Shown here: piece by piece, positions 1 to 54,365 of the stretch
How the letters are laid out: every line of letters begins with the position of its first letter
Numbering within the stretch: position 1 is the first letter of the stretch
Virus record (IMG/VR): IMGVR_UViG_3300021226_000131
Coordinates: 1 to 54,365 of that record
DNA: 54,365 bases
From: a virus
Taxonomy: Duplodnaviria; Caudoviricetes
Direction: 5' to 3' (one strand)
The notes under the pieces: model-generated
Seen by the model: the letters and a program-made list of their open reading frames with translations, nothing else
Database searches by the model: none
Told to the model about the DNA's origin: nothing
Program-made: the position numbers and the translations under genes

Positions 1-121
1 CTTGTTTGCGTTCGTTTTCAGTCGGAACAAATGCTTTTCTTCCTGCGTTTTCTCGCGCTCCGCCGTTTTCCTTAATGCTTTTTCGCTTAAGACTTGATTT
101 TTCAACTTTCTGTGTTGACAT
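1..121 (-). CDS. terS: Terminase small subunit, N-terminal part (continues across the window end into 54365-54031)
   Basis: ATG at 121 gives MSTQKVEKSSLKRKSIKENGGARENAGRKAFVPTENERKQ with no stop before base 1; GGAR-x-AGR is typical of TerS N-termini; joins in frame with the ORF at the other end. Confidence 0.75.
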   Translation of the reverse strand, partial: MSTQKVEKSSLKRKSIKENGGARENAGRKAFVPTENERKQ

Positions 122-1412
122 TTTTCACCTCCGCAAACGTTTTTCCAGAGGCTTCATGGACAGCCTCTTTGCCCGTAAATTCCTGCCAGCGCGTGACGAT
201 CACGTCGCAGTATTTTGGGTCCAACTCCATGAGCCGTGCAACCCGGCCGTTTTTCTCGGCTGCGATCAGGGTGGTGCCCGAGCCGCCGAAGCTGTCGAGC
301 ACGATGTCGCCGCCCTTGGTGTTGTTGAGAAGCTGGTACTCGAACAGGGCCACGGGCTTCATGGTTGGGTGTTCGCCGTTGCGGCTGGGCTTGTCGAACT
401 CAAGGATGGTGGTCTGCTTGCGGTCGGATGCCCACAGGTGGCCAGCGCCTTCCTTCCAGCCGTACAGGCAAGGCTCGTGCTGCCAGTGGTAGTCCTGGCG
501 GCCCATAACAAGCGACGATTTCTTCCAGATCAGGCACTGGCGCACGGCCCAGCCCGCGTCCTTGGCCGCGCCTCGGAAGTTGTAGCCCTCGCTGTCGGCG
601 TGCCAGATGTAAAACACGGCGCCCGGCTTCATGACGGCGTCGGCAGCGGTGTAAGCGTCGCGCAGGAACTGCCGGAACTGATCGTCGCCCATCTCGTCGT
701 TTTGAATCGTCAGGGCGTCTTTGGTTTTGCCCTCGTAGGCCACGTTGTAAGGCGGGTCGGTGAGCCACATGTCCACCGGTTGGCCGTCGCACAGGCGCTC
801 CAAGTCTGCGATGCTGGTGCTGTCGCCGCAAAGCAGGCGGTGCTTGCCCATGACCCAAACGTCGCCCTGGACGGTCACGGGGTCGACCGGAACGGGTGGT
901 GCATCGTCCGGGTCGGTCAGGCCCTCGGGCAGCTCCTCGGGCATCAGCGCGTCGATCTCGTCCTGGCTGAAACCGGTGAGCTCAACGTCGAAGCCCATCT
1001 CCATGAGATCCTTGAACTCCAGCGCCAGCATTTCGTTGTCCCACCCGGCGTTCAAGGCGAGGCGGTTGTCGGCCACGATGTAGGCGCGTTTCTTGGCCTC
1101 GGACCAGCCCTTGGCCACCATGACCGGGACCTGGGTCATTTTGAGGCGCTGTGCGGCCAACGTGCGGCCGTGTCCGGCAATGATGCCGCCTTGCTCGTCG
1201 ACCAGGATCGGCGTGGTCCATCCCCACTCTTTGATCGAGGCCACCAGCTGCCCGATCTGCTCATCGGAGTGGGTGCGGCTATTGCGTGCGTAGGGGATCA
1301 GTTTTTCGATCGGCCAGTGCTCGATTTTGTCGGCAGGATTTCCGGTGAGGATTTCGCCGGTAATTTGTGGGGCTTGATTTTCCCCGGTTTTTTCAGTCTG
1401 CTGTTTTTTCAT
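102..1412 (-). CDS. ParB/Srx-like N-terminal domain fused to beta-class amino (N6A/N4C) DNA methyltransferase
   Basis: LIPYARNSRTH...SIKEWGW..PILVD..IIAGHGR (ParB-like); catalytic DPPY precedes SAM-binding DSFGGSGT; HPTMKP. Start placed at MKKQ (1412); ORF track extends to 1424. Confidence 0.93.
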   Translation of the reverse strand: MKKQQTEKTGENQAPQITGEILTGNPADKIEHWPIEKLIPYARNSRTHSDEQIGQLVASIKEWGWTTPILVDEQGGIIAGHGRTLAAQRLKMTQVPVMVAKGWSEAKKRAYIVADNRLALNAGWDNEMLALEFKDLMEMGFDVELTGFSQDEIDALMPEELPEGLTDPDDAPPVPVDPVTVQGDVWVMGKHRLLCGDSTSIADLERLCDGQPVDMWLTDPPYNVAYEGKTKDALTIQNDEMGDDQFRQFLRDAYTAADAVMKPGAVFYIWHADSEGYNFRGAAKDAGWAVRQCLIWKKSSLVMGRQDYHWQHEPCLYGWKEGAGHLWASDRKQTTILEFDKPSRNGEHPTMKPVALFEYQLLNNTKGGDIVLDSFGGSGTTLIAAEKNGRVARLMELDPKYCDVIVTRWQEFTGKEAVHEASGKTFAEVKNVNTES

Positions 1413-1470
1413 GCAGGGCTCCAAGTGGTGGGTTGTGAATTATGCAACGGTTTGCCGGGGTTGTGGCTCC

Positions 1471-1802
1471 GCACAGGATCGCACCGGATTGCACGGGAAA
1501 AATCCCACTCCGCTTGTATTCTTTCTTGCGTGTGTGCGTGTGTGTGCATATGCATAAGGGTATGTTTTATCCTGTGCGATCTTGTGCGGGGGTTAAAAAA
1601 CACAATTAAATCAAAGGGTTAGGTTGTTTTTTGCATCTTGTGCAATCTTGTGCGGCACAGGATGCATCTTGTGCCAAATGCAAAAATCAGAATGGTTCCG
1701 AGTCGCTCTCCCAGTCGTGACGCAGCCGAATTCCGATGCAAAGGTTCAATCTTGTGCGAGATGCGCCATCCGCACAGGATGGATCTGCGGGTGATCCTGT
1801 GC
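1471..1802. repeat. Iteron-like 9-bp repeat array, candidate replication origin
   Basis: GCACAGGAT-like copies on + at 1471, 1481, 1491, 1655, 1772 and inverse ATC(C/T)TGTGC at 1569, 1579, 1635, 1645, 1666, 1749, 1794; several at 10-bp spacing; overlaps the primase-helicase 3' end. Confidence 0.8.
1609..1621 (+). promoter_or_regulatory. Candidate IHF binding site
   Basis: AATCAAAGGGTTA matches WATCAANNNNTTR exactly, has an upstream A-tract, and lies between iteron clusters. Confidence 0.6.
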
Positions 1803-4338
1803 GGGAGGCCATCGGTTGGCTGCGTTTGATGCTCGGGAAAGCAGCCGAAAGCTGCCGTCCAAACGACACTTTTGTGCCTGCGTGATCGCGGCCCTGGGCC
1901 TCGCACCACTTCTTCCAGGCCTTGAAAAGCTCGTCGCGGTCGACCTGGGCGTGCTCGCTGACCACGCAAAGTTCGTCCACAAAAGCCCGGATCGGGCTGG
2001 TCTGATCGACCAAGTCGGAGGCCAGCTCGTCGGCTGATTTGGGGCGCTGGAAGTACCCGCGTTGGTTCAAGCGAAGCAGGCCGTCCAAGGCCCACAGGAC
2101 GATGCCAGGCAGCTCCTTAAGCAGTCGGTCGGTCAGGCCATGGTCCTCGCGGCCCAGGAAGCTCGTGTTGAACTTGAAGGGCAAAAACCGGTTGGCCAGG
2201 GCGGCCGAGGCGTCCGAGAAGGCGGGAAGCTCGTTGGAGGCCAGCACGAAGCGAATGGCCATCTTGCCGGACCAGGCGGTCATGTTCTTGCGGTCGATCG
2301 TGATCGTGTCCTCGCCCGAAATCCGCAGCAAGTTTTCCACGATCGGCTGCTGATCGGCCCGGCCGGACAGGCGCGCGTCCGAGATCATGGCCAGGCGCTT
2401 GCCGATCAGGGGCTGCAGGCCGAACTGCGTGCCCAGGGACGCCAGGCTTGGGCTTACCCGGTTGGCGTACCCCACCAGGGCCTCGAGGATGCGCAGGATC
2501 GTGCCCTTGCCGCAGCGCGGGGGGCCGATGAGCATGAACATCTTTTGTTGGCTGGTGTCGTCGGTCAGCAGGTAGCCGAACACCTCGGCCAGGGTGTCGA
2601 TCGACTCGGGGTCGTCGGGCCAGAGGCTGTGCAGGAATTTCAGCCACTCGGTGGGCTCACTGGCGCTGGGGTTGTAGTCAAACGCCAGGGACGAGACGCA
2701 AAACAGGCGGTCCGTCGAGGGCATGATGGTTCGCGTGGGGTGGTGCAGAAACCCGTTTTTAAAGGCCACGATCTCGTGGGCGGGAAAGTCGCCTGGTTTC
2801 GGGTCGATCCAGACCTGGGGCTCAGGCAGGTCGGCGTAGCAGACCGCGCGCAGGGCGTGGGCCACATCGTTGACCGTGCTGGTCTTGGGGTTGAAGGCCA
2901 CCGTTTCGCTGTCGCCCGTTTTGGGGTTGACCTTGAGGGTCATGCACCCGGCCATGAAGTGGTAGAGGCGCTGGTCGATGTAGACCCGGTCCCGGGTGAC
3001 GTAGCGGGTGGTGTCCCAGCTGTAGAACTCGCCGCGCCAGTGCAGGATACGCCCAGCCTCGGGCAGGGTGTCATGGAACAGGGTGGCGGTTTTCATCGGC
3101 GAGGATGAAAAAATCATTGGGGCATCGTGGCTGTCCGGTGGAATGTCGTCCGGGCCGTCGTCGGGCGGGGGTGGGTGGTCAGCGCCGCCAGAGGAGTACT
3201 CCGGGGGGTGGGCAAAAGGGTGGGCCGATTCTGCAAAGCGTTCTGCAGATTCTGCGGAATGGTTCTGCAAAGGCACATCATCCCAAGGCGCACCTTCGGG
3301 CCCGTCGTCACCAGGTGGCAGGGTCTCGGGCTCATCCGGTGAGCCTGCCTTCATGATACCGTCCTCGACTGCAATGAGGCCCTCGGCCAGGTGCAGGTCG
3401 TTGAAGTCGGTACCGGTGCCCCGGTCCACAGACCACAAGGGGATGGCCACCAGGGCGTTGATTTCTCGCGCAGCCTTGCGGGCATCGGTGATGCCCGGAT
3501 TGCCCTTGGTCTGGAAGTCATCGTCGGCCGCGATCACGATTCGGGCGTCGGGAAGGGCTGCGCGGATTTTTCGGGCGACCGGCGCCAGGTTGCCGGAGTT
3601 AAAGGCGACCACCACGCAGTGCCCGGTGGCCATGCGGATGGAGCAGCAGGTGGCCCAGCCCTCGGCGATGATGACCGTACCCTGCTTGTCGGGCTTGCCC
3701 AGGACGGTGTAGGCGCCGCCGGACGGGGTGCCTTTCAAAAACAGCTTTGTGCCGTCGGACTTGATGCGCTGCAGGCCGACCAAGGCGCCGGGGCCGTGGC
3801 GCATGGGGATGAGCAGCTCGTCGGCCAGCTGGCGGGCGCCCTCGGGCTCGATCAGCTTGCGTTGAGCGTAGGGGTGAACGGTTGGGGTGCTGGCCCGGGC
3901 CCACATCTCGGCGGCGCGTTGGGCGGCCAGCTCGCGCTCGATGCGCGCTGCGGTTTCCTCTTCGGCCATCCGGGCCTCGCGCTCAGCGATGCGGCGGGCA
4001 CGTTCTTCGGGGTCGACCGGCTTACGGTCCTGGGCTGTGGATTTGTAGCCGCCCTCTTTGGCCAAGGCGATCAGGGTGCCGATCGTGGCGCGGTTTGTGC
4101 CGCCGCCGGGCTTGCACGATTTCCAGACGTCGCGCGCGTCGCGGGGGTTGTAGTTCGAGCCCTGCTGGCTCCAGGCGTCCCAAGCATCAAAGGCTGGCTC
4201 GCCGAATTCTTCTTTGAGGATGAAGGCCATCTTCACCCAGGTTTCGCGGTCATCAACACCGCGAACGAATGAGAGCATGCGCTCTGCTGTCTCAAGGGAA
4301 ATGGGATCCCTTTGCCCTGTCGGTTTTTTTGTTGTCAT
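1687..4338 (-). CDS. Primase-helicase (PriCT-2-like N-terminus, TOPRIM, D5/P4-like SF3 helicase)
   Basis: DDRETWVKMAF..WDAWSQQGSNY (PriCT-2); IIAEGWAT and IAADDD (TOPRIM); VAFKNG, GPPRCGKGT Walker A, ASNELP, ALANRF (SF3). Confidence 0.93.
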   Translation of the reverse strand: MTTKKPTGQRDPISLETAERMLSFVRGVDDRETWVKMAFILKEEFGEPAFDAWDAWSQQGSNYNPRDARDVWKSCKPGGGTNRATIGTLIALAKEGGYKSTAQDRKPVDPEERARRIAEREARMAEEETAARIERELAAQRAAEMWARASTPTVHPYAQRKLIEPEGARQLADELLIPMRHGPGALVGLQRIKSDGTKLFLKGTPSGGAYTVLGKPDKQGTVIIAEGWATCCSIRMATGHCVVVAFNSGNLAPVARKIRAALPDARIVIAADDDFQTKGNPGITDARKAAREINALVAIPLWSVDRGTGTDFNDLHLAEGLIAVEDGIMKAGSPDEPETLPPGDDGPEGAPWDDVPLQNHSAESAERFAESAHPFAHPPEYSSGGADHPPPPDDGPDDIPPDSHDAPMIFSSSPMKTATLFHDTLPEAGRILHWRGEFYSWDTTRYVTRDRVYIDQRLYHFMAGCMTLKVNPKTGDSETVAFNPKTSTVNDVAHALRAVCYADLPEPQVWIDPKPGDFPAHEIVAFKNGFLHHPTRTIMPSTDRLFCVSSLAFDYNPSASEPTEWLKFLHSLWPDDPESIDTLAEVFGYLLTDDTSQQKMFMLIGPPRCGKGTILRILEALVGYANRVSPSLASLGTQFGLQPLIGKRLAMISDARLSGRADQQPIVENLLRISGEDTITIDRKNMTAWSGKMAIRFVLASNELPAFSDASAALANRFLPFKFNTSFLGREDHGLTDRLLKELPGIVLWALDGLLRLNQRGYFQRPKSADELASDLVDQTSPIRAFVDELCVVSEHAQVDRDELFKAWKKWCEAQGRDHAGTKVSFGRQLSAAFPSIKRSQPMASRTGSPADPSCADGASRTRLNLCIGIRLRHDWESDSEPF

Positions 4339-4584
4339 ACCTGGCGTCTGTTGGCTGGCGAGTAAAAGGTGGGGCAGCCCTCGCCAGGGTCAGGCTTTGT
4401 CCCGCGTGGATCAGACGCGGTAAGCCCCGTGGACAGTATAAAGGTGTGTGGGCGGAAAAACGCAACAGATGCGCAAATAAATGTGCGGAAAACCCGTACA
4501 GGCGTGGTAGGATTACGCCCGACACGCTGCCGGAATGGAGTTCAAGAAACTCGGCGAAAACAGGTCGGTGGCGTGTCAAACTGT

Positions 4585-4657
4585 CGCGGGCGGTGCTGGG
4601 CACCGGCAGGTCTCATAAGCCTGATCGCGCATGGTTCGATTCCATGGCCCGCAACCA
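4585..4657 (+). tRNA. Atypical tRNA-Met(CAT), initiator-like
   Basis: Acceptor CGCGGGC/GCCCGCA with C1:A72 mismatch, then A-CCA; anticodon arm CAGGT-CTCATAA-GCCTG; T arm CATGG-TTCGATT-CCATG; shortened D region GGTGC-TGG-GCACC. Confidence 0.85.
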
Positions 4658-4969
4658 TCATTCCGCCAGCACCCGCCTGGCGTCCTCCACCGACCGCACG
4701 ATCCCGGCCAAGGCGCCGCGCTTTTTCATGGCGGCGATGAATGCCAGCTGCTCTTTGGTGGCCCGGCCGGTGGCGGTCTTCACCTCCAGGTAGAAAGCAT
4801 GGCAATCAGCCTGGCGGTGGCCAAACAGGTCCGAAAAACCGACGGGCAGGCCCGAGCGCACCGGCCGTCCGTCCTTGGTGAAGAACAAGCCCACGTTGGC
4901 CCGGGCCACGAAGTGCCCGTCCTCCGAGAGAGCGACCATGATCTGGCGCATCAAATCGGATTCGGTCAT
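4658..4969 (-). CDS. VRR-NUC domain nuclease (PD-(D/E)xK; resolvase-like)
   Basis: MTESDL...GFSDLFG...YLEVKTATGRATKEQ..F...VRSVEDA. Confidence 0.9.
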   Translation of the reverse strand: MTESDLMRQIMVALSEDGHFVARANVGLFFTKDGRPVRSGLPVGFSDLFGHRQADCHAFYLEVKTATGRATKEQLAFIAAMKKRGALAGIVRSVEDARRVLAE

Positions 4970-5241
4970 CGCCTGCCGTGCTCCCACACACGCCGCACCA
5001 AGGCCTCGAGCTCTAGGCAGGCCTTCTCGCCGCGCACCTGCAGGATCCCGCGCTTGACGATCTTGCCGCCTTCCTCCCGGCCGCGCAGGTACTCGCGGCG
5101 CAGGACTTTGTCGGGGATGGCCAAGATGTGGCGGGCTTCACATTCCTGACGCCAAGCCTTGCACCAAGTGCACACGGTGGTGCCGTCGATCAGTTTGGTC
5201 ACCTGGTCAGTCTCCAGGCGGTTGCATCCGGCGCAGCTCAT
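4966..5241 (-). CDS. Hypothetical protein with CxxC pairs
   Basis: ATGA-coupled to both neighbours; CAGC, CTWC. Confidence 0.7.
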   Translation of the reverse strand: MSCAGCNRLETDQVTKLIDGTTVCTWCKAWRQECEARHILAIPDKVLRREYLRGREEGGKIVKRGILQVRGEKACLELEALVRRVWEHGRR

Positions 5242-6656
5242 CGTCGTTGTGCCTCCTTGGCGTGGCGGGCGCGGAGAACATGGCGAGCCCAAAGTTCAGG
5301 CCTCTTCATGCCGCGTTGTCGGCCAATTTTTATGAGGTCCTCCAGCGTCTGCGACCTACCCTGCTCCATCTTGCGGGCCTTGATCGCTTGAGCCTTGGCG
5401 GCGTCGGTGATCTCCTGAAGCTCCCCATCCACCTCCTCGATCTCGCGCCCAACCGGCTCGAAGTGGTGGCCACAAGCGCAGTCGGTGACGATGCTGGGCA
5501 CGGTGGCAAAGCAGGCCGGGCAGGTCTTGACCGGCACTTCAGACTTCTTGGCGCCCTTGCGCTTTTCTACGGCGGCCAGGGTCCACTCGCGTTTGTCGGT
5601 CGGAAGCCCGTGGCGCTTCACGTTGCCAGCATGGTCGAGGATGATGCAGTCCTCCTTGCCTGGGTGCGTGCGCAGGCCACGGCCGACGGACTGCAAGTAC
5701 TTCACGACCGACTGCGTGGGCGCGAGTTGGATGATGCAGCCAATCGACGGGGCGTCCACACCAGCCACCCACAGTGCGCAATTGCACACAACGTCCAGGC
5801 TGCCATCGCGCAGGCCCTGCAGTGCGGCGTCGCGCTCGACGGTGTCCGAGTCACCGCTGATGGCCACGGCCCGGTACCCAGCCTGGCGAAACTGCTCGGC
5901 CACGTTGGTGGCGTGCTCGACAGTCACGCAAAACGCCACGGCCGGGCGACCGTGCGCCAGCTTGCGGTAGTGCGTGACAGCCGACCCGGTGATCACCGGC
6001 TTGTCCATCGCGGCGGCCAGCTCGCCCTGGTTGAAGTCGCCCGCAACGGTGTGCACACCGGACAGGTCCGGCTCGCTGGGGGCGTAGTAACGGATGGCGG
6101 CCAGCAGCTTCTCGTCGATCAGCTCCTGGGTACCGCAGGTGAGGATCAGAATGTCGGCCACCTCACCCATGCCCCGGCCGTCCAAGCGGCAAGGCGTGCC
6201 GGTCAGGTGCAGCAGGTGAGTGCCACCGGGCCGCTTGAACTTCGGGCCTGCGCCAGCCCACTGGAAGATGGTCTGGTAGGTGTTGGCCACGGCCAGATGC
6301 GCCTCGTCCACGATGATCAGGTCCGGCGGCTCGAACTGGTCCAAGCGGCGCACCAGAGTCTGCACCATGGCCACCTGAACCGGGTGGTGTCTGTTGCCAT
6401 CACGGCCAGCGGCGATCCAGCCGTGGTCAATGCCCGCATCGGTCAGGCGACTGCTTGTGTCGTTGAGGATTTCCTTGAGGTGCGCGATGAACCACACGCG
6501 ATTTCCTTTGGCCAGGGCGCTGTGGATCATGCAGATCGCGGTTGCACTCTTGCCAAAACCCGTGGGGGCTACCAGGATGGGCGCCTTGAAGCCGCGACGG
6601 TATGCGGCGCGCAGGTCGTCGATGGCTTTTGCTTGTCGGGGGCGAGGAATGATCAT
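5238..6656 (-). CDS. SF2 DEAH-box helicase with C-terminal zinc finger (YejH/RadD-like)
   Basis: APTGFGKS, DEAH, LTGTP, QSVGRGLR, ILDHAGN, CPAC...CACGH. Confidence 0.93.
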   Translation of the reverse strand: MIIPRPRQAKAIDDLRAAYRRGFKAPILVAPTGFGKSATAICMIHSALAKGNRVWFIAHLKEILNDTSSRLTDAGIDHGWIAAGRDGNRHHPVQVAMVQTLVRRLDQFEPPDLIIVDEAHLAVANTYQTIFQWAGAGPKFKRPGGTHLLHLTGTPCRLDGRGMGEVADILILTCGTQELIDEKLLAAIRYYAPSEPDLSGVHTVAGDFNQGELAAAMDKPVITGSAVTHYRKLAHGRPAVAFCVTVEHATNVAEQFRQAGYRAVAISGDSDTVERDAALQGLRDGSLDVVCNCALWVAGVDAPSIGCIIQLAPTQSVVKYLQSVGRGLRTHPGKEDCIILDHAGNVKRHGLPTDKREWTLAAVEKRKGAKKSEVPVKTCPACFATVPSIVTDCACGHHFEPVGREIEEVDGELQEITDAAKAQAIKARKMEQGRSQTLEDLIKIGRQRGMKRPELWARHVLRARHAKEAQRR

Positions 6657-6892
6657 CGCTTCCCCCGAATCGGAGCGCGCTCGACGAAGTAGCGGCCGGT
6701 GGCGTGATTGAATTTTCCAGTCAAGCCGCGCTGATTGAGCAGCTCCTGCAGCGTAGTGTTGTGCGGGATGTGCGCAAGCCACTCGCCACCAATCTCGTTT
6801 GGCTCGCCGGTTGACGCGATGCGGTTCAGGAAATCGATGATCTCCAGGTAAGCGTTCTTCTTGAGCGTTGCTTCGTATTCATCCCTGGTCAT
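6653..6892 (-). CDS. Hypothetical protein
   Basis: MTRDEYEATL...; 4-bp overlaps with both neighbours. Confidence 0.7.
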   Translation of the reverse strand: MTRDEYEATLKKNAYLEIIDFLNRIASTGEPNEIGGEWLAHIPHNTTLQELLNQRGLTGKFNHATGRYFVERAPIRGKR

Positions 6893-7209
6893 ATCAAGTC
6901 CCCCGGCCTGACCAGTGCTTTTGCCTTCCTGCGCCGCCAACCTGCATACTGCACCGCTTTCAGATCGGCCAACACCTCGCGGTGCACGATCTCGACGTTG
7001 TGCATCTGCATGTAGTTGTCGATCACGTTGAAGCGGTTTTTCTCAAACATGAATTTCGGCTTGCGATGCAGGCGCAGGCGAAAACGGTAGGTTGTTGCGC
7101 TGTGCGCGGAAAAGTCGTACCAGGCCCAAATCAGCACAAATCCGCCGGGCGTGAATCGAAAGTTCAGTCCAATATGGATGTGCTCGCCTTCGCGTGTGTA
7201 GTGGATCAT
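6889..7209 (-). CDS. Hypothetical protein
   Basis: SD AAGGA, ATGA coupling. Confidence 0.7.
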   Translation of the reverse strand: MIHYTREGEHIHIGLNFRFTPGGFVLIWAWYDFSAHSATTYRFRLRLHRKPKFMFEKNRFNVIDNYMQMHNVEIVHREVLADLKAVQYAGWRRRKAKALVRPGDLI

Positions 7210-7433
7210 GTGTTTTCCTTGATGGTCCCCGGATCAGTGGAATGACTGTTGTCGCCGGTTGCGCGCCGAAAACCCTCCTGGTACCCCTCGTAATGAGCCA
7301 CCCAGTCCCAGTTCAGTTGTTTTGGGTTACGTCGCTCCACCTCGCCGCGATTCATTGCTCTTGCATAAGCTTCACGACGATTGGTTGCATAACGGGCGGC
7401 TTTCATGTGCAGTTCTTCATCAGTCATCTTCAT
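7206..7433 (-). CDS. Hypothetical protein
   Basis: SD AGGAG; in coupled chain. Confidence 0.65.
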   Translation of the reverse strand: MKMTDEELHMKAARYATNRREAYARAMNRGEVERRNPKQLNWDWVAHYEGYQEGFRRATGDNSHSTDPGTIKENT

Positions 7434-7578
7434 TCTCCTGGTAGTCCTGGATTAGCTGGGCCTTGACCAAGTCCAAGCATCCGAGAGCGGTGGGCAGCAG
7501 CATGGTCTGCTCGTATTTGTGCACGACGGCAAGCAGCTCGTCGACCAAGGCTTGGGTGATGGCGCCGTGGTAATTCAT
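7420..7578 (-). CDS. Hypothetical protein (52 aa)
   Basis: MNYHGAITQALVDEL...; SD GAGGA; ATGA overlap. Confidence 0.65.
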   Translation of the reverse strand: MNYHGAITQALVDELLAVVHKYEQTMLLPTALGCLDLVKAQLIQDYQENEDD

Positions 7579-7658
7579 TTGTTGGTCCTCGGTGGGAGTT
7601 GCGAAATCGCCCGCGCAAGTTGGCGCAGGCGTTCGAGGGCGGTTTGTAGCGGTGTCAT
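7575..7658 (-). CDS. Small hypothetical protein (27 aa)
   Basis: MTPLQTALERLRQLARAISQLPPRTNK fills the gap with ATGA overlaps on both sides. Confidence 0.5.
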   Translation of the reverse strand: MTPLQTALERLRQLARAISQLPPRTNK

Positions 7659-7876
7659 GGCCAGAGCACCCCCGAGCGAACCTGCTCGCGCAGCGCGGAA
7701 TAGTCGCCACACATGCATTCGTCCAGGTGGTCTGCGATGCGTTGGCGCTCGGCCACAGCCCCTAACTCTTTGAGCTTGTCGCAAAGGGCGTGAAACCCCG
7801 TGATGTTGATGTCGCTGTCCGAGCCTTTGATTTTGCAAATGCTCAAGATTCCCACTCTGATTTCTTGGTCGGTCAT
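7655..7876 (-). CDS. Hypothetical protein
   Basis: MTDQEIRVG...; ATGA overlaps. Confidence 0.65.
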   Translation of the reverse strand: MTDQEIRVGILSICKIKGSDSDINITGFHALCDKLKELGAVAERQRIADHLDECMCGDYSALREQVRSGVLWP

Positions 7877-8112
7877 GCTTGCCCCCTCATCATCTTCCAC
7901 AACACCGGCGCTGGCCGCCTGCTCAGCGCTCGCTTGCGACCGCGCATGCCTCTGGCCTTGCGGATGGGTGGTCGCCACATCAGGTTGAGGAATAGCGCGG
8001 GGGGCACGATCAGGTGCGTGGGACGCAAAGCGATGCGCTCTTCCATGGCATCGATGTGCCCAGCCATTTGCATAAGTGCCTGTTCCAGGCTTTCCTCGGT
8101 AAGTGCAGTCAT
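7873..8112 (-). CDS. Small protein resembling a major capsid protein segment, with Arg-rich tail
   Basis: Residues 3-38 align ungapped with MCP residues 166-201 (14/36 identical); ATGA-coupled on both sides. Confidence 0.7.
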   Translation of the reverse strand: MTALTEESLEQALMQMAGHIDAMEERIALRPTHLIVPPALFLNLMWRPPIRKARGMRGRKRALSRRPAPVLWKMMRGQA

Positions 8113-8390
8113 GATTCCCCCCTTGCCTTGATAGCCGCGATGCATTCCTGTGCCTGCCAGTCTGTGGCGTACCTCTTCATGTGATATTTGGCTGCGATCT
8201 GCTCGCACGCTTTCAGGCAGCCATTGCGCTCCATCGCGGCGATCTTTGCGACCAGGATCTTGGCGATTCGAATCTCGTCCTGCAGGTCAACGCCCATGCG
8301 GTAGTTGCAGATTTGCCCGTCTGAGGTTCTGAGGTTGTGCACCTCGATCAGGAACTGCTCGACGGGGTCGGTGCTTTCAAAGCTCACCAT
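8109..8390 (-). CDS. Hypothetical protein with C-terminal ERxxC...CxAAIKARG module
   Basis: SD GGAGG; C-terminus similar to 18751-19164. Confidence 0.7.
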   Translation of the reverse strand: MVSFESTDPVEQFLIEVHNLRTSDGQICNYRMGVDLQDEIRIAKILVAKIAAMERNGCLKACEQIAAKYHMKRYATDWQAQECIAAIKARGES

Positions 8391-8494
8391 GGCGCCTCCT
8401 CAGCATCGTTGAGCTGCTTGCGTTTGTACGCAGCTTCTTGCTTTGGAGTCCACGGCACGGGGCCGGTGGGCGGGGGGAATGGCCAGGTGTTCAT
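8384..8494 (-). CDS. Small Pro-rich protein (36 aa)
   Basis: MNTWPFPPPTGPVPWT...EEAPW; overlaps both neighbours. Confidence 0.6.
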   Translation of the reverse strand: MNTWPFPPPTGPVPWTPKQEAAYKRKQLNDAEEAPW

Positions 8495-8922
8495 GCAGCA
8501 CCCCCGGTTGACTTGAATTCCAGGCTTACGCTCTCGCTGTAGTAACCGTTGGACTCGCCAAGCCAACGCACATCGACATAGCCTTTGCGCGTGGCGAACT
8601 TGTAGAACGTCCAGGTGTAGGACTCTGGCTCGTATTCGAACTTGTAGTCGGCAAGGGTTTCGCCTTGAGACTCTTCGGCGATCAGGAGCGGCTCGCCGAC
8701 CAAGTCCTGGAGGTCGCCAGCGATGTCGTTGATCTCCACACGCTCGCAGCAATCTTGATGATGCAGGAAGGTGAAGACACCCTCATCGCATTTGAAGCGC
8801 ATCTCGTCATCATCGGCTTCCACACTGGTGAAGACGACGCCGAGTAAGTCCTCGATCTTTGGCTCGTAGACGATGCCACCATCCCAGCCTTTGCGCTGGG
8901 CAATTTTCTCAAGCAGGCTCAT
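8491..8922 (-). CDS. Conserved acidic phage protein
   Basis: HHQDCCERV..DI.GDL.DLVG.P...SYTWTFYK.AT.KG.V..RW.GESNGYYSE; SD GGAGG. Confidence 0.8.
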   Translation of the reverse strand: MSLLEKIAQRKGWDGGIVYEPKIEDLLGVVFTSVEADDDEMRFKCDEGVFTFLHHQDCCERVEINDIAGDLQDLVGEPLLIAEESQGETLADYKFEYEPESYTWTFYKFATRKGYVDVRWLGESNGYYSESVSLEFKSTGGAA

Positions 8923-8946
8923 ACAGCCCTCCGTTGGTTTCCAGGC

Positions 8947-9192
8947 TCACGCCCGGTGTTTGCACCCTTCACATTTTTGATCGGCCTGGCCAAGTGATGT
9001 GCGGGTGTAGTTGCACTCGGCAGACATGCGAAACGGGCTGGGGACCATCTTGGCCACGCGGGTCTGGCCATCAAGCCACCAGCCGTCTTGCACAGGAAGC
9101 ATGTTGCGATACTGTGGGCGATTAAAGCAACCATATTTTTTGGCCCCGGATTTTTGTGCGGTTTTGGCCACATAGTCTGCAATCGGATTCAT
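8947..9192 (-). CDS. Hypothetical Cys-containing protein
   Basis: YGCFNR...ECNY...DQKCEGCKH; ATGA overlap upstream. Confidence 0.7.
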   Translation of the reverse strand: MNPIADYVAKTAQKSGAKKYGCFNRPQYRNMLPVQDGWWLDGQTRVAKMVPSPFRMSAECNYTRTSLGQADQKCEGCKHRA

Positions 9193-9395
9193 GTGATTCG
9201 CGCCTGTCTTGATCGGTACAGAAAGCAGGTCGGGCCCGGCACACGCTCGAGCTGGCCGGATCGAATCAGGCGGCCGAGCGCGGCGTTGATGCGGCGCTTG
9301 CCCACGCGCACGGCAATGTCACGTGGCAGCTCATAGCGGATGTGCGAAATCGCACCCAACAGCTGCCGATCTGTAACAGACCGCTCACGATTCAT
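9189..9395 (-). CDS. Small basic protein, possible winged-helix
   Basis: INAALGRLIRSGQLER..FLY pattern. Confidence 0.55.
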   Translation of the reverse strand: MNRERSVTDRQLLGAISHIRYELPRDIAVRVGKRRINAALGRLIRSGQLERVPGPTCFLYRSRQARIT

Positions 9396-9660
9396 TGGCG
9401 GCCCAGTCCTGAGCGGTTCGCAAAATCAGGTCCTCGGCCGTCAGGCTCAGGCCGCGAGCCTGGGCGATGGCCAGAATTCGGCCCTGCAAAGCGGACGGAA
9501 CGGCGCCAGCGCTGCCGCCCTCGTCCTTGGGCTTGCGCCAGCGCACGACGGAGCTGGGGTTTCGCTCCAGGGCGCGGGCCAAGGCGCGTACCCCACCGAA
9601 GGCGTCGATGCACTTGTCTGCGGGGGTTTCCAGGGCTGGATCTTTGGTTTCTGCGGTCAT
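9385..9660 (-). CDS. Cro-like HTH transcriptional regulator
   Basis: IDAFGGVRALARALERNPSSVVRW...G.VP....ILAIA..RGL.LTAEDLI; first gene of the leftward arm. Confidence 0.85.
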   Translation of the reverse strand: MTAETKDPALETPADKCIDAFGGVRALARALERNPSSVVRWRKPKDEGGSAGAVPSALQGRILAIAQARGLSLTAEDLILRTAQDWAANES

Positions 9661-9787
9661 GGCGGGGGAGTGTAGCGTAAAAAGCAACACTCAACCGAAA
9701 ATATCTTAAAATAACCCACGCAAACCACTTGCAGCCCACGATTTGCGATGGCAAGATGCAGTTATCGCAACACCGACCGGAGAAAAC
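9661..9787. promoter_or_regulatory. Divergent promoter/operator region
   Basis: AT-richer gap between the arms; TACACT on - at 9669-9674; TTGCAG-17-CAAGAT on + (9729-9757); GCAACAC occurs twice. Confidence 0.55.
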
Positions 9788-10033
9788 ATGGAAATCGAGA
9801 CACGTGTCGCAGGCATTCCCTGCATCGCCAGAGTGACGCACTACTTTCGCCAGGCACCGCACCGGGGCAGCGCGCACACCTGCGACAGCGACCTGGATTA
9901 CTACGGCTACACCGAGTGCGAGTTTGACATCCTCGACCGGCGTGGCCGCCCCGCCCCCTGGCTGGAGCGCAAGGCCACCGACGATGATCGCCAGCGCATC
10001 GAGCAAGAAATCACTGACCAACTGGAGGACTGA
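9788..10033 (+). CDS. Conserved hypothetical early protein
   Basis: SD GGAGA; MEIETRVAGIPC...DYYGY.E.EFDILDRRGR.A.WLERK. Confidence 0.8.
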   Translation: MEIETRVAGIPCIARVTHYFRQAPHRGSAHTCDSDLDYYGYTECEFDILDRRGRPAPWLERKATDDDRQRIEQEITDQLED

Positions 10034-10036
10034 ACC

Positions 10037-10219
10037 ATGAGCACCAAGAAAACCAAACCCGAACTGACGCCCCCGCCAAGGCGCGAGATTTTTGACCGCC
10101 CAATCTACGACGGCAAGGAGCTGCGCCGCAATCCTGGCATCGCCGACGAACGGTTCCGCGCCTACGAGCTGCCCAGCCCGCAAGGCGGCCGCCTGGTTTA
10201 TCCCAAGGAGCAAGCATGA
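10037..10219 (+). CDS. Hypothetical protein
   Basis: SD GGAGG; YDGKELR..PG....LPS. Confidence 0.7.
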   Translation: MSTKKTKPELTPPPRREIFDRPIYDGKELRRNPGIADERFRAYELPSPQGGRLVYPKEQA

Positions 10220-10470
10220 ACACAAAGATGCTGACCACCGCCCGCCGCCTCTGGTGCGTGGGCCACGCCGACCGGGCCACGCAGCGGGCCAACATGCGCA
10301 AGTGGGTGCGCTCGGTGCGCCTGCTCGGCGACCGCTGGATCATGGCCGCGCCCGAGCCCAAGCTGGCCACGCCGATCGCCGACGGCAAGCTCTCCAGCCT
10401 GGTGCTGCCCTTCCCCCTGCGCACGCCGCGCAGCCTGCACGAGGCCTACGAGGCGCGGAGGCAGGCATGA
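10216..10470 (+). CDS. Hypothetical protein
   Basis: SD AAGGAG; ATGA overlaps. Confidence 0.7.
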   Translation: MNTKMLTTARRLWCVGHADRATQRANMRKWVRSVRLLGDRWIMAAPEPKLATPIADGKLSSLVLPFPLRTPRSLHEAYEARRQA

Positions 10471-10748
10471 GCACACAACCCGAAGCCCTGCGGCTGGCGC
10501 ATCTACTGGAGCACGCGCTTGGCAACACATTCAATTCAGAAGCCGCCGCCGAACTGCGCCGCCTGCACGCGACCCGCGACGAATGCGAACGTCAATATCA
10601 AGCCAAGTGTGACGAAATCGGAGAATTGCTTGAGATTAAGCATGAACTGCTGGAGGCGTTGAAAGCAATTCTCGAAAACGGCGCAGATTACACCGCGACA
10701 CGCGACCAAGCCCGCGCCGCCATCGCCAAAGCGAAGGGCCAGCCATGA
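10467..10748 (+). CDS. Hypothetical coiled-coil protein
   Basis: MSTQPEALRLA...AAAELRRLH...ELLEALK...ARAAIAKA. Confidence 0.75.
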   Translation: MSTQPEALRLAHLLEHALGNTFNSEAAAELRRLHATRDECERQYQAKCDEIGELLEIKHELLEALKAILENGADYTATRDQARAAIAKAKGQP

Positions 10749-11122
10749 GCGACGCCGCAGAGCGCCAGGCCTACACGTGCACGCGTTGCAACGGCACGGG
10801 CCGTTACAGCTTCAATTTGATGCACGGCACCAAGTGCTACGGCTGCAACGGCTCAGGCAAGCAATACACCAAACCAAAGGCGCCCACGCCGAAGTGGGCC
10901 GTGTTTGGCCAGCACCGGCAGACCGGCGAGTGGCTTCGGCTCTACAACGTGGTGGCGCGCTCGAAAAACGCAGCCATTGAATGCGCCCAAAACATGTACG
11001 ACCAGGCCAGCATGTCCTGGAAGGACACTTACACCCTGGCCGACGCCAGGGCCCTTAAATGGTCCGACATGGCCAGCCTTGATGCGCTGAGCTGGGCCGA
11101 TGCAACGAAGGAGAGCAAATGA
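10745..11122 (+). CDS. Protein with N-terminal CxxCxGxG zinc finger
   Basis: CTRCNGTG and CYGCNGSG. Confidence 0.75.
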   Translation: MSDAAERQAYTCTRCNGTGRYSFNLMHGTKCYGCNGSGKQYTKPKAPTPKWAVFGQHRQTGEWLRLYNVVARSKNAAIECAQNMYDQASMSWKDTYTLADARALKWSDMASLDALSWADATKESK

Positions 11123-11337
11123 GCGAAATAAACACAGGTGGGCCAGCGTTCCCCGGCCCATACGCAAATGAAAACGGGAGTATTGAAGCCTTGTTTAAAC
11201 AGCAAGGCATGACCCTGCGCGACTACTTTGCAGCCAAGGCGATGCAAGGGTTGATGCCAACAAATTACATAGATTCCAATGCAAAAGTGGCCTATCAAAT
11301 GGCAGATGCCATGCTCCGCGCACGGGAGGCTGCATGA
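11119..11337 (+). CDS. Conserved small phage protein
   Basis: TGGPAFP...GMTLRDYFAAKAMQG...AYQMADAML.AR. Confidence 0.85.
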   Translation: MSEINTGGPAFPGPYANENGSIEALFKQQGMTLRDYFAAKAMQGLMPTNYIDSNAKVAYQMADAMLRAREAA

Positions 11338-11534
11338 CCCCCACCGCAAAACTTCGCTTTGTCGAGCGCAGCGTGCCGATGCATCCGTTTTATAAAAGCG
11401 TGGATGGGCAGGGCAAACTGGTGCAGGCCACTCAAACCTACCGCGTCCTCCAGCAGTGGTGGGCGGTCGAGCGCGCTGGCCAGATCACGCCAACGGGCGA
11501 GTGGCGCGACGTTCCTTTGGAGGCCGAGCAATGA
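11334..11534 (+). CDS. Hypothetical protein
   Basis: KLRFVER...LQQWW...GEWRDVP; ATGA overlaps. Confidence 0.75.
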   Translation: MTPTAKLRFVERSVPMHPFYKSVDGQGKLVQATQTYRVLQQWWAVERAGQITPTGEWRDVPLEAEQ

Positions 11535-11725
11535 CCCCCCTGCCCTTCGATTACACGCGCTGCAGGCCCAAGGAGCCCGACGACAACTGCCAAAACTGCC
11601 GACGCTGGTGGGACCACCCGCAGCAGACGCACAACCCGCACCGCCAGTCCTTTGTGGTGACGGCCAACAGCAAGGACCGTGCGTGCGTTTGCATGCCGGT
11701 GAGTTTTATGGAGATACCAGAATGA
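11531..11725 (+). CDS. Small Cys-rich protein
   Basis: LPFDYTRC....CQNCRRW; SD GGAGG. Confidence 0.7.
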   Translation: MTPLPFDYTRCRPKEPDDNCQNCRRWWDHPQQTHNPHRQSFVVTANSKDRACVCMPVSFMEIPE

Positions 11726-11856
11726 AACATTGCAACGAATGCAACCGCGACCGCCTGCCAGAAGGCGGTATTTTTCTCACGGCCACGCGCTGGATTTGCG
11801 CCGAGTGCTGGCTTAAATTTCTGCAAGGACGGCGCAGCGTGAAGGAGACAGCGTGA
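11722..11856 (+). CDS. Small zinc-ribbon protein (44 aa)
   Basis: CNEC...WICAEC. Confidence 0.7.
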   Translation: MKHCNECNRDRLPEGGIFLTATRWICAECWLKFLQGRRSVKETA

Positions 11857-12092
11857 TGTACACCCCAGAAGATTCCCCGTTTGAAAAGTTCCGCACCGAG
11901 AAGCTCAAGGGTGTGGCCATGTCGCCAGACGTCCGCGAGCTGGTGGCGATGGCCTACGAGTCCGGATTTATCGATGGCATGCAAAAGCAGATGCAGTCCA
12001 GCGTTGACCGGGCTGTGAACCGCATGACAGCGATTCCGGTACCGCGCTACAACCCAGAAATCACAGCGTTTAAAACAGGAGACGAAGCATGA
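11853..12092 (+). CDS. Hypothetical protein
   Basis: SD AAGGAG; coupled. Confidence 0.7.
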   Translation: MMYTPEDSPFEKFRTEKLKGVAMSPDVRELVAMAYESGFIDGMQKQMQSSVDRAVNRMTAIPVPRYNPEITAFKTGDEA

Positions 12093-12691
12093 AAGACGAA
12101 GACTGCGAAGACCGCGCCCAGGCGCAGCTGGCATCACTTAAGCGCTCCATGCGCAAAACGCTGGAGGATGCAACGGTGCGCGCGATGCACAAAGTGATGG
12201 CGGAGTTTGAGGCTAAGTCAGACGAGCGGGTGATGAAGATGCCGAAGCAGCGATGCACCTTATGCAATTATCAGCACGGTCACGCGATTGGCTGCAAAAA
12301 CAACCCAGTAGACATTGCGATTGCCAAGATGGTTGATCAGCCAGCGCAGCCGGTCGGGCAACCAGAATACAAATTCTGCGACGACGGGAAAGTGATTTTT
12401 AAAAACCCCGAAATATTGTCTCAGCGTGCGCAAGAGCAGCATCAAGAGTTGGTAGCGATTGGTTGGTACATTGAGGGCTACGGCGCAGTGCTTGGGGCAG
12501 TTAGGCCAAACCTACGTTATGAAGAATGGAGGCCCTTCTACGCCATTAAAACCCCACCACAGCGCAAGCCGCTGACGGATGAGGAAATCGAAGAAGTTTG
12601 GAGGCGCGTCCAAGCAAATGATTTTCACGATTGTGTGCAGCCGTTTGCCCGAGCCATTGAAGCCAAACTCAAGGAGAAGAATCATGGATAA
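12089..12691 (+). CDS. Mosaic hypothetical protein ending RKPLTDEEI...AIEAKLKEKN
   Basis: C-terminal module shared with downstream ORFs. Confidence 0.75.
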   Translation: MKDEDCEDRAQAQLASLKRSMRKTLEDATVRAMHKVMAEFEAKSDERVMKMPKQRCTLCNYQHGHAIGCKNNPVDIAIAKMVDQPAQPVGQPEYKFCDDGKVIFKNPEILSQRAQEQHQELVAIGWYIEGYGAVLGAVRPNLRYEEWRPFYAIKTPPQRKPLTDEEIEEVWRRVQANDFHDCVQPFARAIEAKLKEKNHG

Positions 12692-13211
12692 GCAAACAGA
12701 AGCACTAAAGCTGGCACTGGAGGACGTTTACCTGACCATCATTCAATGGGATGTAGGAGGTGGAAAGCGCAGTCGCAGAGAATTGGCAAGACGCATCGTT
12801 GCACTAGCCGACCATTTTCCTGGCGCCACGAAAATGGTGGAGCTAGCACAGCAGCAGGAGCCTGTGTTGTGCGGATACCTTGATAAACGTGGCTACCGAG
12901 TGGCTGCTGATTTCGTAAGTGTGCCGGGGTACAAAAGCATGGAGTTGTGGCAGCAAGCGTACTACCAACCCGTCTACACATTCCCGCTGGTAAGCAAGCC
13001 GTGGGTGGGGCTGGTGGAAGCCATTAATTGGGTCAAGAAAAGGCGTGACGACTTTATAAACGCGCACGGCTCAACAGACCCGGATACCGGCACTCTTGAG
13101 TTCGGCAGTGGGCGACACGCCGAAGCAAAGGTTGAGTACGTTGGGGAGCTTGAAGAAATCATTGAGGGCTTGAGTGATTTGGAAGCCAAGCTGCGGGAGA
13201 AGAACGCATGA
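12684..13211 (+). CDS. Mosaic hypothetical protein (LKLALE, QQQEPV, KPWVGL, EAKLREKNA modules)
   Basis: SD AAGGAG; shares modules with 13360-14049. Confidence 0.75.
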   Translation: MDKQTEALKLALEDVYLTIIQWDVGGGKRSRRELARRIVALADHFPGATKMVELAQQQEPVLCGYLDKRGYRVAADFVSVPGYKSMELWQQAYYQPVYTFPLVSKPWVGLVEAINWVKKRRDDFINAHGSTDPDTGTLEFGSGRHAEAKVEYVGELEEIIEGLSDLEAKLREKNA

Positions 13212-13363
13212 GCCGAGAAATTGAAATTGAACGTGAGATGTTTAGTCGGGCATTGCACAACGCAGTGTACTGGCAGAACAGAGTCGTTGAACTGATGCAG
13301 ATTATTGAGATGTTTTGTTTGGATGCAGAAGCCGCTCACGACATTACAGGAGAACATAAATGA
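13208..13363 (+). CDS. Small hypothetical protein (51 aa)
   Basis: MSREIEIEREMF...; ATGA overlaps at both ends. Confidence 0.6.
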   Translation: MSREIEIEREMFSRALHNAVYWQNRVVELMQIIEMFCLDAEAAHDITGEHK

Positions 13364-14049
13364 GCAAGAAAGACCAAGCAATGAAGCTGGCGCTGGAAGC
13401 GTTGGAAGATGCCCGCACATTCACTGGCGCATGGCCTACTGGCGCTAAAGCCATTACCGCCATCCGCGAAGCACTAGCCGAGCAGCCAGCACAGCAAGAG
13501 CCTTTTGGTTATTTCAAAGCCGAGCCATTTGGTTGGACTGACTGCGCTGAAACAGATGAAGGTGCAATTGCGCTGTATGAGCGCCCACAGCCAGCACAGC
13601 AGCAGGAGCCTGTGGCGCATTGTGAGGCAGGGCCAGAGCATTGCCCTGTTTGCTTAGCAGAAACTAGGTCGTTGGCATTGGCGGCGGCAGTTGGATATAT
13701 CCAGCGCAATACTCCAAAGTTGGTTAGCGAAGAAATTTGCAGGGCTTTGGAAAAAATATCTCCACCAGCAAGCAAGCCTGAGCAGCAGGAGCCTGTGGCG
13801 TGGCGCGTCAAAGTTGAAACCAAACTTAGAGATGGGTCAGTGGATGTCGGATACCAACTCCGCAACGGGAGACTGTCTGAATATGATGAGCCCCTCTACA
13901 CATCCCCACCAGCAAACAAGCCGTGGGTTGGGCTGACGCTGGAAGAAATTGACATCGAGTGGGGGTTGTTTATGTCTGGGCAAGGTTCGGGGTACATCCC
14001 AGATTTTGTTCACGCCATCGAAGCCAGACTTAAGGAAAAGAACGCATGA
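13360..14049 (+). CDS. Mosaic hypothetical protein with three QQEP modules
   Basis: MKLALEALE, PAQQEP, PAQQQEPVA, EQQEPVAW, KPWVGLT, AIEARLKEKNA. Confidence 0.75.
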   Translation: MSKKDQAMKLALEALEDARTFTGAWPTGAKAITAIREALAEQPAQQEPFGYFKAEPFGWTDCAETDEGAIALYERPQPAQQQEPVAHCEAGPEHCPVCLAETRSLALAAAVGYIQRNTPKLVSEEICRALEKISPPASKPEQQEPVAWRVKVETKLRDGSVDVGYQLRNGRLSEYDEPLYTSPPANKPWVGLTLEEIDIEWGLFMSGQGSGYIPDFVHAIEARLKEKNA

Positions 14050-14210
14050 TCTACTTTGAAACAGACCAACCCCACTTTGTGGTCTGGCCTTACCTTGCCG
14101 TTGGGGTTCGTGATGAACTCTGGATCGGCATCGGCTGGCTCAACTTTGAGATCGGCTGGCGCAACGGCGACGGCGGTTGGGGTAACCACACTGAGGAGAA
14201 AAAATGTTAA
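14046..14210 (+). CDS. Small Trp/Gly-rich protein (54 aa)
   Basis: MIYFETDQPHFVVWPYLAVG...; ATGA overlap. Confidence 0.6.
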   Translation: MIYFETDQPHFVVWPYLAVGVRDELWIGIGWLNFEIGWRNGDGGWGNHTEEKKC

Positions 14211-14299
14211 CTGGAATTCTTATTGGGCTCGGCATCGCGGCAGTGATTGCGCTTGTCGGTTACATCTACGCCATTTGCAAATGGGGAGGCCTGTTTTGA
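14204..14299 (+). CDS. Small single-pass membrane protein (31 aa)
   Basis: MLTGILIGLGIAAVIALVGYIYAICKWGGLF; SD GAGGAG. Confidence 0.6.
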   Translation: MLTGILIGLGIAAVIALVGYIYAICKWGGLF

Positions 14300-14370
14300 A
14301 CATCACCATCTACACCAAATCAGGTTGCCCAAACTGCACGACAGCCAAGCTGCGGGAGAAGAACGCATGA
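14296..14370 (+). pseudogene. Truncated glutaredoxin remnant
   Basis: TTG start after GGAGG; (M)NITIYTKSGCPNCTTAK is a glutaredoxin beta1-CxxC start that runs into the junction repeat and stops at 24 aa. Confidence 0.7.
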
Positions 14371-14561
14371 GCAAACCTGAGACTGTCATGAGCATCAACG
14401 GCTCGTACACTTTTGAAGAAGCAGACGAGAAGCGCAGCAAGCTGCGCGACCCCGAACGCTACGGCCTGTTCTGCATTTGCACGAAAGAAAACACGCAGCT
14501 CTGGTGCGTCATGCCCAAAGAAATTTTGAACGCCATCATGAACCACAAGGAGCGGACATGA
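14367..14561 (+). CDS. Hypothetical protein
   Basis: Start supplied by the junction repeat; ATGA overlap downstream. Confidence 0.65.
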   Translation: MSKPETVMSINGSYTFEEADEKRSKLRDPERYGLFCICTKENTQLWCVMPKEILNAIMNHKERT

Positions 14562-14776
14562 ACTGCTGCGACGAATACGGCAACTGCAACCAAGGCCGCG
14601 ACTGCCCGGTGCGCAAGGAGCGCCAGGATTGCCCACACTGCGGGGGCCTGGGCTACGACGCCAGCGGTCTGAAATGCACCTGCCAGCCGGACCACTTTGG
14701 CAACACGCTGGCCTGGATCCTGGGCGGGTTCATCGCCGTGATGCTGGTCTTGATGACGATCAGGAGCTGTGCATGA
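14558..14776 (+). CDS. Cys-rich protein with C-terminal membrane anchor
   Basis: CCDEYGNCNQGRDCP, CPHCGGLG, hydrophobic tail. Confidence 0.75.
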   Translation: MNCCDEYGNCNQGRDCPVRKERQDCPHCGGLGYDASGLKCTCQPDHFGNTLAWILGGFIAVMLVLMTIRSCA

Positions 14777-14922
14777 TTTACATACCGTACACCGGCCCCG
14801 CAAAACCCATCCCAACTTGGCGCAGGCCAAAAATCGACTACGTTGAAGCTGTTGTATTTTTGTCTGGAATTTTGATAACAGGACTTGATGTTTTTGCGTG
14901 GCGAGCGAACATGCCACTGTGA
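14773..14922 (+). CDS. Small membrane protein
   Basis: AVVFLSGILITGLDVFAWR; ATGA overlap. Confidence 0.6.
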   Translation: MIYIPYTGPAKPIPTWRRPKIDYVEAVVFLSGILITGLDVFAWRANMPL

Positions 14923-14973
14923 TTTTTAAAGCCGGATTTCCCGGCGAAAAACGGAAGCTGAAAGGAGCAACCA

Positions 14974-15381
14974 ATGTTTGATCGGACCATAGTCCACCAG
15001 GCGCCAGGCCACATCCGCGCCGAAATAACCGTCACTGAAAAACGCGCACCGACCGACGATTCGGTGCGGCTGTTGCGCGAAATGGAGGCCAAGGCAAAGG
15101 CCGAAGTCATCAAAGCGGTGGCCATCAACGACAACCTGTTCAACGGCGTGATTCACACGATGTTTGACACGCTCTCGTATCGAACCACGGTGCGGATGGT
15201 TTATTCGATGAACGGGAAAAAGCTCACCACGGATTACCACATCGATGATTCAAGATCGCTGGACGATTCGATAACGGGGTTGATCGATGCCGTCGCTCGG
15301 GACATTGCCATCGAGATTTTTCGCAAGCCGATATCAGAGGCGATGAAAGCAAACCACGGAATTTTCGGGAGCAACAAATGA
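14974..15381 (+). CDS. Hypothetical protein
   Basis: SD AAAGGAG; EKRAPTDDSVRLLREME. Confidence 0.8.
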   Translation: MFDRTIVHQAPGHIRAEITVTEKRAPTDDSVRLLREMEAKAKAEVIKAVAINDNLFNGVIHTMFDTLSYRTTVRMVYSMNGKKLTTDYHIDDSRSLDDSITGLIDAVARDIAIEIFRKPISEAMKANHGIFGSNK

Positions 15382-15599
15382 AAGTCCACAAAGTAATCTG
15401 GTTCACCAGCGGCAAGGGCCTGGTTGGCATCGTTGAGGCCACGCAGGATGACGGCGAGCACGGCTATTGGATCGCGCCTTGCGACGGTTTCAACGAGGTG
15501 ATCGACCAGAACCTGGTCGCGGTGCAGGGAGCGCGGTTTCCGGACCACGCGGGTCTGGCGTTGTTTGGAGGTGGCCATGAAAAAACGACCAGTAATTGA
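15378..15599 (+). CDS. Hypothetical protein
   Basis: VIWFT...VGIV...D...V...GARFP; ATGA overlap. Confidence 0.7.
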   Translation: MKVHKVIWFTSGKGLVGIVEATQDDGEHGYWIAPCDGFNEVIDQNLVAVQGARFPDHAGLALFGGGHEKTTSN

Positions 15600-16026
15600 A
15601 CGCCTGATGGACAAAATCCAGCGCGTGCCTTTCTCTGGTTGCTGGATTTGGACGGGAACAACAGCTCGTGGCGAATATGGCCTGATTGGCAACGGATACA
15701 CCGAAGCAGGAAATGCACGGATGGTCTACACGCACAGAGTTTCATTCCAGCACTTTGTTGGCGAGATACCGCCGGGCCAAGAGGTTTGCCATCATTGCGA
15801 TGTGCCAAGTTGTTGCAACCCAGAGCACCTTTTTTCAGGCACCCACAGTGAAAACATGCAAGACATGATTTCCAAGAAACGAGGCGACGCCTATCGCCGA
15901 GGATCACAAACAGAATGCCAGCGAGGCCACAGCCTGACTGGTGAGAACCTTCGCATCCGGCCTGACGGCCGACGTTATTGCCACCAATGCAAACTGGACT
16001 CGCAGCGCGCCAGGAGAATTAAATGA
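15577..16026 (+). CDS. HNH homing endonuclease
   Basis: SGCWIWTG...HRVSF...VCHHCDVPSCCNPEHL..GT..ENM.D; C-terminal C.RGH...C..C. Confidence 0.92.
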   Translation: MKKRPVIERLMDKIQRVPFSGCWIWTGTTARGEYGLIGNGYTEAGNARMVYTHRVSFQHFVGEIPPGQEVCHHCDVPSCCNPEHLFSGTHSENMQDMISKKRGDAYRRGSQTECQRGHSLTGENLRIRPDGRRYCHQCKLDSQRARRIK

Positions 16027-16976
16027 CAACAGAAATCATTGTGCCGAACAGCCAAGAACACTGGCTTGAGCTTCGCAAACAAGACGTCACTTCCACCGAG
16101 TCAGCGTGCTTGTTTGGTGAAAGCCCCTACATGACCCACTTTGATTTGTGGCACCGCAAGCGCACAGGTGTTGTTCCAGAGTTCAAAGCAAACGAGCGCG
16201 TTCTTTGGGGCCAGCGACTTGAGTCGGCAATTGCTTATGGAATCGCTGAAGAACAAGGGTGGGACGTTAAGCCGATGAAAGAGTATTTGAGAAATCCAGA
16301 CTTACGCATGGGTAGCTCGTTTGATTTTGTCATCACGAATCTTGGAGAACCCGTCCATCTGGAAATCAAAAACGTGGACTACCTTGCATTTCGGGATGGA
16401 TGGCTGGAACACGACGATGGGTCCATCGAGGCCCCAATCCACATTGAGCTTCAAGTTCAGCACCAGATGGCCGTGAGCGGTTTCAAGCGCGCGTTCATCG
16501 GCGCGTTCATCGCGGGCAACCGTGGCGTGGTGATCGAGCGCCTGCGCGACGACGATGTGATCGCAGCGATCCGCGCCAAGGTGGCCGATTTCTGGCGCAC
16601 GGTGGACGCAGGCCTGGAGCCCGAGCCCGTGATGCCAGGCGACGCTGAGGTGATCATTCGCATGAACCAGTACGCCAAGCCGGGAAAAATTCTGAGCGCA
16701 GAGGGCGACGACACCCTGGCCGAAATGCTGGAGCGGTACAAAAAAGCCGCCGCCGCCGAGAAGAACGCCAAGGAGGACAAGGAAGTCGCCAAGGCTGAAA
16801 TTTTCCAGCACATCGGGGACGCCGAAAAGGTGCTCACCAACGCCTGGAGCGTGAGCTGCGCGATGCAGGCCGACACCCCGCCAACGCTGATCACCGAATC
16901 GATGGTGGGCCAGTCCTACGGCGGCCGATCGGGGTTCCGAAATCTTCGAATTTACCCACGCAAGCCCACGAAATGA
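16023..16976 (+). CDS. YqaJ-like (lambda-exonuclease family) recombination exonuclease
   Basis: WLELR...TSTE...SPY...G..LE..I...SSFD...LEIKN...QVQHQM; adjacent to RecT. Confidence 0.92.
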   Translation: MTTEIIVPNSQEHWLELRKQDVTSTESACLFGESPYMTHFDLWHRKRTGVVPEFKANERVLWGQRLESAIAYGIAEEQGWDVKPMKEYLRNPDLRMGSSFDFVITNLGEPVHLEIKNVDYLAFRDGWLEHDDGSIEAPIHIELQVQHQMAVSGFKRAFIGAFIAGNRGVVIERLRDDDVIAAIRAKVADFWRTVDAGLEPEPVMPGDAEVIIRMNQYAKPGKILSAEGDDTLAEMLERYKKAAAAEKNAKEDKEVAKAEIFQHIGDAEKVLTNAWSVSCAMQADTPPTLITESMVGQSYGGRSGFRNLRIYPRKPTK

Positions 16977-17066
16977 TGGTACACTGTTTGTAAATTCCAA
17001 ACGGAACCCCCAGACGGAATCCACCCCGCAGCCGGTCGGCCACCGGCGTTTTCAGGAGCAACTCAA

Positions 17067-17924
17067 ATGAGTCAAGTCGCTGTAATCAACGAAGTCAGAA
17101 GCGCCATTGAGCGCATGTCCCCGCAATTTAAAGCAGCCCTGCCAGCGCACGTGAACGTTGACAAGTTTGTGCGCGTCACCCTGACGGCCGTGCAAACCAA
17201 CCCCAACTTGCTGGAGGCTGATCGCCGCACGCTTTTTGCCGCTGCCACCAAGGCCGCGCAGATGGGCTTGCTGCCAGACGGCCGCGAGGGCGCGATCGTC
17301 ACTTTCAAAGGCCAGGCGCAATGGATGCCAATGGTCGCAGGCATCATGAAGCTGGTGCGCAACTCGGGCGAGATCAGCACCTGGTCGGTCCAGGCGGTCT
17401 ACGAGAACGACACCTTCGATTTCTGCCTGGGCGACGAAGAGCACATCACGCACAAGCCCAACCTGTCCAACCGGGGCAAGCTGATTGCGGTCTACTCCAT
17501 CGTAACAATGAAGGACGGCGAAAAGTCCCGCGAGGTCATGAGCGTCGAGGACGTCAACCAGATCCGCGCACGCAGCCGCTCAGGCAGCTCCGGCCCCTGG
17601 CAGACAGACTTCGCCGAAATGGCCAAAAAGACTGTGGTGCGCCGCCACGCCAAGCGCCTGCCGCTTTCGACCGACATTGACGGCGTGATTCGCGAGGACG
17701 ACGAGCTGTTCATGCCACCCGAACCCGCAGAGGCGCCACGAGAGGCCGCACAAACGCCCGAAACACCATCGGCAACCAAGCGCCCCAGCCGCCTGCAAAA
17801 GGTTGCGGAACAGGCCCCACAGGCCGCCCACGCTGCCGACGCAGACGGCGTGATCGATGTGCCGCACACCGAGGTGCATGACGGCCAGGAATACGTCGGC
17901 GACGAAGCTGACAGCCCGATCTGA
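17067..17924 (+). CDS. recT: RecT single-strand annealing recombinase
   Basis: AAQMGLLPD, LVRNSGEI, VYENDTF, PW.TDF.EMAKKTVVRR..K.LPLS. Confidence 0.95.
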   Translation: MSQVAVINEVRSAIERMSPQFKAALPAHVNVDKFVRVTLTAVQTNPNLLEADRRTLFAAATKAAQMGLLPDGREGAIVTFKGQAQWMPMVAGIMKLVRNSGEISTWSVQAVYENDTFDFCLGDEEHITHKPNLSNRGKLIAVYSIVTMKDGEKSREVMSVEDVNQIRARSRSGSSGPWQTDFAEMAKKTVVRRHAKRLPLSTDIDGVIREDDELFMPPEPAEAPREAAQTPETPSATKRPSRLQKVAEQAPQAAHAADADGVIDVPHTEVHDGQEYVGDEADSPI

Positions 17925-17938
17925 AAGGACCCGAAAAA

Positions 17939-18145
17939 ATGAAATACCTGATCTACCTTGTCCGCGAATCCAACGACCCCGATGGCGACTTCCGCTTGAT
18001 TCGCGCTGGCAGCCCCGCCCAGGTGATGCGCCACCTCATGAAGGACCGTTTCATCATCGAGCGCCCGGGCACGGCCGAAGTGGCCGACTACATGGAGGCT
18101 GGCATTCCCATCGAACGCGTGGCCAACAACGACCTCGAAAACTGA
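17939..18145 (+). CDS. Hypothetical protein
   Basis: IYLV...RLIRA.SPAQ..RH; SD AAAGGA. Confidence 0.75.
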   Translation: MKYLIYLVRESNDPDGDFRLIRAGSPAQVMRHLMKDRFIIERPGTAEVADYMEAGIPIERVANNDLEN

Positions 18146-18149
18146 TTTT

Positions 18150-18249
18150 TGGGCTGAAAGCGGATGCTGTGTAAGCCTTACCCGTCACAGAAACTGCGGC
18201 TTGACGCTACGGTTGACGGATACGACCACAGACGCAGCGAGTAGGCCCA
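18150..18249 (+). ncRNA. Candidate structured intergenic RNA
   Basis: Outer stem TGGGCT/GGCCCA closing GAAA...AGTA; GCG/CGC; CTGTG/CACAG; inner AAGCC/GGCTT and CCGTCA/TGACGG. Confidence 0.5.
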
Positions 18250-18277
18250 CCCACTTTTTAACCACTGAAAGCAAACC

Positions 18278-18502
18278 ATGGAAAACCAAACCGCATCTTC
18301 TATTCCAACCCCCACCATCACCATCGAGTACACCGTCGAGGAGTTCAACTTCCTGCACGCCATCTTGAGCGACCTGCCCACCAAGTCCAACGCCTGGGTG
18401 CTTCGCAACAACATGGAGCGCCAGGCGCAAGCCCAGGCCCAAGCCAAGAGCATCCCGGTTGTGGATCCCAACGCAGCGCCAGCCGCACCGGCCGCCGAAT
18501 AA
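18278..18502 (+). CDS. Hypothetical protein
   Basis: ITIEYTVEE.N.L...L..LP...QAQ; GC-biased third positions. Confidence 0.7.
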   Translation: MENQTASSIPTPTITIEYTVEEFNFLHAILSDLPTKSNAWVLRNNMERQAQAQAQAKSIPVVDPNAAPAAPAAE

Positions 18503-18547
18503 CGCGAAACGGGGCCGCTCTCGGGCGGCTCCCACCAAGGAGTACGA

Positions 18548-18754
18548 ATGGAAAACAACCCGAATCAGCTGCTCACACCACAACAAGTGTCCGACCTGCT
18601 GCAGATCTCGGTGGGCACGCTGGAAAACTGGCGCATGCGCGGCCATGGACCGAAGTACCTGAAGCTCGGCGGCACGCATCGCAGCCCTGTCCGGTACCGG
18701 CAGCAGGACGTTGAAGATTTCATGTTTGAAGACGCGAAAGGCGGTGAGAAATGA
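18548..18754 (+). CDS. Excisionase/AlpA-like HTH DNA-binding protein
   Basis: LLTPQQVSDLLQISVGTLENWR..G.GPKYLKLG....VRY. Confidence 0.9.
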   Translation: MENNPNQLLTPQQVSDLLQISVGTLENWRMRGHGPKYLKLGGTHRSPVRYRQQDVEDFMFEDAKGGEK

Positions 18755-19164
18755 ACGACCCATACGCAAGCGAAGCCGACACACTGGCGCTGCTTCGACC
18801 AGACCAGCGCAGCGACGCTGAAAAGAAACTGGACGCCATGCTTGAGGAGCGCGGCGCCTGGGAACAGGGATCCGATGCTTACCCAATCCTGTACCAGTTT
18901 GCGCTGGAGCAGATGGTGGAGCGCGAATCCATCATGCAAGCGATCACCGACCCGGAAAACCAGCCGTCGCAGTTTGGAACGGTGACACTGGCGTACATGC
19001 AGCGCGAGGTTGCGGCCGAGCGTGAGGCGTGTGCGAAGGTGTGTGAAGGTGTTGTTGAGCGTCCGTCTGGATATAACGGCACATGGGAGGGCTATGGCAA
19101 ATTCAAAACCAACATGACCGGCCCTGAGTGCGCCGCCACCATCCGTGCAAGGGGCCAATCATGA
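18751..19164 (+). CDS. Mosaic hypothetical protein
   Basis: ITDPENQPSQFGT; EREACAKVCE...CAATIRARG. Confidence 0.75.
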   Translation: MNDPYASEADTLALLRPDQRSDAEKKLDAMLEERGAWEQGSDAYPILYQFALEQMVERESIMQAITDPENQPSQFGTVTLAYMQREVAAEREACAKVCEGVVERPSGYNGTWEGYGKFKTNMTGPECAATIRARGQS

Positions 19165-19280
19165 CCGACGCCCAGATCGCCATGCTGACCTCCAATATTT
19201 TCCTAGCCGCCTGGCTGGGTAAACACTGGCTCACAGGCCTGCTGTGCATCGCTTACACCGTCGCGGCGCTTCTCAAATGA
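19161..19280 (+). CDS. Small hydrophobic protein (39 aa)
   Basis: MTDAQIAMLTSNIFLAAW...; ATGA overlaps on both sides. Confidence 0.55.
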   Translation: MTDAQIAMLTSNIFLAAWLGKHWLTGLLCIAYTVAALLK

Positions 19281-19516
19281 ACCAGTCCCGCGTCGCATCC
19301 CTTGCCGAGTCGGTCATGAACGTGCTGATTGGTTACGGCGTTGCACTGGCCAGCCAACTGGCGATCTTTCCGATGTTTGGCATCCACCTGCCGCTGTCCG
19401 ACAACCTGGCGATCGGCGCCTGGTTCACCCTTATCAGCCTGGTTCGCAGCTACGCGATCAGGCGCTGGTTCAACGCGCGGCTGCACCGAGCCGCACAAAA
19501 GATCGCGGGAATATGA
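19277..19516 (+). CDS. Two-TM conserved phage membrane protein
   Basis: QSR..SL.ES..NV.IGY...IFP.FG...N..I..WFT.ISLVRSY.IRRWF. Confidence 0.8.
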   Translation: MNQSRVASLAESVMNVLIGYGVALASQLAIFPMFGIHLPLSDNLAIGAWFTLISLVRSYAIRRWFNARLHRAAQKIAGI

Positions 19517-20097
19517 AAAAACGCAAACCAGCCAAGACGGTCTACGTGTATCGCTACAGCCTCATCGATGTGATGATGGCCAGCCCAACGGAGCCGTTGC
19601 CCGAGTCGCACCGGGTGCACCAGCTTACGCGCATGCATTCGGGCTTGGACGCCATGGAAAAAGCCCCACAGCCCACCACCGACGACTGGCGCGTGGTGAG
19701 CGACGCGGTCAACATCATGGAGACGCTGGTCACAGCGGGTGATCTTTTCGAGATAAAAATTGATCCTGAAACCGGCGAGGCATACAAGGCCCCGATTCCA
19801 GGCATGTGGTACGGATGCGACCAGCAGCCCGTGCACATCATCGACGCCAGCGGATTGCTCAACGACGCCGTGACCGCCATGGCCATGGCGGGCAAGCGCC
19901 ACAAGGCGGGCGGCAACATTCGGCTCGATGGTGCTGGCATCCAGGCCGTGCGCGGCGTGCTGGCCGACTACGCCGACATGCTGGACGCGCTGCCAGCCAG
20001 AACCATGATCAAGGCGCACCGGGAAACCGAGCGGCGCATTCACGAAATATTGGCTGGCAAGAAAAAGCCGCACGATGTTGAGGTCATGGATTTATGA
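19513..20097 (+). CDS. Hypothetical protein
   Basis: Coupled ORF; DWRVVSDAVN..ETL. Confidence 0.75.
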   Translation: MKKRKPAKTVYVYRYSLIDVMMASPTEPLPESHRVHQLTRMHSGLDAMEKAPQPTTDDWRVVSDAVNIMETLVTAGDLFEIKIDPETGEAYKAPIPGMWYGCDQQPVHIIDASGLLNDAVTAMAMAGKRHKAGGNIRLDGAGIQAVRGVLADYADMLDALPARTMIKAHRETERRIHEILAGKKKPHDVEVMDL

Positions 20098-20309
20098 GCG
20101 GGTCTGCGCTGCCGGAATCACCATGGCCCTACATCACCAGCATCTTGGGCCCAGGCCTGCACTGGTCGCGCACACCGCAAGAGCTGCTCCGAGCGATCGC
20201 CAGGGCTGAGCACGACAACCGGCACGACGCGGCCGAGCACCTGCGCATCATCTTGGACCTGCGCAACCGGGTTGCTTTCGACGGCGCAGAAAAAACCCCG
20301 CCGGGTTAG
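20094..20309 (+). CDS. Hypothetical protein, last gene of the rightward arm
   Basis: ATGA overlap; ends within the convergent terminator. Confidence 0.6.
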   Translation: MSGSALPESPWPYITSILGPGLHWSRTPQELLRAIARAEHDNRHDAAEHLRIILDLRNRVAFDGAEKTPPG

Positions 20310-20317
20310 GGCGGGGC
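20290..20317 (-). terminator. Intrinsic terminator ending the late operon
   Basis: On -: GCCCCGCC-loop-GGCGGGGT running into a T6 tract, at the convergence point. Confidence 0.8.
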
Positions 20318-20348
20318 AAGGTTCCCAACAGGAACAGGAGACAACCAG

Positions 20349-22343
20349 TTATTTGCGGCCAGCAGCCTCAATATCAGCCTCGATGGACGGAATTTCAGGC
20401 GTGGGCTGCGCTGAAATGTCGGCCTCAATGTCCGTGGGCTCCGGGGTCGCCTGCTCAACACTTGGCGCAGGCCACACGGTGGTTGTGCCGCCCATCACAG
20501 CGCCACGCTCGGCTGCCGTGGCCTTGACGGCACGCGGGGCCTCGCTGGCGGCGTGTTGCTCGAGGAACTTCACCACAGCGGCTACCTCGTGCGGGTCTTT
20601 GGCCATCAGCATGTCAGACAGCTTGTCGGCCACCTGGGGCGTGATTGTTTTGTTGCGCAGCGATTTGAGCGTGATGTTCAGCAAGCCGGATGCAAATCCA
20701 CCTGGGCCAGCCACGGCAGTGGCAATCGCGTCGCCAACTCCAGGCCCTTCTTCCAGTGATTCTTTCATCATTCCGCGTTTTGCTGTTTGCGAGCCACCCA
20801 AGATTTTGTCGGCCTGCTGGAACAACTGAGCCTCTCGTGTTAATGCTGTCTGAAACAAACGGAACTGCGACGGGTTGTCGAAAAGCGGCTGCAACTTAGC
20901 CACGGTTTCGGGCGAGTTGATGATGTTGGCCGCAGCGTTTCGATTTTGAGCGGGCTCCATGATTTTTGCGTACAAGTCGCGAGCCACGCCGGTGCGGAAG
21001 GCATCCTTTTCGGCGTCACCCATGCCAGACACCAGCTTAATGACCTGCTCGTGGTCGAGCTTTTTAAAGTCGTTCATGCCAGCGCGCATCGCATCGATCA
21101 CCTCCAGATCGCCCGCGTAGGCTTGCCGGGCGGCCTTGTATGCGGGCACGTTCTCGTCGATCGCGTTCACAAACTCGCGGCGCAGATCGCGCAGCGCACT
21201 GGCCTCGGCCTTGGAAAGACCCTGGCCTTTGAAGCCGGACTCGATCGTGGCGTCGATGCCGCGCTTGATGTAGTCCAGCGTGCGAACGTCTGGCAGCTTG
21301 GTCAGCTCCAGGATTTCCGCGCCGCTGTCGGTGAACTTGCCCGTGGGCTTGTAGAGCTCCGGCAGCGCAAAGCGGCTTGGGTCCTCGCCGCGCAGTTTGG
21401 CCGCCTGGCCCTCGGTTTCAGCGATGCCACGGGCTTTGTTGAAGAACTCTTGGAAGCGTGGGTTCTTGAGCACCTCCACGATGCGCGGGTCGTCCACATC
21501 GCCGTGGGCGTAGGCGTCGTCGTAAATGTCCTTAGCCTTGCCGCGCAGCTCTTTGACCAAGCGCTCCTCGTCGGCGTAGTAGTCGCCAGGCTGCAGGCCT
21601 TTGCGGACCTGTTGGTACGTGCGCTCGCGGGCGCCGGTTTTTTGCTGGGTGAGCGTCTTTTCAACGCGGCGGGTGCCTTTGCCGGTGCGCTGGGCCACAG
21701 CCTCGGCCAGATCGGCCATGGCGTTGTCCACGTTTGCGACCACACTGGGCACGCCCATGGCGCGATCGCGGGCGGCCAACTGCTCAATTTGCTGGGGCGT
21801 GAGGTTCGACTCGCGCATGGCCTGTGTCATTTTTTCGCCAGCGCGTCGGGAAATCGACGCCTCGGTGGGCGCCAGGCGGTCACGGAGCCAACGAGCGGCC
21901 CCTGTGGCGCTTCGCATGGCCACGGGGGTACCCACGCCAAGGATTGTGCCAATCGTCGCGCCTGACACGGCGCCGGAGCCCCGTTGGCCCTCTTCGGCCG
22001 AGCCTGCACCGGACACAGCGCCGGTTGCGCCTCCCAGGGCGGCCAGTTTGGCCAGCGCGCCCATGGTCGATGTGCCAAGCTGGGCAGCGCCTGCGGGCTG
22101 AGCGCCCGGAACAAACATCATGCCAACGGCGGGAGCCACGCCACCGGCAAACTCTGCGGCGGTCGATGTGATCGGGTAATCCTTGGAGTACTGGGCGTAC
22201 TCCTGGCGAATCTGCTTAAGCGCCTGCTCATAGGGCACGCCGCCGAGCTTGGAGCGCAGCCAGGCCTCGCCCTCGTCGCCCCAGCCCATGCCCAGGCCTT
22301 GGCCCAAAGCGGCGCGCGCGGCGCCAACATACGGATCTGCCAT
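20349..22343 (-). CDS. Internal virion/ejection protein
   Basis: GQGLGMGWGDE N-terminus, Gly/Ala hydrophobic segments, helical body; last gene of the virion block. Confidence 0.7.
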   Translation of the reverse strand: MADPYVGAARAALGQGLGMGWGDEGEAWLRSKLGGVPYEQALKQIRQEYAQYSKDYPITSTAAEFAGGVAPAVGMMFVPGAQPAGAAQLGTSTMGALAKLAALGGATGAVSGAGSAEEGQRGSGAVSGATIGTILGVGTPVAMRSATGAARWLRDRLAPTEASISRRAGEKMTQAMRESNLTPQQIEQLAARDRAMGVPSVVANVDNAMADLAEAVAQRTGKGTRRVEKTLTQQKTGARERTYQQVRKGLQPGDYYADEERLVKELRGKAKDIYDDAYAHGDVDDPRIVEVLKNPRFQEFFNKARGIAETEGQAAKLRGEDPSRFALPELYKPTGKFTDSGAEILELTKLPDVRTLDYIKRGIDATIESGFKGQGLSKAEASALRDLRREFVNAIDENVPAYKAARQAYAGDLEVIDAMRAGMNDFKKLDHEQVIKLVSGMGDAEKDAFRTGVARDLYAKIMEPAQNRNAAANIINSPETVAKLQPLFDNPSQFRLFQTALTREAQLFQQADKILGGSQTAKRGMMKESLEEGPGVGDAIATAVAGPGGFASGLLNITLKSLRNKTITPQVADKLSDMLMAKDPHEVAAVVKFLEQHAASEAPRAVKATAAERGAVMGGTTTVWPAPSVEQATPEPTDIEADISAQPTPEIPSIEADIEAAGRK

Positions 22344-23623
22344 TACTCACTCCCGCCAATGTTGGTTTCTCGGTACAGGCCTTGATTGATCTCGTTGAGG
22401 CGCTTCTTGGACCGCTGGTAGATCGCCTGCATGGCTTTGGCCGCGTTGTCCATGATCTTGCCACGCTCCTCGATGCTCTTGGCGCCCAGGCCTTGCGTGG
22501 CCATGAGGGCCTTGCGCTCGTCGTTGGAAATTTGGCCAGGGAAGGTGGACTTGAGCTGAGACAACGCTGCTTTTTCGAGCAGGTTTTCCATTTCTCGCGT
22601 GTCTTGCAGCTTCTTGTCCTTGCTGCCAGCGGCCTCCAGCAGCTTGCGCTGGGCGGTGTCTGGCAGTGAGGTGTCGAAGGTGGTCGGGTTAAGAGCCATG
22701 GCTTTTTTCAGGTTCTCGTAGCCCTGCTGCGTCTGCGCCAGAACGTCCTCGGTCTCCGTCTTGAGCTTCATCTCCTGCGGCGACAGTTTGGCCTGTTGGG
22801 CCTTGGTCTGCTCGAACTTCTGCTGGTTGAGCAGCAAGTTGGACTGCGCCACCGACATGTTGGCCAGCGTCGCGTTGACCTGGGCCATCTGCTTTTCGAC
22901 GTTGGCCTCAGCGATCTGAGCCACGCGCTTTTGGAACTCGGGCGTGCCAGGCTGCAAGCCCTCGTCCTTGGCCTGCTTGCCTGCGCTGGACTCCGGCTGA
23001 CCGGACTTCACGTAGTCCTTGATCAGCTCGGTGGCGATCGTGCGCTTGTCTTTCATGCCTTCGGCAGCCAGGGCGCGCAGCGTGTTGACGTCCTCTTTGG
23101 CGCCGGTCATGCGCAGCTTCTGCGCTTCCAGGCCAAGCTGCAACTGGCGGTTGCGTTCTGCCAATCCAGCCTCGCGCTGCTCCTTGTTCATCGTGGCGGC
23201 GGCCTCACCGGCCTTGCCCAACGACTCCATGAAGTTGCCGGTTTTGGTGGGGGCACCGAAGGCGGCGGCCAGACGGAAGTACATCTCGGCCTTGCTGGGG
23301 CCCGATTCCTGAGGCTGCTTGATTGCGTCCTGAAGCAGCTTGTTGAAAGCCTCAGACTCGCGGGTCATGGTCTCACGTGCCGTTTTCAGCTCGGGACCGT
23401 AGTCCTCACCCTGGGGGAAATACCGACCAAGCAGCGACAGGAGCTGCTGGTTGCCTTGCTCGGGTAAACCCGCGGGCGCAGCGGCAACAGGCGCGGCGGC
23501 CATGGGTGCCGCGGCAACTGGGGCGCCCTGCATCGGCTGCGCGATCGGGGCACCAGCGACGGGCAACCGAATGCCGGGCTCGCCGAGGTCGTAGTTCGAG
23601 GCCAGGTCGTAGATCGATGGCAT
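22343..23623 (-). CDS. Internal virion/ejection protein, coiled-coil
   Basis: SD GGAGG; LK.TFPG.ISN.ER; position in the ejection block. Confidence 0.7.
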   Translation of the reverse strand: MPSIYDLASNYDLGEPGIRLPVAGAPIAQPMQGAPVAAAPMAAAPVAAAPAGLPEQGNQQLLSLLGRYFPQGEDYGPELKTARETMTRESEAFNKLLQDAIKQPQESGPSKAEMYFRLAAAFGAPTKTGNFMESLGKAGEAAATMNKEQREAGLAERNRQLQLGLEAQKLRMTGAKEDVNTLRALAAEGMKDKRTIATELIKDYVKSGQPESSAGKQAKDEGLQPGTPEFQKRVAQIAEANVEKQMAQVNATLANMSVAQSNLLLNQQKFEQTKAQQAKLSPQEMKLKTETEDVLAQTQQGYENLKKAMALNPTTFDTSLPDTAQRKLLEAAGSKDKKLQDTREMENLLEKAALSQLKSTFPGQISNDERKALMATQGLGAKSIEERGKIMDNAAKAMQAIYQRSKKRLNEINQGLYRETNIGGSE

Positions 23624-23638
23624 GTGTGCCTCCAAAAA

Positions 23639-24976
23639 TTAACTGCCGAGCAGCTTGTTCAGGCCAGCCGATGCCGACAGGCCCGTGGCCAGCTGCTGCA
23701 GTGGCGAGGCCGAGTAAGTTTGACCGGTTGTAACACCGCTTTGCGTCTGCGAGGTCTGCACGTTGGGCGCCATGCCGCGAACCTGCGTGGACAGCCAGTC
23801 GAGCTGCGTTTTGGGGTATTGCAGCTCCGTGAGGTACTGCTGGTACGCCGAATCTGCCTGCTTCTGGGCAAGCTGCTGCTGCGACAAACCGGCGGCCTCC
23901 AAGGCGGCGACGTCTTGCGTGCGCATCTGCTGGCCTTGCTGGGCCTGCGCTGCCATCTGCTGGAGCACGGACTGCTGGCGCTGCAGGTCGGCGCCGGTGA
24001 GCTGGCCTGTTTGCGATCCGGCGCTGAGCAGGGCTTGCTGCTGCTGCTGGGTCAGGCCGCCAAGCTGTGTGCCAACGGTCCCTAGGGCTTGGGCGCGCGC
24101 CATTTCCTGCTGCGCTGCCTGCTGCTGGGCCGATGTGAGCGCCTGGCCACCGGCCATGATCGCTTGTTGCTGGGCGGTGCCGAGACCGCCAGCCGTGGTG
24201 GCAAGGCCTGCTTGGCGCTGGGCCTCCTGCTGCGCGGCCGACAAGGCCTGGCCGTAGCCAGCCTGCAAAGCCTGCGACTGCTGGTTCAGGATGGACTCTT
24301 GCGTGTCACGCAGCGCGCGGCTGCCAAACTCGCCCATGCGGGTGCCGCCGAATTGGCCAGCCCGCACAAACGAATCGGACACGGCTGGCAGTAAGTTTTC
24401 AGACAGATTTCGCGCCCCGAGCTTGGCGATCTGGTTGGTCACGCCCTCGGTGTATGGGCTCATGAAGTCTTGCACCGCACCGGCCGTGGACTGGCTGGCG
24501 GCCTGCAGGTATGGCTGCGCGGCAGACAGGCCCGAGCTGCCCAGGCTTTGCTGGACATACGGGGACAGGGTGCGTGCGCCTGCGCTGGTGTCAACACCAC
24601 CCAGGGCGGCAGCGGACTGCGACAGGTAGGGCTGGGCCGCGCCCACGCCACTTGTGCCAACGGCCTGCTGAATGAACGGCTGAGCCGCAGCGGCGCCACC
24701 AGGGGCCGCGCTCAGCGCAGTCAGGCCGGTTTGAGCCTGCTGGAACGCGGGCTGCCATGCGCCTTGGTTGGCGCTGACGGCCTGCCAGGCTTGCTGCTGT
24801 TGCGGCGTTGCGCCAGCCACCAGAGTGCCGCCATACGGGGTGAATGGCGTGTTGGCCACGTTGGTGGCCTGGTAGATCTGGTTGTAGATGGCGTCCTGCA
24901 GCCACTTCGGGGTTTCCGTTGTGCTGGTGACGTAGGAGGTGGCTTTCTGGGGATCGCCTTGGAACAAGCTGGCCAT
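23639..24976 (-). CDS. Gln/Ala-rich DNA pilot/ejection protein
   Basis: FTPY.G..VAG, MSPY...V, AGQFGGTR motifs. Confidence 0.7.
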   Translation of the reverse strand: MASLFQGDPQKATSYVTSTTETPKWLQDAIYNQIYQATNVANTPFTPYGGTLVAGATPQQQQAWQAVSANQGAWQPAFQQAQTGLTALSAAPGGAAAAQPFIQQAVGTSGVGAAQPYLSQSAAALGGVDTSAGARTLSPYVQQSLGSSGLSAAQPYLQAASQSTAGAVQDFMSPYTEGVTNQIAKLGARNLSENLLPAVSDSFVRAGQFGGTRMGEFGSRALRDTQESILNQQSQALQAGYGQALSAAQQEAQRQAGLATTAGGLGTAQQQAIMAGGQALTSAQQQAAQQEMARAQALGTVGTQLGGLTQQQQQALLSAGSQTGQLTGADLQRQQSVLQQMAAQAQQGQQMRTQDVAALEAAGLSQQQLAQKQADSAYQQYLTELQYPKTQLDWLSTQVRGMAPNVQTSQTQSGVTTGQTYSASPLQQLATGLSASAGLNKLLGS

Positions 24977-25006
24977 GTTATGCGCTCTCTTTCATGCGGG
25001 GGGCAA

Positions 25007-26956
25007 TCAAGCCGCCTCTTTCAGATATGCCAATGGTGATTTGGCGTTCGCGCTGAACTTGCCCCGGGCCATTGATTTGCCTTTGTGCTGCCGAATTTTA
25101 GCCCGCATCTCGTCCAAACGGCGAGCCCCATCCTTGGTGGAGCCATCGCCCAAGAGCGACACGGTTTCAGCGTCCATGACGTACTCGCCATCGGAGAGCT
25201 TGGCGTTGATGGTGTCATCGCGGCCAGAGCCGCCTCCGGTTGCCAGGCGCGACAAAATGCCGCCCCGGGCCTTGGCCACCGCAGTGGTGTCCGTGGCGAC
25301 CGGGTTGTCGTACATGCCGCCGCCGACCTTGTCCCAGTTGCGGGCAATGTAGCTGCCCAGCGGCAGGCCCTGCATCTTGGCGGCCGCGCCAAGCGTGTCC
25401 CAGTTCCAGGTGCGCATCGGGCGGTTGAAGTACTCCTTCTGCTCGGGCGTCATACCAGCAACCACTTGTTGCACCTGCTCTGGCGTCTGGGCGGCGCTGA
25501 ACAGGGAGAGCAGCGGCAGCATGCTGGCGGCAGAGCTCAGGCCGCTCACGCCCAGCTTGTTTGTGGACCCGGCGTCGGTCTTGGCAACCGTCGGCATCGC
25601 TTCGGCGGTCTGCGCGGCGATCGCGTTAAGTGGGGACTGCTGGATGCCAGTGCCAAGCTCCGGTTGGGCCGAGGCAGTTTGCGCGGTGGGGGCCGTCAGG
25701 GAGTAATCAACGGTCGGGGTTTCCGGACCAGTGTATGTCGGCGTGTTGCCGCCGGTCAGGCTGTAGTTTGTGCCCAGGCCCATCTCCGGGACGCTGGCTG
25801 TGTTCAGGGCCGGGGCTTTCAGGCCTTCGACAGCAATGTCGGACGGCGATTTCAGGCCCAGGCCGCCGGTGTCGGATGGGGTAATGTCGTAAAGCGATTT
25901 CGCGGGCTCAGCATTAAGACCTGCGGCCAAGCCGGTCAGTGCGCCTTGAGCCAAAGCCTGCGTTGGTGTTGCGCCCATGGTCAGCGCGTTGCCAAACTGC
26001 TGGCCTGCGGTCTGCAAGCCTGAGCCAAGCTGGCCACCAACGCCGCTGGCAACGTTTGACAATGTGCTGCCGGTGTACCCGCCAAGTGCGCCTTGCAAAG
26101 CGCCCTGCGTGGCTCCCTGGCCGCTCAGTGCCCCCTGGGCTGCGCCAGCAAGTGTGCTGCCGACGACGTTTTGGGCCGTGCTGCCAAGACCCAGGTTCAG
26201 GGCGTCGCTGGCTGCACCACCCAAGGCAGATGCACCGCCAGCGCCAATAGCGCCACCAAGGGCGCCTTGCAAGGCGTTGCCACCGGCAGCGGCCGAGCTG
26301 GCGCCGCCAATCACCGCACTGCCCAGCATGCTGGCTGCCGTACCGCTGGCCCCAAGAGCCGTGCCGATCGCGGTACCGATGCCGGGAGCCACGATCGACA
26401 GCACAACGGGGGCCACGGCCGAGATCAGCTTGCCGATGCCGCCCTTGAACTCGACCAGGCCGGTTGTGGGGTTCACGGTGCCGGAGCCGCCCATGCGAGC
26501 CAGCATCGAGGCCTCACGCGGATTGATGTGCGCCAGCATGGTGTCGCCACCACGGCCAGCCGCGGCAACGCGCTGGGCCGCCTGAGCCAGACCGCCACGG
26601 GCAAACGCCTGCGAGCCGCCGGACTGGTAGCGGGTCTGCACCTCATAGAGCGCCACCAGCATGGACACGATCAGCACGGGGTCGAATTCCGCGGGGAAGT
26701 CCTGCTCAGAGCCAAAACCGGCGCGAATCGCAGCCTCGCGGACCTTGGGGTATTCCTGCGGGTTTTGAAGCACGTACTCCAACGTGGCCACCAGTTGGTC
26801 GACCATGTTTTCCGTGATGCCCGGCATGTTGGCGATGCGCGCCTCGATGACGTCAGCGGCTTGCTGAACCTGCGGGTTGTTGGCCGCCATGGCCATGATC
26901 GTTTGCTTGTCGATTTGCGGGGTCATCTGTTCACCAGTCTGGAAGTTGTCCATCAC
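25007..26956 (-). CDS. Gly/Ala-rich internal virion protein with AxGG motifs
   Basis: GRGGDTMLAHINP.E...GGSGT.NP.TGL.EF; C-terminal GSGRDD.I.A.LSDGEYV.DA..VS.LGDGS. Confidence 0.7.
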   Translation of the reverse strand: MMDNFQTGEQMTPQIDKQTIMAMAANNPQVQQAADVIEARIANMPGITENMVDQLVATLEYVLQNPQEYPKVREAAIRAGFGSEQDFPAEFDPVLIVSMLVALYEVQTRYQSGGSQAFARGGLAQAAQRVAAAGRGGDTMLAHINPREASMLARMGGSGTVNPTTGLVEFKGGIGKLISAVAPVVLSIVAPGIGTAIGTALGASGTAASMLGSAVIGGASSAAAGGNALQGALGGAIGAGGASALGGAASDALNLGLGSTAQNVVGSTLAGAAQGALSGQGATQGALQGALGGYTGSTLSNVASGVGGQLGSGLQTAGQQFGNALTMGATPTQALAQGALTGLAAGLNAEPAKSLYDITPSDTGGLGLKSPSDIAVEGLKAPALNTASVPEMGLGTNYSLTGGNTPTYTGPETPTVDYSLTAPTAQTASAQPELGTGIQQSPLNAIAAQTAEAMPTVAKTDAGSTNKLGVSGLSSAASMLPLLSLFSAAQTPEQVQQVVAGMTPEQKEYFNRPMRTWNWDTLGAAAKMQGLPLGSYIARNWDKVGGGMYDNPVATDTTAVAKARGGILSRLATGGGSGRDDTINAKLSDGEYVMDAETVSLLGDGSTKDGARRLDEMRAKIRQHKGKSMARGKFSANAKSPLAYLKEAA

Positions 26957-27399
26957 TTACTCCTGCGATTCCATTTGTGTTGCTCGTAATCTTCGCGCAA
27001 GAAACCGTAAACGCAAAGATCGTCGTCCTTGAAAGCCCGGCGCATCACGCCCTCGAGCTGAAAACCGATGTGCTCGTCAAACCGACGAGCGGCCGTGTTC
27101 TTGGCCCTCACCAAGCCCGTCACGCGCTGTGCCTGAAAGTGGTCGAAGGCGTACTCAAAAACGCCCCGGAACATCTCCAGCGCAGCGCGCGGCGTGGCCC
27201 ATCTGGCACCAGGCTTGGCGGCGGTGTGCATGTCCACGTTTGTGTCGGTGAAGTTCGAGAGCACCACCACAAACACAAACTCGCCAGCGTCATCCACAGC
27301 GGAAAGCGCGCGGCAAAAACCAGTCGGGCTCTCGATGTTCAAAACATCCTTGGCCCATTCGATGGCCTCGTGCTCGCGCTGTGTGCCGATGTACTTCAT
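26953..27399 (-). CDS. GNAT-family acetyltransferase-like protein
   Basis: FEYAF...RVTGLV..KN.AA.RF..HIGF.LEG.MR. Confidence 0.85.
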   Translation of the reverse strand: MKYIGTQREHEAIEWAKDVLNIESPTGFCRALSAVDDAGEFVFVVVLSNFTDTNVDMHTAAKPGARWATPRAALEMFRGVFEYAFDHFQAQRVTGLVRAKNTAARRFDEHIGFQLEGVMRRAFKDDDLCVYGFLREDYEQHKWNRRSK

Positions 27400-27623
27400 G
27401 ACAGCGAGCCCACCAGGCGCTCAGCCCACTCGCGCCAGTCCGTGAAACCGTAAGGAATAGGCAAGTTTCGGCCGATCGTCGTGTTGTTCAAAAACTGCAT
27501 GCCCCAGTCCTGCCATTTGTCAGGATTATCGAGCCGACCGAAGGAGCCGTAAGCGTCCAGGTCGATGCTGATCTGAGAAGCCCAGTCGAGCAACTGCATA
27601 CCGGTGGGCCTTGTGATGATCAT
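27396..27623 (-). CDS. Small Trp-rich virion-associated protein
   Basis: P.GM...DWA...WQDWG...P.PYGF.DWREWA. Confidence 0.75.
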   Translation of the reverse strand: MIITRPTGMQLLDWASQISIDLDAYGSFGRLDNPDKWQDWGMQFLNNTTIGRNLPIPYGFTDWREWAERLVGSLS

Positions 27624-29449
27624 CCCAGCACCGTCTTGTCCCCGGTCTCAAGGTGACCGATGATTTGCCCCATCTGGTAGTCGCCGTACAGCGCGTTGGA
27701 CTCAAAGCGCAAGCGCAACTCGCGGCGCTGCTCTTTGAGCATCACGATCTGCTCGTATGGCTGGCTGGCCTGGTCGGGGAAGGTGAAGATCGAGCTGTAC
27801 ACCTCTGGCGCGCGGGCGTTGGCCCGGCCGGTGACCTGCACGGTCATCGGGCCGTTTTGCACAAAGTCCGGCTCGATGACCGAAATCCGCAAGTACTCGT
27901 TGCTGCCCTGGGCAACCGGCGAGAGGTCGGCGGTCTCGAAATACGACTGCACCGGCTCGGCCAGCGTGCCGTCGATCATGTCCACACCCTGCTCATGCAC
28001 CCAGGTGCGGTAGCCGCTGGCGGTTGGCACGGCATCGACCAGGATGGGGGCAGCGAAAGCGTTATTGAAGCCGCCAGCCGACCGGCCGGACTCGGGCAGC
28101 GCGGTGTCGTACCAGGTGTTTTCCCGCACGTTGTAAATCACGGCGTGCGTGCACTCGGTGGCGTCGCCGCGTGGGTAGCACCACCAGATTTCGCCGTAGC
28201 GCGGCACCTTGAAGGCAAAAACCTTGCTGTGCTGGTGCGGGTTCAGGCCGTCCAAGAAGTAGTTGATGTTGAGCTGGTTGGGCACATCGCGCACCACGCC
28301 GTTGAACATCAGGAAGCGGTCCACCCCGGCCCAGTAAAACACGCCGTCGTAGTCCACGACCGAGTCAGCGGACATGATCGAGGTGTCGGTGGCAATCGTG
28401 TCGAACTGAAACACCGTGGCGCCGCCCGTGAAGGTGGCGCGGATCACGGCGTCGTAGGCCCAGAAGATGCCAGCCGGGGCCGAGCCAGAGCCTGCGCGCA
28501 GTGGCATGCCCTTGACGATCTTTTGGCCCCAGACGCGGGCAATACCGGAGCCTGCGCCGGTCAGGTTTGTGGGGGCACCAGCAACGGACCAGCCGATGAT
28601 GCCCGCCGTGCCGTAGTAGAACAGGTACGGGTGCAGCGCCACGATGCCGCCCGTGGCGTTGGCGCCGGACGGAATCTGTACGCTTTTCAAAGGCGCGGTG
28701 CCCAGAATGTCGCCGTAGAAAATCTGGCCGCCAATATCGTTGCACAAACAGTTGCCGTTGGGCGCCACGTGGGCCAGCAAAGAGTTGTACGTGGTCGACG
28801 AGTCGTACTCGGACTGGAACATCCAGCGGTTTGCAGGTGAGGCCACCAGCGCGTCCGAGCCGCCCGCCATGTCGGTCGATGTGGCCGTGATCGTGGTCAC
28901 GCTGGGCACGACTGCATAGCCGTTGGTTGTGCCGTTTGCCGTCACGGCCGTGATGGTGATCACCGGTCCAACGGCCACAGCGGTGTAGTCGGGGGACGAG
29001 GTGAACAGGTTGATGTTTGTGGCCACAGCCGTTGCCGTTGCGGCCAGGCTGCCAACAAACGCCACGCCACCGGACATGATCTGCACGCCGTTGACCGTGA
29101 TGCCGTTGACCGAGCCCGCAGCGCCGCCCGTGAGCGTCACCGTGCCCGTCGCGGCCACAGCCACTGGGGTGCGGTTGGACACCAAGCTGGCGTTCTTGCT
29201 GGCGTCGATCGTGAAGCGCTCCAGCGTGCTTGGGCCGCCGCTGTGGCAGTACTGCAACAGTTGCTGCGTGAAGCTCATAAAGCCGCGCGAAATCTCGGTC
29301 AGGTACTTGGAAATCGAGCGGTACCCGCCGATCTTGCGAGGCAGGCCGCGCTGAAACCGCACCCATTGGCCGTCGGTGTAAAACTCACCGTCGAACTTGG
29401 TGCCGTCGCGCTTGATGCCGGGCTGGGAGCGGAGGATTTGCGTTGGCAT
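27620..29449 (-). CDS. Tail nozzle/stabilisation protein (P22 gp10 / T7 gp12-like)
   Basis: PGIKRDGT...WVRF.RG.PRKIGG N-terminus; EIWW.YP...VIYN.RENTWY. Confidence 0.8.
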   Translation of the reverse strand: MPTQILRSQPGIKRDGTKFDGEFYTDGQWVRFQRGLPRKIGGYRSISKYLTEISRGFMSFTQQLLQYCHSGGPSTLERFTIDASKNASLVSNRTPVAVAATGTVTLTGGAAGSVNGITVNGVQIMSGGVAFVGSLAATATAVATNINLFTSSPDYTAVAVGPVITITAVTANGTTNGYAVVPSVTTITATSTDMAGGSDALVASPANRWMFQSEYDSSTTYNSLLAHVAPNGNCLCNDIGGQIFYGDILGTAPLKSVQIPSGANATGGIVALHPYLFYYGTAGIIGWSVAGAPTNLTGAGSGIARVWGQKIVKGMPLRAGSGSAPAGIFWAYDAVIRATFTGGATVFQFDTIATDTSIMSADSVVDYDGVFYWAGVDRFLMFNGVVRDVPNQLNINYFLDGLNPHQHSKVFAFKVPRYGEIWWCYPRGDATECTHAVIYNVRENTWYDTALPESGRSAGGFNNAFAAPILVDAVPTASGYRTWVHEQGVDMIDGTLAEPVQSYFETADLSPVAQGSNEYLRISVIEPDFVQNGPMTVQVTGRANARAPEVYSSIFTFPDQASQPYEQIVMLKEQRRELRLRFESNALYGDYQMGQIIGHLETGDKTVLG

Positions 29450-29463
29450 CTGTTTTTTCCCGC

Positions 29464-30663
29464 TTAGAAGGTCCCGCCCACCACAACGCCAGAAGGTGCG
29501 ATGCCCAGAGCAGCGTAAGCCGATGCGCCGTCTGCGGCCGTGAACACCGCGTCGCCCACAGCCGTGGCGCCCAGGTTGATGCGAGCCGAGCCTGCCGTGG
29601 TTGCGCCGGTACCGCCGTCGGACACCTGAATGGGCACGGCCAGACCGCCCGTGTCGGCGTTGACCACGTTGGTGCCATCGCAGTAAAGGATGGAGCGCGA
29701 GCCGGATGCCACCAAAACGCCCGCACCGCTGGCTGTTTTGATGGTGAAGTTGTAAGCGCCGGTCGTGGCGTTGGTCACCCAGTACTGCTGGACGGTGGCG
29801 GGGACGATGATCGTGCGGTTGCCGGTCAGAGTGCCGGTGAACGAGTACGCAATCCGGTTCAGCTCGGTACCGGTCAGGGTGTAGTTGCCAGAGCCGGAAA
29901 CGCTGATCGAGGTGTAGTCGAAGGCAAATGTGGCCGACTGGCCAAAGCCGATCGTGAAATAGTTGGCGCCGTCCGAGACGATGATGGCCGACTCGCCAGG
30001 CTGGAAGGACAGAATCGGGCCACCGTCAATCAGGATGGTGCCCGCAGGGTCGGCCACGATGGCGCCCGAGCCCGAGTTGCGCAGGTAGATGAACCAGTTG
30101 TTGCCAACGATCGTGGGCGCTGGCAGCGTGATCGTGCCGCCTGCGCCGGTCCAGACAAACATCCGGGCGCGGTCTTGCGCGCCTGCGGTGTAGTTGCTGT
30201 TGAACTGCGTGACCGGGACCGCCTGCGAGAGCAGTGTGCCCACGGCCACGATGCCGGTACCGGCCAGAGCCGAGGCGTTGGCTTGCGAGATGGCGGCGCC
30301 GTACTGCAGCGTTTCCCATGCACCGGCCGCCGTGCTGTTGTCGGTCAGGTAGACCTGCCACAGTGTGCCGGGGGCAACGGTCATCACCTGGACGCCAGCG
30401 TTGTCCTTGACCGTGAAAGTGAACGTGCCCAGGTTGTTGAACAGGATGGTCTGCCCCGTGCCGGTGCCGTTGGCAGGCGGCAGCGTGATCGCCAGGCCAT
30501 CGGCAGCCTGGGTGACGTCCATGATCTTGGTGGCCAGGTTCTGGCTGGTCGAGGTCTCGTCGGGCCAGCTCAGCGTGATGTTGGTGGCCAAGGCGACGGC
30601 GCTGTAGTCAATCTCGCTGGGGTAGATGTTCGCCCCACCGAAAACGTCGGTGTATGTGGTCAT
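29464..30663 (-). CDS. Tail structural/fibre-base protein
   Basis: Thr/Gly-rich beta strands; FTGTLTGNRTIIVP; GGTGATTA..AR.NLG. Confidence 0.75.
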   Translation of the reverse strand: MTTYTDVFGGANIYPSEIDYSAVALATNITLSWPDETSTSQNLATKIMDVTQAADGLAITLPPANGTGTGQTILFNNLGTFTFTVKDNAGVQVMTVAPGTLWQVYLTDNSTAAGAWETLQYGAAISQANASALAGTGIVAVGTLLSQAVPVTQFNSNYTAGAQDRARMFVWTGAGGTITLPAPTIVGNNWFIYLRNSGSGAIVADPAGTILIDGGPILSFQPGESAIIVSDGANYFTIGFGQSATFAFDYTSISVSGSGNYTLTGTELNRIAYSFTGTLTGNRTIIVPATVQQYWVTNATTGAYNFTIKTASGAGVLVASGSRSILYCDGTNVVNADTGGLAVPIQVSDGGTGATTAGSARINLGATAVGDAVFTAADGASAYAALGIAPSGVVVGGTF

Positions 30664-31289
30664 GCTTCAGTCCTTTGGGCGCTGCGGTCCATGATCTTCT
30701 TCAGGTCCTCGCCGTTAAGCGCCTGGGCAGCGCGGTCGTACATCTGCTGCCAGGTGCCGATGCGCTCGTCCTTCTTCAAGAACGGCGTGGCCTCCAGCAG
30801 CGTGGCGTACAGCAGCAGGTCGGGCGCGTACTCGGTGAGCCAGTTGGTCTGGAAGTCCTCACCCAAGAAGCGCGGCTGCTCATAGTACATCACCTCAAGC
30901 GTGCTGTTTGCGTTGGGCGTTGGCGTGATCAGCCAGTGGTTGTAGTCGTAGTCGGCATAGAACTGCGGCGTGGCCGTCTGGGCCTCGTCGGGCCAGTAGT
31001 TACGGCAATACTCGTAGGCCCGCGCAAAAATCGGCGCCCCGTTGAGCGTCATGCTCACGGTGTCGCGCCAGCGGTCGGGCTTGCGGTAGGTGGCCACACC
31101 GGCCTGCAAAGGGGTGGTGACTGCGCGGATGAAGCCTTGAATCTTTAGCTCGCGGGAGATGCGGCGCTCGCCCAGGGTGATCAGGCGTGGAAGCTGCTCG
31201 TAGACGATCTGGTCGCTTTCAGCGGTAAAACCCCGCTCAAGGTAGCGGCGCACATCTTCCAGCAGGCTGCTGTACGTCATTGTGTACAT
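30660..31289 (-). CDS. Head-tail adaptor protein
   Basis: TY.SL...V..YL; I.PTP...Y...P...NWL..YAPDLLLYA.L.EA.PFLK.D. Confidence 0.8.
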   Translation of the reverse strand: MYTMTYSSLLEDVRRYLERGFTAESDQIVYEQLPRLITLGERRISRELKIQGFIRAVTTPLQAGVATYRKPDRWRDTVSMTLNGAPIFARAYEYCRNYWPDEAQTATPQFYADYDYNHWLITPTPNANSTLEVMYYEQPRFLGEDFQTNWLTEYAPDLLLYATLLEATPFLKKDERIGTWQQMYDRAAQALNGEDLKKIMDRSAQRTEA

Positions 31290-31342
31290 GTGGACTCCAG
31301 GTGGTTGTGAAGCCGCTGGTCCAGCTGGCGCTTGATGCCCGA

Positions 31343-31372
31343 ATTATGCCCGGGAACGGCCTGGGCTGGCAA
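31343..31372 (-). promoter_or_regulatory. Candidate sigma70-type promoter
   Basis: TTGCCA-18-CATAAT in the gap upstream of 31289. Confidence 0.5.
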
Positions 31373-31380
31373 ACCGATCG

Positions 31381-31821
31381 TCATATCAGGGCAGCCTCAG
31401 CAGCTCGGCGTCGGACCAGGCCTGGCAGCACGCGGCCACCACCACGCACCCACTTGGCCAGTTCTGCGGGAACGGCCGCCCAGTCACCGGCGTTGATCTT
31501 GCGGCGAAGTGTGGAGGAACGCAGGTTGCCTGAGCCGAGGTTGTAGGTGAAATCCAGCAGCGCAGCGGCGCGGTTTTCCGTGTTCAGGCCGGGGCACAGG
31601 CGTGCAACGGCTGGGAGCACCTCTCGCTGAAGTTCGTGCTGCAGCAACTGCTCGGCACGCTCGCGGGTGATTGCTGGGTCGCGCAAAGTGACGGAACGGC
31701 CGTCCTCATAGCGGGTGGAGCCGAAACCGATCGTGGGCACACCAGCGGGGCACAAATAAGGCTCGCTGTAAAAGCCCTCAAACTGACGGCACAAAGCGGC
31801 GGCGGTTACGACTGAGGACAT
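31381..31821 (-). CDS. Endolysin, GH24 phage lysozyme
   Basis: E-x8-C-x5-T triad (FEGFYSEPYLCPAGVPTIGFG); F.YNLG...STL; GLVRRR.AE. Confidence 0.95.
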   Translation of the reverse strand: MSSVVTAAALCRQFEGFYSEPYLCPAGVPTIGFGSTRYEDGRSVTLRDPAITRERAEQLLQHELQREVLPAVARLCPGLNTENRAAALLDFTYNLGSGNLRSSTLRRKINAGDWAAVPAELAKWVRGGGRVLPGLVRRRAAEAALI

Positions 31822-32286
31822 TCACTTGCCCCGTTTTGCCAAGTTGCGATCGGCCAAAAAGATGCCCAAAGCGGCGCTGCACACAGAGGCGGCAAACGCG
31901 CTTAAGGTGATCAGCTTGAACTCCGAGCAGGTAATCATGGCAATTGCCCAAGTGGCAACACCTGGTCGAATCACAGCATTCCAGGCGTCCACCCAGGCGA
32001 TGCCAACCTTGGTGGCTGTGGCCTTGACAGCCTCAAGCCAACCGTTGGCCTCCACCTCGCCAATCGCGGCCTCGGCCTGCGCCCGGATGACCTGCACACC
32101 CATGTCTGCTTGGAGCTTGATTGCCTCCAGATTTCTGGCGTGTTGTGCAGCGTCCAGGTCGCCTTGGAGGCGCATGCGTTCGATCTCGTGGGCGTGGTCT
32201 TGGTTCTTGGTGACCCAGTGGCTCACCTCGCCCCAGATCATGCGAAAAACAGACCCACCAAGAAATGACAGTAGGGCTTCAAGCAT
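31822..32286 (-). CDS. Putative holin
   Basis: Hydrophobic N- and C-terminal segments, IRP motif, basic tail; directly upstream of the endolysin. Confidence 0.65.
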   Translation of the reverse strand: MLEALLSFLGGSVFRMIWGEVSHWVTKNQDHAHEIERMRLQGDLDAAQHARNLEAIKLQADMGVQVIRAQAEAAIGEVEANGWLEAVKATATKVGIAWVDAWNAVIRPGVATWAIAMITCSEFKLITLSAFAASVCSAALGIFLADRNLAKRGK

Positions 32287-32374
32287 AAATAACCTCCATG
32301 AAAATGCGGACGGACCAAAGCACCACGCCCACCAGCAGCAGGGCGGCGATCAGTGCTTCGGCCCAGTCTCTCAT
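32279..32374 (-). CDS. Small single-TM protein (31 aa)
   Basis: MRDWAEALIAALLLVGVVLWSVRIFMEVIYA; overlaps both neighbours. Confidence 0.6.
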   Translation of the reverse strand: MRDWAEALIAALLLVGVVLWSVRIFMEVIYA

Positions 32375-32694
32375 GCCGACCAGGGCAGTGGCGGCTGCAC
32401 CACTGGCGGGTTGATCTGGTTGGCGATCTGCTGCGCAACAGCAGCTTCAGTTGCATCTTTGTCCACGCCAGATTCCCAGCACCAGCTCAGAACTTGATCT
32501 TGGGTTAATTGTTCGTAGGGGGTGTAATTCACGCCTGGCTCAGGAGGCGGGAAAGCGCAGGTGCTGTACACGTTGCCCGTAAATTCGCCATCCACGCCAG
32601 AGCAGCTCCAGTGTGCGCAAGTTGCGTAGTTTTTGGCTCCGTCCGCGTCAGGCAAGCAGTCAAGTGCTGTGATTGTCCAAGTGATTTGCATCAT
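32371..32694 (-). CDS. Tail-fibre-associated small protein
   Basis: W.I..LDC...HW...PY..LT..QVL.W...PP....LPW. Confidence 0.75.
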   Translation of the reverse strand: MMQITWTITALDCLPDADGAKNYATCAHWSCSGVDGEFTGNVYSTCAFPPPEPGVNYTPYEQLTQDQVLSWCWESGVDKDATEAAVAQQIANQINPPVVQPPLPWSA

Positions 32695-32702
32695 GCTTCC
32701 TT

Positions 32703-33044
32703 TTAAATATGATCGCCCGACGGGTCAATTGGGTCAAGCACAGGCTCGAACCAACGGGCCAACGAAGTACGCCAGCCGTCTTCGCTGTGATTGTGCCGCT
32801 TCAACCGGCTGGTCACGGTGAACTCTTTGGGCAACTCCAAGAACAGCACCGTCATCACAAAGGTGTTGCACAGGAAGTCCAGCACCAAGCCGATAATCAG
32901 CGTCGGATAACCGAACACCATGCCCAGCTTGGTCAACTTGCCCATGTCACGGACCCGCTTGATGTTCATCACGGCGCAGTAGAAGACGTACAAGCCGTAG
33001 GTAACGACCAGCGACAGGCCTAGGTAGATTGCGATTTCTTTCAT
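32703..33044 (-). CDS. Membrane protein
   Basis: Two hydrophobic segments; LELP.E.TVT.RL.R...LDP.DP.G.H. Confidence 0.75.
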   Translation of the reverse strand: MKEIAIYLGLSLVVTYGLYVFYCAVMNIKRVRDMGKLTKLGMVFGYPTLIIGLVLDFLCNTFVMTVLFLELPKEFTVTSRLKRHNHSEDGWRTSLARWFEPVLDPIDPSGDHI

Positions 33045-34378
33045 ACTTTTCCTTCAAGTTGTGCCACACGGGCGCGGAGTGATTGCAACTCTTTTACAAG
33101 CATGGGGACGAGCTTGGAGTAGTCCACAGCCATCATTTCTTCTGGGTCTTCAGGTTGATGCACAGCCTCTGGGGCCACAGTTACCAGTTCTTGTGCGATG
33201 AAACCTGCACGTTGATGGCTGCCGTCTGCTTTCCAGTCGTAGCTACGCACCTTGATGGAATCAATGACGCTACCGAACTCAGGGGCATCAACAATGTTTT
33301 CCTTCAGACGCTGGTCGGAAGTGACGTTGTACAGAACTGCGGTTGTGCCAGATTGAGTGATCGAACCGATGATTGAGCTGTTGTACCAAAATTGCTCATA
33401 TACCGAGCCTGTGGCAGTCCCGGACACATGACCAATGTTGATAAAACTTGCATTGGAGTTAGGAACAACGGCAAAACCGCCTGTTGGCGCAGAACTACTC
33501 GTCGTCCCCACCAGCAAGTTACCGCTGGAGTCGATACGTGCGCGTTCGGTATTTGCACCATTACCGTAAAACACAAGCGAACCATCAGGAAGACCGGCGA
33601 TTGCTGACGAAAGTGTCGGGTTAAACGTCAGCTTTTGTGCAGTAGCGCCACTTACCCCAATAATAATTTGAGAGTTAAAGGTTGCGTCTGGAGAGCCTAC
33701 GACGTGTAATTTTGCAAGTGGGCTACTCGTCCCAATGCCAAGACCTGTGGAGGTCAGGCGCATTTGTTCGACGTTGTTCCTAGTGAACAGCAAATCGCTT
33801 AGCGAATTTACTTTGCCAAGGAATTGCGAACCATCCCAATAATGCCCAAGGCTTGTGATTTCAGTGCTTGTGTAGAGCGTTGCGAGTTTTGCGCCAGCGT
33901 TTGTCGTGGTGTTATCGTTCCGAGAACTGGCTTGAACCGTTGTTGCAGTATTGCCTACAACACCCAAATTCGTCCCATCAAACGTCAGCGCAGAACCTGT
34001 AGCAAGCGTACCCGCACCCGATGCGTATACAACACCGTTTGCAGTGAATGAGGTCAGGCCTGTGCCGCCGTAGGCTGTGCCCAGTGCGTTGGTCAGGTTC
34101 AGTGTGTTCGCGGTGAGAGTCGTGCCATTAAACGTCAGGTTAGCCGACCCCGCCAACGCGCCGGAGCTGTTGTACTGCACCTGTGTGTTGGAGCCGCCGA
34201 TGGTGCCTGCGCCCTTGGTGGCCAGCACCTGCACAACGCCGCCGTTGTCCTTGTAAAACAGCTTGCCGTCTGTGATGTTGATCGCCAGCTCGCCGTTGGC
34301 CAGATTGCCAGCGGAGGGGGCTGTGGATGCGGTGGTGCTGTAGTACAGCTGTATTGGAGTGAACCCACTTTGCGACAT
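33041..34378 (-). CDS. Tail fibre with C-terminal intramolecular chaperone (peptidase S74)
   Basis: GELAIN.TDGKLFYK; GIGTSSP and ERARIDSSGNLLVG modules; SDQRLKENI...GFIAQE...VDYSKLVP.LVK.LQ.L. Confidence 0.92.
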   Translation of the reverse strand: MSQSGFTPIQLYYSTTASTAPSAGNLANGELAINITDGKLFYKDNGGVVQVLATKGAGTIGGSNTQVQYNSSGALAGSANLTFNGTTLTANTLNLTNALGTAYGGTGLTSFTANGVVYASGAGTLATGSALTFDGTNLGVVGNTATTVQASSRNDNTTTNAGAKLATLYTSTEITSLGHYWDGSQFLGKVNSLSDLLFTRNNVEQMRLTSTGLGIGTSSPLAKLHVVGSPDATFNSQIIIGVSGATAQKLTFNPTLSSAIAGLPDGSLVFYGNGANTERARIDSSGNLLVGTTSSSAPTGGFAVVPNSNASFINIGHVSGTATGSVYEQFWYNSSIIGSITQSGTTAVLYNVTSDQRLKENIVDAPEFGSVIDSIKVRSYDWKADGSHQRAGFIAQELVTVAPEAVHQPEDPEEMMAVDYSKLVPMLVKELQSLRARVAQLEGKV

Positions 34379-34382
34379 GGTC

Positions 34383-34718
34383 TTACCTCAGGTTTTCAAG
34401 TTTGAAGAGCGCGTCGAGGTAGAACTTGCAGACCTCGTCGACGATATTTTCGATGGCCGGGACCTCGCGTGCGAGTTTCTCACGGTTCTCAACCAGCCAC
34501 AGCATGTTTTCCCGGATCTGCGCGATCGCGTTGCCGTCCGATTTCGGCTTGTCACCGAAGGCGGCCACGCTGGCCTCGACCAGGGTGTCAGCCTGCTCGA
34601 TCACGCCCTCGTAGAACTCGCCCAGCGTGGTGTGCTGATAGCCCGAATCGGTGGTCCAGTGCGCACGGTGCGCAACGTCGCGGATGGCAAACTGCCTTGC
34701 AATGAATTCTTCCAACAT
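34383..34718 (-). CDS. Short ferritin/Dps-like four-helix protein
   Basis: AH..HW.T.S..QH..LG.FYE....D.LVE...NI.DE......FKL. Confidence 0.75.
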   Translation of the reverse strand: MLEEFIARQFAIRDVAHRAHWTTDSGYQHTTLGEFYEGVIEQADTLVEASVAAFGDKPKSDGNAIAQIRENMLWLVENREKLAREVPAIENIVDEVCKFYLDALFKLENLR

Positions 34719-37714
34719 CAGAATGTGCCTCCAGAAATGCCGCCGGTGATTTTTCCGGTGCTTGGGTTGACGGTGAGGCCCGAGTTCACCAGCTCAGGCA
34801 GGTTGCCGGTCGTGGCGCTCTTGAACACCAGGTAGTTGGTCGCGTTCGTGCTGTCGGCCGTGGTGCCGGTCTTCGTTGCATTTGTTGCGTTTGTGGCCGC
34901 CCCCACAGACAGCGAGCTTTGGGCCACGTACTGCGGGGCCGATGCGCCTGCTGTGAGCACGTAATTCGTGGTGCCAAGCGTGAGCTTGGACAGCGTCGTG
35001 GAGCCGCTGGCATAGAGCATGTCGCCCGTTGCGTAGCTGGTCTGGCCGGAGCCGCCCAGGGCCGCCGTAACGGGGGCCTTGAGGCTGAATTGCGTGCCGG
35101 TGAGGGTCAGGCCCGTGCCTGCGGTGTAAGTGCCTGCGCCGCTGAACTGTGCCCATGTGACGGCCGTGACACCCAGCGTGCCGCCCGGGTCGGATGTGCA
35201 CACCCAGCCGGTGTCACCCAAGGTGGCGCCGGACTCGACAAACACAAACGCGCTCACCAGCTCGTTCCAGGTGTCAGCATCTGCCGTGCGCGTCCAGCCA
35301 GCGGCCGAGGCGGCGTAGATGCCGTTTTGAGCGGGCAGCGTCTGGTTCTTCACCAGGATGCGATCGCCTGCCGTGAGGGTCCCGGTCCACTCGCCACCGG
35401 CCTGCGTGGTCAGGCCCAGCAGTGTGATGTTTGCCGTCGTACCCCACAGCACTGCTGCCTTCACGTTCAGGCCCTGGGCCACGCTGTCCACGTACTGCTT
35501 GGTGGCCAGCTGCAGGGCGCTGGTGGGGTCTTGCGTCACAGCAACAGAGGTCAAACCGCCCAGCGTGAGCGATGTGCCGCCCAGCGCCACGGTCGTTGTG
35601 CCCAGCGTCAGGGACGAGTTCACAAGCGACGCGTTGCCGATGTTCGAGAGCGTGTTCGACGAACCGGAGATCGTCTTGTTGGTCAGCGTCTGCGAGCCGC
35701 TCAGCGTGGCCACGGTCGAGTCGATGGCGATCGTGACCGCAGACGAGCCATTAAAACTGGTCCCGGACAGACCGGTGCCGATCGTGAGCGCGTTGGCCAG
35801 AGAGCCAATACCTGTGACCGCGCTGGGGTTCACGTTGCGCCAGTAGTTGCCCGCGCCGTAGTACTGCAGGAGCTGGTTGTTGGCCACAGAGGTGAGCTCG
35901 ACGTTCGAGTCGGTACCACCCAAAACGGATCCGTGGTTGATCTCGACCTGGATCGAGCCGGAGCCGCCATTACCTGCCTTGATCAGCACACCGACGGATA
36001 CCTTCAGATTCGGAGCGGTGGGTTTTACGTTGGTCGGGTTGCCGGTGACAGGGTTGTACCAAATCGTGTCGCCATCAGCCCAAACCTCGCCGTAGGCTGT
36101 GCCGTTGGTGGTGATGCCTCGCACGATGCCGTAGGAGGTCACACGGCCAAAACCGTTGTTTGCGATGGGTTCAGTGGCCACACCAATGATCAGGCCACCA
36201 TCGGTAATTCCCGCAACCGTGGGGCCAAACGTGATGACCCCTGAGCCGCCAACGGTGCCGGTCTGGTAAACAATCTGCAGCGGCGAGTCGTTGATTGCCG
36301 CTGAGGCTTTCCCGTAGACGAACAGCTCCTCGCCGATCTGCTGGGTGATGTTGCCACCGCCCATACCGGCGTTCCAGGAGCCGGTGGCGCCGTCGTACCA
36401 AAGGCGGCCAGCAGCCAAGGCCACGGCCGAGCCATTGGCGAAGTCCAAGTAAGGCGTGGCGCCGTCGACCACATACCCGCCGATGTTGTTGCTCCAGGTC
36501 GGGGTGCCTGCGCCGCCGGATTTCAAGAAGTAACCGCTTGTGCCCGCCGCGCTGAAAGCGTAGGCCGTGCCAGTGCCGTAGGCCACAGCGCCCGCCGTTG
36601 GCGTTGCTGAGCCGTTGGTGCCGCCGTTTGCGATCGCAAGCGTGCCTGCCAGCGTCACAGCGCCCGTGGTGGACGTGGCGGGCGTCAGGCCCGTGGTGCC
36701 GCCGCTGAACGACAGCACGCCGGTGTTCGTGATGGTCACGGCCGCCGAGCCGTCGTAGCCAGAGCCGCCCAGGCCGGTACCGATGGTCAGCGCGTAGGGG
36801 TTGGCCGCCGTGATGGTGCCAGAGGACCCCAGGGCAACGCTTACGCCGTTGTAGGTCACAGCACCGCTGCCTGGCAGGTCGGTGTTCACGATCTGCCGGA
36901 AAGTCGGGTCAGCATCCACGCCCGTGATCGGGCCACCGAAAAACCGCTTGGCAGCCACAGGCGCCAAAATCAGCGTCGAGCCCCAGGTCGGGGCCCCGGT
37001 GCCGCCCGAGACCAGCACCTGGCCAGCAACACCGGCCGCGCTGACGTACATGCCGTCCGAGCCGGACCAGATCACAGCGCCGGGCTGCATCACCAAGGAG
37101 CGGGCCGTGCCGCCGCTTTGCAGGCCCAGGATGCCGTCCACCTGGGTGTCATCGGCCAGATTAACGGCCGGGTGGCGGTGGTCCGAGCGCGACAGCGTCA
37201 GAGCGGCACCGGCCGAGCCCGAGTTCGAGCCAGTCAGCGGAGTGCCGCCGTAATTCACGGCAAGCGTCACGTTCGTGTTGAGCGCGCCACCGCCGGTCAG
37301 GCCGTTGCCTGCGATCACTTGTCGCGAAACGGGCACATACCCGGAAATCGACAGAGGAACGGTTGTGGCCGCCATCACGCGGCCCGTGGCGTCAACAGTG
37401 AACTGCGGCACACTGGTGGCATCGCCGTACACACCAGGCGTCACACCCGAGGCGGCAAGCTGAGCGGTTCCGATGCCGCCAGGAGCAACGCTGAGTGTCA
37501 CATTCGAGCTCAGCTGGCCACCGCCTGTAAGCCCCGTGCCAGCAATCACCTGGCGCGATGTGGGAACACCGGCCACCTGCAGCAGGTCCCCGGCGCGAAT
37601 CTTGTAAGTGATGCCCTGATAGACGCCAACCAGCAGTGTGTCTTCCGACGTCGTCAAAGGGACGGGAAGTTGCGTGATGCTGATCGGGATCAGGTTTGAT
37701 GGGACTTGTGCCAT
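34718..37714 (-). CDS. Large tail fibre/spike protein
   Basis: Gly/Thr-rich; duplicated RQVIAG.GLTGGG.L..NVTL and LTIGTGL...GS.AVTI; ATKQYVD; GDRILVKNQ...NGIY. Confidence 0.85.
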   Translation of the reverse strand: MAQVPSNLIPISITQLPVPLTTSEDTLLVGVYQGITYKIRAGDLLQVAGVPTSRQVIAGTGLTGGGQLSSNVTLSVAPGGIGTAQLAASGVTPGVYGDATSVPQFTVDATGRVMAATTVPLSISGYVPVSRQVIAGNGLTGGGALNTNVTLAVNYGGTPLTGSNSGSAGAALTLSRSDHRHPAVNLADDTQVDGILGLQSGGTARSLVMQPGAVIWSGSDGMYVSAAGVAGQVLVSGGTGAPTWGSTLILAPVAAKRFFGGPITGVDADPTFRQIVNTDLPGSGAVTYNGVSVALGSSGTITAANPYALTIGTGLGGSGYDGSAAVTITNTGVLSFSGGTTGLTPATSTTGAVTLAGTLAIANGGTNGSATPTAGAVAYGTGTAYAFSAAGTSGYFLKSGGAGTPTWSNNIGGYVVDGATPYLDFANGSAVALAAGRLWYDGATGSWNAGMGGGNITQQIGEELFVYGKASAAINDSPLQIVYQTGTVGGSGVITFGPTVAGITDGGLIIGVATEPIANNGFGRVTSYGIVRGITTNGTAYGEVWADGDTIWYNPVTGNPTNVKPTAPNLKVSVGVLIKAGNGGSGSIQVEINHGSVLGGTDSNVELTSVANNQLLQYYGAGNYWRNVNPSAVTGIGSLANALTIGTGLSGTSFNGSSAVTIAIDSTVATLSGSQTLTNKTISGSSNTLSNIGNASLVNSSLTLGTTTVALGGTSLTLGGLTSVAVTQDPTSALQLATKQYVDSVAQGLNVKAAVLWGTTANITLLGLTTQAGGEWTGTLTAGDRILVKNQTLPAQNGIYAASAAGWTRTADADTWNELVSAFVFVESGATLGDTGWVCTSDPGGTLGVTAVTWAQFSGAGTYTAGTGLTLTGTQFSLKAPVTAALGGSGQTSYATGDMLYASGSTTLSKLTLGTTNYVLTAGASAPQYVAQSSLSVGAATNATNATKTGTTADSTNATNYLVFKSATTGNLPELVNSGLTVNPSTGKITGGISGGTF

Positions 37715-37727
37715 TTCTGCGTTGCTT

Positions 37728-38033
37728 TCAGTCGATCACGAACAGGAACTGCCCGCTGTCGGTAACGATGAACTGCGTGCCGTCCGGCGTGATCAGGCCC
37801 GAAGGATGCGTGTTGATCGGCGTGTCCGGCCGCACAAACGGCAGCACGACTTGGTCCTCTGGCTTGGCCGCCAGACGGTAGGGGTCGTAATCGTCCGTGT
37901 CCTCGTCGCAGACCATGAGCGCCGGGTAGTTGGGGTCCGGGTGCAGATCGGCCAGCCGGAACTTGCGCGAACAACGCGCGCAAATACCAAGCCCGTAGGT
38001 TGGTTCGCCGGATGGGTCAATGAAGCGTGGCAT
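37728..38033 (-). CDS. Small zinc-ribbon late protein
   Basis: ICARC...LMVC..D.D..DP. Confidence 0.75.
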   Translation of the reverse strand: MPRFIDPSGEPTYGLGICARCSRKFRLADLHPDPNYPALMVCDEDTDDYDPYRLAAKPEDQVVLPFVRPDTPINTHPSGLITPDGTQFIVTDSGQFLFVID

Positions 38034-38036
38034 GGC

Positions 38037-39029
38037 TTACTTCGTGTAGCACCCGATGCCGGGATTGATGAACGTGGGCGAGCCGTCGTTGTCGCCGTCC
38101 CAGGCGGCCTGGCGCGCGGCGTACCACTTCTGCTCCAGCATGGTCACCAGGCTTGGGTCCACGGACGGAGTTTCTGCGCCAACTTTGGCCGACAGACCGG
38201 CCGTGATCGCTTCAAGCCAACGCTGAGGCACCTCGACGTCCTGCTGCAGGTTCTGCGTGTCCATGATGTGGCGGTGGCGCCAGACGATCAGCTGCTGGTG
38301 CTCGGCTGCCGCATTCGGGCTTGGCCAGAGGTTCATTACCGGCTGGGGCAGGTCGCGCTGGAACCAGTAGGTCAGCGGGCGGCCCAAGAACACCTTGTTG
38401 CTTTGCGCCACATAGGTGTCGCGGTTGAGCACACCCATAGGGATTTCCTGCGGCATGGTGCCCAGGTAAACCTCTTCCATCAGCATGGGAGCCGTGCTGG
38501 TGATGCGGAAAAACGCCTTGGGCCGGGCCGGAATCACATCGGTCCAGGTCCACTCGCCAGATGTTGCCGCGGTGGTTTGTGTGCCGACCGTGACCCAGAC
38601 CAAGCCGTCGTTTGAGGTCTGAAACGTCAGGTCGACAGCGGCGCCGAGCCACTTCACTCCGACCGAGTTCACGGTACCGACGCCGCCATCTTGGTCCGTG
38701 AAGTCCACGGTGTAGCTCGTGGGCAGCGCAACGGTGGCGCCAGTGAGCTCCTGCATCGTGCGCAGGTTGGCGTTCAACACCTCAACGGTGCCGTTGGTCA
38801 GCGTGACGATCGGCTGGCCTTCGTAGAACGGGTAAATCTGGCGCTCAATGCACCAGCTCGGGGTCTTGGTGTTGGCCAGCTCGCTGAGCAGCAGGTACAG
38901 CGCCTCAAGCGCGTAGGTCTGCATTTCGGCCGTGATGGCCTGGGCAGGCAGGCGGCAACGCCGGAAGGCGTGATCGACGACCTTCAGTGCGTTGAATGTT
39001 GTGCTGCTGATGCTGCCGGAAAAGGCCAT
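38037..39029 (-). CDS. Head-tail adaptor/connector protein
   Basis: AF.RC...A...L.LLL.E; NR..Y...NK..GRP..YWF.R...LWP.P...P.RW..A..GL. Confidence 0.75.
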   Translation of the reverse strand: MAFSGSISSTTFNALKVVDHAFRRCRLPAQAITAEMQTYALEALYLLLSELANTKTPSWCIERQIYPFYEGQPIVTLTNGTVEVLNANLRTMQELTGATVALPTSYTVDFTDQDGGVGTVNSVGVKWLGAAVDLTFQTSNDGLVWVTVGTQTTAATSGEWTWTDVIPARPKAFFRITSTAPMLMEEVYLGTMPQEIPMGVLNRDTYVAQSNKVFLGRPLTYWFQRDLPQPVMNLWPSPNAAAEHQQLIVWRHRHIMDTQNLQQDVEVPQRWLEAITAGLSAKVGAETPSVDPSLVTMLEQKWYAARQAAWDGDNDGSPTFINPGIGCYTK

Positions 39030-39090
39030 GCTAACTCCGTGTTGGGTCGTCAGATGGCCGCCGATTCAGCGCGCCCGATGGGGTTGGGGA

Positions 39091-39119
39091 ATTGTAGAGC
39101 AAGCGACAAGGGGCGGCAA
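39091..39119 (-). promoter_or_regulatory. Candidate sigma70-type promoter
   Basis: TTGCCG-17-TACAAT upstream of 39029. Confidence 0.6.
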
Positions 39120-39135
39120 CGCACCCCTGCCCCGC

Positions 39136-39768
39136 TCAACGCTTGGATGCCTTGCGGCCTTCGGACATGGCAATCGCCATGGCCTGCTTGCGGCTGGTGA
39201 CCTCGGGGCCCTTCTTGCTGCCAGAGTGCAGCTCGCCAGCCTTGAACTCGCCCATGACCTTGCCGATCTTGGCCTGGCCAGCCTTGGACGTCACCTTACC
39301 ACCGGTTTTCATGCCGCCGATCATGGGCTGCGCAGGAGCGACGGGCACCATCTTGCGGCGAACGGATGGCATCTTCACCTGCGTGCGCTCGGTCAGCTCT
39401 TCGCGCTGCATGCGAGGCGTTTCCATCTTCTCGTGCTTGACCATGGCTTGGCGGCTGGGGTATTTCTCGCCGGTGGCCTTTTCGACCACGGGGCCGCCCT
39501 TGGCCAGCTTGAGCGTGGGCAAGCTGGGCGCCACAGGCTTGGAGCCTTTGACACCAGGGTTCTTGTTGTCCTTGATGCCAAGCGAGCTCTTGTCGGCGAT
39601 CATGGTCTGGCCCTTGAAGCCAGGGGCCTGGACTTTGCCGCCCTTGGCATAACCCGAGTCGCAAGACCCGCCTTTTTCGTACTTCACCGCGCCGCCCTTG
39701 GCGTACTTCACGGCGCCGTCCTTGCCTTTGGTGCCGAAGTCGAACTCTTTGACGTATGTGCAGCCCAT
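39136..39768 (-). CDS. Lys-rich protein with five AKGG-like motifs and a C-terminal KVM.EFK.G.LHSG domain (DUF6496-like)
   Basis: SD AAGGAG; YAKGG, YEKGG, YAKGG, LAKGG, MKTGG; KVMGEFKAGELHSG...KQA.AIA.SE. Confidence 0.8.
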   Translation of the reverse strand: MGCTYVKEFDFGTKGKDGAVKYAKGGAVKYEKGGSCDSGYAKGGKVQAPGFKGQTMIADKSSLGIKDNKNPGVKGSKPVAPSLPTLKLAKGGPVVEKATGEKYPSRQAMVKHEKMETPRMQREELTERTQVKMPSVRRKMVPVAPAQPMIGGMKTGGKVTSKAGQAKIGKVMGEFKAGELHSGSKKGPEVTSRKQAMAIAMSEGRKASKR

Positions 39769-39778
39769 AACTTGCTCC

Positions 39779-40021
39779 TTATTCGCGGTCGGAATGACCT
39801 TTGAGGTTGTCGATCTTGCGCTCGATGCGGTCAAAGCGATCAATCAACTGTTGCATGTCCGCGCGGAACTCGGCGCGGGTGATGTGGTCCCTGGCGACTT
39901 CTTCGCGGGTCTTGTTGAGAAGAATGCTGATGCGGTCAAGCTCGTCGAACTTGCCCTTCAACAAAAATCCCATCACGGCCACAATTGCACTCAGGGCAAC
40001 GTTCCAAAGCATCATCTCCAT
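39779..40021 (-). CDS. Membrane-anchored coiled-coil protein
   Basis: N-terminal TM; LLNKTREE.AR...RFDR.E.KID. Confidence 0.75.
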   Translation of the reverse strand: MEMMLWNVALSAIVAVMGFLLKGKFDELDRISILLNKTREEVARDHITRAEFRADMQQLIDRFDRIERKIDNLKGHSDRE

Positions 40022-40042
40022 CGCGTACTGCTCCGGAAATGA

Positions 40043-40306
40043 TCAGGTGTAAGCGACGTTGACGGTCCCGGCTGCCACGACCACCAGGCCGTTGTTTGCC
40101 GCAATACCGTGGCTGGCCCAGGTGGCAATCTCACCGACCGCCATGGTCTTGGTGTAGAGGATGGTGCCGCTGGCTGCCGATGCGTTGTCGTAGACCGTCA
40201 CGGCGCCTGCAGCGATGCAGGTCACCGAAAACAGTCCGGCGGGGGTTGGCTTGATCACAGCGGTTGCGGCGGCAACCTGCTGATAGCCTAATTTGTCGGT
40301 CATCAT
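40043..40306 (-). CDS. Small beta-rich virion protein
   Basis: V.VYDNA.AASGT; SD AGGAG. Confidence 0.75.
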   Translation of the reverse strand: MMTDKLGYQQVAAATAVIKPTPAGLFSVTCIAAGAVTVYDNASAASGTILYTKTMAVGEIATWASHGIAANNGLVVVAAGTVNVAYT

Positions 40307-40369
40307 GAGGTGATCTCCTGGTTTGGTTGAAGCCCCGCGCGAGGGCGGGGTGCGTCACAACGCAGGGGA

Positions 40370-40579
40370 TCAGCTCAGAGCCGCGCCGACGGCAGTCACC
40401 CAAGCAGAGCCGGTGTTGATCACCAGGCAGTACTCGTTGTTGCCTGCGCCGTTGTCGGAAATGATGTAGCAAAGGCCAACGGGCGAGCTTGCGGGCGCCG
40501 GAAGGTTTGCGGTCGTGGTGAAGGGAAAGTCAAAACCGGCCAAAGACGAAACTGGGCCGCTGAAAGTGGTTTGAGCCAT
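40370..40579 (-). CDS. Small structural protein following the capsid gene
   Basis: MAQTTFSGPV.S..GF; SD GAGGA. Confidence 0.75.
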   Translation of the reverse strand: MAQTTFSGPVSSLAGFDFPFTTTANLPAPASSPVGLCYIISDNGAGNNEYCLVINTGSAWVTAVGAALS

Positions 40580-40691
40580 GATGATTCCTCACATGCGAGT
40601 TGTGCGCAGCCGTCTGCATGTCGTCGGCCAGGGCGGGCCGTCTGCTGCGCGTAAAAAAGGTGCCCTGCGAGGACATATTTGAACACAGAGT

Positions 40692-41153
40692 TCAGGTGTT
40701 TTCAAACTTTGCGTTTTTCCTGCAGTTCTCAAACCACGGGATGACTTGCAAATTCCATGGGACATGAAGACCAGAAACGGTTTTTCCTTGCAAAGGAACG
40801 ATGTGGTCAACATGCCATTGAAAGCCTGTGAGCTTTGACCGCACTTGAGCAAGATGATATGCCTCGTCAACCATCCACAACTCGTCTTCTGACAACCAGG
40901 ATGGGACTCTATTTTTTAACGCAGCATCACGTTTACGCTGGTAGGCGGCACGCTTGTGTTGATTTTTTGAAAACCATTCGCGACTATAAGCATTGCGTTC
41001 TTCGGAATGTTTTTCACGATTTATTGCACAGATTTCTTTTCTTCGTTCTTGGTTATTTGAAACCCATGCGGCAGAGCGACTTTTGGTCAGCTCCTTATTT
41101 TTAAGGTACCACTCCCTTGAAAGGCGCTTTGCGTTTTCTTTGTCTCTGGCCAT
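40692..41153 (-). CDS. HNH endonuclease (free-standing homing type)
   Basis: WHVDHIVPL.G..VSGLHVPWNLQV....N..K; AT-rich compared with flanks. Confidence 0.92.
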   Translation of the reverse strand: MARDKENAKRLSREWYLKNKELTKSRSAAWVSNNQERRKEICAINREKHSEERNAYSREWFSKNQHKRAAYQRKRDAALKNRVPSWLSEDELWMVDEAYHLAQVRSKLTGFQWHVDHIVPLQGKTVSGLHVPWNLQVIPWFENCRKNAKFENT

Positions 41154-41162
41154 TTTGAAAAT

Positions 41163-41197
41163 AAAAAAGCTCCCACCGCGAGTAGCAGTGGGAGCTT
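41163..41197 (-). terminator. Intrinsic terminator after the major capsid gene
   Basis: On -: AAGCTCCCACTGC-TACTC-GCGGTGGGAGCTT followed by TTTT. Confidence 0.85.
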
Positions 41198-41235
41198 AGA
41201 TCGGCTTTTAAACTAAGTCGAGTAAGGGTTTACCC

Positions 41236-42150
41236 TCAAACGCCAGCTGTGCCAAAAACACCTCGTGGATCCGTCCATCCGAGGGCATAACGCTCCGTCG
41301 CTTTGTAGCGCATAGAGTCAGTTTCAAAATCCCCCTCCATGGATTTCTCCAAACCGCGACGCATCATCAGCTTCAGACCTTCGGGAGCGTCGGTCTGAAC
41401 CCACCAGGCGGTGGTGCTGGTGATACGAGACAGGTTGGCTTGGCCATCGGCCAGCAAGCCCATCGACTTCACAGGGTTGATGTCGTTGTCGGCGGTGCCG
41501 GTGCGCAGCACAGACTTCAGCAGCACTTCAGCCTGGAACACGTTAGAAGGACCGGCAACGATCTTCTTGGGTGTCAGACGGATGCGCTTGCCGTTGTTGT
41601 CCACGGCATTGCGGATCTGGATCAGCATCTGCTCGAGGGACGTCTGCGACAGGGCAGCGGCGGTGGCCAGCTGGTTGCTGAACGTGCCGTTGACGATGGG
41701 GTGAGCCGTGGAAACCAGAGACACGCCGTCACCGCCTGCATACGCGCTGTTGAAGGCTCGGTTCAGGATGTTGGCTGCCAGGGTCTCTTTGGTCTCGATC
41801 AGGGACTGCGCCAGGTGCTTGGCGTAGGTCTGACCGATACGGATGTGGTCACCGTCCTCGACCAGCACTTTGGTCAGGGCAAAGGCCAGGCCGTACACCT
41901 TGTAGAGGTAGCGCTGCAGGAACAGCACGCCGCCGGACTGGTAGGTCACGGCCATGCCATCAGGCAGCTCGGGCGCAGCACCGAAACCGTACAGGACGGG
42001 TTCTTCGTGGTAGTTGCGCGGGATGCCTTTTTGTTCGCGGAAGACTTGCTTCCACTCGTCAGCACGCTGCTCATAAACGCCGTCGAACACTTCGTTCAGA
42101 ATCGGCTCGACTACGGAACGGAAGTCCGTACTACGCATTGGGGTTGCCAT
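41236..42150 (-). CDS. Major capsid protein (HK97 fold, Mu gpT-related)
   Basis: P.LN.VF...GFG.AP...L..S...TKE..AAN.LN...GGDGV.L..T.HP...LS.TSLE...DFET...YKA.ERY..GW.DPR. Confidence 0.93.
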   Translation of the reverse strand: MATPMRSTDFRSVVEPILNEVFDGVYEQRADEWKQVFREQKGIPRNYHEEPVLYGFGAAPELPDGMAVTYQSGGVLFLQRYLYKVYGLAFALTKVLVEDGDHIRIGQTYAKHLAQSLIETKETLAANILNRAFNSAYAGGDGVSLVSTAHPIVNGTFSNQLATAAALSQTSLEQMLIQIRNAVDNNGKRIRLTPKKIVAGPSNVFQAEVLLKSVLRTGTADNDINPVKSMGLLADGQANLSRITSTTAWWVQTDAPEGLKLMMRRGLEKSMEGDFETDSMRYKATERYALGWTDPRGVFGTAGV

Positions 42151-42166
42151 GTTTCAGCCCTCCTTA

Positions 42167-42769
42167 TTAACCGACTGTGTTCACAGAAGCTTTGTACTGG
42201 TGTTCGTTGATGCGAACAGTCACTACAGCGTAAGCGTCGGTGATCGAGTCATTGATTTCGTAAGCAAAGCCAGTGATCTGGAACTGGCCAGAGGTCGCTT
42301 GCAATGCGGTGAGTTGGGTTGTGGACAAACCAGTGCGGGTCGAGCCGCCAGGCGATGCCACAGTCCAGTCGGCTTCTTCGCCAACAGCAGTTTGCATGCT
42401 GGTGACGCCAGGAGTGCCCGGATTGGTGTACTGAACGTCGAACAGCGTCTCGGGATCGTCGTAGACCCAAGCGATGATGTTCGTTGCAGTCACGCCACTT
42501 GGCCAGAAAGGGCTGATGGTGGGTTTGCCGGTAACGTCGAGGTACTGGCAGCCAGCGAAAATGCCCAACAGCTTGACGCCGTCAGTAGTTCCGCTGCGTG
42601 TGCCGTCGGATGTGCCCAGCTGGACAGTACCGTCGGCGACGAGCTTCACGGGGTCGCCCGAGAAGATGTTGGCAGCATAAGCGCTGGCAACGGTGTAGGC
42701 TTTTGGACGAATCTGACCACTGTTGTGGAAAGACGCGCGGAAGCCAAAGGGTGCGCTAGTCGAAGACAT
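42167..42769 (-). CDS. Capsid decoration/minor capsid protein
   Basis: APFG.R...IF.GD.V...GIF.GC.Y...V.DDP..LF; immediately upstream of MCP. Confidence 0.8.
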   Translation of the reverse strand: MSSTSAPFGFRASFHNSGQIRPKAYTVASAYAANIFSGDPVKLVADGTVQLGTSDGTRSGTTDGVKLLGIFAGCQYLDVTGKPTISPFWPSGVTATNIIAWVYDDPETLFDVQYTNPGTPGVTSMQTAVGEEADWTVASPGGSTRTGLSTTQLTALQATSGQFQITGFAYEINDSITDAYAVVTVRINEHQYKASVNTVG

Positions 42770-42804
42770 TTGCTTTTCCTTTGATGGGTTGAGTGGACTT
42801 CAGA

Positions 42805-43335
42805 TCAGGTCAGCTCAAACTGAGCTTTCCGTTTTTGTCCAATTTCAGACATGCCATCACCCGCATCCATGCGCGACCCCGATGCACGAGCCTGTTGCTC
42901 CATGAACTCAGCCGTGTCAGTGAGCTTTTCCTCTTCGCGCAGCGGCGCGTCGTGGTGAGCTTCCTGCATGTACTTTTCGTACAGGCTGATAGGGAGTTTG
43001 AAGGCGAGCATTTCGTTGACACCGATAAAGCCCTGCCACTCGCCAGTTTTGACGGTGACATATTCCCAGCCAGGCACGTCGCTCGGCTTCAGGGGCTCGT
43101 AACCCAGACGCATACGCATGTGGATCGAGTCACGGGGGTTGGTCGTGGTTAGCCAGCAGCAATGCCAGCCATCGAGTTTGGGCAAGTCCGGAAGTGAGGA
43201 CTGGTGGAACTGCTGTCGGAACATTTCAACCCGCTCATCATCGGACAGGGCGCGCGATTCAGAAACGGCGCGATCTACCATCGCACGGTTCTCGCGGTTG
43301 TCACCAGCAGATTTCTTTAAGCGTTCGTCAGACAT
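42805..43335 (-). CDS. Conserved head-region protein
   Basis: GWH.CWL....GYEP...G.IGV..ML..K.P. Confidence 0.75.
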   Translation of the reverse strand: MSDERLKKSAGDNRENRAMVDRAVSESRALSDDERVEMFRQQFHQSSLPDLPKLDGWHCCWLTTTNPRDSIHMRMRLGYEPLKPSDVPGWEYVTVKTGEWQGFIGVNEMLAFKLPISLYEKYMQEAHHDAPLREEEKLTDTAEFMEQQARASGSRMDAGDGMSEIGQKRKAQFELT

Positions 43336-43363
43336 TTCTCGCTCCTTTCAGCGATTGGGAAAA

Positions 43364-43391
43364 ATTATAGGTTGGATTTCAAAAAACACAA
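43364..43391 (-). promoter_or_regulatory. Candidate promoter for the capsid genes
   Basis: Perfect TATAAT (43369-43364) in an AT-rich gap; only a weak -35. Confidence 0.45.
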
Positions 43392-43399
43392 CGCGATTT

Positions 43400-44401
43400 T
43401 TAAGCGCGGTTGTTTTTGTCGTATTCGGCATAGCGTTTTACGTACTTCATTCGAAGCACGGGATCGTCCCAAACGCCTGCGTCAATCAGAGCCTGCTTGC
43501 GCTCTGGGCTGATGTACACCTCGGTGCGGGTGCTGGTTGGTGCATGCTCACGGCCAGAGCCAATCGCAGGGCCGCCACGAGTCTGGCGTTGCTGGCGGGG
43601 CTCGTCGCGGGTGCCACGGTCATCGCCATGGTCGTTGCGGCGCTGGGTCTGCTTGAAGCGCTCGGGCAGGCGGCGGGCAACGCGATCGCGCAGCTCGTCC
43701 CAGTACTCCTCGGTGTCAGGCCGGAAGCCCTCGCGGTGCAGGGCGCCGTCGATGGCCAGCACAACAGCGCTGTCCTCGTCTTGGCCCTTGAGGTCGTACC
43801 AGGGGTTTTCGCTGATGAACTCCTTGGCGTAGTGCACCGCCATGTCGTCCAAACCGTCGTCTTGCTTGACCGGGCGCTGGTTGGCCGCCTGCTGCTTGGC
43901 AAACGCCAGTTGTTGCGCTTTTTGCAAGGCCTGGTCACGGTAGCGCATGGCCTGGGTGACGTCGTCCCCGTTGCCAGCGGCCACGGCCTTGGCGATCACA
44001 CGCTCAGCCATTTCGGCCTCGTTGCGGGCCTGGGCGATCTGGGCGTCGAGCTGAGACAGGTCAGCTTGGTGCGTGCGCTGCTCGACGGTACCGAGGCGGC
44101 GCTCGAGGTCGTCGTTGCGCTTGCGCAGGAAGTTCAGCTCCAGCTTGTCGCGGCTGATCGCCTCTTCGCGGCGTTGCTTGCGCTCGGCCTTTTCCTTTCG
44201 GCGGCGTTCGCGGATGGCCTCGCGCTCGGCGTCGTTTCCGTCGCCACGGTTGTCGTCGTCGTTGCCATTGAGGCGCGCGTCGCCGTCGTCATCGTGGCCG
44301 TCGTCGGCGTTGTCGTTGGGCAGGTTTTCAACGATGACCAGCTCTTCCCGGTTTTCCGGGTTGTTGCTGTTGTCGTTGTCGTCTTCGGTGAGTGCAGGCA
44401 T
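43400..44401 (-). CDS. Putative scaffolding protein
   Basis: Acidic N-terminus, long coiled coil, NPWY, EYW.EL..R; upstream of the capsid genes. Confidence 0.75.
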   Translation of the reverse strand: MPALTEDDNDNSNNPENREELVIVENLPNDNADDGHDDDGDARLNGNDDDNRGDGNDAEREAIRERRRKEKAERKQRREEAISRDKLELNFLRKRNDDLERRLGTVEQRTHQADLSQLDAQIAQARNEAEMAERVIAKAVAAGNGDDVTQAMRYRDQALQKAQQLAFAKQQAANQRPVKQDDGLDDMAVHYAKEFISENPWYDLKGQDEDSAVVLAIDGALHREGFRPDTEEYWDELRDRVARRLPERFKQTQRRNDHGDDRGTRDEPRQQRQTRGGPAIGSGREHAPTSTRTEVYISPERKQALIDAGVWDDPVLRMKYVKRYAEYDKNNRA

Positions 44402-44419
44402 GGTTTTCTCCTGTGATGT

Positions 44420-44767
44420 TTATTGGCAGGCCTCGCAGGTGCCTTCGCCCGAGAGGTCGCAGGCTTGGCCGAGGGGGAAGTCGTCGTCGTGGGCAGCCTT
44501 GGCGGCCAGCTTGCTGCGCAGCTCGTAGCCCATGAGCGGCCAGAGCTCGTTCTTGGCGTTTTTGATGGCCACAGCCTCGCCGATGGCGGGGTCGTCGTTT
44601 GCCGGAGAAACGGACGCTGATGGGCGGCCGGTCACGGCAAAACCATTACGGGTGGTCAAAACGGCCCAGCGCAGAATTTGGCCAGACTTCGACACGTGCT
44701 TGACGATCTCGGTGTCCACGATGTTGGCGTCAAGGTCCGCCGGTGTAACTCGATTTGCGGTGCTCAT
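44420..44767 (-). CDS. N4 gp49/Sf6 gp66-family protein (candidate nucleotide-signal sponge) with Cys tail
   Basis: RVTP..L...I...VL..RNGF.V.G..A.VSP.N.D..IG...A..NA...LWPLMGY.L. Confidence 0.85.
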   Translation of the reverse strand: MSTANRVTPADLDANIVDTEIVKHVSKSGQILRWAVLTTRNGFAVTGRPSASVSPANDDPAIGEAVAIKNAKNELWPLMGYELRSKLAAKAAHDDDFPLGQACDLSGEGTCEACQ

Positions 44768-45252
44768 GAGTGGCAGCTCCAATCTTCGGACAGGCAGTCG
44801 TTCACGCTGGGAACCCAGGTGCTCACGCTGTTGTCCACGTTTTTGATCGCCAAGTAGGCGTTGTAAGGGACCAGTGCGTCATCGCCAAAGTAGGCCTTGG
44901 CCGTTGGCGTGCGCGCCGGGTAGCTGTCGGCCGGGACGTAGTAAACGAACATGCCCTTGCCATTCCAGCCAGCGCGGGAAACCTTCATCCCCGCCTTGAG
45001 CGCTTCCAGGGCTTGGCCGAAGGTCATGTTTTCGGACGGCCGGTAGGCGCGCTCGAACACATCCTTGGGGCTCCAGCTCACGTATCCAGCGTAATGGTCA
45101 GTGTTGCCCTTGCCTCCGTCGACGTACTCAACAAGGTAGCCCGCATCCGCAGGGTTCTCGTCTGCCGGGACAGTCCAGCCACGGAAGTCGTTGTATTCCT
45201 GGCGGGTCATAGGCTTGGCGTTGATCAGTTTTGTGCCGATATAACGTTTCAT
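44764..45252 (-). CDS. DUF2829/Tad2-like protein with additional N-terminal domain
   Basis: MTFG.ALEALK.G.KV.R.GWNGKGMF...WVPS..D.L.EDW; N-domain YIGTK...PMTR...GYLVEY.DG...Y.SWSPKDVFE.AY. Confidence 0.88.
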   Translation of the reverse strand: MKRYIGTKLINAKPMTRQEYNDFRGWTVPADENPADAGYLVEYVDGGKGNTDHYAGYVSWSPKDVFERAYRPSENMTFGQALEALKAGMKVSRAGWNGKGMFVYYVPADSYPARTPTAKAYFGDDALVPYNAYLAIKNVDNSVSTWVPSVNDCLSEDWSCHS

Positions 45253-45261
45253 GGTGCCCCC

Positions 45262-45672
45262 TCAGATGAACGCACGGATGGCCAGCGGGTCGCCGGTCAC
45301 CTGGCCAATGATGTCGAGATCGTTGAAGATCACGAACAGAGCCGACTCGCCGGATTCCATGGGGACTTCCCAGCGATCGCCGCCGTACTTGGGCACGCGA
45401 ACGTAGTCGCCCGGCTTGCACCAGCTGCCTTCCGGCCAGGAGTCCATGGTGTTTCGGTTCTTGAACGCAAGCGCGCCAACAGAGACAACGCGGGCCACCT
45501 GGGTGTTCCACTTCTCGGTGTCACGCGAGCCGTTGTCAATGATGATGCCCGAGGCGGTCTTGGTCTTGGGGGTGCGAATCTGCACCAGGACGCGGCTTCC
45601 AAACGGGATGATTCCCGGGGATGCGTCGGGAAATGCCTCCCGCATCGCGTCAATCAGCACTTCAGCTGTCAT
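45262..45672 (-). CDS. groES: GroES-like co-chaperonin
   Basis: P.G.RVLV...KT.SGIII...VV.VG...W...GD.V...KYGG...ND.DI.G. Confidence 0.9.
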   Translation of the reverse strand: MTAEVLIDAMREAFPDASPGIIPFGSRVLVQIRTPKTKTASGIIIDNGSRDTEKWNTQVARVVSVGALAFKNRNTMDSWPEGSWCKPGDYVRVPKYGGDRWEVPMESGESALFVIFNDLDIIGQVTGDPLAIRAFI

Positions 45673-45745
45673 CTTCTGCTCCTTTCAGCAGGTGTACGGC
45701 GGCCACAGCGGCCGCCATCAAAAAATCGTCACAGACCTGTGCAAA

Positions 45746-45943
45746 TCACAGGTCTCGGTCGCCGTGTCGCTCGTCGTCCAGAAGGGCAAGCAGGGCTGCA
45801 ATGGCCGCTTCGTATCCAGCGACCATGCCCACGCGGTATCCGTACTCGAAAGCGTCACGCTCGACCGGGCGCTTGAGGGCTTCAAGCGCAAATGCCTGCT
45901 GGTCAGCCTTGAGCTTTCCGAGCAGGCGGTCCTCGATGGCCAT
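45746..45943 (-). CDS. Small helical protein
   Basis: FEY...VG...GYE.A...L; between portal and GroES. Confidence 0.75.
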   Translation of the reverse strand: MAIEDRLLGKLKADQQAFALEALKRPVERDAFEYGYRVGMVAGYEAAIAALLALLDDERHGDRDL

Positions 45944-46080
45944 CAGGCGGGGGTCTTAGGCATCGTGGGGGCAGACGGCAAGGTCTGGCCGGTCACGGGC
46001 TGGCCAGCGGCCATGCGGTGGTGCTGCTTGACCAGTGCACCAGTCATTGGCACGGTGCTTTGGGTGGGTTTGTCGCTCAT
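45943..46080 (-). CDS. Small hypothetical protein (45 aa)
   Basis: SD AAGGAG; MSDKPTQS...VKQHHRMA.G; TGATG overlap with the next gene. Confidence 0.65.
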   Translation of the reverse strand: MSDKPTQSTVPMTGALVKQHHRMAAGQPVTGQTLPSAPTMPKTPA

Positions 46081-46101
46081 GGAGTGCTCCTTGGGGTTGG
46101 A

Positions 46102-48630
46102 TTATCGTGTGCCCGGGTTGATCCCGGTACCGGTGCTGACGGCGATTTTCTCGCCGGAGGCAATTTCTGCTGCAGCCAGGCGCATGGCCGTGGCGTTGTC
46201 CGCGTCGTTCATCTGCAAGCGGGCATCAATTTCAGCGGCCGTGCGCTGATTCTCGGATGCTTGGCGCAACTGCTCGGACTGGAACTCTTCGGCGCGAGAC
46301 TGCTGCTTGTCGGCCAGAGCGGCGGCATCCAGCTGCGACTTCTGCGCGGCTTTTTGCTGCTCGAGCTGCAATCGTGCCGCGTCGGTCTGGGCCCGCTGCT
46401 GCAGTGCAAGCTGCTGCACCTGCGCATTGAGCTGCGCAATCTGCATGCTGTTGTCTTGCGGCATCTGTGGCGGCTGAGGTGCAAACTGCTCGGCCATCTT
46501 GTCGATCTGAGCCAGCTCCTGCGCAAACTGCGCCAGCTGCTGCTCGATGATCTGCTGGACCTTCACAATCACGCGAACTTGCTGCTCGGCATCGCCGTCG
46601 GCGATCAGGTGCTCACGCTCAGCGCGCTGCACAGCCTCGTGTGCTTGCGTGAGGTAGAAGTTCAGCAGGTGGTCGCGCAGGTGCTGCGCCATCGGGTAGA
46701 TGTAGGTCTTGACGATGGCCGGGTTCATGCCAAACATCGGCGACTTCAGGAACGCCAGGTGCGTCTGGATGTGCGCCACGTGGTCCTGCTTGGGCAGCAC
46801 GTAGACCGGACGGCCCATCGAGGCGGCAACGTTCTCGCTCACCGGGTCAACGTCGTCTTGGCCAGGCTGAGGCTGCAGCACATCGTCTGGGCTGAGCTTC
46901 AGGTTGCGCAGGAACATTTCCTCGACCTTGCGCAGGTCGTACATCTGCGGCATGGCAGCCGCGCGGGCCTGCACGGCCTGAACCTGGGCGAAGCGCTGGG
47001 CCTCGCTGAAAATGGCCGGGTCGCTCACAGGCACAACGTCCATCGGGCCGTCGAAGTCCTCGGGCTTGATCTCCAGACCAGATTCTTCGGCCTCGATATC
47101 CTCGTCGGTCAGGTAGGCGCTGTTGATGCGGTGCAGGATCTGGAACACGCGCGCCATCGAGTTGTGTAGGCGCGAGTGGATGGAGCTGAACACCACCATG
47201 CCCTGCTCGATGAGCGCCAAGGTTGTGCCCACCGGAGCGTTGGGGTTCTGGTCAGACAGTTTCTCGAACGAGGTCTGCACCACGCCCCTGCCAGCGTCCA
47301 CCAAGAAGCCGAGCAGCTGGAACAGCGTGGGGCTCGGGCCGTTGAACGGCAGCGGCATGGCCAGCTTGCGAATGTCGTCTACCAGGGCGCCGCCCTCGAT
47401 CTCGACCACCTCGGTCGGCTGCACGTTGATGGTTTGCCCGCCAGGCCCGCCCTTGAGCTTGATCATGGTCGGGATGTTCTGGATGTGGGCCGAGTCCAAC
47501 AGCGCGCGCAGGGCGCCGGTGGCCGCACCGGACAGGCCGCCGATCATGTGGGTGAGGCCAATCGGGTAGGCACCGCGCCACGGCACGAACGGGAACTCGA
47601 CAATCCAGTCCAGTTCTTTGCGGCGCTTGTCCTCGGGCTCCCAGTTGCGATACAGGGCCAGGGCCTTGCGCGTGGACTTGTCGATGCTGATGATGTACGG
47701 CTCCATGCCGTCACCGAAGTCCAGGTGGGTGTAAATCTCGAAGATGGTGCGCAGGCCGTCCTCGTTGTAGCTGGTGTCCTCGCGGCCCTCGATCTTGTCG
47801 TTGGCCACTGTCGAGCGGCTGAACTCGATCTGATCGGGCGAGCCAATAACCACATCGGCGTACATCCCGGCCTTGACGCGGCGGTTGAACTCGGACTTGG
47901 TGACGTACTGCACGTGCGTCTTGCGCTCGGCCGAGTAAAAGTTGGTGGCCGCAAACGGCAGGTAAATGTCGTCGATCGGGATGAACTCAGCGGTCGGGCG
48001 CTTCCACTGCGGCGACCACATGAGCTTGAGGTACTGGCCGCCGCCCAGGGGCAGCTGCGTGGACAGTTGCTCAAGCTCACCGCGCAGCTCTGGCATCTGC
48101 TGCGTGGTCTGCCAGTTCATGAAGTCGGCCTTGCGGCGGGCTTTTTCCAGCTTCTCGGGCTCGACCTCGCCCAGAATCTTGGACTTCACGGGACCGGAAG
48201 GCGGGAATACCTCCTTCATGAAGCGGGCGCTGAAGTCGACGCAGGCCTCGACCAGCATCGGGTGCACGACCTTGTTGGCGCCGGTGAATTGCGCGCCGCC
48301 GGGAGCATCGTCGCCCAGGCCGGTGCGGCGCAGGCCTTCCTCGTAGAGCTTGTCGCGCTTTTCGCGGGCGTCCTTGTCGCGCTCGATCTTGTCGAGCAGG
48401 TCGCTGGTCGCGTCGGCCAGCATGCTGCGATCGACCTCGTCAACGATGTTGGCGAAGTGGGCCTTTTTGTCGGCCACATCCTGCTCATTTTTCATGCGAA
48501 TGACCGCACCACCGTCGTCGGTGTCCTCGACCTCCATCTCGTCCTCGGTCGGCAGGGTGACGGTCTCGCCGCGCTGCTCTTCCTCGGAGTCGTTGACGTC
48601 GGTGCCGTTGTTCAGAAGTTCGTCTGCCAT
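46102..48630 (-). CDS. Portal protein
   Basis: 842 aa; VVHP.L.EA...F.A; YPIGL.HMIGGL...AT..LR.L.D; APVGTTLAL.E; Gln-rich C-terminal barrel. Confidence 0.92.
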   Translation of the reverse strand: MADELLNNGTDVNDSEEEQRGETVTLPTEDEMEVEDTDDGGAVIRMKNEQDVADKKAHFANIVDEVDRSMLADATSDLLDKIERDKDAREKRDKLYEEGLRRTGLGDDAPGGAQFTGANKVVHPMLVEACVDFSARFMKEVFPPSGPVKSKILGEVEPEKLEKARRKADFMNWQTTQQMPELRGELEQLSTQLPLGGGQYLKLMWSPQWKRPTAEFIPIDDIYLPFAATNFYSAERKTHVQYVTKSEFNRRVKAGMYADVVIGSPDQIEFSRSTVANDKIEGREDTSYNEDGLRTIFEIYTHLDFGDGMEPYIISIDKSTRKALALYRNWEPEDKRRKELDWIVEFPFVPWRGAYPIGLTHMIGGLSGAATGALRALLDSAHIQNIPTMIKLKGGPGGQTINVQPTEVVEIEGGALVDDIRKLAMPLPFNGPSPTLFQLLGFLVDAGRGVVQTSFEKLSDQNPNAPVGTTLALIEQGMVVFSSIHSRLHNSMARVFQILHRINSAYLTDEDIEAEESGLEIKPEDFDGPMDVVPVSDPAIFSEAQRFAQVQAVQARAAAMPQMYDLRKVEEMFLRNLKLSPDDVLQPQPGQDDVDPVSENVAASMGRPVYVLPKQDHVAHIQTHLAFLKSPMFGMNPAIVKTYIYPMAQHLRDHLLNFYLTQAHEAVQRAEREHLIADGDAEQQVRVIVKVQQIIEQQLAQFAQELAQIDKMAEQFAPQPPQMPQDNSMQIAQLNAQVQQLALQQRAQTDAARLQLEQQKAAQKSQLDAAALADKQQSRAEEFQSEQLRQASENQRTAAEIDARLQMNDADNATAMRLAAAEIASGEKIAVSTGTGINPGTR

Positions 48631-48632
48631 GT

Positions 48633-50834
48633 TTACCCTGCGTTGAGTGCGTTGAGATCGCCCACGATGGCGTCGATTCTAGCCGGGTCGAAGTCTACTG
48701 TGTGGGAATTCGCAACCAGGCCGCCGTCAGCGTAGGCTCGAACGTCCCCAGCTTGACCACCGTCTGCGAATCGGTAGGCCGACGCTGGGTCCTGCATCGC
48801 GTCGCTGTTGTAGATGTTGGAGCCGACCAGGCCGTTGCCTGTCTGGCCGTTGCTCACCACGCCGCCTTCAGCGTATTTCTGGACCAGGCCGCCCATGGCG
48901 AAACCTTCGCCGCGCACGCCTGGGGTGAGGCCGGTGCCAAAGGTCCGCTGCAGGTCTTCAATCTCCGCAGGTGACAGGTAGTTCCCCACCTCGCGGCCCG
49001 AGCTCTTTAGGGTCTCCAGCTCCAAGTCGTTAAAAACATCACGTGACGAACGAAGCCCCGTGTTCTGCAGATCACCGATTCGACCCCAGTTCCCAGACCG
49101 GATGAAGTCCTGCACGGCAGGCAGGTACTCTTCCTTGGGTGCGCGGTTGGCCTTGCCTTTGATCTGGACGATTTCAGGGGTGCTTATTTTTCGCGCGTAA
49201 TCCTGAGCTTCTTCAAGAGTTGGGAAGCCGTTACCTTGGTTGTTGACGATAAATGTCGGTCGTCCTTTGAAATTGCCTTCGGTGATCGATGGATTTTCAA
49301 CGCCCGGCGCCACCTCGATCGTCACGTGCGGCTGGCCCTTCTTGTCGCGCAGGCTGTAAATCTTGGACCGACCCTCGACCACATCAGGGCAGTAGCCGCC
49401 GACGCAGTGGCCCATGGTCTCGCCTTCGTACTTGAGGGCGTCCTCCAGGGCTTTGTAGGACTCGTCCATTTCGACCTTCTTCTTGCGGCCGAAATCCTCC
49501 ATGGTCCGGCGCACGAAGTCGTTGAACTCGCGCGTGCCTTCCTCGAGCCCTTCGTCGTATGCCATGTCCATGGCCACTTCGCGGCCCATGGCCTCGTTGT
49601 AGTCAGGAGGCAAATCCATCTCAGGTTTCTCGACGCTGATCTTGCGGCCAGTTTCCTTGGGGGCTTTGAGCTCCACCCACTTGAAGCCCTGGTCCGGGTA
49701 CTCCTTAATCACATGCGTGGCGGGCCCCATCGCCCGCGCCATGTCTGCCTCAGCCTTCTGCGCCGCACGCCACTCGTTGATCTTGGCCACGCGCTCGACC
49801 GCCTGGGGCACGGTGACCTTTTCCAGGTCGGAGTACTTCAGGCGCAGGTTCTCTGGCAAACCGGACGCAGGGTTGATGGCGTTTTTCAGCTCGTCGACCA
49901 GGTGGGTGAATCCAAGATTGGCTGCGGCATCAGACTGCGACGGTAAATAAACGGGCGTCTCTGGGGGAACCTTGGCCAGCCAAGGCATCTGCTCGGCGTA
50001 GCCTTGCCGTAGAAGCTCACCAGCTGGCATCTGGCCAATCGTCACATCACTTGCATCTTCCCACGCTTTTGCCGCTTCGCTTTGGCCCATGGCTTGGTTG
50101 CCAGATTTTCTGCGAAGGTCTGAAGCCAAATACCGATTCAAACCAATTTGCTCTGGGGCAATGTGCAAAACGCCACGCTCAGCCAGCGCGCGGACGGGGT
50201 CCTCGGGCGTAGCCATCTCGTTCTTGATGTACTTGCCGAGCTTGGTTTCAATCCAGCGGTTCATGGCCGCCTCTGGAAGTTGACGAGCACGCACGCTTTC
50301 TGAAACATCGACGCCCGCACGCTCTGCCAAGTTTTGAAGCCCGGTTTCGTTGAGGACCGTTTGCTGCATGGGATTTACTACGCGCTCAACGCTTCCCGTC
50401 ATCCAGTTCCCGCCCTTGGGTTTCACTACGTTCACGGCGGGCTGCCCTGCGGCCATGGCGAAGTCACGCCCAGCGCGCGACACCGCCGATGGCAAGCCAG
50501 CGATCGCACGCAGCGGGGAGCCGGGCCCGGCGTAAAACCCGCCGCCCAGCGTGCCCAACTCGGTCGCGGCACGGCCAACGGGCGTCTGGCTTACGCTGCG
50601 CAACGGAAGGCCAGCCTCGACGTCACGACTGGTTGGCAGCACGGTTTTTTCAGACAGGCCCGGCAGCATGCGCACCAGGGACTCAATATCGCCCGGGGCG
50701 CCAAGCACGCCAGAGGCCAAACCGCGCAGGGCGGCCAGAGGAGCGTTGGCAGATGCGGCGCGGTCGTTGAGCTCAGGACGGCGGCGGCCAGCGGAGCGGT
50801 AGCCTATATACGGCTGGTTCAGATCATCGGCCAC
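48633..50834 (-). CDS. Large protein with PcfJ-like domain and four C-terminal (F/Y)AxGG motifs
   Basis: LKYEGETMGHCVGGY...IYSLRD..G.PHVTIEV...I.QIKGK.N. Confidence 0.75.
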   Translation of the reverse strand: MADDLNQPYIGYRSAGRRRPELNDRAASANAPLAALRGLASGVLGAPGDIESLVRMLPGLSEKTVLPTSRDVEAGLPLRSVSQTPVGRAATELGTLGGGFYAGPGSPLRAIAGLPSAVSRAGRDFAMAAGQPAVNVVKPKGGNWMTGSVERVVNPMQQTVLNETGLQNLAERAGVDVSESVRARQLPEAAMNRWIETKLGKYIKNEMATPEDPVRALAERGVLHIAPEQIGLNRYLASDLRRKSGNQAMGQSEAAKAWEDASDVTIGQMPAGELLRQGYAEQMPWLAKVPPETPVYLPSQSDAAANLGFTHLVDELKNAINPASGLPENLRLKYSDLEKVTVPQAVERVAKINEWRAAQKAEADMARAMGPATHVIKEYPDQGFKWVELKAPKETGRKISVEKPEMDLPPDYNEAMGREVAMDMAYDEGLEEGTREFNDFVRRTMEDFGRKKKVEMDESYKALEDALKYEGETMGHCVGGYCPDVVEGRSKIYSLRDKKGQPHVTIEVAPGVENPSITEGNFKGRPTFIVNNQGNGFPTLEEAQDYARKISTPEIVQIKGKANRAPKEEYLPAVQDFIRSGNWGRIGDLQNTGLRSSRDVFNDLELETLKSSGREVGNYLSPAEIEDLQRTFGTGLTPGVRGEGFAMGGLVQKYAEGGVVSNGQTGNGLVGSNIYNSDAMQDPASAYRFADGGQAGDVRAYADGGLVANSHTVDFDPARIDAIVGDLNALNAG

Positions 50835-51276
50835 AAGAGCACTCCTTGATGTGGTTGAGGGGGCTGTGAATCAAACCACCCTGAGCTTTGTTGACCCACG
50901 GAACACCGGCTTGTTGCTCGCGGGCGGCGCGTTCTGCTGCTTGCTGCACAAGGTCCTCAAGTTCGCGCTGCGACTGAGCGCGACGCGCCAGCTCAATACC
51001 CAGCGCGTTGTTGTGCATGTCCTGCTTGTAATCCGGCGGCATCTCGCCCCGGCCAAGCATCATCATCAGCGCGCGCAACGGAGAGGTGGAATACTCGTGT
51101 GCCCGACCTGCCAGATCGGCAACCGTTGGACCGTACTTCCGCGCCATGGTGCCAGCGGCCAACATGTGGCGGGCAGCGTCTTGCTGATCATCTTGGCCAA
51201 GCTGGCCGGGGTACATCTCGCGAGCAATCGCACGCGCGTAAGGCGAGACAGAAAAAATTGATGGGGTATCGGGCAT
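50824..51276 (-). CDS. Protein with DAxRH...HE...DxHNNxxG domain (DUF6973-like) and C-terminal KAQGG
   Basis: DAARHML, AHE, DMHNNALG. Confidence 0.75.
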   Translation of the reverse strand: MPDTPSIFSVSPYARAIAREMYPGQLGQDDQQDAARHMLAAGTMARKYGPTVADLAGRAHEYSTSPLRALMMMLGRGEMPPDYKQDMHNNALGIELARRAQSQRELEDLVQQAAERAAREQQAGVPWVNKAQGGLIHSPLNHIKECSCGR

Positions 51277-51280
51277 AAAT

Positions 51281-51556
51281 TCACCACTTCACTTTGTTGG
51301 CCCAGTAGGCCGCGCTCGACGGCCCCTTGGCGATGTTCTTGGCGTGGCGTGCTTTAAACGCGTCGCGCTTGGCGGTGGTGGCTGCCGACTCGCCAGCCTT
51401 GGGCTTGCCCGCCGTCTTGGCACCCTGCTCACCGAAGCGGATCACCTTCTCGGTGCCGTCGTAGCAGGCTTTGACAACGTGGGATTTCGTCGGGTGGTCC
51501 GGCGTGCGCTTGGGTTTGTTGCAGTCCATCTCGGACTTTTTCACCGGCCGCGTCAT
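51281..51556 (-). CDS. Small basic conserved phage protein
   Basis: KSHVV.A...IRFG.QG...F.ARH...SAAYWA.KVKW. Confidence 0.8.
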   Translation of the reverse strand: MTRPVKKSEMDCNKPKRTPDHPTKSHVVKACYDGTEKVIRFGEQGAKTAGKPKAGESAATTAKRDAFKARHAKNIAKGPSSAAYWANKVKW

Positions 51557-51726
51557 TTTGACTTCCTCGCGGCGCGCATGTTGTCGACCAAGTTGGGATA
51601 AGGTCGCCCGGCCTTCTCGGCTGCGCGCTTGGCGCTGGACTTGGCGCTGGGGGAAAGTGCCTTGGGTGCGCCCAAAGAGCTGGGGCGCTTTTTGTCCCAG
51701 ATGGGCTTGGGTGTTTTAGACGGCAT
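51553..51726 (-). CDS. Small basic protein
   Basis: L.P..K..AK..A..AGRPYPNLVDNM.AA. Confidence 0.75.
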   Translation of the reverse strand: MPSKTPKPIWDKKRPSSLGAPKALSPSAKSSAKRAAEKAGRPYPNLVDNMRAARKSK

Positions 51727-53296
51727 ACGGGTTGACCTTTCCTTCACGACGATGGGGCCGATCTTCGTCAACGTCGCGTGCCTGTGGCAGTTCGAACCAC
51801 CCGTCGTTTTTGAGGTAGATGACCGCCTGCGTGAAGGTGTCCACATAGTCGTCATGCTCCGCAACGGGGAACTTCGCCACTTGGGTCATAAACGGCTGGG
51901 CCCAGCTCACAGGCTGGCCGGGGTTCTTGGCAGACTCCGGGATCCACAGCAGTCCAAGCTCCAACGTCGGCGCGGTTTGGTGTGCCCTCGACACCTTGTC
52001 CGCTTGTCCGGGATTGTAGCCAACGGCCGGGACCTTTGCCAGACGCAAGTCCTGCAGCAACGACTGCCCCGATGCCTTGGCCTCAACCAGCAGCCGGTCC
52101 GGCTTGCGGCCCTTGGTGGGCATGCCAGCCTTGGCCGAGCTGTCGGCGCCGTACTCCGAGCGCCAGTCCCGAATCACCCGGGCGCGCAGGTCCGGATATC
52201 CGAGGTGCTCATCCCAGGCGTCCAGCAGCATGGCGTTGCGCTGGCCTCGGTGCGAAAACACGCCCCAGACCGTGCAGGCCGTCGGGTCGCCAGTCGTGCG
52301 CTCAGTGAAGGCGCAGTCGTAGCTTTGCAGGATGTACTCGAAAGGCGGCAGGCGTTGGGCCACGGGCCAGAGCTGAAAGTGCTGCGTCTTGAGGATGCCG
52401 CCCTCGGTTGGCGTGGGGTCCTGCTGGAGCTGGCCCGAGGCGCCGTAGGTGCCCAGCAGCTGCTTGAGCTTGGTGATCTCGGCCTCGCCAAAGCGATCAG
52501 GGCAGATCAGCTCACCCTTCGTGCGGCGAGGGTCGTAGGGCCCAAGCACCGTGCGCCTGGCCTTGCCGTCCCACTCTGCCGGGATGCAGATGTGCTCCCA
52601 GCCGCCAATGTCGTCAATGATGTGCCCGCTGATGTCCTTCTCGTGCAGGCGCTGCATGACCGTCACCATGGCGTCGGTCTTAGGGTTGTTCAGTCGCGTG
52701 GACCAGACCTGGTCGAACCACTCAAGCGCGGTTTCACGCATCGCGTCGGACTGCGCGTCCTGGGCCCCGTGCGGGTCGTCAAGGATCAGGCGCGAGCCGC
52801 CCTCACCCGTGGCAGTACCGCCGACCGAGGTGGCCAGGCGATAGCCGGTCTTGTTGTTCTCGAAGCGCTGCTTGGCGTTTTGGTCACCGGCCAGCGCAAA
52901 CATGTGCCCCCAGCGCTCTTGGTACCAGGGCGACTGGATCAGGCGCCGGGCTTTCAGGTTGTCCCGGATGGACAGCGTGCCCGAATAGGACGCGGCGAGG
53001 AACTTCTGCTCGGGCGAGGTGAGCCACTCCCAGCAGCACCAGGCCACCGAGACGATGGTGGACTTGGAGTGGCGCGGCGGGATGTTGATCAGCAGCCGCT
53101 GAATCTCGCCGGAGCTTACCGCCTCCAGGTGCTCGCAGATCGCCTCGATGTGCCAGCTCGGCACGAAGGGCACGCCGGGCTCCATCACATGCCAGGCCTG
53201 CTGCACGAACTCGTACAAGCTGGCGCTGGCCTTGCGCCGGGCCTGCTCCTTGGCGATCAGGTCCAGCATGACGGCGGGGGAAACGGGCGCGTTCAT
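51716..53296 (-). CDS. terL: Terminase large subunit
   Basis: INIPPRHSKS Walker A, LILDDP Walker B, MQRLHE.D, QSYD.AF, VEAKASG, FP...HDD.VD. Confidence 0.96.
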   Translation of the reverse strand: MNAPVSPAVMLDLIAKEQARRKASASLYEFVQQAWHVMEPGVPFVPSWHIEAICEHLEAVSSGEIQRLLINIPPRHSKSTIVSVAWCCWEWLTSPEQKFLAASYSGTLSIRDNLKARRLIQSPWYQERWGHMFALAGDQNAKQRFENNKTGYRLATSVGGTATGEGGSRLILDDPHGAQDAQSDAMRETALEWFDQVWSTRLNNPKTDAMVTVMQRLHEKDISGHIIDDIGGWEHICIPAEWDGKARRTVLGPYDPRRTKGELICPDRFGEAEITKLKQLLGTYGASGQLQQDPTPTEGGILKTQHFQLWPVAQRLPPFEYILQSYDCAFTERTTGDPTACTVWGVFSHRGQRNAMLLDAWDEHLGYPDLRARVIRDWRSEYGADSSAKAGMPTKGRKPDRLLVEAKASGQSLLQDLRLAKVPAVGYNPGQADKVSRAHQTAPTLELGLLWIPESAKNPGQPVSWAQPFMTQVAKFPVAEHDDYVDTFTQAVIYLKNDGWFELPQARDVDEDRPHRREGKVNPYAV

Positions 53297-53490
53297 TGCC
53301 AGCGAATCTCCCCGCGTTCGAGCTTGTCGCGTTGGTCCATAGCGTTGTGCAACATCACCTCGGGGTAGTCCTTGCTGGGCGTCGGGTGGCACCAGCACGC
53401 GCGGGTGAGCTCGTGCTCCCGGAAGTCGGCGAGCGGGATGACGTGGCAAAGCACCTCGTCATCGCCCGGGAAAACCGCCGAGGCAGTCAT
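53293..53490 (-). CDS. Small His/Cys protein
   Basis: HV.P..D.REH....CWC.P...HN..D.R. Confidence 0.7.
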   Translation of the reverse strand: MTASAVFPGDDEVLCHVIPLADFREHELTRACWCHPTPSKDYPEVMLHNAMDQRDKLERGEIRWQ

Positions 53491-53762
53491 CCGACGTTGA
53501 TCGCTTCCTGCAGCAGACGCACAGCGTCGAGCTGGGCATTCACGGTGCACGTGTCGCCGTGGCCGGTTTCGCTCATGGCCATGGCCTGCGCCAGGCACTG
53601 GTTGCCGAAGGTGTCCAGCAGCGCCAGGATTCGCTGGCGCTCGGAGAAGAGCATGTCCTCGCCGTGCTTGCGCACCAAGTCCTCGGGGTACAGGGCCTGA
53701 AAGCGGCCGTCGTGGTCCATCAGTGCGGGCAGGGGCGACTCGGGAAGGGTGGGTTTGTTCAT
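53487..53762 (-). CDS. Hypothetical protein
   Basis: ATGA overlaps on both sides. Confidence 0.65.
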   Translation of the reverse strand: MNKPTLPESPLPALMDHDGRFQALYPEDLVRKHGEDMLFSERQRILALLDTFGNQCLAQAMAMSETGHGDTCTVNAQLDAVRLLQEAINVG

Positions 53763-54034
53763 TCTTTGACCTTTAAATTAAATCGTTCGCACTGTTCGTC
53801 AGAGGCTGGATCAAGGCTGGCTTCGTGCTTGTCAATCCATGCATCAAGGGCTGCATGCAAAGCGGCCCGGTTTCTTTGACCAACAGTGAATCCGTTTGTT
53901 GTTTTGAGTTTGTCGCCAATCAGTTCTTGAAATCCATCATCACGAGAAACCGAGAATTTTTTTTCCTCTAGCTTCAAACTCACAACAGAACCATTGCCGT
54001 AGGCAGAGATGATGCAATATTCCTGCGTTTTCAT
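53759..54034 (-). CDS. Hypothetical AT-rich inserted gene
   Basis: ATGA-coupled but visibly lower GC than its neighbours. Confidence 0.65.
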   Translation of the reverse strand: MKTQEYCIISAYGNGSVVSLKLEEKKFSVSRDDGFQELIGDKLKTTNGFTVGQRNRAALHAALDAWIDKHEASLDPASDEQCERFNLKVKE

Positions 54035-54365
54035 TCCTCACCACCCTTCGCCTTCATGAGCAGCGCCTGCATCTGCGCCAGCTCGGCGTCGCTCAGGCCT
54101 TTGAAGTCCACGCTGGCCACCGAGATCGGGGCGCCGTTGGGGCCGCTGTGCTCAACCTGCTGGGTTTCTCGCCAGCCGATCTGAGTTGTGGCCCAGAACT
54201 TCATGAGAACCGTGTCGCCCGCCATCGCCTTTTTGAAGATGCCGCCAGCGACTTGGGCGTTGGCCGTGGCCTTGCCAACAAGAAGCTCGTCGGCAAAATG
54301 TGTGCGCAAAGTATCAACGTGAATTCCGTCGCGAATCAGCGCGGCAATTTGAGGAAATGGAAGTC
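54031..54365 (-). CDS. terS: Terminase small subunit, C-terminal part
   Basis: Open to the window edge: GLPFPQIAALIRDGIHVDTLRTHF..EL..GKA.AN..V...F.KA..GD....FW....GWRE...EHSG.NG.PI. Confidence 0.85.
   Translation of the reverse strand, partial: LPFPQIAALIRDGIHVDTLRTHFADELLVGKATANAQVAGGIFKKAMAGDTVLMKFWATTQIGWRETQQVEHSGPNGAPISVASVDFKGLSDAELAQMQALLMKAKGGEE

What the first reader, a model, noticed from the sequence alone, without database searches (positions are those of the whole stretch)
7873..8112. Early-region mini-protein copying a segment of the major capsid protein: candidate capsid decoy
Seen: residues 3-38 (ALTEESLEQALMQMAGHIDAMEERIALRPTHLIVPP) align without gaps to MCP residues 166-201 (ALSQTSLEQMLIQIRNAVDNNGKRIRLTPKKIVAGP; nt 41655-41548), with 14/36 identities and conserved hydrophobic positions. 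The rest of the ORF is an Arg-rich tail. It is ATGA-coupled within the replication arm, about 33 kb from the capsid gene. Known: several defence systems sense major capsid proteins (CapRel-SJ46, Lit via the Gol peptide). Inference: a domesticated capsid fragment could act as a decoy for capsid sensors, interfere with capsid assembly of competing phages, or tether capsid partners to nucleic acid. The divergence suggests an old capture or an origin in a related phage MCP.
Basis: partly seen in the sequence, partly recalled or inferred. Interest (0 to 1): 0.85.

Follow-up and report, generated by a model that had tools for sequence, protein, structure and literature searches.

The report
Mini-protein built from a capsid fragment
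A small phage gene really does carry an old, conserved copy of the best-preserved stretch of the major capsid protein, joined to a strongly positively charged tail, and it defines an undescribed family of phage mini-proteins whose job is still unknown.

Summary
The 79-aa ORF (7873-8112, minus) is a real gene. It is ATGA-coupled at both ends and has a strong ribosome-binding site. Intact relatives of 46-96 aa fall in 38 clusters at 50% identity, and dN/dS is 0.1-0.3 in this frame.

Residues 3-41 are homologous to residues 166-204 of the phage's own 304-aa Mu gpT-type (HK97-fold) capsid protein. Smith-Waterman score is 66, against 24±4 for shuffles (0 of 5000 as high). An unbiased profile-profile comparison gives 94% probability, E 9e-8; reversed and shuffled controls give 1% or less. 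A relative passes Pfam's own Mu-like_gpT cut-off.

The capture is old: third codon positions are saturated, and the family spans phages of 40-61% GC. It does not track the resident capsid gene.

The Arg-rich tail is not junk. Its core ([KR]PPI[RK]KARGxRGRKRAL, tail net charge +8 to +14) is the best conserved part and has no relatives elsewhere.

Function is unproven. My best inference is a nucleic-acid-binding accessory protein that uses the capsid-derived piece as a protein contact. The decoy and assembly-interference ideas are neither supported nor excluded. I found no description of such a family in print.

The parts
7873..8112 (-). Mini-gene, 79 aa plus stop (P0001).
   Evidence: ORF listed and translated. 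Ten relatives of 46-79 aa at 56-91% identity. 38 small-protein clusters found by HMMER. Substitutions fall mostly on third codon positions of this frame. omega is 0.11-0.29.
7990..8106 (-). Capsid-derived module, residues 3-41. It is a helix, then the strand PTHLIVPP, then the start of a helix.
   Evidence: Homology to MCP 166-204. PTxLIVPP is the conserved core of this half, with P31 in 95% of 38 members. Residues about 10-32 are the variable patch that is swapped between near-identical phages.
7915..7974 (-). Conserved polybasic core, residues 47-66 (RPPIRKARGMRGRKRALSRR).
   Evidence: Most conserved block of the family: the commonest residue is held by 63% of members on average over residues 46-66, against 42% in residues 1-45. 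The whole tail carries net charge +8 to +14 in 38 members. It is kept in phages of 40-61% GC. No relatives of it appear in other protein contexts.
7876..7914 (-). C-terminal extension, residues 67-79 (PAPVLWKMMRGQA). It is found only in the close subgroup.
   Evidence: Absent from the 'ALYWR'-ending subgroup. Low conservation, 23%.
8117..8124 (-). Shine-Dalgarno-like AAGGGGGG, 4 nt upstream of the ATG. The ATGA overlap with the upstream gene's stop is at 8109-8112.
   Evidence: Read directly from the sequence.
8109..8390 (-). Upstream 93-aa gene of unknown family, translationally coupled to the mini-gene.
   Evidence: It is separated from the mini-gene by about 300 nt in L003 and L005, so it is not an obligate partner.
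7655..7876 (-). Downstream 73-aa gene of unknown family, ATGA-coupled. The apparent N-terminal extension from the GTG at 7978, which overlaps the tail in another frame, is not real.
   Evidence: That frame carries a TAA in L003 and L005. The gene is replaced by another in L003.
41236..42150 (-). Major capsid protein, 304 aa (P0002), Mu gpT-type HK97 fold.
   Evidence: Pfam Phage_capsid_4 at 1.8e-11 and Mu-like_gpT at 3.4e-6. The profile hits the solved JBD30 capsid protein 8rkc at 1.5e-49.
41539..41655 (-). MCP residues 166-204, the segment homologous to the mini-protein.

Best explanation
The ORF is a real gene for a 79-aa protein. It belongs to an undescribed family of 46-96-aa phage proteins with two parts.

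Part 1, residues 1-45, descends from the helix-strand-helix stretch of Mu gpT-type (HK97-fold) major capsid proteins. That stretch lies next to or within the axial domain and is the best conserved piece of those proteins. The strand PTxLIVPP is kept, and the helix before it varies.

Part 2 is a conserved polybasic motif, [KR]PPI[RK]KARGxRGRKRAL. It has no relatives elsewhere.

The capture is ancient, and the gene evolves independently of the resident capsid gene. All of this is shown, and I put it at about 0.9.

How it works is inferred, at about 0.3-0.35. I think it is a small accessory protein that binds nucleic acid through the basic motif. It would use the capsid-derived strand and helix as a protein-contact element, either for self-association or for docking on something that recognises that capsid motif. 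That would make it an adaptor acting in the DNA-metabolism and packaging part of the infection cycle, not a building block of the shell.
For: Gene reality
- Coupled starts and stops and a ribosome-binding site.
- 10 close relatives.
- 39 HMMER hits at E<=1e-3 among 1.84e9 representatives, of which 38 are 46-96 aa.
- Window against L003: differences by codon position are 3/1/9 in the N-half and 3/1/6 in the tail.
- The overlapping frame has a stop in L003 and L005.
- omega is 0.11-0.25 for the N-half and 0.29 for the tail.

Homology to MCPs
-, as set out in the observation check.
- 7 of 11 close members and 11 of 38 family members hit Pfam Mu-like_gpT at E<=1, best 2.2e-5. One more hits SU10_MCP.
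- The Pfam model scores the relative in record G003 at 20.4 bits, over its 20.1 cut-off.
- An MCP profile finds the mini-genes in 4 of 5 related records, best 1.1e-11. That profile (A3) was partly chosen through the motif.
- Member P0043 is 65% identical over residues 3-36 to the 304-aa gp086c of Caulobacter phage RLK, E 2e-5.
- The nearest ESM-Atlas clusters carry Mu-like_gpT.

Old capture, independent of the own MCP
- Nucleotide identity is 53 of 111, with third positions 12 of 37.
- Record G001 has an MCP that is 100% identical in protein, but its mini N-half differs at 35 of 135 nt.

The tail as the functional core
- Conservation and charge.
- It is kept at 40% GC.

A DNA-handling setting
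- Helicase and primase downstream in the window.
- An exonuclease near the gene in L017, and terS/terL directly after it in L021 and L022.
- An amino-acid:DNA transferase and a thymidylate-synthase-like gene in L020, and PPK2 in L019.

Also: AF2 models residues 31-70 with block-mean pLDDT 88-95, i.e. as ordered local structure, not as a floppy tail.
Against: - No nucleic-acid-binding family or fold matched the tail. Pfam, PHROGs and NCBIfam gave only capsid-type hits. Foldseek against the PDB gave 0 hits, BFVD gave nothing usable, and VIA-align's best Z was 2.2.
- The neighbourhood is not constant, so context is weak evidence. Phage early regions are full of DNA-metabolism genes anyway.
- A positive charge alone does not show nucleic-acid binding.
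- Nothing shows what the capsid-derived module touches.
- The residues shared with MCPs are mostly the hydrophobic core residues of the fold. A 40-residue fragment cannot bury these in the same way, so the module may work quite differently from its ancestor.
- Transcription is not shown. Contigs from three RNA libraries of one study hold an allele of the gene, but DNA carry-over cannot be excluded.
Confidence: 0.4

Rival explanations
1. Capsid-motif decoy or mimic. Made before or apart from the capsid protein, the mini-protein presents the conserved linear capsid motif to a host factor that recognises capsid protein. That factor could be a defence sensor, or a chaperone-linked toxin-antitoxin system that senses newly made capsid protein. 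The mini-protein blocks or misdirects it.
For: - What is kept from the MCP is a linear, highly conserved motif, which is what a broad sensor would read.
- The gene is small and mosaic, as anti-defence genes often are.
- Its helix (residues about 10-32) is a swapped, divergent patch between phages that are otherwise 96% identical. That patch is 74.1% identical, and 718 of 24,641 sliding windows are as low or lower. The same divergent patch appears in contigs of three runs.
- Its sequence does not follow the resident MCP, as expected if the target is a host factor.
- That defence systems sense capsid proteins (CapRel, Lit/Gol, CmdTAC) is recalled knowledge. For CapRel I saw only the search listing and the start of the abstract of 10.1101/2024.05.10.593582.
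Against: - There is no test of binding to any sensor.
- The host is unknown.
- Known capsid fragments such as the Gol peptide activate their sensors, they do not block them (recalled).
- The divergent patch has omega 0.25 and dS 0.83, which looks like allele replacement by recombination, not positive selection. It is one of at least nine such patches in the genome comparison.
- The most conserved part is the basic tail, which a pure decoy does not need.
Confidence: 0.12
2. Capsid-assembly modulator. The fragment pairs with capsid protein, for example by adding its strand to an axial-domain sheet or by competing during folding. It either poisons the assembly of competing phages that have Mu gpT-type capsids, or it times or regulates the phage's own assembly.
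For: - The homologous piece includes a central strand and flanking helices of the capsid fold.
- The window's mini-protein carries RPTHLIVPP, the Mu-like consensus, and scores higher against several foreign MCPs (71-84) than against its own (66).
- Satellites are known to use capsid homologues to redirect assembly: Ccm of SaPIbov5, PMC8569155 (search listing and start of abstract only).
Against: - It is not needed by all relatives in a fixed place or form.
- It does not co-vary with the own MCP.
- A dominant-negative fragment would also threaten the phage's own capsid.
- The basic tail is unexplained by this reading.
Confidence: 0.1
3. DNA-packaging accessory factor. It is a small basic DNA-binding protein that helps the terminase recognise or bend the packaging site, with the capsid-like piece contacting the prohead.
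For: - In L022 (identical copies in L023 and L024) the gene lies directly upstream of terS (phrog_1482, 2e-44) and terL.
- In L021 it lies two genes upstream of terL.
- In the window the same transcription direction leads from the mini-gene through helicase and primase to terS and terL across the record's ends.
Against: - In the window, L017, L018, L019 and L020 the gene is not next to terminase genes.
- It matches no known terminase-associated family.
Confidence: 0.1
4. Chance resemblance, or a decaying capsid pseudogene fragment read through into an Arg-rich off-frame tail.
For: - The genome is 61% GC, where off-frame ORFs are long and Arg-rich.
- The window protein's own Pfam and PHROG E-values are only about 0.01.
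Against: - Shuffle, rank and profile controls.
- Intact relatives of constant length in phages of 40-61% GC.
- Purifying selection in this frame, and a stop in the competing frame.
- The tail's core is the best conserved part.
- The tail shows no clear similarity to any frame of eight MCP genes. The best z is 3.5 among 72 comparisons, which is not convincing.
Confidence: 0.02

Closest known systems
Mu gpT-type major capsid proteins (Pfam PF10124 Mu-like_gpT, PF25209 Phage_capsid_4). The solved example is Pseudomonas phage JBD30 gp38, PDB 8rkc.
   Same: Residues 3-41 are homologous to the helix-strand-helix stretch at profile positions 219-256 of 289, with the motif (R)PTxLIVPP. The phage's own MCP belongs to this family. 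JBD30 gp38 has the canonical HK97 fold, and its Cys217, a few residues before the stretch, is assigned to the axial domain (PMC11445458, passages read).
   Different: Only about 40 of roughly 300 residues are present. There is no N-arm, extended loop or peripheral domain. The rest is a polybasic tail that MCPs lack. The gene lies outside the structural module. It cannot form a shell subunit.
Ccm of SaPIbov5 and similar satellite capsid homologues that redirect helper capsid assembly.
   Same: It is a capsid-gene derivative kept for a job other than being the phage's main shell protein.
   Different: Ccm is a full-length HK97-fold homologue encoded by a satellite (PMC8569155, listing and start of abstract only). 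Here a 40-residue fragment is fused to a basic tail inside a complete phage, and no effect on assembly is shown.
Capsid-derived triggers of bacterial immunity: the T4 Gol peptide for Lit, and capsid proteins for CapRel and CmdTAC.
   Same: These show that short or linear parts of capsid proteins can be read by host proteins, which is the premise of the decoy reading.
   Different: Those are parts of the real capsid protein and they activate defence. No separate phage gene encoding such a fragment is described in what I saw. This rests on recall, plus the listing of 10.1101/2024.05.10.593582.
Arg-rich nucleic-acid-binding tails and motifs: capsid-protein tails of small icosahedral viruses, lambda N-type arginine-rich motifs, and small basic ribosomal proteins.
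   Same: A short, strongly basic, Arg/Lys-rich segment (net +8 to +14) joined to a capsid-type segment.
   Different: No sequence or fold match to any of them was found. The resemblance is compositional and recalled. I saw only the listing of 10.1101/600981.

Membership tests
Mu gpT-type / HK97-fold major capsid protein | Match to the family model over its curated cut-off. | tested here: not met
   P0001 scores 15.5 bits against a cut-off of 20.1, E 0.011. A relative in record G003 just passes, at 20.4 bits. 11 of 38 family members hit at E<=1.
Mu gpT-type / HK97-fold major capsid protein | Full-length fold of about 300 residues with N-arm, extended loop, peripheral and axial domains. | tested here: not met
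   The protein is 79 aa, and only profile positions 219-256 of 289 are matched. No longer fused form was found. The AF2 model is four short helices with no HK97-like match.
Mu gpT-type / HK97-fold major capsid protein | Position in the head module, beside protease or scaffold, decoration and portal genes. | tested here: not met
   The gene lies between a Cro/repressor-like gene and the helicase and primase, 33.5 kb from the head module.
Homology (not membership) to the MCP helix-strand-helix segment | Significant, position-specific profile similarity, with controls. | tested here: met
   hhalign gives 94.4%, E 8.6e-8, against an unbiased MCP alignment. The reversed profile gives 0.9%, and 30 shuffles give at most 0.6%. 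0 of 5000 sequence shuffles reach the observed score.
Satellite capsid-redirecting MCP homologues (Ccm type) | A full-length capsid homologue encoded on a satellite that lacks its own complete head genes. | tested here: not met
   Only a fragment is present. The record is a 99%-complete phage with terminase, portal, MCP and tail genes.
Anti-defence decoy of capsid sensors | Binds a capsid-sensing defence protein and blocks it. | not testable with these tools
   The host and its sensors are unknown. PADLOC gave no hit for 6 family members and the 2 neighbour genes, but that library holds defence proteins, not counter-defence ones.
Nucleic-acid-binding small basic proteins | A recognised DNA- or RNA-binding domain or fold. 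| tested here: inconclusive
   There is no family or fold match. The only support is charge and conservation of the basic motif.

The most novel reading that the evidence does not exclude
The family is a phage counter-measure that mimics the most conserved linear motif of Mu gpT/HK97-type capsid proteins. Made apart from the capsid protein, it would occupy a host factor that reads newly made or unfolded capsid protein, such as a defence sensor or a chaperone-coupled toxin-antitoxin system. The basic tail would anchor it on nucleic acid or on an acidic surface. The swapped helix alleles would reflect an arms race. This would be the first dedicated capsid-epitope decoy gene in phages.
Probability: 0.12. 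Interest if true: 0.85.

Novelty: new variant of a known kind. Interest (0 to 1): 0.55.

Why it matters
Capsid genes are usually seen only as shell builders. The known exceptions are whole-protein derivatives, such as satellite capsid homologues and encapsulins.

Here a 40-residue piece of the capsid fold's best conserved stretch has been kept for a long time as the front half of an independent mini-protein, in many uncultured aquatic phages. It is joined to a basic motif that is even better conserved. That is a clear case of a new gene made from a fragment of a structural gene.

It also gives a concrete, cheap experimental handle: a 70-80-aa protein that is easy to make. With it one can ask whether phages use capsid look-alikes against capsid-sensing immunity, against rival phages, or to link capsid-type contacts to DNA.

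If it turns out to be only a small DNA-binding protein with an odd ancestry, it is still a tidy example of exaptation, but of modest reach.

Tried and rejected
1. Complex prediction of the MCP (alignment A3) with the mini-protein (A2) gave no verdict: score 0.00 in two runs, and the controls were not folded. It is no evidence either way.

2. AF2 of the MCP with an 11-row alignment failed (mean pLDDT 36.8). I could therefore not map the segment on a model of this MCP. The axial-domain placement rests on homology to JBD30 gp38 and on recalled HK97 anatomy.

3. Fold searches with the mini-protein model found nothing usable. Foldseek against the PDB gave 0 hits. BFVD gave one hit at E 8. VIA-align wide gave one chain at Z 2.2.

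4. Origin of the tail from a frameshifted MCP 3' part was tested against three frames of eight MCP genes. There was no clear signal. The best z was 3.5, for one of 72 comparisons. Rejected as unsupported.

5. Recurrent exchange between mini-genes and MCP genes was suggested by two results. Different members score best against different MCP lineages. P0043 groups with the window-type MCPs at SH-aLRT 95 on a 46-column tree. However, the AU test does not reject a single clade of all 43 mini N-halves (p 0.43; without P0043, p 0.75). A single origin is therefore not ruled out, and I make no claim.

6. The overlapping ORF 7655-7978 as the true reading of the tail region is rejected. It has a stop in L003 and L005, and the codon-position pattern favours the mini frame.

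7. A search for longer, fused forms found none among 8000 scored candidates. The only long HMMER hit, of 1392 aa, matched only the Arg-rich positions 43-61.

8. I considered whether the gene is rare among phages with this MCP. The MCP search returned 7998 clusters at E<=1e-10, against 10 for the mini-protein. The two searches differ in sensitivity and in clustering behaviour, so I do not count this as evidence.

9. Records G004 and G005 (72% and 58% complete) showed no MCP of PF05065, PF10124 or the A3 profile. They are fragments, so this says nothing.

10. RNA. Contigs of three metatranscriptome libraries from one study (X9, X14, X17) cover 7745-8017 and 8087-8341, with a same-length diverged patch between. 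That shows an allele is present in RNA libraries, not that it is transcribed. Bins without cover are not interpreted.

11. The hhalign result (97.4%, E 1e-11) used an MCP alignment in which 5 of 6 rows had been found through the motif itself. I replaced it with the unbiased test.

12. Literature. Four searches listed no paper on a stand-alone capsid-fragment mini-protein. 'Capsid mimic' had 0 occurrences in the listed papers. The 'decoy' passages in PMC13581612 concern mass-spectrometry databases only. Supplements were not consulted.
Full report
**What is there**

The window is a 54,365-bp virus record judged 99% complete. On the minus strand, 8112 to 7873 encodes a 79-aa protein.
- Its ATG overlaps the stop of an upstream 93-aa gene.
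- Its stop overlaps the ATG of a downstream 73-aa gene.
- AAGGGGGG lies 4 nt before the ATG.

The gene sits in a leftward run of small genes. A Cro/repressor-like gene lies above it (9385-9690; phrog_35, weak). A helicase (5238-6656) and a primase-polymerase (1687-4338) lie below it.

The head module is far away, on the same strand. It holds terS (cut by the right end of the record), terL, the portal, a 200-aa head protein and the 304-aa MCP at 41236-42150.

**Is the resemblance real?**

Yes.
- BLASTP gives E 4e-5.
- The Smith-Waterman score of 66 was reached by 0 of 5000 shuffles of the mini-protein (mean 24.2, sd 3.8, max 49) and by 0 of 3000 shuffles of the MCP.
- Among all 503 open frames of at least 60 aa in the window, the MCP is the best non-self match (66 against 41).
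- Curated models agree on the position. Pfam Mu-like_gpT aligns mini 3-40 to positions 219-256 and MCP 163-224 to 216-277. PHROG 371 ('major head protein') does the same. The window protein's own E-values (0.011 and 0.0099) are below Pfam's cut-off.
- All 8 weak tblastn hits in the phage collection fall in capsid genes (7 annotated as such, 1 hypothetical).
- My first profile-profile test (97.4%) was biased, because most MCP rows had been found through the motif. I repeated it with 12 MCPs collected by MCP homology alone. That gave 94.4%, E 8.6e-8, mini 3-41 against MCP 166-204. The reversed profile gave 0.9%, and 30 column-shuffled profiles gave at most 0.6%.

**Is it a gene?**

Yes.
- A word-based search found 10 stand-alone relatives of 46-79 aa at 56-91% identity.
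- A full HMMER pass over 1.84 billion representatives found 39 hits at E<=1e-3. Of these, 38 are small proteins of 46-96 aa. One is a 1392-aa protein that matches only the Arg-rich positions.
- No longer or fused form turned up.
- DNA of three close relatives shows third-position-dominated change in this frame (N-half 3/1/9, tail 3/1/6). The competing frame that overlaps the tail carries a TAA.
- Nei-Gojobori omega is 0.11-0.25 for the N-half and 0.29 for the tail. The counts are small.
- Nine more loci in IMG/VR carry family members in phages of 40-61% GC, so the Arg/Lys-rich tail is not a by-product of high GC.

**Anatomy of the family**

The parts, in order:
- a short acidic-to-neutral helix starting LTxxxLE;
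- a variable stretch;
- the strand PTxLIVPP (P31 in 95% of 38 members);
- a short helix;
- the basic core [KR]PPI[RK]KARGxRGRKRAL.

The tail as a whole carries net charge +8 to +14. The commonest residue is held by 63% of members on average over residues 46-66, which contain the basic core, against 42% in residues 1-45. The last 13 residues of the window protein exist only in its close subgroup; another subgroup ends at ...ALYWR.

AF2 with the 38-row alignment gives mean pLDDT 83.6, with 88-95 over residues 31-70, and four helices (6-22, 38-44, 55-64, 70-75). pTM is only 0.48. No solved or predicted viral structure resembles the model.

**Relation to capsid proteins across the family**

- 11 of 38 members hit Pfam Mu-like_gpT at E<=1 (best 2.2e-5), and one hits SU10_MCP.
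- NCBIfam returns only capsid-type models and one weak YajC hit.
- The Pfam model run over record G003 scores its mini-gene at 20.4 bits, just over the 20.1 cut-off.
- An MCP profile picks out the mini-genes in 4 of 5 related records.
- Member P0043 is 65% identical over 34 residues to the 304-aa gp086c of Caulobacter phage RLK. That gene is unannotated but of MCP length, and the match lies at the MCP position.
- Bacterial Mu-like prophage MCPs carry (I/L)RPTHLIVPPSL, almost the window protein's LRPTHLIVPPAL. Those loci were found through that motif, so this is illustration and not a test.
- The MCP itself is homologous to the solved JBD30 capsid protein (8rkc, E 1.5e-49). That protein has the canonical HK97 fold, and its Cys217, just before the stretch, is assigned to the axial domain (PMC11445458, passages). 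I therefore place the copied piece in or next to the axial domain. That is an inference.

**Age and independence**

- Against its own MCP the mini N-half is 53 of 111 nt identical, with third positions at 12 of 37 and no exact run longer than 8 nt. This is an old divergence, not a recent copy or conversion.
- Record G001 is about 93% identical to the window over 26.8 kb, and its MCP is 100% identical in protein. Yet its mini N-half differs at 35 of 135 nt and 14 of 45 residues, while the tail is identical over 102 nt.
- That patch is 74.1% identical against a genome-wide median of 96.3%. 718 of 24,641 sliding windows are as low or lower, and at least eight other such patches exist.
- With dS 0.83 and omega 0.25, the patch looks like allele replacement by recombination. 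The phage carries a YqaJ-RecT pair.
- The same diverged patch (8018-8086, residues about 10-32) appears in contigs of three RNA libraries of one study.
- A 46-column tree nests the MCP segments among the mini N-halves and puts P0043 with the window-type MCPs (SH-aLRT 95). But an AU test does not reject one clade of all mini N-halves (p 0.43). Single or multiple origin stays open.

**Context**

The neighbours change from phage to phage.
- In L003 and L005 the downstream gene is different, and about 300 nt are inserted upstream.
- A DUF7448 gene lies upstream in the window and in L018. It is absent in L004 and in the run contigs.
- In L022 the gene directly precedes terS and terL. In L021 it lies two genes before terL. 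The record holding L021 has an MCP 81% identical to the window's.
- L017 has an exonuclease nearby. L020 has an amino-acid:DNA transferase and a thymidylate-synthase-like gene. L019 has PPK2.

The common thread is DNA metabolism and packaging. That is true of much of any phage's non-structural genome.

**How it most likely works**

Shown: this is a selected, two-part mini-protein. Its front half is an ancient capsid-protein fragment, and its back half is a conserved polybasic motif.

Inferred: the basic motif binds nucleic acid, and the capsid-derived strand and helix make a protein contact. This adaptor-type accessory protein is my best reading, at about one in three.

The rivals cannot be excluded with these tools:
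- the decoy reading, about 0.12;
- the assembly-modulator reading, about 0.10;
- the packaging-helper reading, about 0.10.

The one complex prediction I could run gave no verdict and is not used as evidence. A decaying fragment or a chance match is, in practice, excluded.

**Novelty and limits**

The protein fails the tests for being a capsid protein on length, domain content, model cut-off and position. It passes the test for homology to one capsid segment.

Four literature searches listed no description of stand-alone capsid-fragment mini-proteins. The closest known kind, satellite capsid homologues such as Ccm, are full-length proteins.

As a result, a census of the gene across all phages with this capsid family, and the contexts of most distant members, could not be obtained.

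Noticed in passing
window 40692-41153 (-): A 153-aa gene immediately downstream of the MCP gene hits phrog_1035 'endonuclease VII' (2.8e-16) and phrog_26577. It is a possible HNH-type or homing endonuclease inserted beside the capsid gene.
   Followed up: no
window 8491-8922 (-); L018 4328-4750: The DUF7448 gene (PF24240, 5e-24) upstream of the mini-gene is present in the window. It is cleanly skipped (8489 to 8914) in L004 and in contigs of runs X1, X9, X14 and X17. A DUF7448 gene also lies 1.2 kb upstream of the mini-gene in the distant L018.
   Followed up: partly
window 54031-54363 (-) and left end: The terminase small subunit (phrog_309, 7.8e-12) is cut by the right end of the record, so the record is opened inside terS. 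No matching 3'-open piece of at least 100 aa is seen at the left end.
   Followed up: no
window 16023-17924 (+): A YqaJ-like exonuclease and a RecT form a recombination pair (PF09588 at 1e-19, PF03837 at 1e-44). This fits the patchy mosaic pattern seen against record G001.
   Followed up: no
L020 790-4449; L019 8118-8873; L021 737-1492: Relatives of the mini-gene sit beside genes typical of DNA hypermodification or nucleotide metabolism. These are an amino-acid:DNA transferase (PF18724), a thymidylate-synthase-like gene, PPK2, and a nucleotide-kinase-like gene.
   Followed up: no
window 7655-7978 (-): An ORF in another frame appears to extend the downstream gene by 34 residues over the mini-gene's tail. 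The extension carries a TAA in L003 and L005 and is not conserved.
   Followed up: yes
window 41236-42150 (-): The MCP family is very abundant in public metagenomes. 7998 of 8000 scored candidates had E<=1e-10, and the best 120 were 92-97% identical. Runs labelled estuary, seawater and freshwater hold parts of the region, but only one estuary run (X1) and three RNA libraries labelled aquatic were laid.
   Followed up: partly
window 42167-42769 (-), 42805-44401 (-): The 200-aa protein upstream of the MCP hits only an unknown-function PHROG (37556). The 176-aa and 333-aa genes before it, presumably scaffold and protease, hit nothing.
   Followed up: no

What the first reader, a model, noticed from the sequence alone, without database searches (positions are those of the whole stretch)
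25007..51276. Shared AxGG peptide in four unrelated late proteins: candidate capsid cargo-loading or processing tag
Seen: 13 copies of a (F/Y/L/K)-A-x-G-G-x-hydrophobic-like motif. 25007-26956 has FARGG, KARGG, LATGG. 39136-39768 has YAKGG, YEKGG, YAKGG, LAKGG, MKTGG. 48633-50834 has FAMGG, YAEGG, FADGG, YADGG clustered in the tail. 50824-51276 has KAQGG near the C-terminus. The motifs sit in linkers or tails beside otherwise unrelated domains. Known analogies: the T4 capsid targeting sequence and encapsulin cargo-loading peptides. Inference: a modular tag that lets diverse effector domains dock inside the procapsid, or be cleaved after GG, for injection. No prohead protease was recognised, which favours docking.
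Basis: partly seen in the sequence, partly recalled or inferred. Interest (0 to 1): 0.8.

Follow-up and report, generated by a model that had tools for sequence, protein, structure and literature searches.

The report
Shared joint motif in phage-ejected proteins
A short peptide, (Tyr/Phe)-Ala-x-Gly-Gly-x-Val, marks the joints of proteins this phage carries in its particle, and the same peptide is widespread in tail tape-measure proteins, including at a mapped cutting site in phage T5, so it is probably a release joint rather than a capsid-docking tag.

Summary
All 13 listed copies exist. The refined motif is (G/K)-(Y/F/W)-A-x-G-G-x-V. It is far above composition (7 vs 0.73 expected; 0/5000 shuffles) and is conserved in relatives: PcfJ-like 57/57, DUF6496 protein 28/30, 649-aa protein 75/79, against portal 0/81 and MCP 0/46.

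It sits at domain junctions of polyvalent polyproteins (up to 2207 aa) encoded beside the portal, and moves between N- and C-termini.

It is not specific to capsid cargo. Tandem copies occur in at least 115 IMG/VR stretches. Of 60 carrier proteins scanned, 22 matched tape-measure families and 4 ejection-protein families.

The only A-x-G-G in T5 pb2 starts at the mass-spectrometry cleavage point (R1127|AEGG), and R-A-x-G-G is invariant in six T5-like phages. λ gpH has two copies in the region where its unmapped cleavage occurs. Free-standing 91-aa orthologues end exactly at motif position 0.

Best reading (about 0.4): a processing or release joint between an assembly anchor and an ejected payload. 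Docking by the motif itself, an uncleaved hinge, and GroEL recruitment remain rivals. No protease was found and cleavage is unproven here.

The parts
48633..50834 (-). PcfJ-like 733-aa protein encoded directly upstream of the portal; the cargo domain of a split polyvalent protein
   Evidence: Pfam PcfJ 30.7 bits; 57 of 57 orthologues carry the motif; fused to DUF6973 in L080 and to further domains in L072/L074/L076
48882..48902 (-). motif copy FAMGGLV (res 645-651)
48855..48875 (-). motif copy YAEGGVV (res 654-660), 9 residues after the previous copy
48750..48770 (-). motif copy FADGGQA (res 689-695)
48714..48734 (-). last motif copy YADGGLV (res 701-707); its GG and V are the only invariant columns in 28 diverse tails
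48636..48695 (-). C-terminal peptide DFDPARIDAIVGDLNALNAG, a candidate assembly anchor, conserved at the end of whichever protein precedes the portal gene
   Evidence: about 55 distinct upstream proteins of 119-2207 aa; nearly all end with a motif copy, 2-10 residues and this type of peptide
50824..51276 (-). DUF6973 150-aa protein; overlaps the PcfJ-like gene by 11 nt; fused to it in L080
   Evidence: Pfam DUF6973 37.5 bits
50869..50889 (-). motif copy KAQGGLI (res 130-136)
   Evidence: 6 of 11 orthologues carry a copy
51281..51556 (-). 91-aa protein ending ...ANKVKW at motif position 0; in relatives it is the first domain of polyproteins that continue W-A(E/D)GGxV
   Evidence: 11 distinct free-standing forms end at W; 5 distinct fused forms continue with the motif
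39136..39768 (-). basic 210-aa protein: conserved N-terminus MGCTYVKEFDFG, five motif or variant copies, C-terminal DUF6496 domain
   Evidence: Pfam DUF6496 37.8 bits; 28 of 30 orthologues carry the motif; family of 1236 hits with variable copy number
39685..39705 (-). motif copy YAKGGAV
39661..39681 (-). variant copy YEKGGSC
39631..39651 (-). motif copy YAKGGKV
39487..39507 (-). motif copy LAKGGPV
39292..39312 (-). variant copy MKTGGKV
25007..26956 (-). 649-aa ejection-type protein with a Gly/Ala-rich hydrophobic middle and two tape-measure-type units (motif followed by a 'GE' segment)
   Evidence: 75 of 79 orthologues carry the motif; the C-terminal module matches mycobacteriophage Douge tape-measure protein 8zdo_S, E 9.6e-10
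26585..26605 (-). motif copy FARGGLA (res 118-124), followed by GDTMLAHINPRE...
25253..25273 (-). motif copy KARGGIL (res 562-568), start of the C-terminal module
25226..25246 (-). degenerate copy LATGGGS (res 571-577); in relatives (F/M)A(R/Q)G.GSG
25160..25225 (-). invariant segment GRDDTINAKLSDGEYVMDAETV of the module
   Evidence: alignment A4; 12,953 representative clusters match the module profile at E<=0.001
22343..23635 (-). 430-aa ejection-type protein; no motif copy in the window (it ends NIGGSE), but 30 of 57 orthologues carry one where N-terminal extensions join the core
46102..48630 (-). portal (842 aa), no motif; used as the anchor gene of the clade
   Evidence: PHROG portal 1.8e-13; 0 of 81 orthologues carry the motif

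Best explanation
The motif (G/K)-(Y/F/W, also K/L/M/R)-A-x-G-G-x-(V/L) is a portable joint found in proteins that leave the virion through the tail at infection: tape-measure proteins of long-tailed phages, ejection proteins of short-tailed phages, and polyvalent effector proteins encoded beside the portal. I propose an anchor, joint, payload arrangement. A terminal peptide or fragment holds the protein on the assembly platform. In this clade that is the C-terminal DFDPxRIDxIVxxL peptide; in T5 and lambda it is the C-terminal fragment that binds the tail hub. The joint is then cut at or next to the bond between motif position 0 and the Ala, which frees the payload and separates the domains of polyproteins. 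Shown: the motif, its conservation, its place at junctions, its presence in tape-measure proteins, and its coincidence with the T5 site. Inferred: that it is cleaved in this phage, the scissile bond, the anchor role of the terminal peptide, and the catalyst, which is unknown (host enzyme, assembly-dependent cut or self-cleavage).
For: Conservation by ortholog group (loose regex): PcfJ-like 57/57, DUF6496 protein 28/30, DUF6973 6/11; portal 0/81, MCP 0/46, TerL 0/48, GroES-like 0/67. Also 649-aa 75/79, 430-aa 30/57, adaptor 0/77, 399-aa 0/78, 609-aa 0/78, 445-aa 0/70. Profile of 172 distinct sites: Val at +6 in 155, position x free. All four synonymous codons are used at Ala, both Gly and Val in 137 distinct sites, so selection acts on the peptide. 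Polyproteins of 1404-2207 aa carry the motif between domains; ART-PolyVal at 55 bits in L026 identifies them as polyvalent proteins. Homology breakpoints lie within 5 residues of a motif in 7.3% of 1544 cases vs 3.2% of random positions. All 11 distinct free-standing 91-aa orthologues end at motif position 0 and all 5 distinct fused ones continue W-A(E/D)GGxV. The motif moves to the N-terminus in phage DSL-LC04. Tandem pairs: at least 115 IMG/VR stretches, 80 of 80 fetched in frame in ORFs of 117-3191 aa. PHROGs on 60 of those 80: 22 tape-measure, 4 ejection protein, 4 other, 30 no hit. T5 pb2 has one A-x-G-G in 1219 residues, at R1127|AEGGMM, which is the cleavage site assigned by mass spectrometry (PMC10038345, passages). 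R-A-x-G-G is invariant in 6 T5-like proteins down to 36% identity. Lambda gpH has FATGGFT (733) and YATGGYV (778) in the unresolved Gly-rich C-terminal region; a cut at 733 removes 12.5 kDa vs about 14 kDa reported, and the site and catalyst are stated to be unknown. Precedents: P22 gp7 is cut at SYPE|KGGKGG by host OpdA; the TP901-1 Tal glycine-rich junction is a processing site abolished by Gly-to-Arg changes. The module has no predicted fold of its own (pLDDT 54, below 50 over the motif) despite invariant residues, as expected for a peptide read by another molecule.
Against: No cleavage has been observed in this phage or its clade; everything here is sequence inference. The T5 site is disputed: an earlier study gave V1148+-1, and R1127 is also a tryptic site (PMC11937520). 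The T5 copy (R at position 0, M at +6) and lambda F733 (T at +6) do not meet the strict pattern. The lambda mass agreement is rough (12.5 or 7.7 kDa vs about 14 kDa by gel). Copies 9 residues apart and 4-8 copies in one small basic protein are odd for simple cleavage sites and suit multivalent binding or a repeated structure better. The 91-aa boundary coincidence is essentially one evolutionary event, and no gene begins with the motif. Breakpoint enrichment is only about two-fold and the breakpoints are not independent. No protease was found by Pfam or PHROGs. The host involvement in T5 tail-protein cleavage refers to the chaperonin, not to a protease. The copies in the 649-aa protein belong to a larger tape-measure-type unit and differ at +6 (Leu) from the bare copies, so two related but distinct elements may be lumped together.
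Confidence: 0.42

Rival explanations
1. The motif is itself a docking or cargo-loading peptide. Each copy binds a surface of the assembling particle, such as scaffold, capsid interior, portal or tail lumen, and several copies add avidity. No cleavage is needed.
For: Portable between N- and C-termini; tandem copies at a 9-residue period and up to 8 copies per small protein; present on most putative internal proteins and absent from shell, portal and tail structural proteins; disordered on its own; free-standing DUF6973 proteins keep a C-terminal copy.
Against: The same motif is common in tape-measure proteins, which assemble in the tail and not the capsid (22 of 60 carriers; T5, lambda and Douge). 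No single partner is shared by podo-, sipho- and myovirus contexts. A separate conserved terminal peptide next to the last copy is a better docking candidate.
Confidence: 0.2
2. The motif is an uncleaved structural joint: a tight Gly-Gly turn flanked by an aromatic/Ala and a Val. It would act as a hinge or small hairpin between domains so that beads-on-a-string proteins can be stored extended and threaded through the narrow portal and tail channel, or it would mediate strand pairing between chains of trimeric ejected proteins.
For: Position at domain junctions; frequent ...GGxVPG(F/Y)AxGG... arrays with alternating GG and PG turns in tape-measure proteins; shared by proteins whose common property is passage through the tail.
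Against: Generic flexibility does not need an invariant Ala, a Val at +6 and an aromatic at position 0. AlphaFold predicts no hairpin or other confident structure for the module. It does not explain the coincidence with the T5 cleavage point.
Confidence: 0.2
3. The motif mimics the GroES mobile loop and recruits the host chaperonin GroEL to large, aggregation-prone ejected proteins.
For: Loose resemblance: Gly-Gly followed by hydrophobic residues in several copies (GGLV, GGVV, GGLI, GGIL). The phage encodes its own GroES-like protein next to the portal (Cpn10 9e-10), kept in 67 loci. T5 tail-protein cleavage needs the host chaperonin according to how PMC5649160 cites Zweig and Cummings 1973.
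Against: [quoted passage not shown] Here only +6 is conserved, +5 is hydrophobic in about half of the sites and +7 is mostly polar. The conserved Ala is out of register with GroES, whose loop in this phage reads KTKTASGIIID. A chaperonin requirement for T5 tail assembly can be indirect.
Confidence: 0.07
4. The motif is a chance or compositional product of Gly/Ala-rich linkers in a GC-rich genome.
For: The 649-aa protein is Gly/Ala rich (19 GG sites), and A.GG alone is only two-fold enriched.
Against: Shuffle tests, the six-frame control, conservation across orthologues with a free x position, and synonymous codon variation.
Confidence: 0.01

Closest known systems
Maturation cleavage of tape-measure proteins T5 pb2 and lambda gpH
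   Same: A hydrophobic Gly/Ala-rich stretch is followed by an (R/F/Y)-A-x-G-G copy and a 'GE' segment, the same layout as the window's 649-aa protein. In T5 the cut assigned by mass spectrometry falls at the start of the motif. The released C-terminal fragment stays bound to the tail hub.
   Different: Those are tail proteins of siphophages; here the carriers are internal and ejection-type proteins and effectors of a short-tailed phage. The lambda site is unmapped and the T5 site disputed. The T5 and lambda F733 copies deviate from the strict pattern.
Polyvalent proteins of phages and conjugative elements (Iyer et al. 2017, PMC5512222)
   Same: Multi-domain effector proteins encoded beside the portal and terminase and predicted to be packaged and injected. 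ART-PolyVal, GNAT and other domains occur in the relatives' polyproteins.
   Different: That paper proposes processing by embedded peptidase domains. Its main text does not contain the words linker, glycine or PcfJ. No peptidase domain was found here, and the junction motif is not described there in those words.
T4 capsid targeting sequence of internal proteins
   Same: A short terminal peptide directs non-structural proteins into the prohead and is then removed; the anchor-plus-joint model proposed here works the same way (T4 details recalled, not from a call).
   Different: The T4 sequence is N-terminal, binds the scaffolding core and is cut by the prohead protease at L/I-x-E (recalled). Here there is no detectable prohead protease, the motif is different, it is mostly internal or C-terminal, and it is also found in tail proteins.
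Encapsulin cargo-loading peptides
   Same: A short, Gly-containing, portable terminal peptide on unrelated cargo enzymes of an HK97-fold shell (recalled).
   Different: Those peptides bind the shell lumen and are not cleaved (recalled). The present motif also occurs in tape-measure proteins, which never enter a shell.
P22 gp7 trimming by host oligopeptidase A, and the TP901-1/Tuc2009 Tal glycine-rich processing site
   Same: Ejected or tail-tip proteins are cut beside Gly-Gly at a junction: gp7 at SYPE|KGGKGG, and Tal at NGGGNSGGGD before its lytic domain, abolished by Gly-to-Arg.
   Different: Different sequence and register; neither has the aromatic-Ala-x-GG-x-Val pattern.

Membership tests
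Polyvalent proteins (Iyer et al. 2017) | Several unrelated effector-type domains in one polypeptide, including signature domains such as ART-PolyVal | tested here: met
   Relatives: 1404-2207-aa proteins with DUF6973, ART-PolyVal (L026, 55 bits, cutoff 31.2), GNAT and PcfJ-like parts. In the window the same domains are split into adjacent genes (91 aa, DUF6973, PcfJ-like).
Polyvalent proteins (Iyer et al. 2017) | Encoded in the phage packaging/head module beside the portal and terminase | tested here: met
   Gene order TerL, small genes, 91 aa, DUF6973, PcfJ-like, portal; the same in DSL-LC04.
Polyvalent proteins (Iyer et al. 2017) | Packaged in the capsid and injected | not testable with these tools
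   Needs virion proteomics.
Tape-measure-type C-terminal unit (T5 pb2, lambda gpH, Douge gp16) | Sequence homology of the motif-plus-GE-segment unit | tested here: met
   The profile of the 649-aa C-terminal module hits 8zdo_S tape-measure protein twice, E 9.6e-10 for the whole sequence. The same layout is seen by eye in lambda gpH and T5 pb2.
Tape-measure-type C-terminal unit (T5 pb2, lambda gpH, Douge gp16) | Preceded by a Gly/Ala-rich hydrophobic stretch | tested here: met
   649-aa protein residues about 180-350; lambda 690-730; T5 1050-1075.
Tape-measure-type C-terminal unit (T5 pb2, lambda gpH, Douge gp16) | Proteolytic cut at the unit during maturation | not testable with these tools
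   Known only for T5 and lambda from papers.
T4-type capsid targeting sequence | N-terminal position on the cargo | tested here: not met
   Copies are C-terminal or internal in the window; N-terminal only in DSL-LC04.
T4-type capsid targeting sequence | Removal by a phage prohead protease | tested here: not met
   No protease family hit in 80 proteins scanned with Pfam, nor in the 40 late ones scanned with PHROGs.
Encapsulin cargo-loading peptide | Restricted to cargo of an HK97-fold shell | tested here: not met
   22 of 60 carriers of tandem copies are tape-measure proteins.
Encapsulin cargo-loading peptide | Binds the luminal face of the shell protein | not tested
   No co-fold with the MCP was run; the single job went to the portal.
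GroES mobile loop | [quoted passage not shown] | tested here: not met
   Only +6 (Val, 155/172) is conserved; +5 is mixed and +7 mostly polar.
Double-glycine or ubiquitin-like GG processing (C39 or JAB peptidases) | A cognate C39 or JAB peptidase encoded nearby | tested here: not met
   None in the window. There is only a sub-threshold Prok-JAB hit (16.6 bits, cutoff 25) in one relative's protein (L051).

The most novel reading that the evidence does not exclude
A release joint shared across tailed phages. One short peptide, aromatic/basic-A-x-G-G-x-V, would be the common processing site that frees every class of ejected protein (tape-measure proteins, podovirus ejection proteins, polyvalent anti-host effectors) from the terminal anchor that held it during assembly. 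It would be cut by a still unidentified and possibly self-contained or assembly-triggered mechanism. This would give the unmapped lambda gpH cleavage site (predicted F733|A734, or Y778|A779) and explain how polyvalent proteins without peptidase domains are taken apart.
Probability: 0.3. Interest if true: 0.85.

Novelty: new variant of a known kind. Interest (0 to 1): 0.7.

Why it matters
Processing of virion proteins at joints is known in a few phages, but each case stands alone. A 2025 structural paper states that the site and the catalyst of the lambda gpH cut, first seen in 1974, are unknown. A single conserved peptide shared by tape-measure proteins, podovirus ejection proteins and portal-adjacent effector polyproteins would link these cases and give residue-level predictions for lambda and T5 that standard genetics and mass spectrometry can test. 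It would also offer a sequence signature for finding injected proteins in uncultivated phage genomes: 12,953 representative clusters carry the associated module. If the anchor-plus-joint model holds, it is also a natural design for loading foreign proteins into phage particles.

Tried and rejected
1. Co-fold of the portal (842 aa, 28-row alignment) with the 100-residue tail (28 rows). Verdict 'no answer', score 0.00. This is neither for nor against binding, and the anchor role of the terminal peptide stays untested.

2. pLDDT was 58, too low to search with. Profile searches of the 176-aa and 200-aa proteins against solved structures gave only chance-level hits.

3. Fold of the 649-aa C-terminal module: pLDDT 54, no usable structure.

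4. Pfam on 30 tandem-motif carriers, to test domain edges: only 5 had any domain, too few.

5. Gene-start test: no ORF begins with the motif, so the boundary evidence rests on the 91-aa family alone.

6. Literature. Motif strings gave 156 papers; none of the 15 listed concerns phages. Searches on tape-measure and ejection-protein motifs and cleavage (listings only) showed no description of this motif. PMC10721106 contains none of the terms I searched. Supplements were not opened; in particular Linares et al. fig. S5G and table S3, which hold the T5 mass data, were not seen.

7. Earlier notes of this scan: nothing found by words or by sequence.

8. P22 gp7 as a direct instance of the motif: rejected. 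The site SYPE|KGGKGG has a different register, so it is kept only as a precedent.

9. Host protease inferred from the title of Zweig and Cummings 1973: rejected, because that work is cited for chaperonin dependence.

Correction: while working I estimated about half tape-measure and five ejection-protein hits. The recount is 22 and 4 of 60.


Full report
**What the window is.** The window is a 99%-complete uncultivated virus genome of 54,365 bp. Its late genes lie on the minus strand from about 54.3 kb down to 20.3 kb. In transcription order, PHROGs and Pfam give:
- a small-terminase-like protein and TerL;
- a 91-aa protein, a DUF6973 protein (150 aa) and a PcfJ-like protein (733 aa);
- the portal (842 aa);
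- a GroES-like protein, a Tad2-like protein and an N4 gp49-like protein;
- a charged coiled-coil 333-aa protein (probably the scaffold), then 176-aa and 200-aa unknowns, then the MCP;
- endonuclease VII and small genes, then a basic protein ending in DUF6496;
- tail genes, including an SU10-type adaptor and an endolysin;
- a GNAT, then four large ejection-type proteins (649, 445, 430 and 664 aa).

No protease family was detected in either half of the genome.

- Per-protein shuffles of the 40 late proteins give [FY]A.GG 7 observed vs 0.73 expected, and [FYLKM]A.GG.[VILA] 10 vs 0.79. None of 5000 shuffles reaches either value. GG alone is not enriched.
- In all six frames of the window (108,726 residues), strict [FYW]A.GG.V occurs five times, always in the real frame of the PcfJ-like or DUF6496 protein.
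- These patterns were chosen after seeing the data, so the real test is conservation in relatives.

**Conservation in relatives.** The portal has 273 relatives in IMG/VR, of which 80 loci were kept, at 68-99% identity. The 649-aa protein has 358 relatives, of which 79 loci were kept, down to about 41%. I assigned ORFs to window proteins by BLAST and counted carriers of the loose motif.

| Protein group | Orthologues carrying the motif |
|---|---|
| PcfJ-like | 57 of 57 |
| DUF6496 protein | 28 of 30 |
| DUF6973 | 6 of 11 |
| 649-aa | 75 of 79 |
| 430-aa | 30 of 57 |
| Portal | 0 of 81 |
| MCP | 0 of 46 |
| TerL | 0 of 48 |
| GroES-like | 0 of 67 |
| 176-aa | 0 of 54 |
| 200-aa | 0 of 51 |
| Adaptor | 0 of 77 |
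| 399-aa | 0 of 78 |
| 609-aa | 0 of 78 |
| 445-aa | 0 of 70 |
| 664-aa | 0 of 47 |
| Unassigned ORFs | 14 of 1709 and 5 of 2206 |

The profile of 172 distinct sites sharpens the motif to (G/K)-(Y/F/W, less often L/K/M)-A-x-G-G-x-V. Val is at +6 in 155 sites and the x position varies freely (K, E, D, Q, H and others). All four codons are used at Ala, both Gly and Val across 137 distinct sites, so the constraint is on the peptide and not on the DNA.

**Where the motif sits.**
- In some relatives the window's separate genes are fused into polyproteins of 1404, 1967 and 2207 aa. In these, the motif or a weaker variant (HAKGGSV, YSHGGDV) lies between domains.
- One such protein has a clear ART-PolyVal domain (55 bits). 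Others have DUF6973 and GNAT. These are therefore polyvalent proteins in the sense of Iyer et al. 2017. That paper's main text does not use the words linker, glycine or PcfJ, and it proposes processing by embedded peptidases (passages).
- Homology breakpoints among 119 cargo-side proteins fall within 5 residues of a motif about twice as often as random positions: 7.3% vs 3.2% over 1544 non-independent breakpoints in 64 proteins. This is modest support.
- The 91-aa protein is sharper. All 11 distinct free-standing forms end ...K(V/T)KW-stop, and all 5 distinct fused forms continue W-A(E/D)GGxV. This is essentially one evolutionary observation, and no gene begins with the motif.
- In phage DSL-LC04, the only GenBank relative of the PcfJ-like protein (31% identity, same synteny), three copies sit at the N-terminus instead of the C-terminus.

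**A second conserved element.** About 55 distinct proteins encoded just upstream of the portal range from 119 to 2207 aa and carry different cargo. Nearly all end with a last motif copy, 2-10 residues, and an amphipathic (F/Y)DPxRIDxIVxxL-type peptide. In an alignment of 28 such tails with 22% mean column identity, the only invariant columns are the GG and V of the last copy, and the Asp of the terminal peptide is conserved in at least 90%. I take this terminal peptide, and not the motif, as the likelier docking element. This is untested: the one co-fold job gave no answer (see tried and rejected).

**The motif is not confined to capsid cargo.**
All 80 fetched lie in frame in ORFs of 117-3191 aa.
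- I scanned 60 of these 80 with PHROGs, leaving out the 20 largest or most truncated. 22 match tape-measure families, 4 match the DNA ejection protein family, 4 match other families (lytic tail protein, endolysin, virion protein, unknown) and 30 match nothing.
- In the flanks of those loci, 8 of 583 other ORFs also carry the strict motif, several of them small basic proteins.
- The window's 649-aa protein has two units made of a motif followed by a conserved 'GE' segment: FARGG...GDTMLAHINPRE and KARGG...LSDGEYVMDAETV. A profile of the C-terminal unit matches the tape-measure protein of mycobacteriophage Douge twice (8zdo_S, E 9.6e-10). Only residues 1658-1699 of that protein were modelled, so the unit has not been seen structurally (PMC13033339, passages).
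- The same profile finds 12,953 representative clusters at E<=0.001 among 1.84 billion proteins. Of the 150 listed, 145 have the anchor segment, and 128 of those have A-x-G-G within 45 residues upstream.

**Link to known processing.**

*T5.* T5 pb2 has a single A-x-G-G in 1219 residues, at ...FVPR1127-AEGGMMY. Linares et al. 2023 place the maturation cut 'after R1127', between the hydrophobic stretch and the lytic domain (passages). The DT57C authors point out that an older study gave V1148+-1 and that R1127 is also a tryptic site (passage). R-A-x-G-G is invariant in six T5-like proteins from five genera down to 36% identity. V1148 lies at the end of the following conserved GE.G.E..TP segment, so both proposed sites bracket the same unit.

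*Lambda.* Lambda gpH has FATGGFT at 733 and YATGGYV at 778, after its Gly/Ala-rich stretch and flanking VHRGEFVFTKEAT, outside both Pfam domains. A cut at 733 would give 79.8 + 12.5 kDa, and a cut at 778 would give 84.6 + 7.7 kDa. [quoted passage not shown] It could not resolve residues about 690-817, and it states that the precise site and the catalyst are unknown (passages).

*Precedents.* P22 gp7 is cut at SYPE20|KGGKGG by host OpdA (record annotation; sequence; PMC8402733 passages). The TP901-1 Tal glycine-rich junction is a processing site abolished by Gly-to-Arg (PMC11409707 passages). These two have a different sequence and register.

**Mechanism proposed.** Combining these points, I favour an anchor, joint, payload scheme at about 0.4. 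A terminal element holds the protein on the assembly platform: the hub-binding C-terminal fragment in T5 and lambda, and the DFDP...L peptide here. The motif is where the chain is cut, so the payload is free to leave through the tail and the domains of polyproteins separate. The conserved but unfolded character of the unit (pLDDT 54, below 50 over the motif) fits a peptide read by another molecule.

Evidence against this reading:
- no cleavage has been observed in this clade;
- the T5 site is disputed;
- the lambda mass match is loose;
- closely spaced tandem copies, and 4-8 copies in one small protein, suit multivalent binding or a repeated turn structure better;
- no protease was found;
- the 'host involvement' in T5 tail-protein cleavage is cited as chaperonin dependence (PMC5649160 passages), so it gives no support for a host protease.

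**Rivals.** Docking by the motif itself (0.2) explains the multivalency but not the tape-measure carriers. An uncleaved hinge or hairpin (0.2) explains the junction position but not the invariant side chains or the T5 coincidence. GroEL recruitment (0.07) rests on a loose likeness to the GroES loop and fails that loop's defining three hydrophobic residues. Chance is excluded.

**Novelty and limits.** I found no description of this motif. Those searches cover open-access text only and mostly listings, and I opened no supplements. The copies inside the tape-measure-type unit (Leu at +6) and the bare copies (Val at +6) may be related but not identical elements.

Noticed in passing
window 50824-51556 (and 48633-50834): The 91-aa, DUF6973 and PcfJ-like genes are contiguous (4-nt gap, then an 11-nt overlap in a different frame) and are fused in relatives (L080, L072, L074, L076). 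The window arrangement looks like a recent split of a polyprotein gene. A programmed frameshift that rejoins DUF6973 to the PcfJ-like frame was not examined.
   Followed up: partly
window 44764-45252: A Tad2-like (Thoeris anti-defence 2) domain protein (Pfam 87.6 bits) sits inside the head module between the portal and the scaffold. It is present in only 15 of the 80 related loci.
   Followed up: no
window 45262-45672: A GroES-like co-chaperonin (Cpn10, 9e-10) with the mobile loop KTKTASGIIID is conserved just downstream of the portal in 67 loci and in phage DSL-LC04.
   Followed up: partly
window 42805-43335: A 176-aa protein between the scaffold-like gene and the MCP has invariant W57-H58-x-C60-W61 and H127-H128-D129 in 9 orthologues. 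It has no family or structure match and folds poorly (pLDDT 58). It could be a small enzyme, and a maturation protease has not been ruled out.
   Followed up: partly
window 39733-39768: The DUF6496 protein family keeps the N-terminus MGC.YVKEFDFG, even in members whose C-terminal DUF6496 domain is replaced. The EFDFG resembles the DFDP of the tail peptide upstream of the portal.
   Followed up: no
window 22346-22363; L082-L160: The 430-aa ejection-type family ends in a conserved ...GLYRET.P.GGLE stop, that is, a Gly-Gly two residues from the C-terminus. In distant relatives the protein grows to 700-1350 aa by N-terminal additions.
   Followed up: partly
window 26447-26548: The segment GDTMLAHINPREASMLARMGGSGTVNPTTGLVEF of the 649-aa protein matches proteins of otherwise unrelated phages (Methylophilales phage Venkman and two spring-water phages, 53-62% identity over 34-54 residues). 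It looks like a paralogue of the C-terminal LSDGEYV unit.
   Followed up: partly
window 26953-27399: A GNAT acetyltransferase gene sits among the tail and ejection genes. It is present in 17 of the 79 related loci, so it is an accessory gene.
   Followed up: no
window 40692-41153 and 15565-16026: An endonuclease VII-like gene lies just after the MCP, and an HNH endonuclease lies in the early region. Both are probably mobile nuclease insertions.
   Followed up: no
L212 (IMG/VR contig): One unrelated phage contig has three small proteins (133-193 aa), each with KEYA(K/M)GGGVRK-type copies. This repeats the pattern of several small basic motif carriers in one genome.
   Followed up: no

Follow-up and report, generated by a model that had tools for sequence, protein, structure and literature searches.

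A Tad2-like and Acb4-family gene pair, probably a signal-sponge cassette, occupies an allele-exchange hot spot in the head module of a freshwater phage

Tad2 and Acb4 are families of phage signal sponges. Most Tad2 homologues tested earlier inhibited type I Thoeris, and one homologue, Tad2_71, acts against types I, II and IV. ModTad2 counters type II Thoeris (His-ADPR) and Pycsar, has a second pocket that binds cUMP/cCMP and does not inhibit type I Thoeris, while HgmTad2 binds c-di-GMP with pM-range affinity. Ligand specificity within Tad2 is labile, Tad2 trees are unreliable according to their own authors, and 19 of 84 sponge homologues assayed inhibited none of seven systems. The Acb4 sponge family is defined as PF13876; all eight purified homologues bound 3'3'-cGAMP, and Acb4 homologues of Gram-negative phages bound 3'3'-cAA too (Chang et al., bioRxiv 10.1101/2024.12.30.630793). 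Published fusions include Acb4-Tad2 (Pasteurella phage Pm86), Tad2-Sequestin and Sequestin-Acb4, and the Pm86 fusion cancelled both type I Thoeris and type I CBASS (Tal et al., 10.1101/2025.07.12.664507). Pseudomonas phage Ab09 encodes an Acb4-Sequestin fusion, and the acb4 gene of phage N4 is reported to activate Panoptes in recent work as cited there (10.64898/2026.06.04.730250). In the RyR Tad preprint, the N-terminal domain of Pectobacterium phage CB1 gp68 is described as a fold of unknown function, often encoded as a separate ORF, that forms a beta1-swapped dimer in the crystal; alone, it had no activity against type I Thoeris.

We analysed 54,365 nt (the window) of a freshwater Caudoviricetes phage, IMG/VR record IMGVR_UViG_3300021226_000131, whose nearest cultured relatives infect Caulobacter. 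ORF listing and sequence reading reveal that positions 44420-45252 are occupied by exactly two minus-strand genes (Table 1). The longest ORF of gene 2 reaches farther upstream, to a TTG at 44782; because homologues begin with MST.. at the ATG at 44767, this ATG is most likely the start. The 9-nt gap between the GroES-like gene and gene 1 holds a Shine-Dalgarno-like GGGGG, and the 18-nt gap between gene 2 and the scaffold-like gene holds AGGAGA, giving operon spacing across the slot (gaps of 9, -4 and 18 nt). An earlier note on this DNA had described an ATGA-coupled pair between GroES and the scaffold. Its coordinates and the overlap are confirmed, the GroES-like neighbour is identified by PF00166, and the 333-aa protein on the other side, which had zero family matches in Pfam and PHROG searches, is called scaffold-like from position alone, as its gene lies between the portal and capsid genes. 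Composition gives no sign of recent import: the GC contents of the two genes (0.589 and 0.626) and their GC3 (0.77-0.78) are like those of flanking genes.

Table 1. Positions of the two genes, their parts and their surroundings in the window.
Feature	Coordinates	Strand	Remarks
GroES/Cpn10-like gene	45262..45672	-	upstream border of the slot; PF00166 E 9e-10; phrog_3188 co-chaperonin GroES
Gene 1	44764..45252	-	ORF, 162 aa; unnamed N-domain and Tad2-like sponge domain
N-domain of gene 1	45031..45252	-	residues 1-74; small, beta-rich; predicted strand-exchanging homodimer
Tad2 domain of gene 1, ModTad2-like	44764..45030	-	residues 75-162; PDB sequence and structure matches
Third breakpoint zone	44949..44985		within the Tad2 domain, just past the GWNGKGM motif
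ATGA overlap	44764..44767	-	gene 2 start over gene 1 stop (44764-44766); sequence reading
Gene 2	44420..44767	-	115 aa; Acb4-family (PF13876), C-terminal Cys tail
Swapped segment	44544..44758		Acb4 N-terminus and core; recurrent population breakpoints at both ends
C-terminal tail of gene 2	44420..44488	-	residues 94-115 and stop; acidic run, FPLG, C-x8-C-x2-C-Q
Scaffold-like gene	43400..44401	-	downstream border of the slot; 333-aa acidic protein; positional name
Terminator-like hairpin after capsid gene	41167..41197	-	13-bp stem, 8 G-C pairs, then T-run

The assignment of gene 1 to DUF2829/Tad2 is borne out by sequence and by fold. PF11195 matches residues 76-159 (E 7.9e-25; 87.6 bits against a gathering cut-off of 25), and phrog_872 spans the full length of the protein (E 6e-63). 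A PDB sequence search places ModTad2 first among solved relatives (8v3e/9eib, E 4e-29 in one search and 7.5e-30 in another), with SPO1 Tad2 at E 1.8e-16. The AF2 model of gene 1 (mean pLDDT 89.8) retrieves Tad2 entries in all of the best 18 listed Foldseek rows, among them 9eib_B (E 4e-11, TM by target 0.86, 55% identity), and VIA-align superimposes the model on ModTad2 with Z 11.7 and rmsd 2.4 over 86 aligned residues. The pocket motifs GWNG and W..S..D are retained. Pocket residues, whose absence would count against the proposed sponge, are largely kept when the published gcADPR-pocket set of HgmTad2 (W21, N22, G23, M76, A78, V84, W87, L88, S90, T92 and D93) is mapped with HMMER: seven of 11 positions are identical (W96, N97, G98, V143, W146, S149, D152), two are conservative (I136, V147) and two are altered (A78 to N138, T92 to N151). 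As for TadIV-1, considered as another possible relative, the PDB sequences below E 0.3 are Tad2 entries only.

Because the nearest solved relative, ModTad2, blocks type II and not type I Thoeris, His-ADPR is a better first guess for the gene 1 ligand than gcADPR, and on this comparison we regard it as a putative ligand with about an even chance of being correct. Additional binding of cUMP/cCMP, the Pycsar signals, would be possible but is rather doubtful, and gcADPR as the ligand instead appears unlikely. The 55-57% identity to ModTad2 leaves the ligand unfixed, since specificity within Tad2 is labile and its trees are described as unreliable by their authors.

The N-domain of gene 1, a second domain that the earlier note had not described, has no match in a Pfam search, yet its relatives comprise 1859 cluster representatives at E<=1e-3 and its protein sequence is conserved across many unrelated phages. 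It is carried by at least five sponge families (Tad2, Acb4, Sequestin, Acb2/Tad1-hairpin and RyR Tad) and is also found alone. BLASTP identifies it as homologous to the N-domain of RyR Tad (CB1 gp68 residues 1-69; E 1e-6, 34% identity), the match spanning gene 1 residues 1-67 and gp68 residues 4-63. Modelled as a homodimer, it reaches an ipSAE of 0.72 (best of three controls, 0.00), a mark reached by 20 of 30 proteins solved as same-chain pairs and by one of 23 solved as single chains. The runs share at least 96% of contacts with partner pLDDT of at least 88, and in the predicted dimer residues 1-13 pair antiparallel, 7 with 7. The model thus agrees with the beta1-swapped crystal dimer of RyR Tad, although the pass may reflect likeness if the predictor knew the gp68 crystal structure; the N-domain most likely dimerises through exchange of its first beta-strand. 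Structure searches with the full-length gene 1 model (Foldseek and VIA-align) yielded no solved fold that convincingly matches the N-domain, the best PDB matches being DUF1653 (3be3_B, Z 3.1) and chromodomain-like rows (Z 2.5-2.7). Two named candidates were also considered. Sequestin is helical, which rules it out. Lockin, a beta 'cog' hexamer that its authors did not find in INPHARED, is unlikely because gene 1 relatives are present in 410 INPHARED records.

Gene 2 matches PF13876 (E 4.3e-16; 59.6 bits against a gathering cut-off of 27), so both Pfam families expected beforehand, PF11195 and PF13876, were recovered, each at a score far from chance. The earlier note had equated the N4 gp49/Sf6 gp66 family with Acb4, and Chang et al. 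confirm this link for PF13876. At the sequence level, gene 2 also matches Sf6 gene 66 (E 2e-8) and, with E 1e-6, a position near 42 kb in a Pseudomonas N4-like phage. All ten of the best ten Foldseek rows for its model are chains of SPO1 Acb4 (9e4w), with weak E-values (1e-2 to 2.7e-2), probability 1.00 and TM by target 0.59-0.68, which supports the presence of the SPO1 Acb4 core fold (helix, three strands, long helix) in the model. Against the same structure, the only solved Acb4, the gene 2 family profile scores E 0.38. In that weak alignment two of nine mapped contact residues are kept (F48 to F43, I66 to I62), from a contact set of K36, F48, E49, V56, Y57, F62, N63, I66, T70 and K81 in which K36 lies outside the alignment; these residues set specificity and do not define family membership.

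The C-terminal Cys tail of gene 2 is modelled with pLDDT <50 at residues 96-104 and 106-108. Of 120 close Acb4 homologues, 26 conserve it; it also terminates Tad2, Sequestin and RyR-domain proteins, and is conserved as protein across many unrelated phages. Three of the 25 Acb4 loci that adjoin an N-domain have the tail, and none of the 55 that do not, numbers too small to conclude from. A full-text literature search with its last five residues returned nothing relevant among the matches listed.

Comparison with relatives shows that the pair was inserted into the head module, as had been proposed. In Caulobacter phage RW, which shares 76% nucleotide identity with the window over an aligned 30% of the query, a gap of 73 bp with nothing in it separates GroES from the gene at the scaffold position. 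Among 80 IMG/VR loci that contain a gene 1 relative, eleven belong to the same phage lineage (portal 86-98% identical in amino acids, capsid 95-99% in the nine that reach the capsid gene, scaffold-like gene 74-92% in 10 of 11, L084 ending short of the scaffold), and their slot contents differ. Tad2 is ModTad2-like or HgmTad2-like, Acb4 is short or insert-bearing, and a RyR-domain gene is present or absent; in L064 one of the two genes is absent. Nucleotide identity between the window and L073 drops from 86-100% in the flanks to 33-43% over the C-terminal half of Tad2 and the Acb4 core. The L073 Tad2 protein is near-identical to that of the window up to about residue 101 and divergent after it, and this allele is nearest to HgmTad2/SptTad2 (E 3e-18 to 1e-17), not ModTad2.

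Breakpoints recur among the contigs of four runs. In run X1, one DNA contig bridges 44544 and 44758 by 330 different letters instead of 213; loose contig ends lie at 44544 in runs X15, X16 and X5, and at 44949 and 44985 in X15 and X1. The GroES-scaffold slot is a gene-exchange hot spot with intragenic breakpoints, hypervariable in 11 near-identical relatives.

From the portal gene to the end of the capsid gene, the gene strand holds no terminator-like or sigma-70-like site up to the hairpin that follows the capsid gene, the sole minus-strand terminator-like site from portal start to capsid end, which likely ends the head transcription unit. A scan of 40500-51500, for the sigma-70 type only, found no sites where 1.7 were expected. 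As no terminator-like or sigma-70-like site intervenes and the hairpin lies past the capsid gene, co-expression of the pair with the head genes is plausible, and the layout suggests that the pair would be expressed late, probably together with the head proteins. Contigs from two RNA-library runs cover flanking sequence, the tail of gene 2 and the initial 78 nt of gene 1, then continue into other sequence; those crossing the scaffold/gene 2 junction are related variants, and such libraries may contain DNA.

The same pair recurs in other phages. In coliphage N4, gp49 shares 44% identity with gene 1 (E 7e-46), and gp48 is similar to gene 2 (E 2e-10) and carries PF13876 (E 8.8e-35). Among 80 IMG/VR loci with gene 1 relatives, an Acb4-like gene is present in 28, each time on the same strand and no more than about 450 nt away; conversely, an N-domain adjoins the gene 2 relative in 25 of 80 loci. 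In N4, IME11, Kapi1 and AP1 the pair is located in replication or lysis regions.

Taken together, the earlier interpretation is supported overall, in that both families are verified and the pair is inserted in the head module. We consider it probable that the two genes form a counter-defence cassette that sequesters immune nucleotide signals, a reading for which we infer the ligands, oligomers, defence inhibition and timing. The cassette would mop up signals that switch on the effectors of Thoeris, CBASS and probably Pycsar. By homology, the C-terminal domain of gene 1 would be a ModTad2-type sponge that forms a tetramer whose pockets lie between subunits, and it is preceded by a 74-residue N-domain that most likely dimerises as modelled. 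Gene 2 would be an Acb4-type sponge, again a tetramer by homology. Because Acb4 homologues of Gram-negative phages bind such dinucleotides, it most likely binds cyclic dinucleotides of CBASS, 3'3'-cGAMP for example, and may also bind forms of c-di-AMP. The two genes are translationally coupled within the portal-to-capsid row and are probably produced alongside the head proteins. Recombination at short conserved intragenic motifs would swap the specificity-determining parts while the N-domain and C-terminal tail remain.

The rival reading that survives best keeps to the wording of the earlier note on ligands and holds that gene 1 sequesters gcADPR of type I Thoeris and gene 2 cGAMP, with the N-domain and tail functionally idle. 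The frequency of type I inhibition among Tad2 homologues, the breadth of Tad2_71, the seven identical gcADPR-pocket positions in gene 1 and the inactivity of the isolated gp68 N-domain against type I Thoeris are consistent with it. However, ModTad2, the nearest characterised relative (E 4e-29, against 1.8e-16 for SPO1 Tad2), did not inhibit type I Thoeris, and conservation of the N-domain and tail at the protein level over many unrelated phages argues that they have a role; we regard this reading as unlikely, though still a serious contender.

A further alternative, which we consider improbable and put forward tentatively, is that phage signal sponges share two general 'adaptor' modules, the N-domain and the 22-residue Cys tail. 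As such an adaptor, the N-domain could constitute a sixth sponge that binds an as yet undiscovered ligand at the dimer interface, or it could couple sponge oligomers into larger assemblies. The tail, which occurs in four sponge families, might act as a CxxC metal clasp joining them. The conserved coding sequence of both modules would supply homology arms for specificity swaps.

Caulobacter controls its cell cycle through c-di-GMP, and the nearest cultured relatives of the phage infect this host. With the pM-range c-di-GMP binding of HgmTad2 and the HgmTad2/SptTad2-like sister allele in L073, this raises the possibility that the targets are host housekeeping second messengers such as c-di-GMP, and that the aim is to reprogram physiology, not to counter immunity. 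The window allele itself is nevertheless ModTad2-like, authors have argued that sponges avoid homeostatic signals, and rapid allele turnover in the slot is the expected product of an arms race; moreover, no Acb4 homologue in the tested panel bound 3'3'-cGG (Chang et al., 10.1101/2024.12.30.630793), and we consider this reading very unlikely. That both proteins act as accessory factors in head assembly, whether as chaperone partners or as decoration proteins, is suggested by their packing as one operon between the GroES-like and scaffold-like genes, but is hardly credible given that the pair is missing at this position in phage RW, that L064 lacks one of the genes, that the pair lies in replication or lysis regions elsewhere and that both proteins are strongly homologous to solved sponges.

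As an annotation, a counter-defence cassette at this locus is ordinary, comprising two published sponge families in an already seen pairing. Its value lies in natural variation, as about a dozen phages have differing sponge alleles in one slot although their head genes are nearly identical, and the intragenic breakpoints make these a ready-made allelic series for mapping ligand-specificity segments. The locus also shows that an exchange site for anti-defence genes can lie within a structural operon. The N-domain, which has no Pfam model and therefore could not be listed in the Pfam-based fusion screen of Tal et al., and the shared Cys tail offer inexpensive, testable ways into sponge biology invisible to such screens. 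Gene structure, family membership, fold likeness, insertion, pair recurrence and mosaic exchange were all obtained directly.

Pairing of Tad2 with Acb4 is already known from N4 and from the published fusions, and the components at this locus resemble described systems to differing degrees. ModTad2 (MoTad2, from a Myroides odoratus prophage; 8V3E, 9EIB) shares the fold and 55-57% identity with gene 1 across the whole Tad2 domain, with an insert of nearly equal length (two residues longer in gene 1), but is a stand-alone protein of about 88 aa without an N-domain. RyR Tad (CB1 gp68) has a homologous N-terminal domain and a RyR repeat as its sponge domain where gene 1 has Tad2; within the N-domain, gp68 differs at R17 and N21, nearly invariant in the best 150 N-domain relatives, and has gaps or other residues at R24, W26 and D45-N50, likewise nearly invariant. 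SPO1 Acb4 (PDB 9E4W), the founder of PF13876, shares Pfam family and core fold with gene 2 at only 20-23% identity and does not have the extra 22-residue Cys tail. Coliphage N4 has the same domain make-up, with gp49 (160 aa) consisting of N-domain and Tad2 and the two genes adjacent on the same strand with a one-base overlap. The N4 gene order is reversed, however, the pair occupies the anti-signalling hot spot of N4-like phages, outside the head module and flanked by replication genes on one side and the gene for the virion RNA polymerase on the other, and gp48 lacks the Cys tail, its match to gene 2 stopping before it. The published sponge fusions likewise unite two sponge specificities in one unit, whereas the window encodes them as separate, translationally coupled polypeptides.

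The earlier note read an overlapping gene pair at 44420-45252 as Tad2 and Acb4 sponges, anti-Thoeris and anti-CBASS, inserted in the head module. The pair is real, both genes belong to the families claimed, and the interpretation is supported overall. A Pfam search expecting PF11195 and PF13876 matched both, the former at residues 76-159 of gene 1 (E 7.9e-25) and the latter in the gene 2 ORF (E 4.3e-16). The window is an entire IMG/VR virus record (54,365 bases, completeness rating 99%), and every gene of the region lies on the minus strand. Nine nt containing a G-run separate the GroES-like gene from gene 1, the start ATG of gene 2 overlaps the gene 1 stop (ATGA), and an 18-nt gap containing AGGAGA precedes the scaffold-like gene. 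From the portal start to the capsid end, no σ70-like site was found on the gene strand and a hairpin at the capsid gene is the sole terminator-like site on that strand, a layout compatible with a single head transcription unit. In Caulobacter phage RW, GroES lies 73 bp from the gene at the scaffold position. The 65-aa ORF upstream of the GroES-like gene has no match in Pfam or PHROG and is 86-95% identical in all 11 loci of the window's lineage.

Features of the head module and of related loci
Feature	Location	Strand	Remarks
Portal-position gene	46102..48630	-	ORF
65-aa ORF	45746..45943	-	between portal and GroES-like gene
GroES/Cpn10-like gene	45262..45672	-	
Gene 1	44764..45252	-	Tad2-like, PF11195
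Gene 2	44420..44767	-	PF13876
C-terminal Cys tail of gene 2	44420-44488	-	residues 94-115
Scaffold-like gene	43400..44401	-	333 aa, acidic
Two more genes	between scaffold-like and major capsid genes	-	
Major capsid gene	41236..42150	-	PF25209, E 1.8e-11
Terminator-like hairpin	41197..41167	-	13-bp stem, 8 G-C pairs, T-run; directly 3' of major capsid gene
Sequestin gene with tail	L099:2435-2707		PF21825, E 3.2e-20
Tail-bearing locus	L087:2153-2569		
RyR-domain gene	L082:4408-4770		120 aa; same position in L084
Kapi1 N-domain and Tad2 gene	L003, 3001-3522		
AP1 locus with N-domain and Tad2 gene	L002, 3986-4926		

By sequence, the nearest solved relative of gene 1 is ModTad2 (8v3e/9eib, E 4e-29), followed by weaker matches to SPO1 Tad2 (E 1.8e-16) and HgmTad2 (E 8e-15). 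Its AF2 model (mean pLDDT 89.8) matches 9eib_B in Foldseek (E 4e-11, TM by target 0.86, 55% identity), and VIA-align gives Z 11.7 for the Tad2-domain match. The ADPR-type pocket motifs GWNG and W..S..D are retained, and at the 11 pocket positions that bioRxiv 10.1101/2023.11.15.567273 names for HgmTad2, seven residues are identical, two conservative and two changed. His-ADPR was captured using ModTad2, which according to bioRxiv 10.1101/2024.01.03.573942 blocks type II, not type I, Thoeris; a second ModTad2 pocket is reported to bind cUMP/cCMP, with Pycsar blocked (bioRxiv 10.1101/2025.08.24.671296). Because this nearest solved relative acts on type II and not type I Thoeris, our first guess is that gene 1 would bind His-ADPR, perhaps together with Pycsar signals, in preference to gcADPR. 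The Tad2 family is described as prone to frequent specificity shifts and its trees as unreliable (bioRxiv 10.1101/2025.08.24.671296).

The link between PF13876 and Acb4, drawn in the earlier note, proved correct: Chang et al. (bioRxiv 10.1101/2024.12.30.630793) state it, placing SPO1 Acb4 in PF13876 and equating the Acb4 family with the 1,331 members of that Pfam family. The same preprint reports 3'3'-cGAMP binding by 8/8 purified members, and binding of 3'3'-cAA too by members from Gram-negative phages. The gene 2 model (mean pLDDT 80.4, final 20 residues disordered) finds SPO1 Acb4 (9e4w) in all of its ten best Foldseek matches (E 1e-2 to 2.7e-2, probability 1.00, TM by target 0.59-0.68, identity 20-23%). 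A profile of 34 gene 2 relatives reaches the 9e4w sequence at E 0.38 only, and on this weak alignment two of nine mapped SPO1 Acb4 contact residues are kept. Gene 2 is nearer to members from Gram-negative phages, N4 gp48 (E 2e-10) and Sf6 gene 66 (E 2e-8). CBASS can be triggered by head proteins. For Thoeris, a capsid vertex mutation is reported to escape type IV (PMC13243611), and type II is reported to sense the tail fibre (Ab09 preprint 10.64898/2026.06.04.730250).

Residues 1-74 of gene 1 (the N-domain) match no Pfam family and no convincing solved fold (best VIA-align Z 3.1). An exhaustive HMMER search returned 1859 cluster representatives at E<=1e-3 (959 at E<=1e-10), in which the domain lies at the N-terminus, middle or C-terminus of proteins of 92-354 aa. 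Among the best 150 of the 1859, Tad2 occurs in 42, PF21825 (Sequestin) in 42, PF13876 in 21, the Acb2/Tad1 hairpin in 2, and AP2 and HNH_3 in one (P0251); these counts may overlap, and the remainder carry no Pfam family at the cut-off. An ESM Atlas structure search gave the same partners plus stand-alone forms of 75-78 aa. The N-domain is homologous to that of RyR Tad (gp68 of Pectobacterium phage CB1, E 1e-6), which is reported to crystallise as a beta1-swapped dimer and to lack anti-type I Thoeris activity on its own (10.64898/2026.06.04.730250). Our homodimer model scores ipSAE 0.72 and the best of three controls 0.00; the mark was reached by 20/30 proteins solved as pairs of one chain and 1/23 solved as single chains. 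Contacts agree by at least 96% between runs, partner pLDDT is at least 88 and the first strands are antiparallel. The model supports dimerisation, and may echo a solved relative. Many of the residues that are near-invariant among the 150 relatives fall in the predicted interface (R24, G25, W26, P29, L40, E42 to G47, N50, Y57, S59, P62), compatible with an ordinary dimer contact or with a pocket at the interface.

The end of gene 2 is a second such module: a tail of 20-22 residues, predicted disordered, with an acidic run, FPLG and C-x8-C-x2-C-Q before the stop. It recurs in 26/120 close Acb4 homologues and 2/120 gene 1 homologues (P0052, P0053), and closes both a Sequestin gene and a RyR-domain protein of MW202867 (PF02026, E 7e-11), so that it spans four families of sponge (Acb4, Tad2, Sequestin, RyR-domain). 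Two lineage loci (L056, L082) have Ser for the first Cys and retain the CxxC-Q end. The tail shows synonymous differences among unrelated phages, which point to constraint at the protein level. One full-text search on the tail found no description of it among the papers listed. N-domain and tail as small modules travelling with several sponge families are of modest novelty.

The place between the GroES-like and scaffold-like genes is an exchange site. The window's lineage comprises 11/80 IMG/VR loci with a gene 1 relative; their portals are 86-98% identical at the amino acid level in 11/11 and their capsids 95-99% identical in the nine that reach the capsid gene. The slot is occupied in all 11 and its contents vary. 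The window has the N-domain with a ModTad2-like Tad2 and a short Acb4 with tail; its Tad2 form occurs with an insert-bearing, tailed Acb4 in L007 and a short, tailless one in L009. Five loci (L049, L050, L056, L059, L073) carry the N-domain with a longer Tad2 form and an insert-bearing Acb4, L052 pairs the longer form with a short Acb4, and L064 has the longer form alone. In L082 and L084, a shortened N-domain with Tad2 is followed by an RyR-domain gene (PF02026, E 7.7e-11), after which Acb4 comes next in L082; the L084 sequence ends before that point. These two loci keep only about 45 residues of the N-domain, and the RyR-domain gene that separates their Tad2 gene from the Acb4 position is similar to RyR Tad, a gcADPR sponge already published.

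The breakpoints are intragenic. L073 has the head genes most similar to the window (portal 98%, capsid 99%), and its Tad2 allele is nearest HgmTad2/AcrIIA7 and SptTad2 (E 3e-18 to 1e-17); ModTad2 ranks only fourth. The two gene 1 proteins are near-identical through the GWNGKGM motif and divergent after it; nucleotide identity, 86-100% in the flanks, is 80% in the N-domain and 33-43% between about 45000 and 44640, then 69-87% in the final third of gene 2. Four public sequencing runs, their contigs aligned to the window, show the same joints as the locus comparison. One DNA contig has 330 other letters in place of 44545-44757; three further runs have loose contig ends at 44544, X5 has them at 44758, and both X15 and X1 at 44949 and 44985. 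What stays constant is the N-domain, GWNGKGM, the LWPLMGYEL helix and the tail; the exchanged pieces are the parts carrying insertion and pocket elements in solved relatives. A head-operon exchange slot with intragenic breakpoints, and an allelic series among near-identical phages, are modestly novel. P0251 (354 aa) carries HNH_3 and AP2 (homing-endonuclease-like) between N-domain and Tad2 domain, close to the position of a cassette exchange breakpoint in the window's lineage. Contigs from 12 studies (20 public runs) include the stretch 43300-46200 in whole or in part. Fourteen of the runs contain half or more of its sampled words; 13 of them are labelled riverine, freshwater, aquatic or estuary metagenome and one is unlabelled.

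The pair recurs elsewhere. An Acb4-like gene is found in 28/80 IMG/VR loci with a gene 1 relative, always no more than about 450 nt away and on the same strand (23 downstream, 5 upstream); conversely, of 80 loci with a gene 2 relative, 25 have the N-domain close by and 20 a Tad2 domain. The cassette is not tied to one place in the genome. In Kapi1, a P22/Sf6-like Escherichia phage, an N-domain and Tad2 gene is flanked by the lysis genes on one side and the small terminase gene on the other; temperate Acidovorax phage AP1 has one after the lysis genes, beside the integrase region, and an Acb4-family gene follows. This AP1 homologue is 67% identical to gene 1 and its neighbour is annotated 'gene 66 protein', while IME11 has both genes with one gene in between. 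In N4 the two genes are neighbours with one base in common, in the reverse order to the window: gp48 (PF13876, E 8.8e-35) and gp49 (N-domain and Tad2; E 7e-46 and 44% identity to gene 1). Tal et al. (bioRxiv 10.1101/2025.07.12.664507) report that Tad2-Acb4 fusions are frequent and that the Pm86 fusion cancels type I Thoeris and type I CBASS. Each gene is a new member of a published sponge family, and the pairing itself has precedents in N4 and in these fusions.
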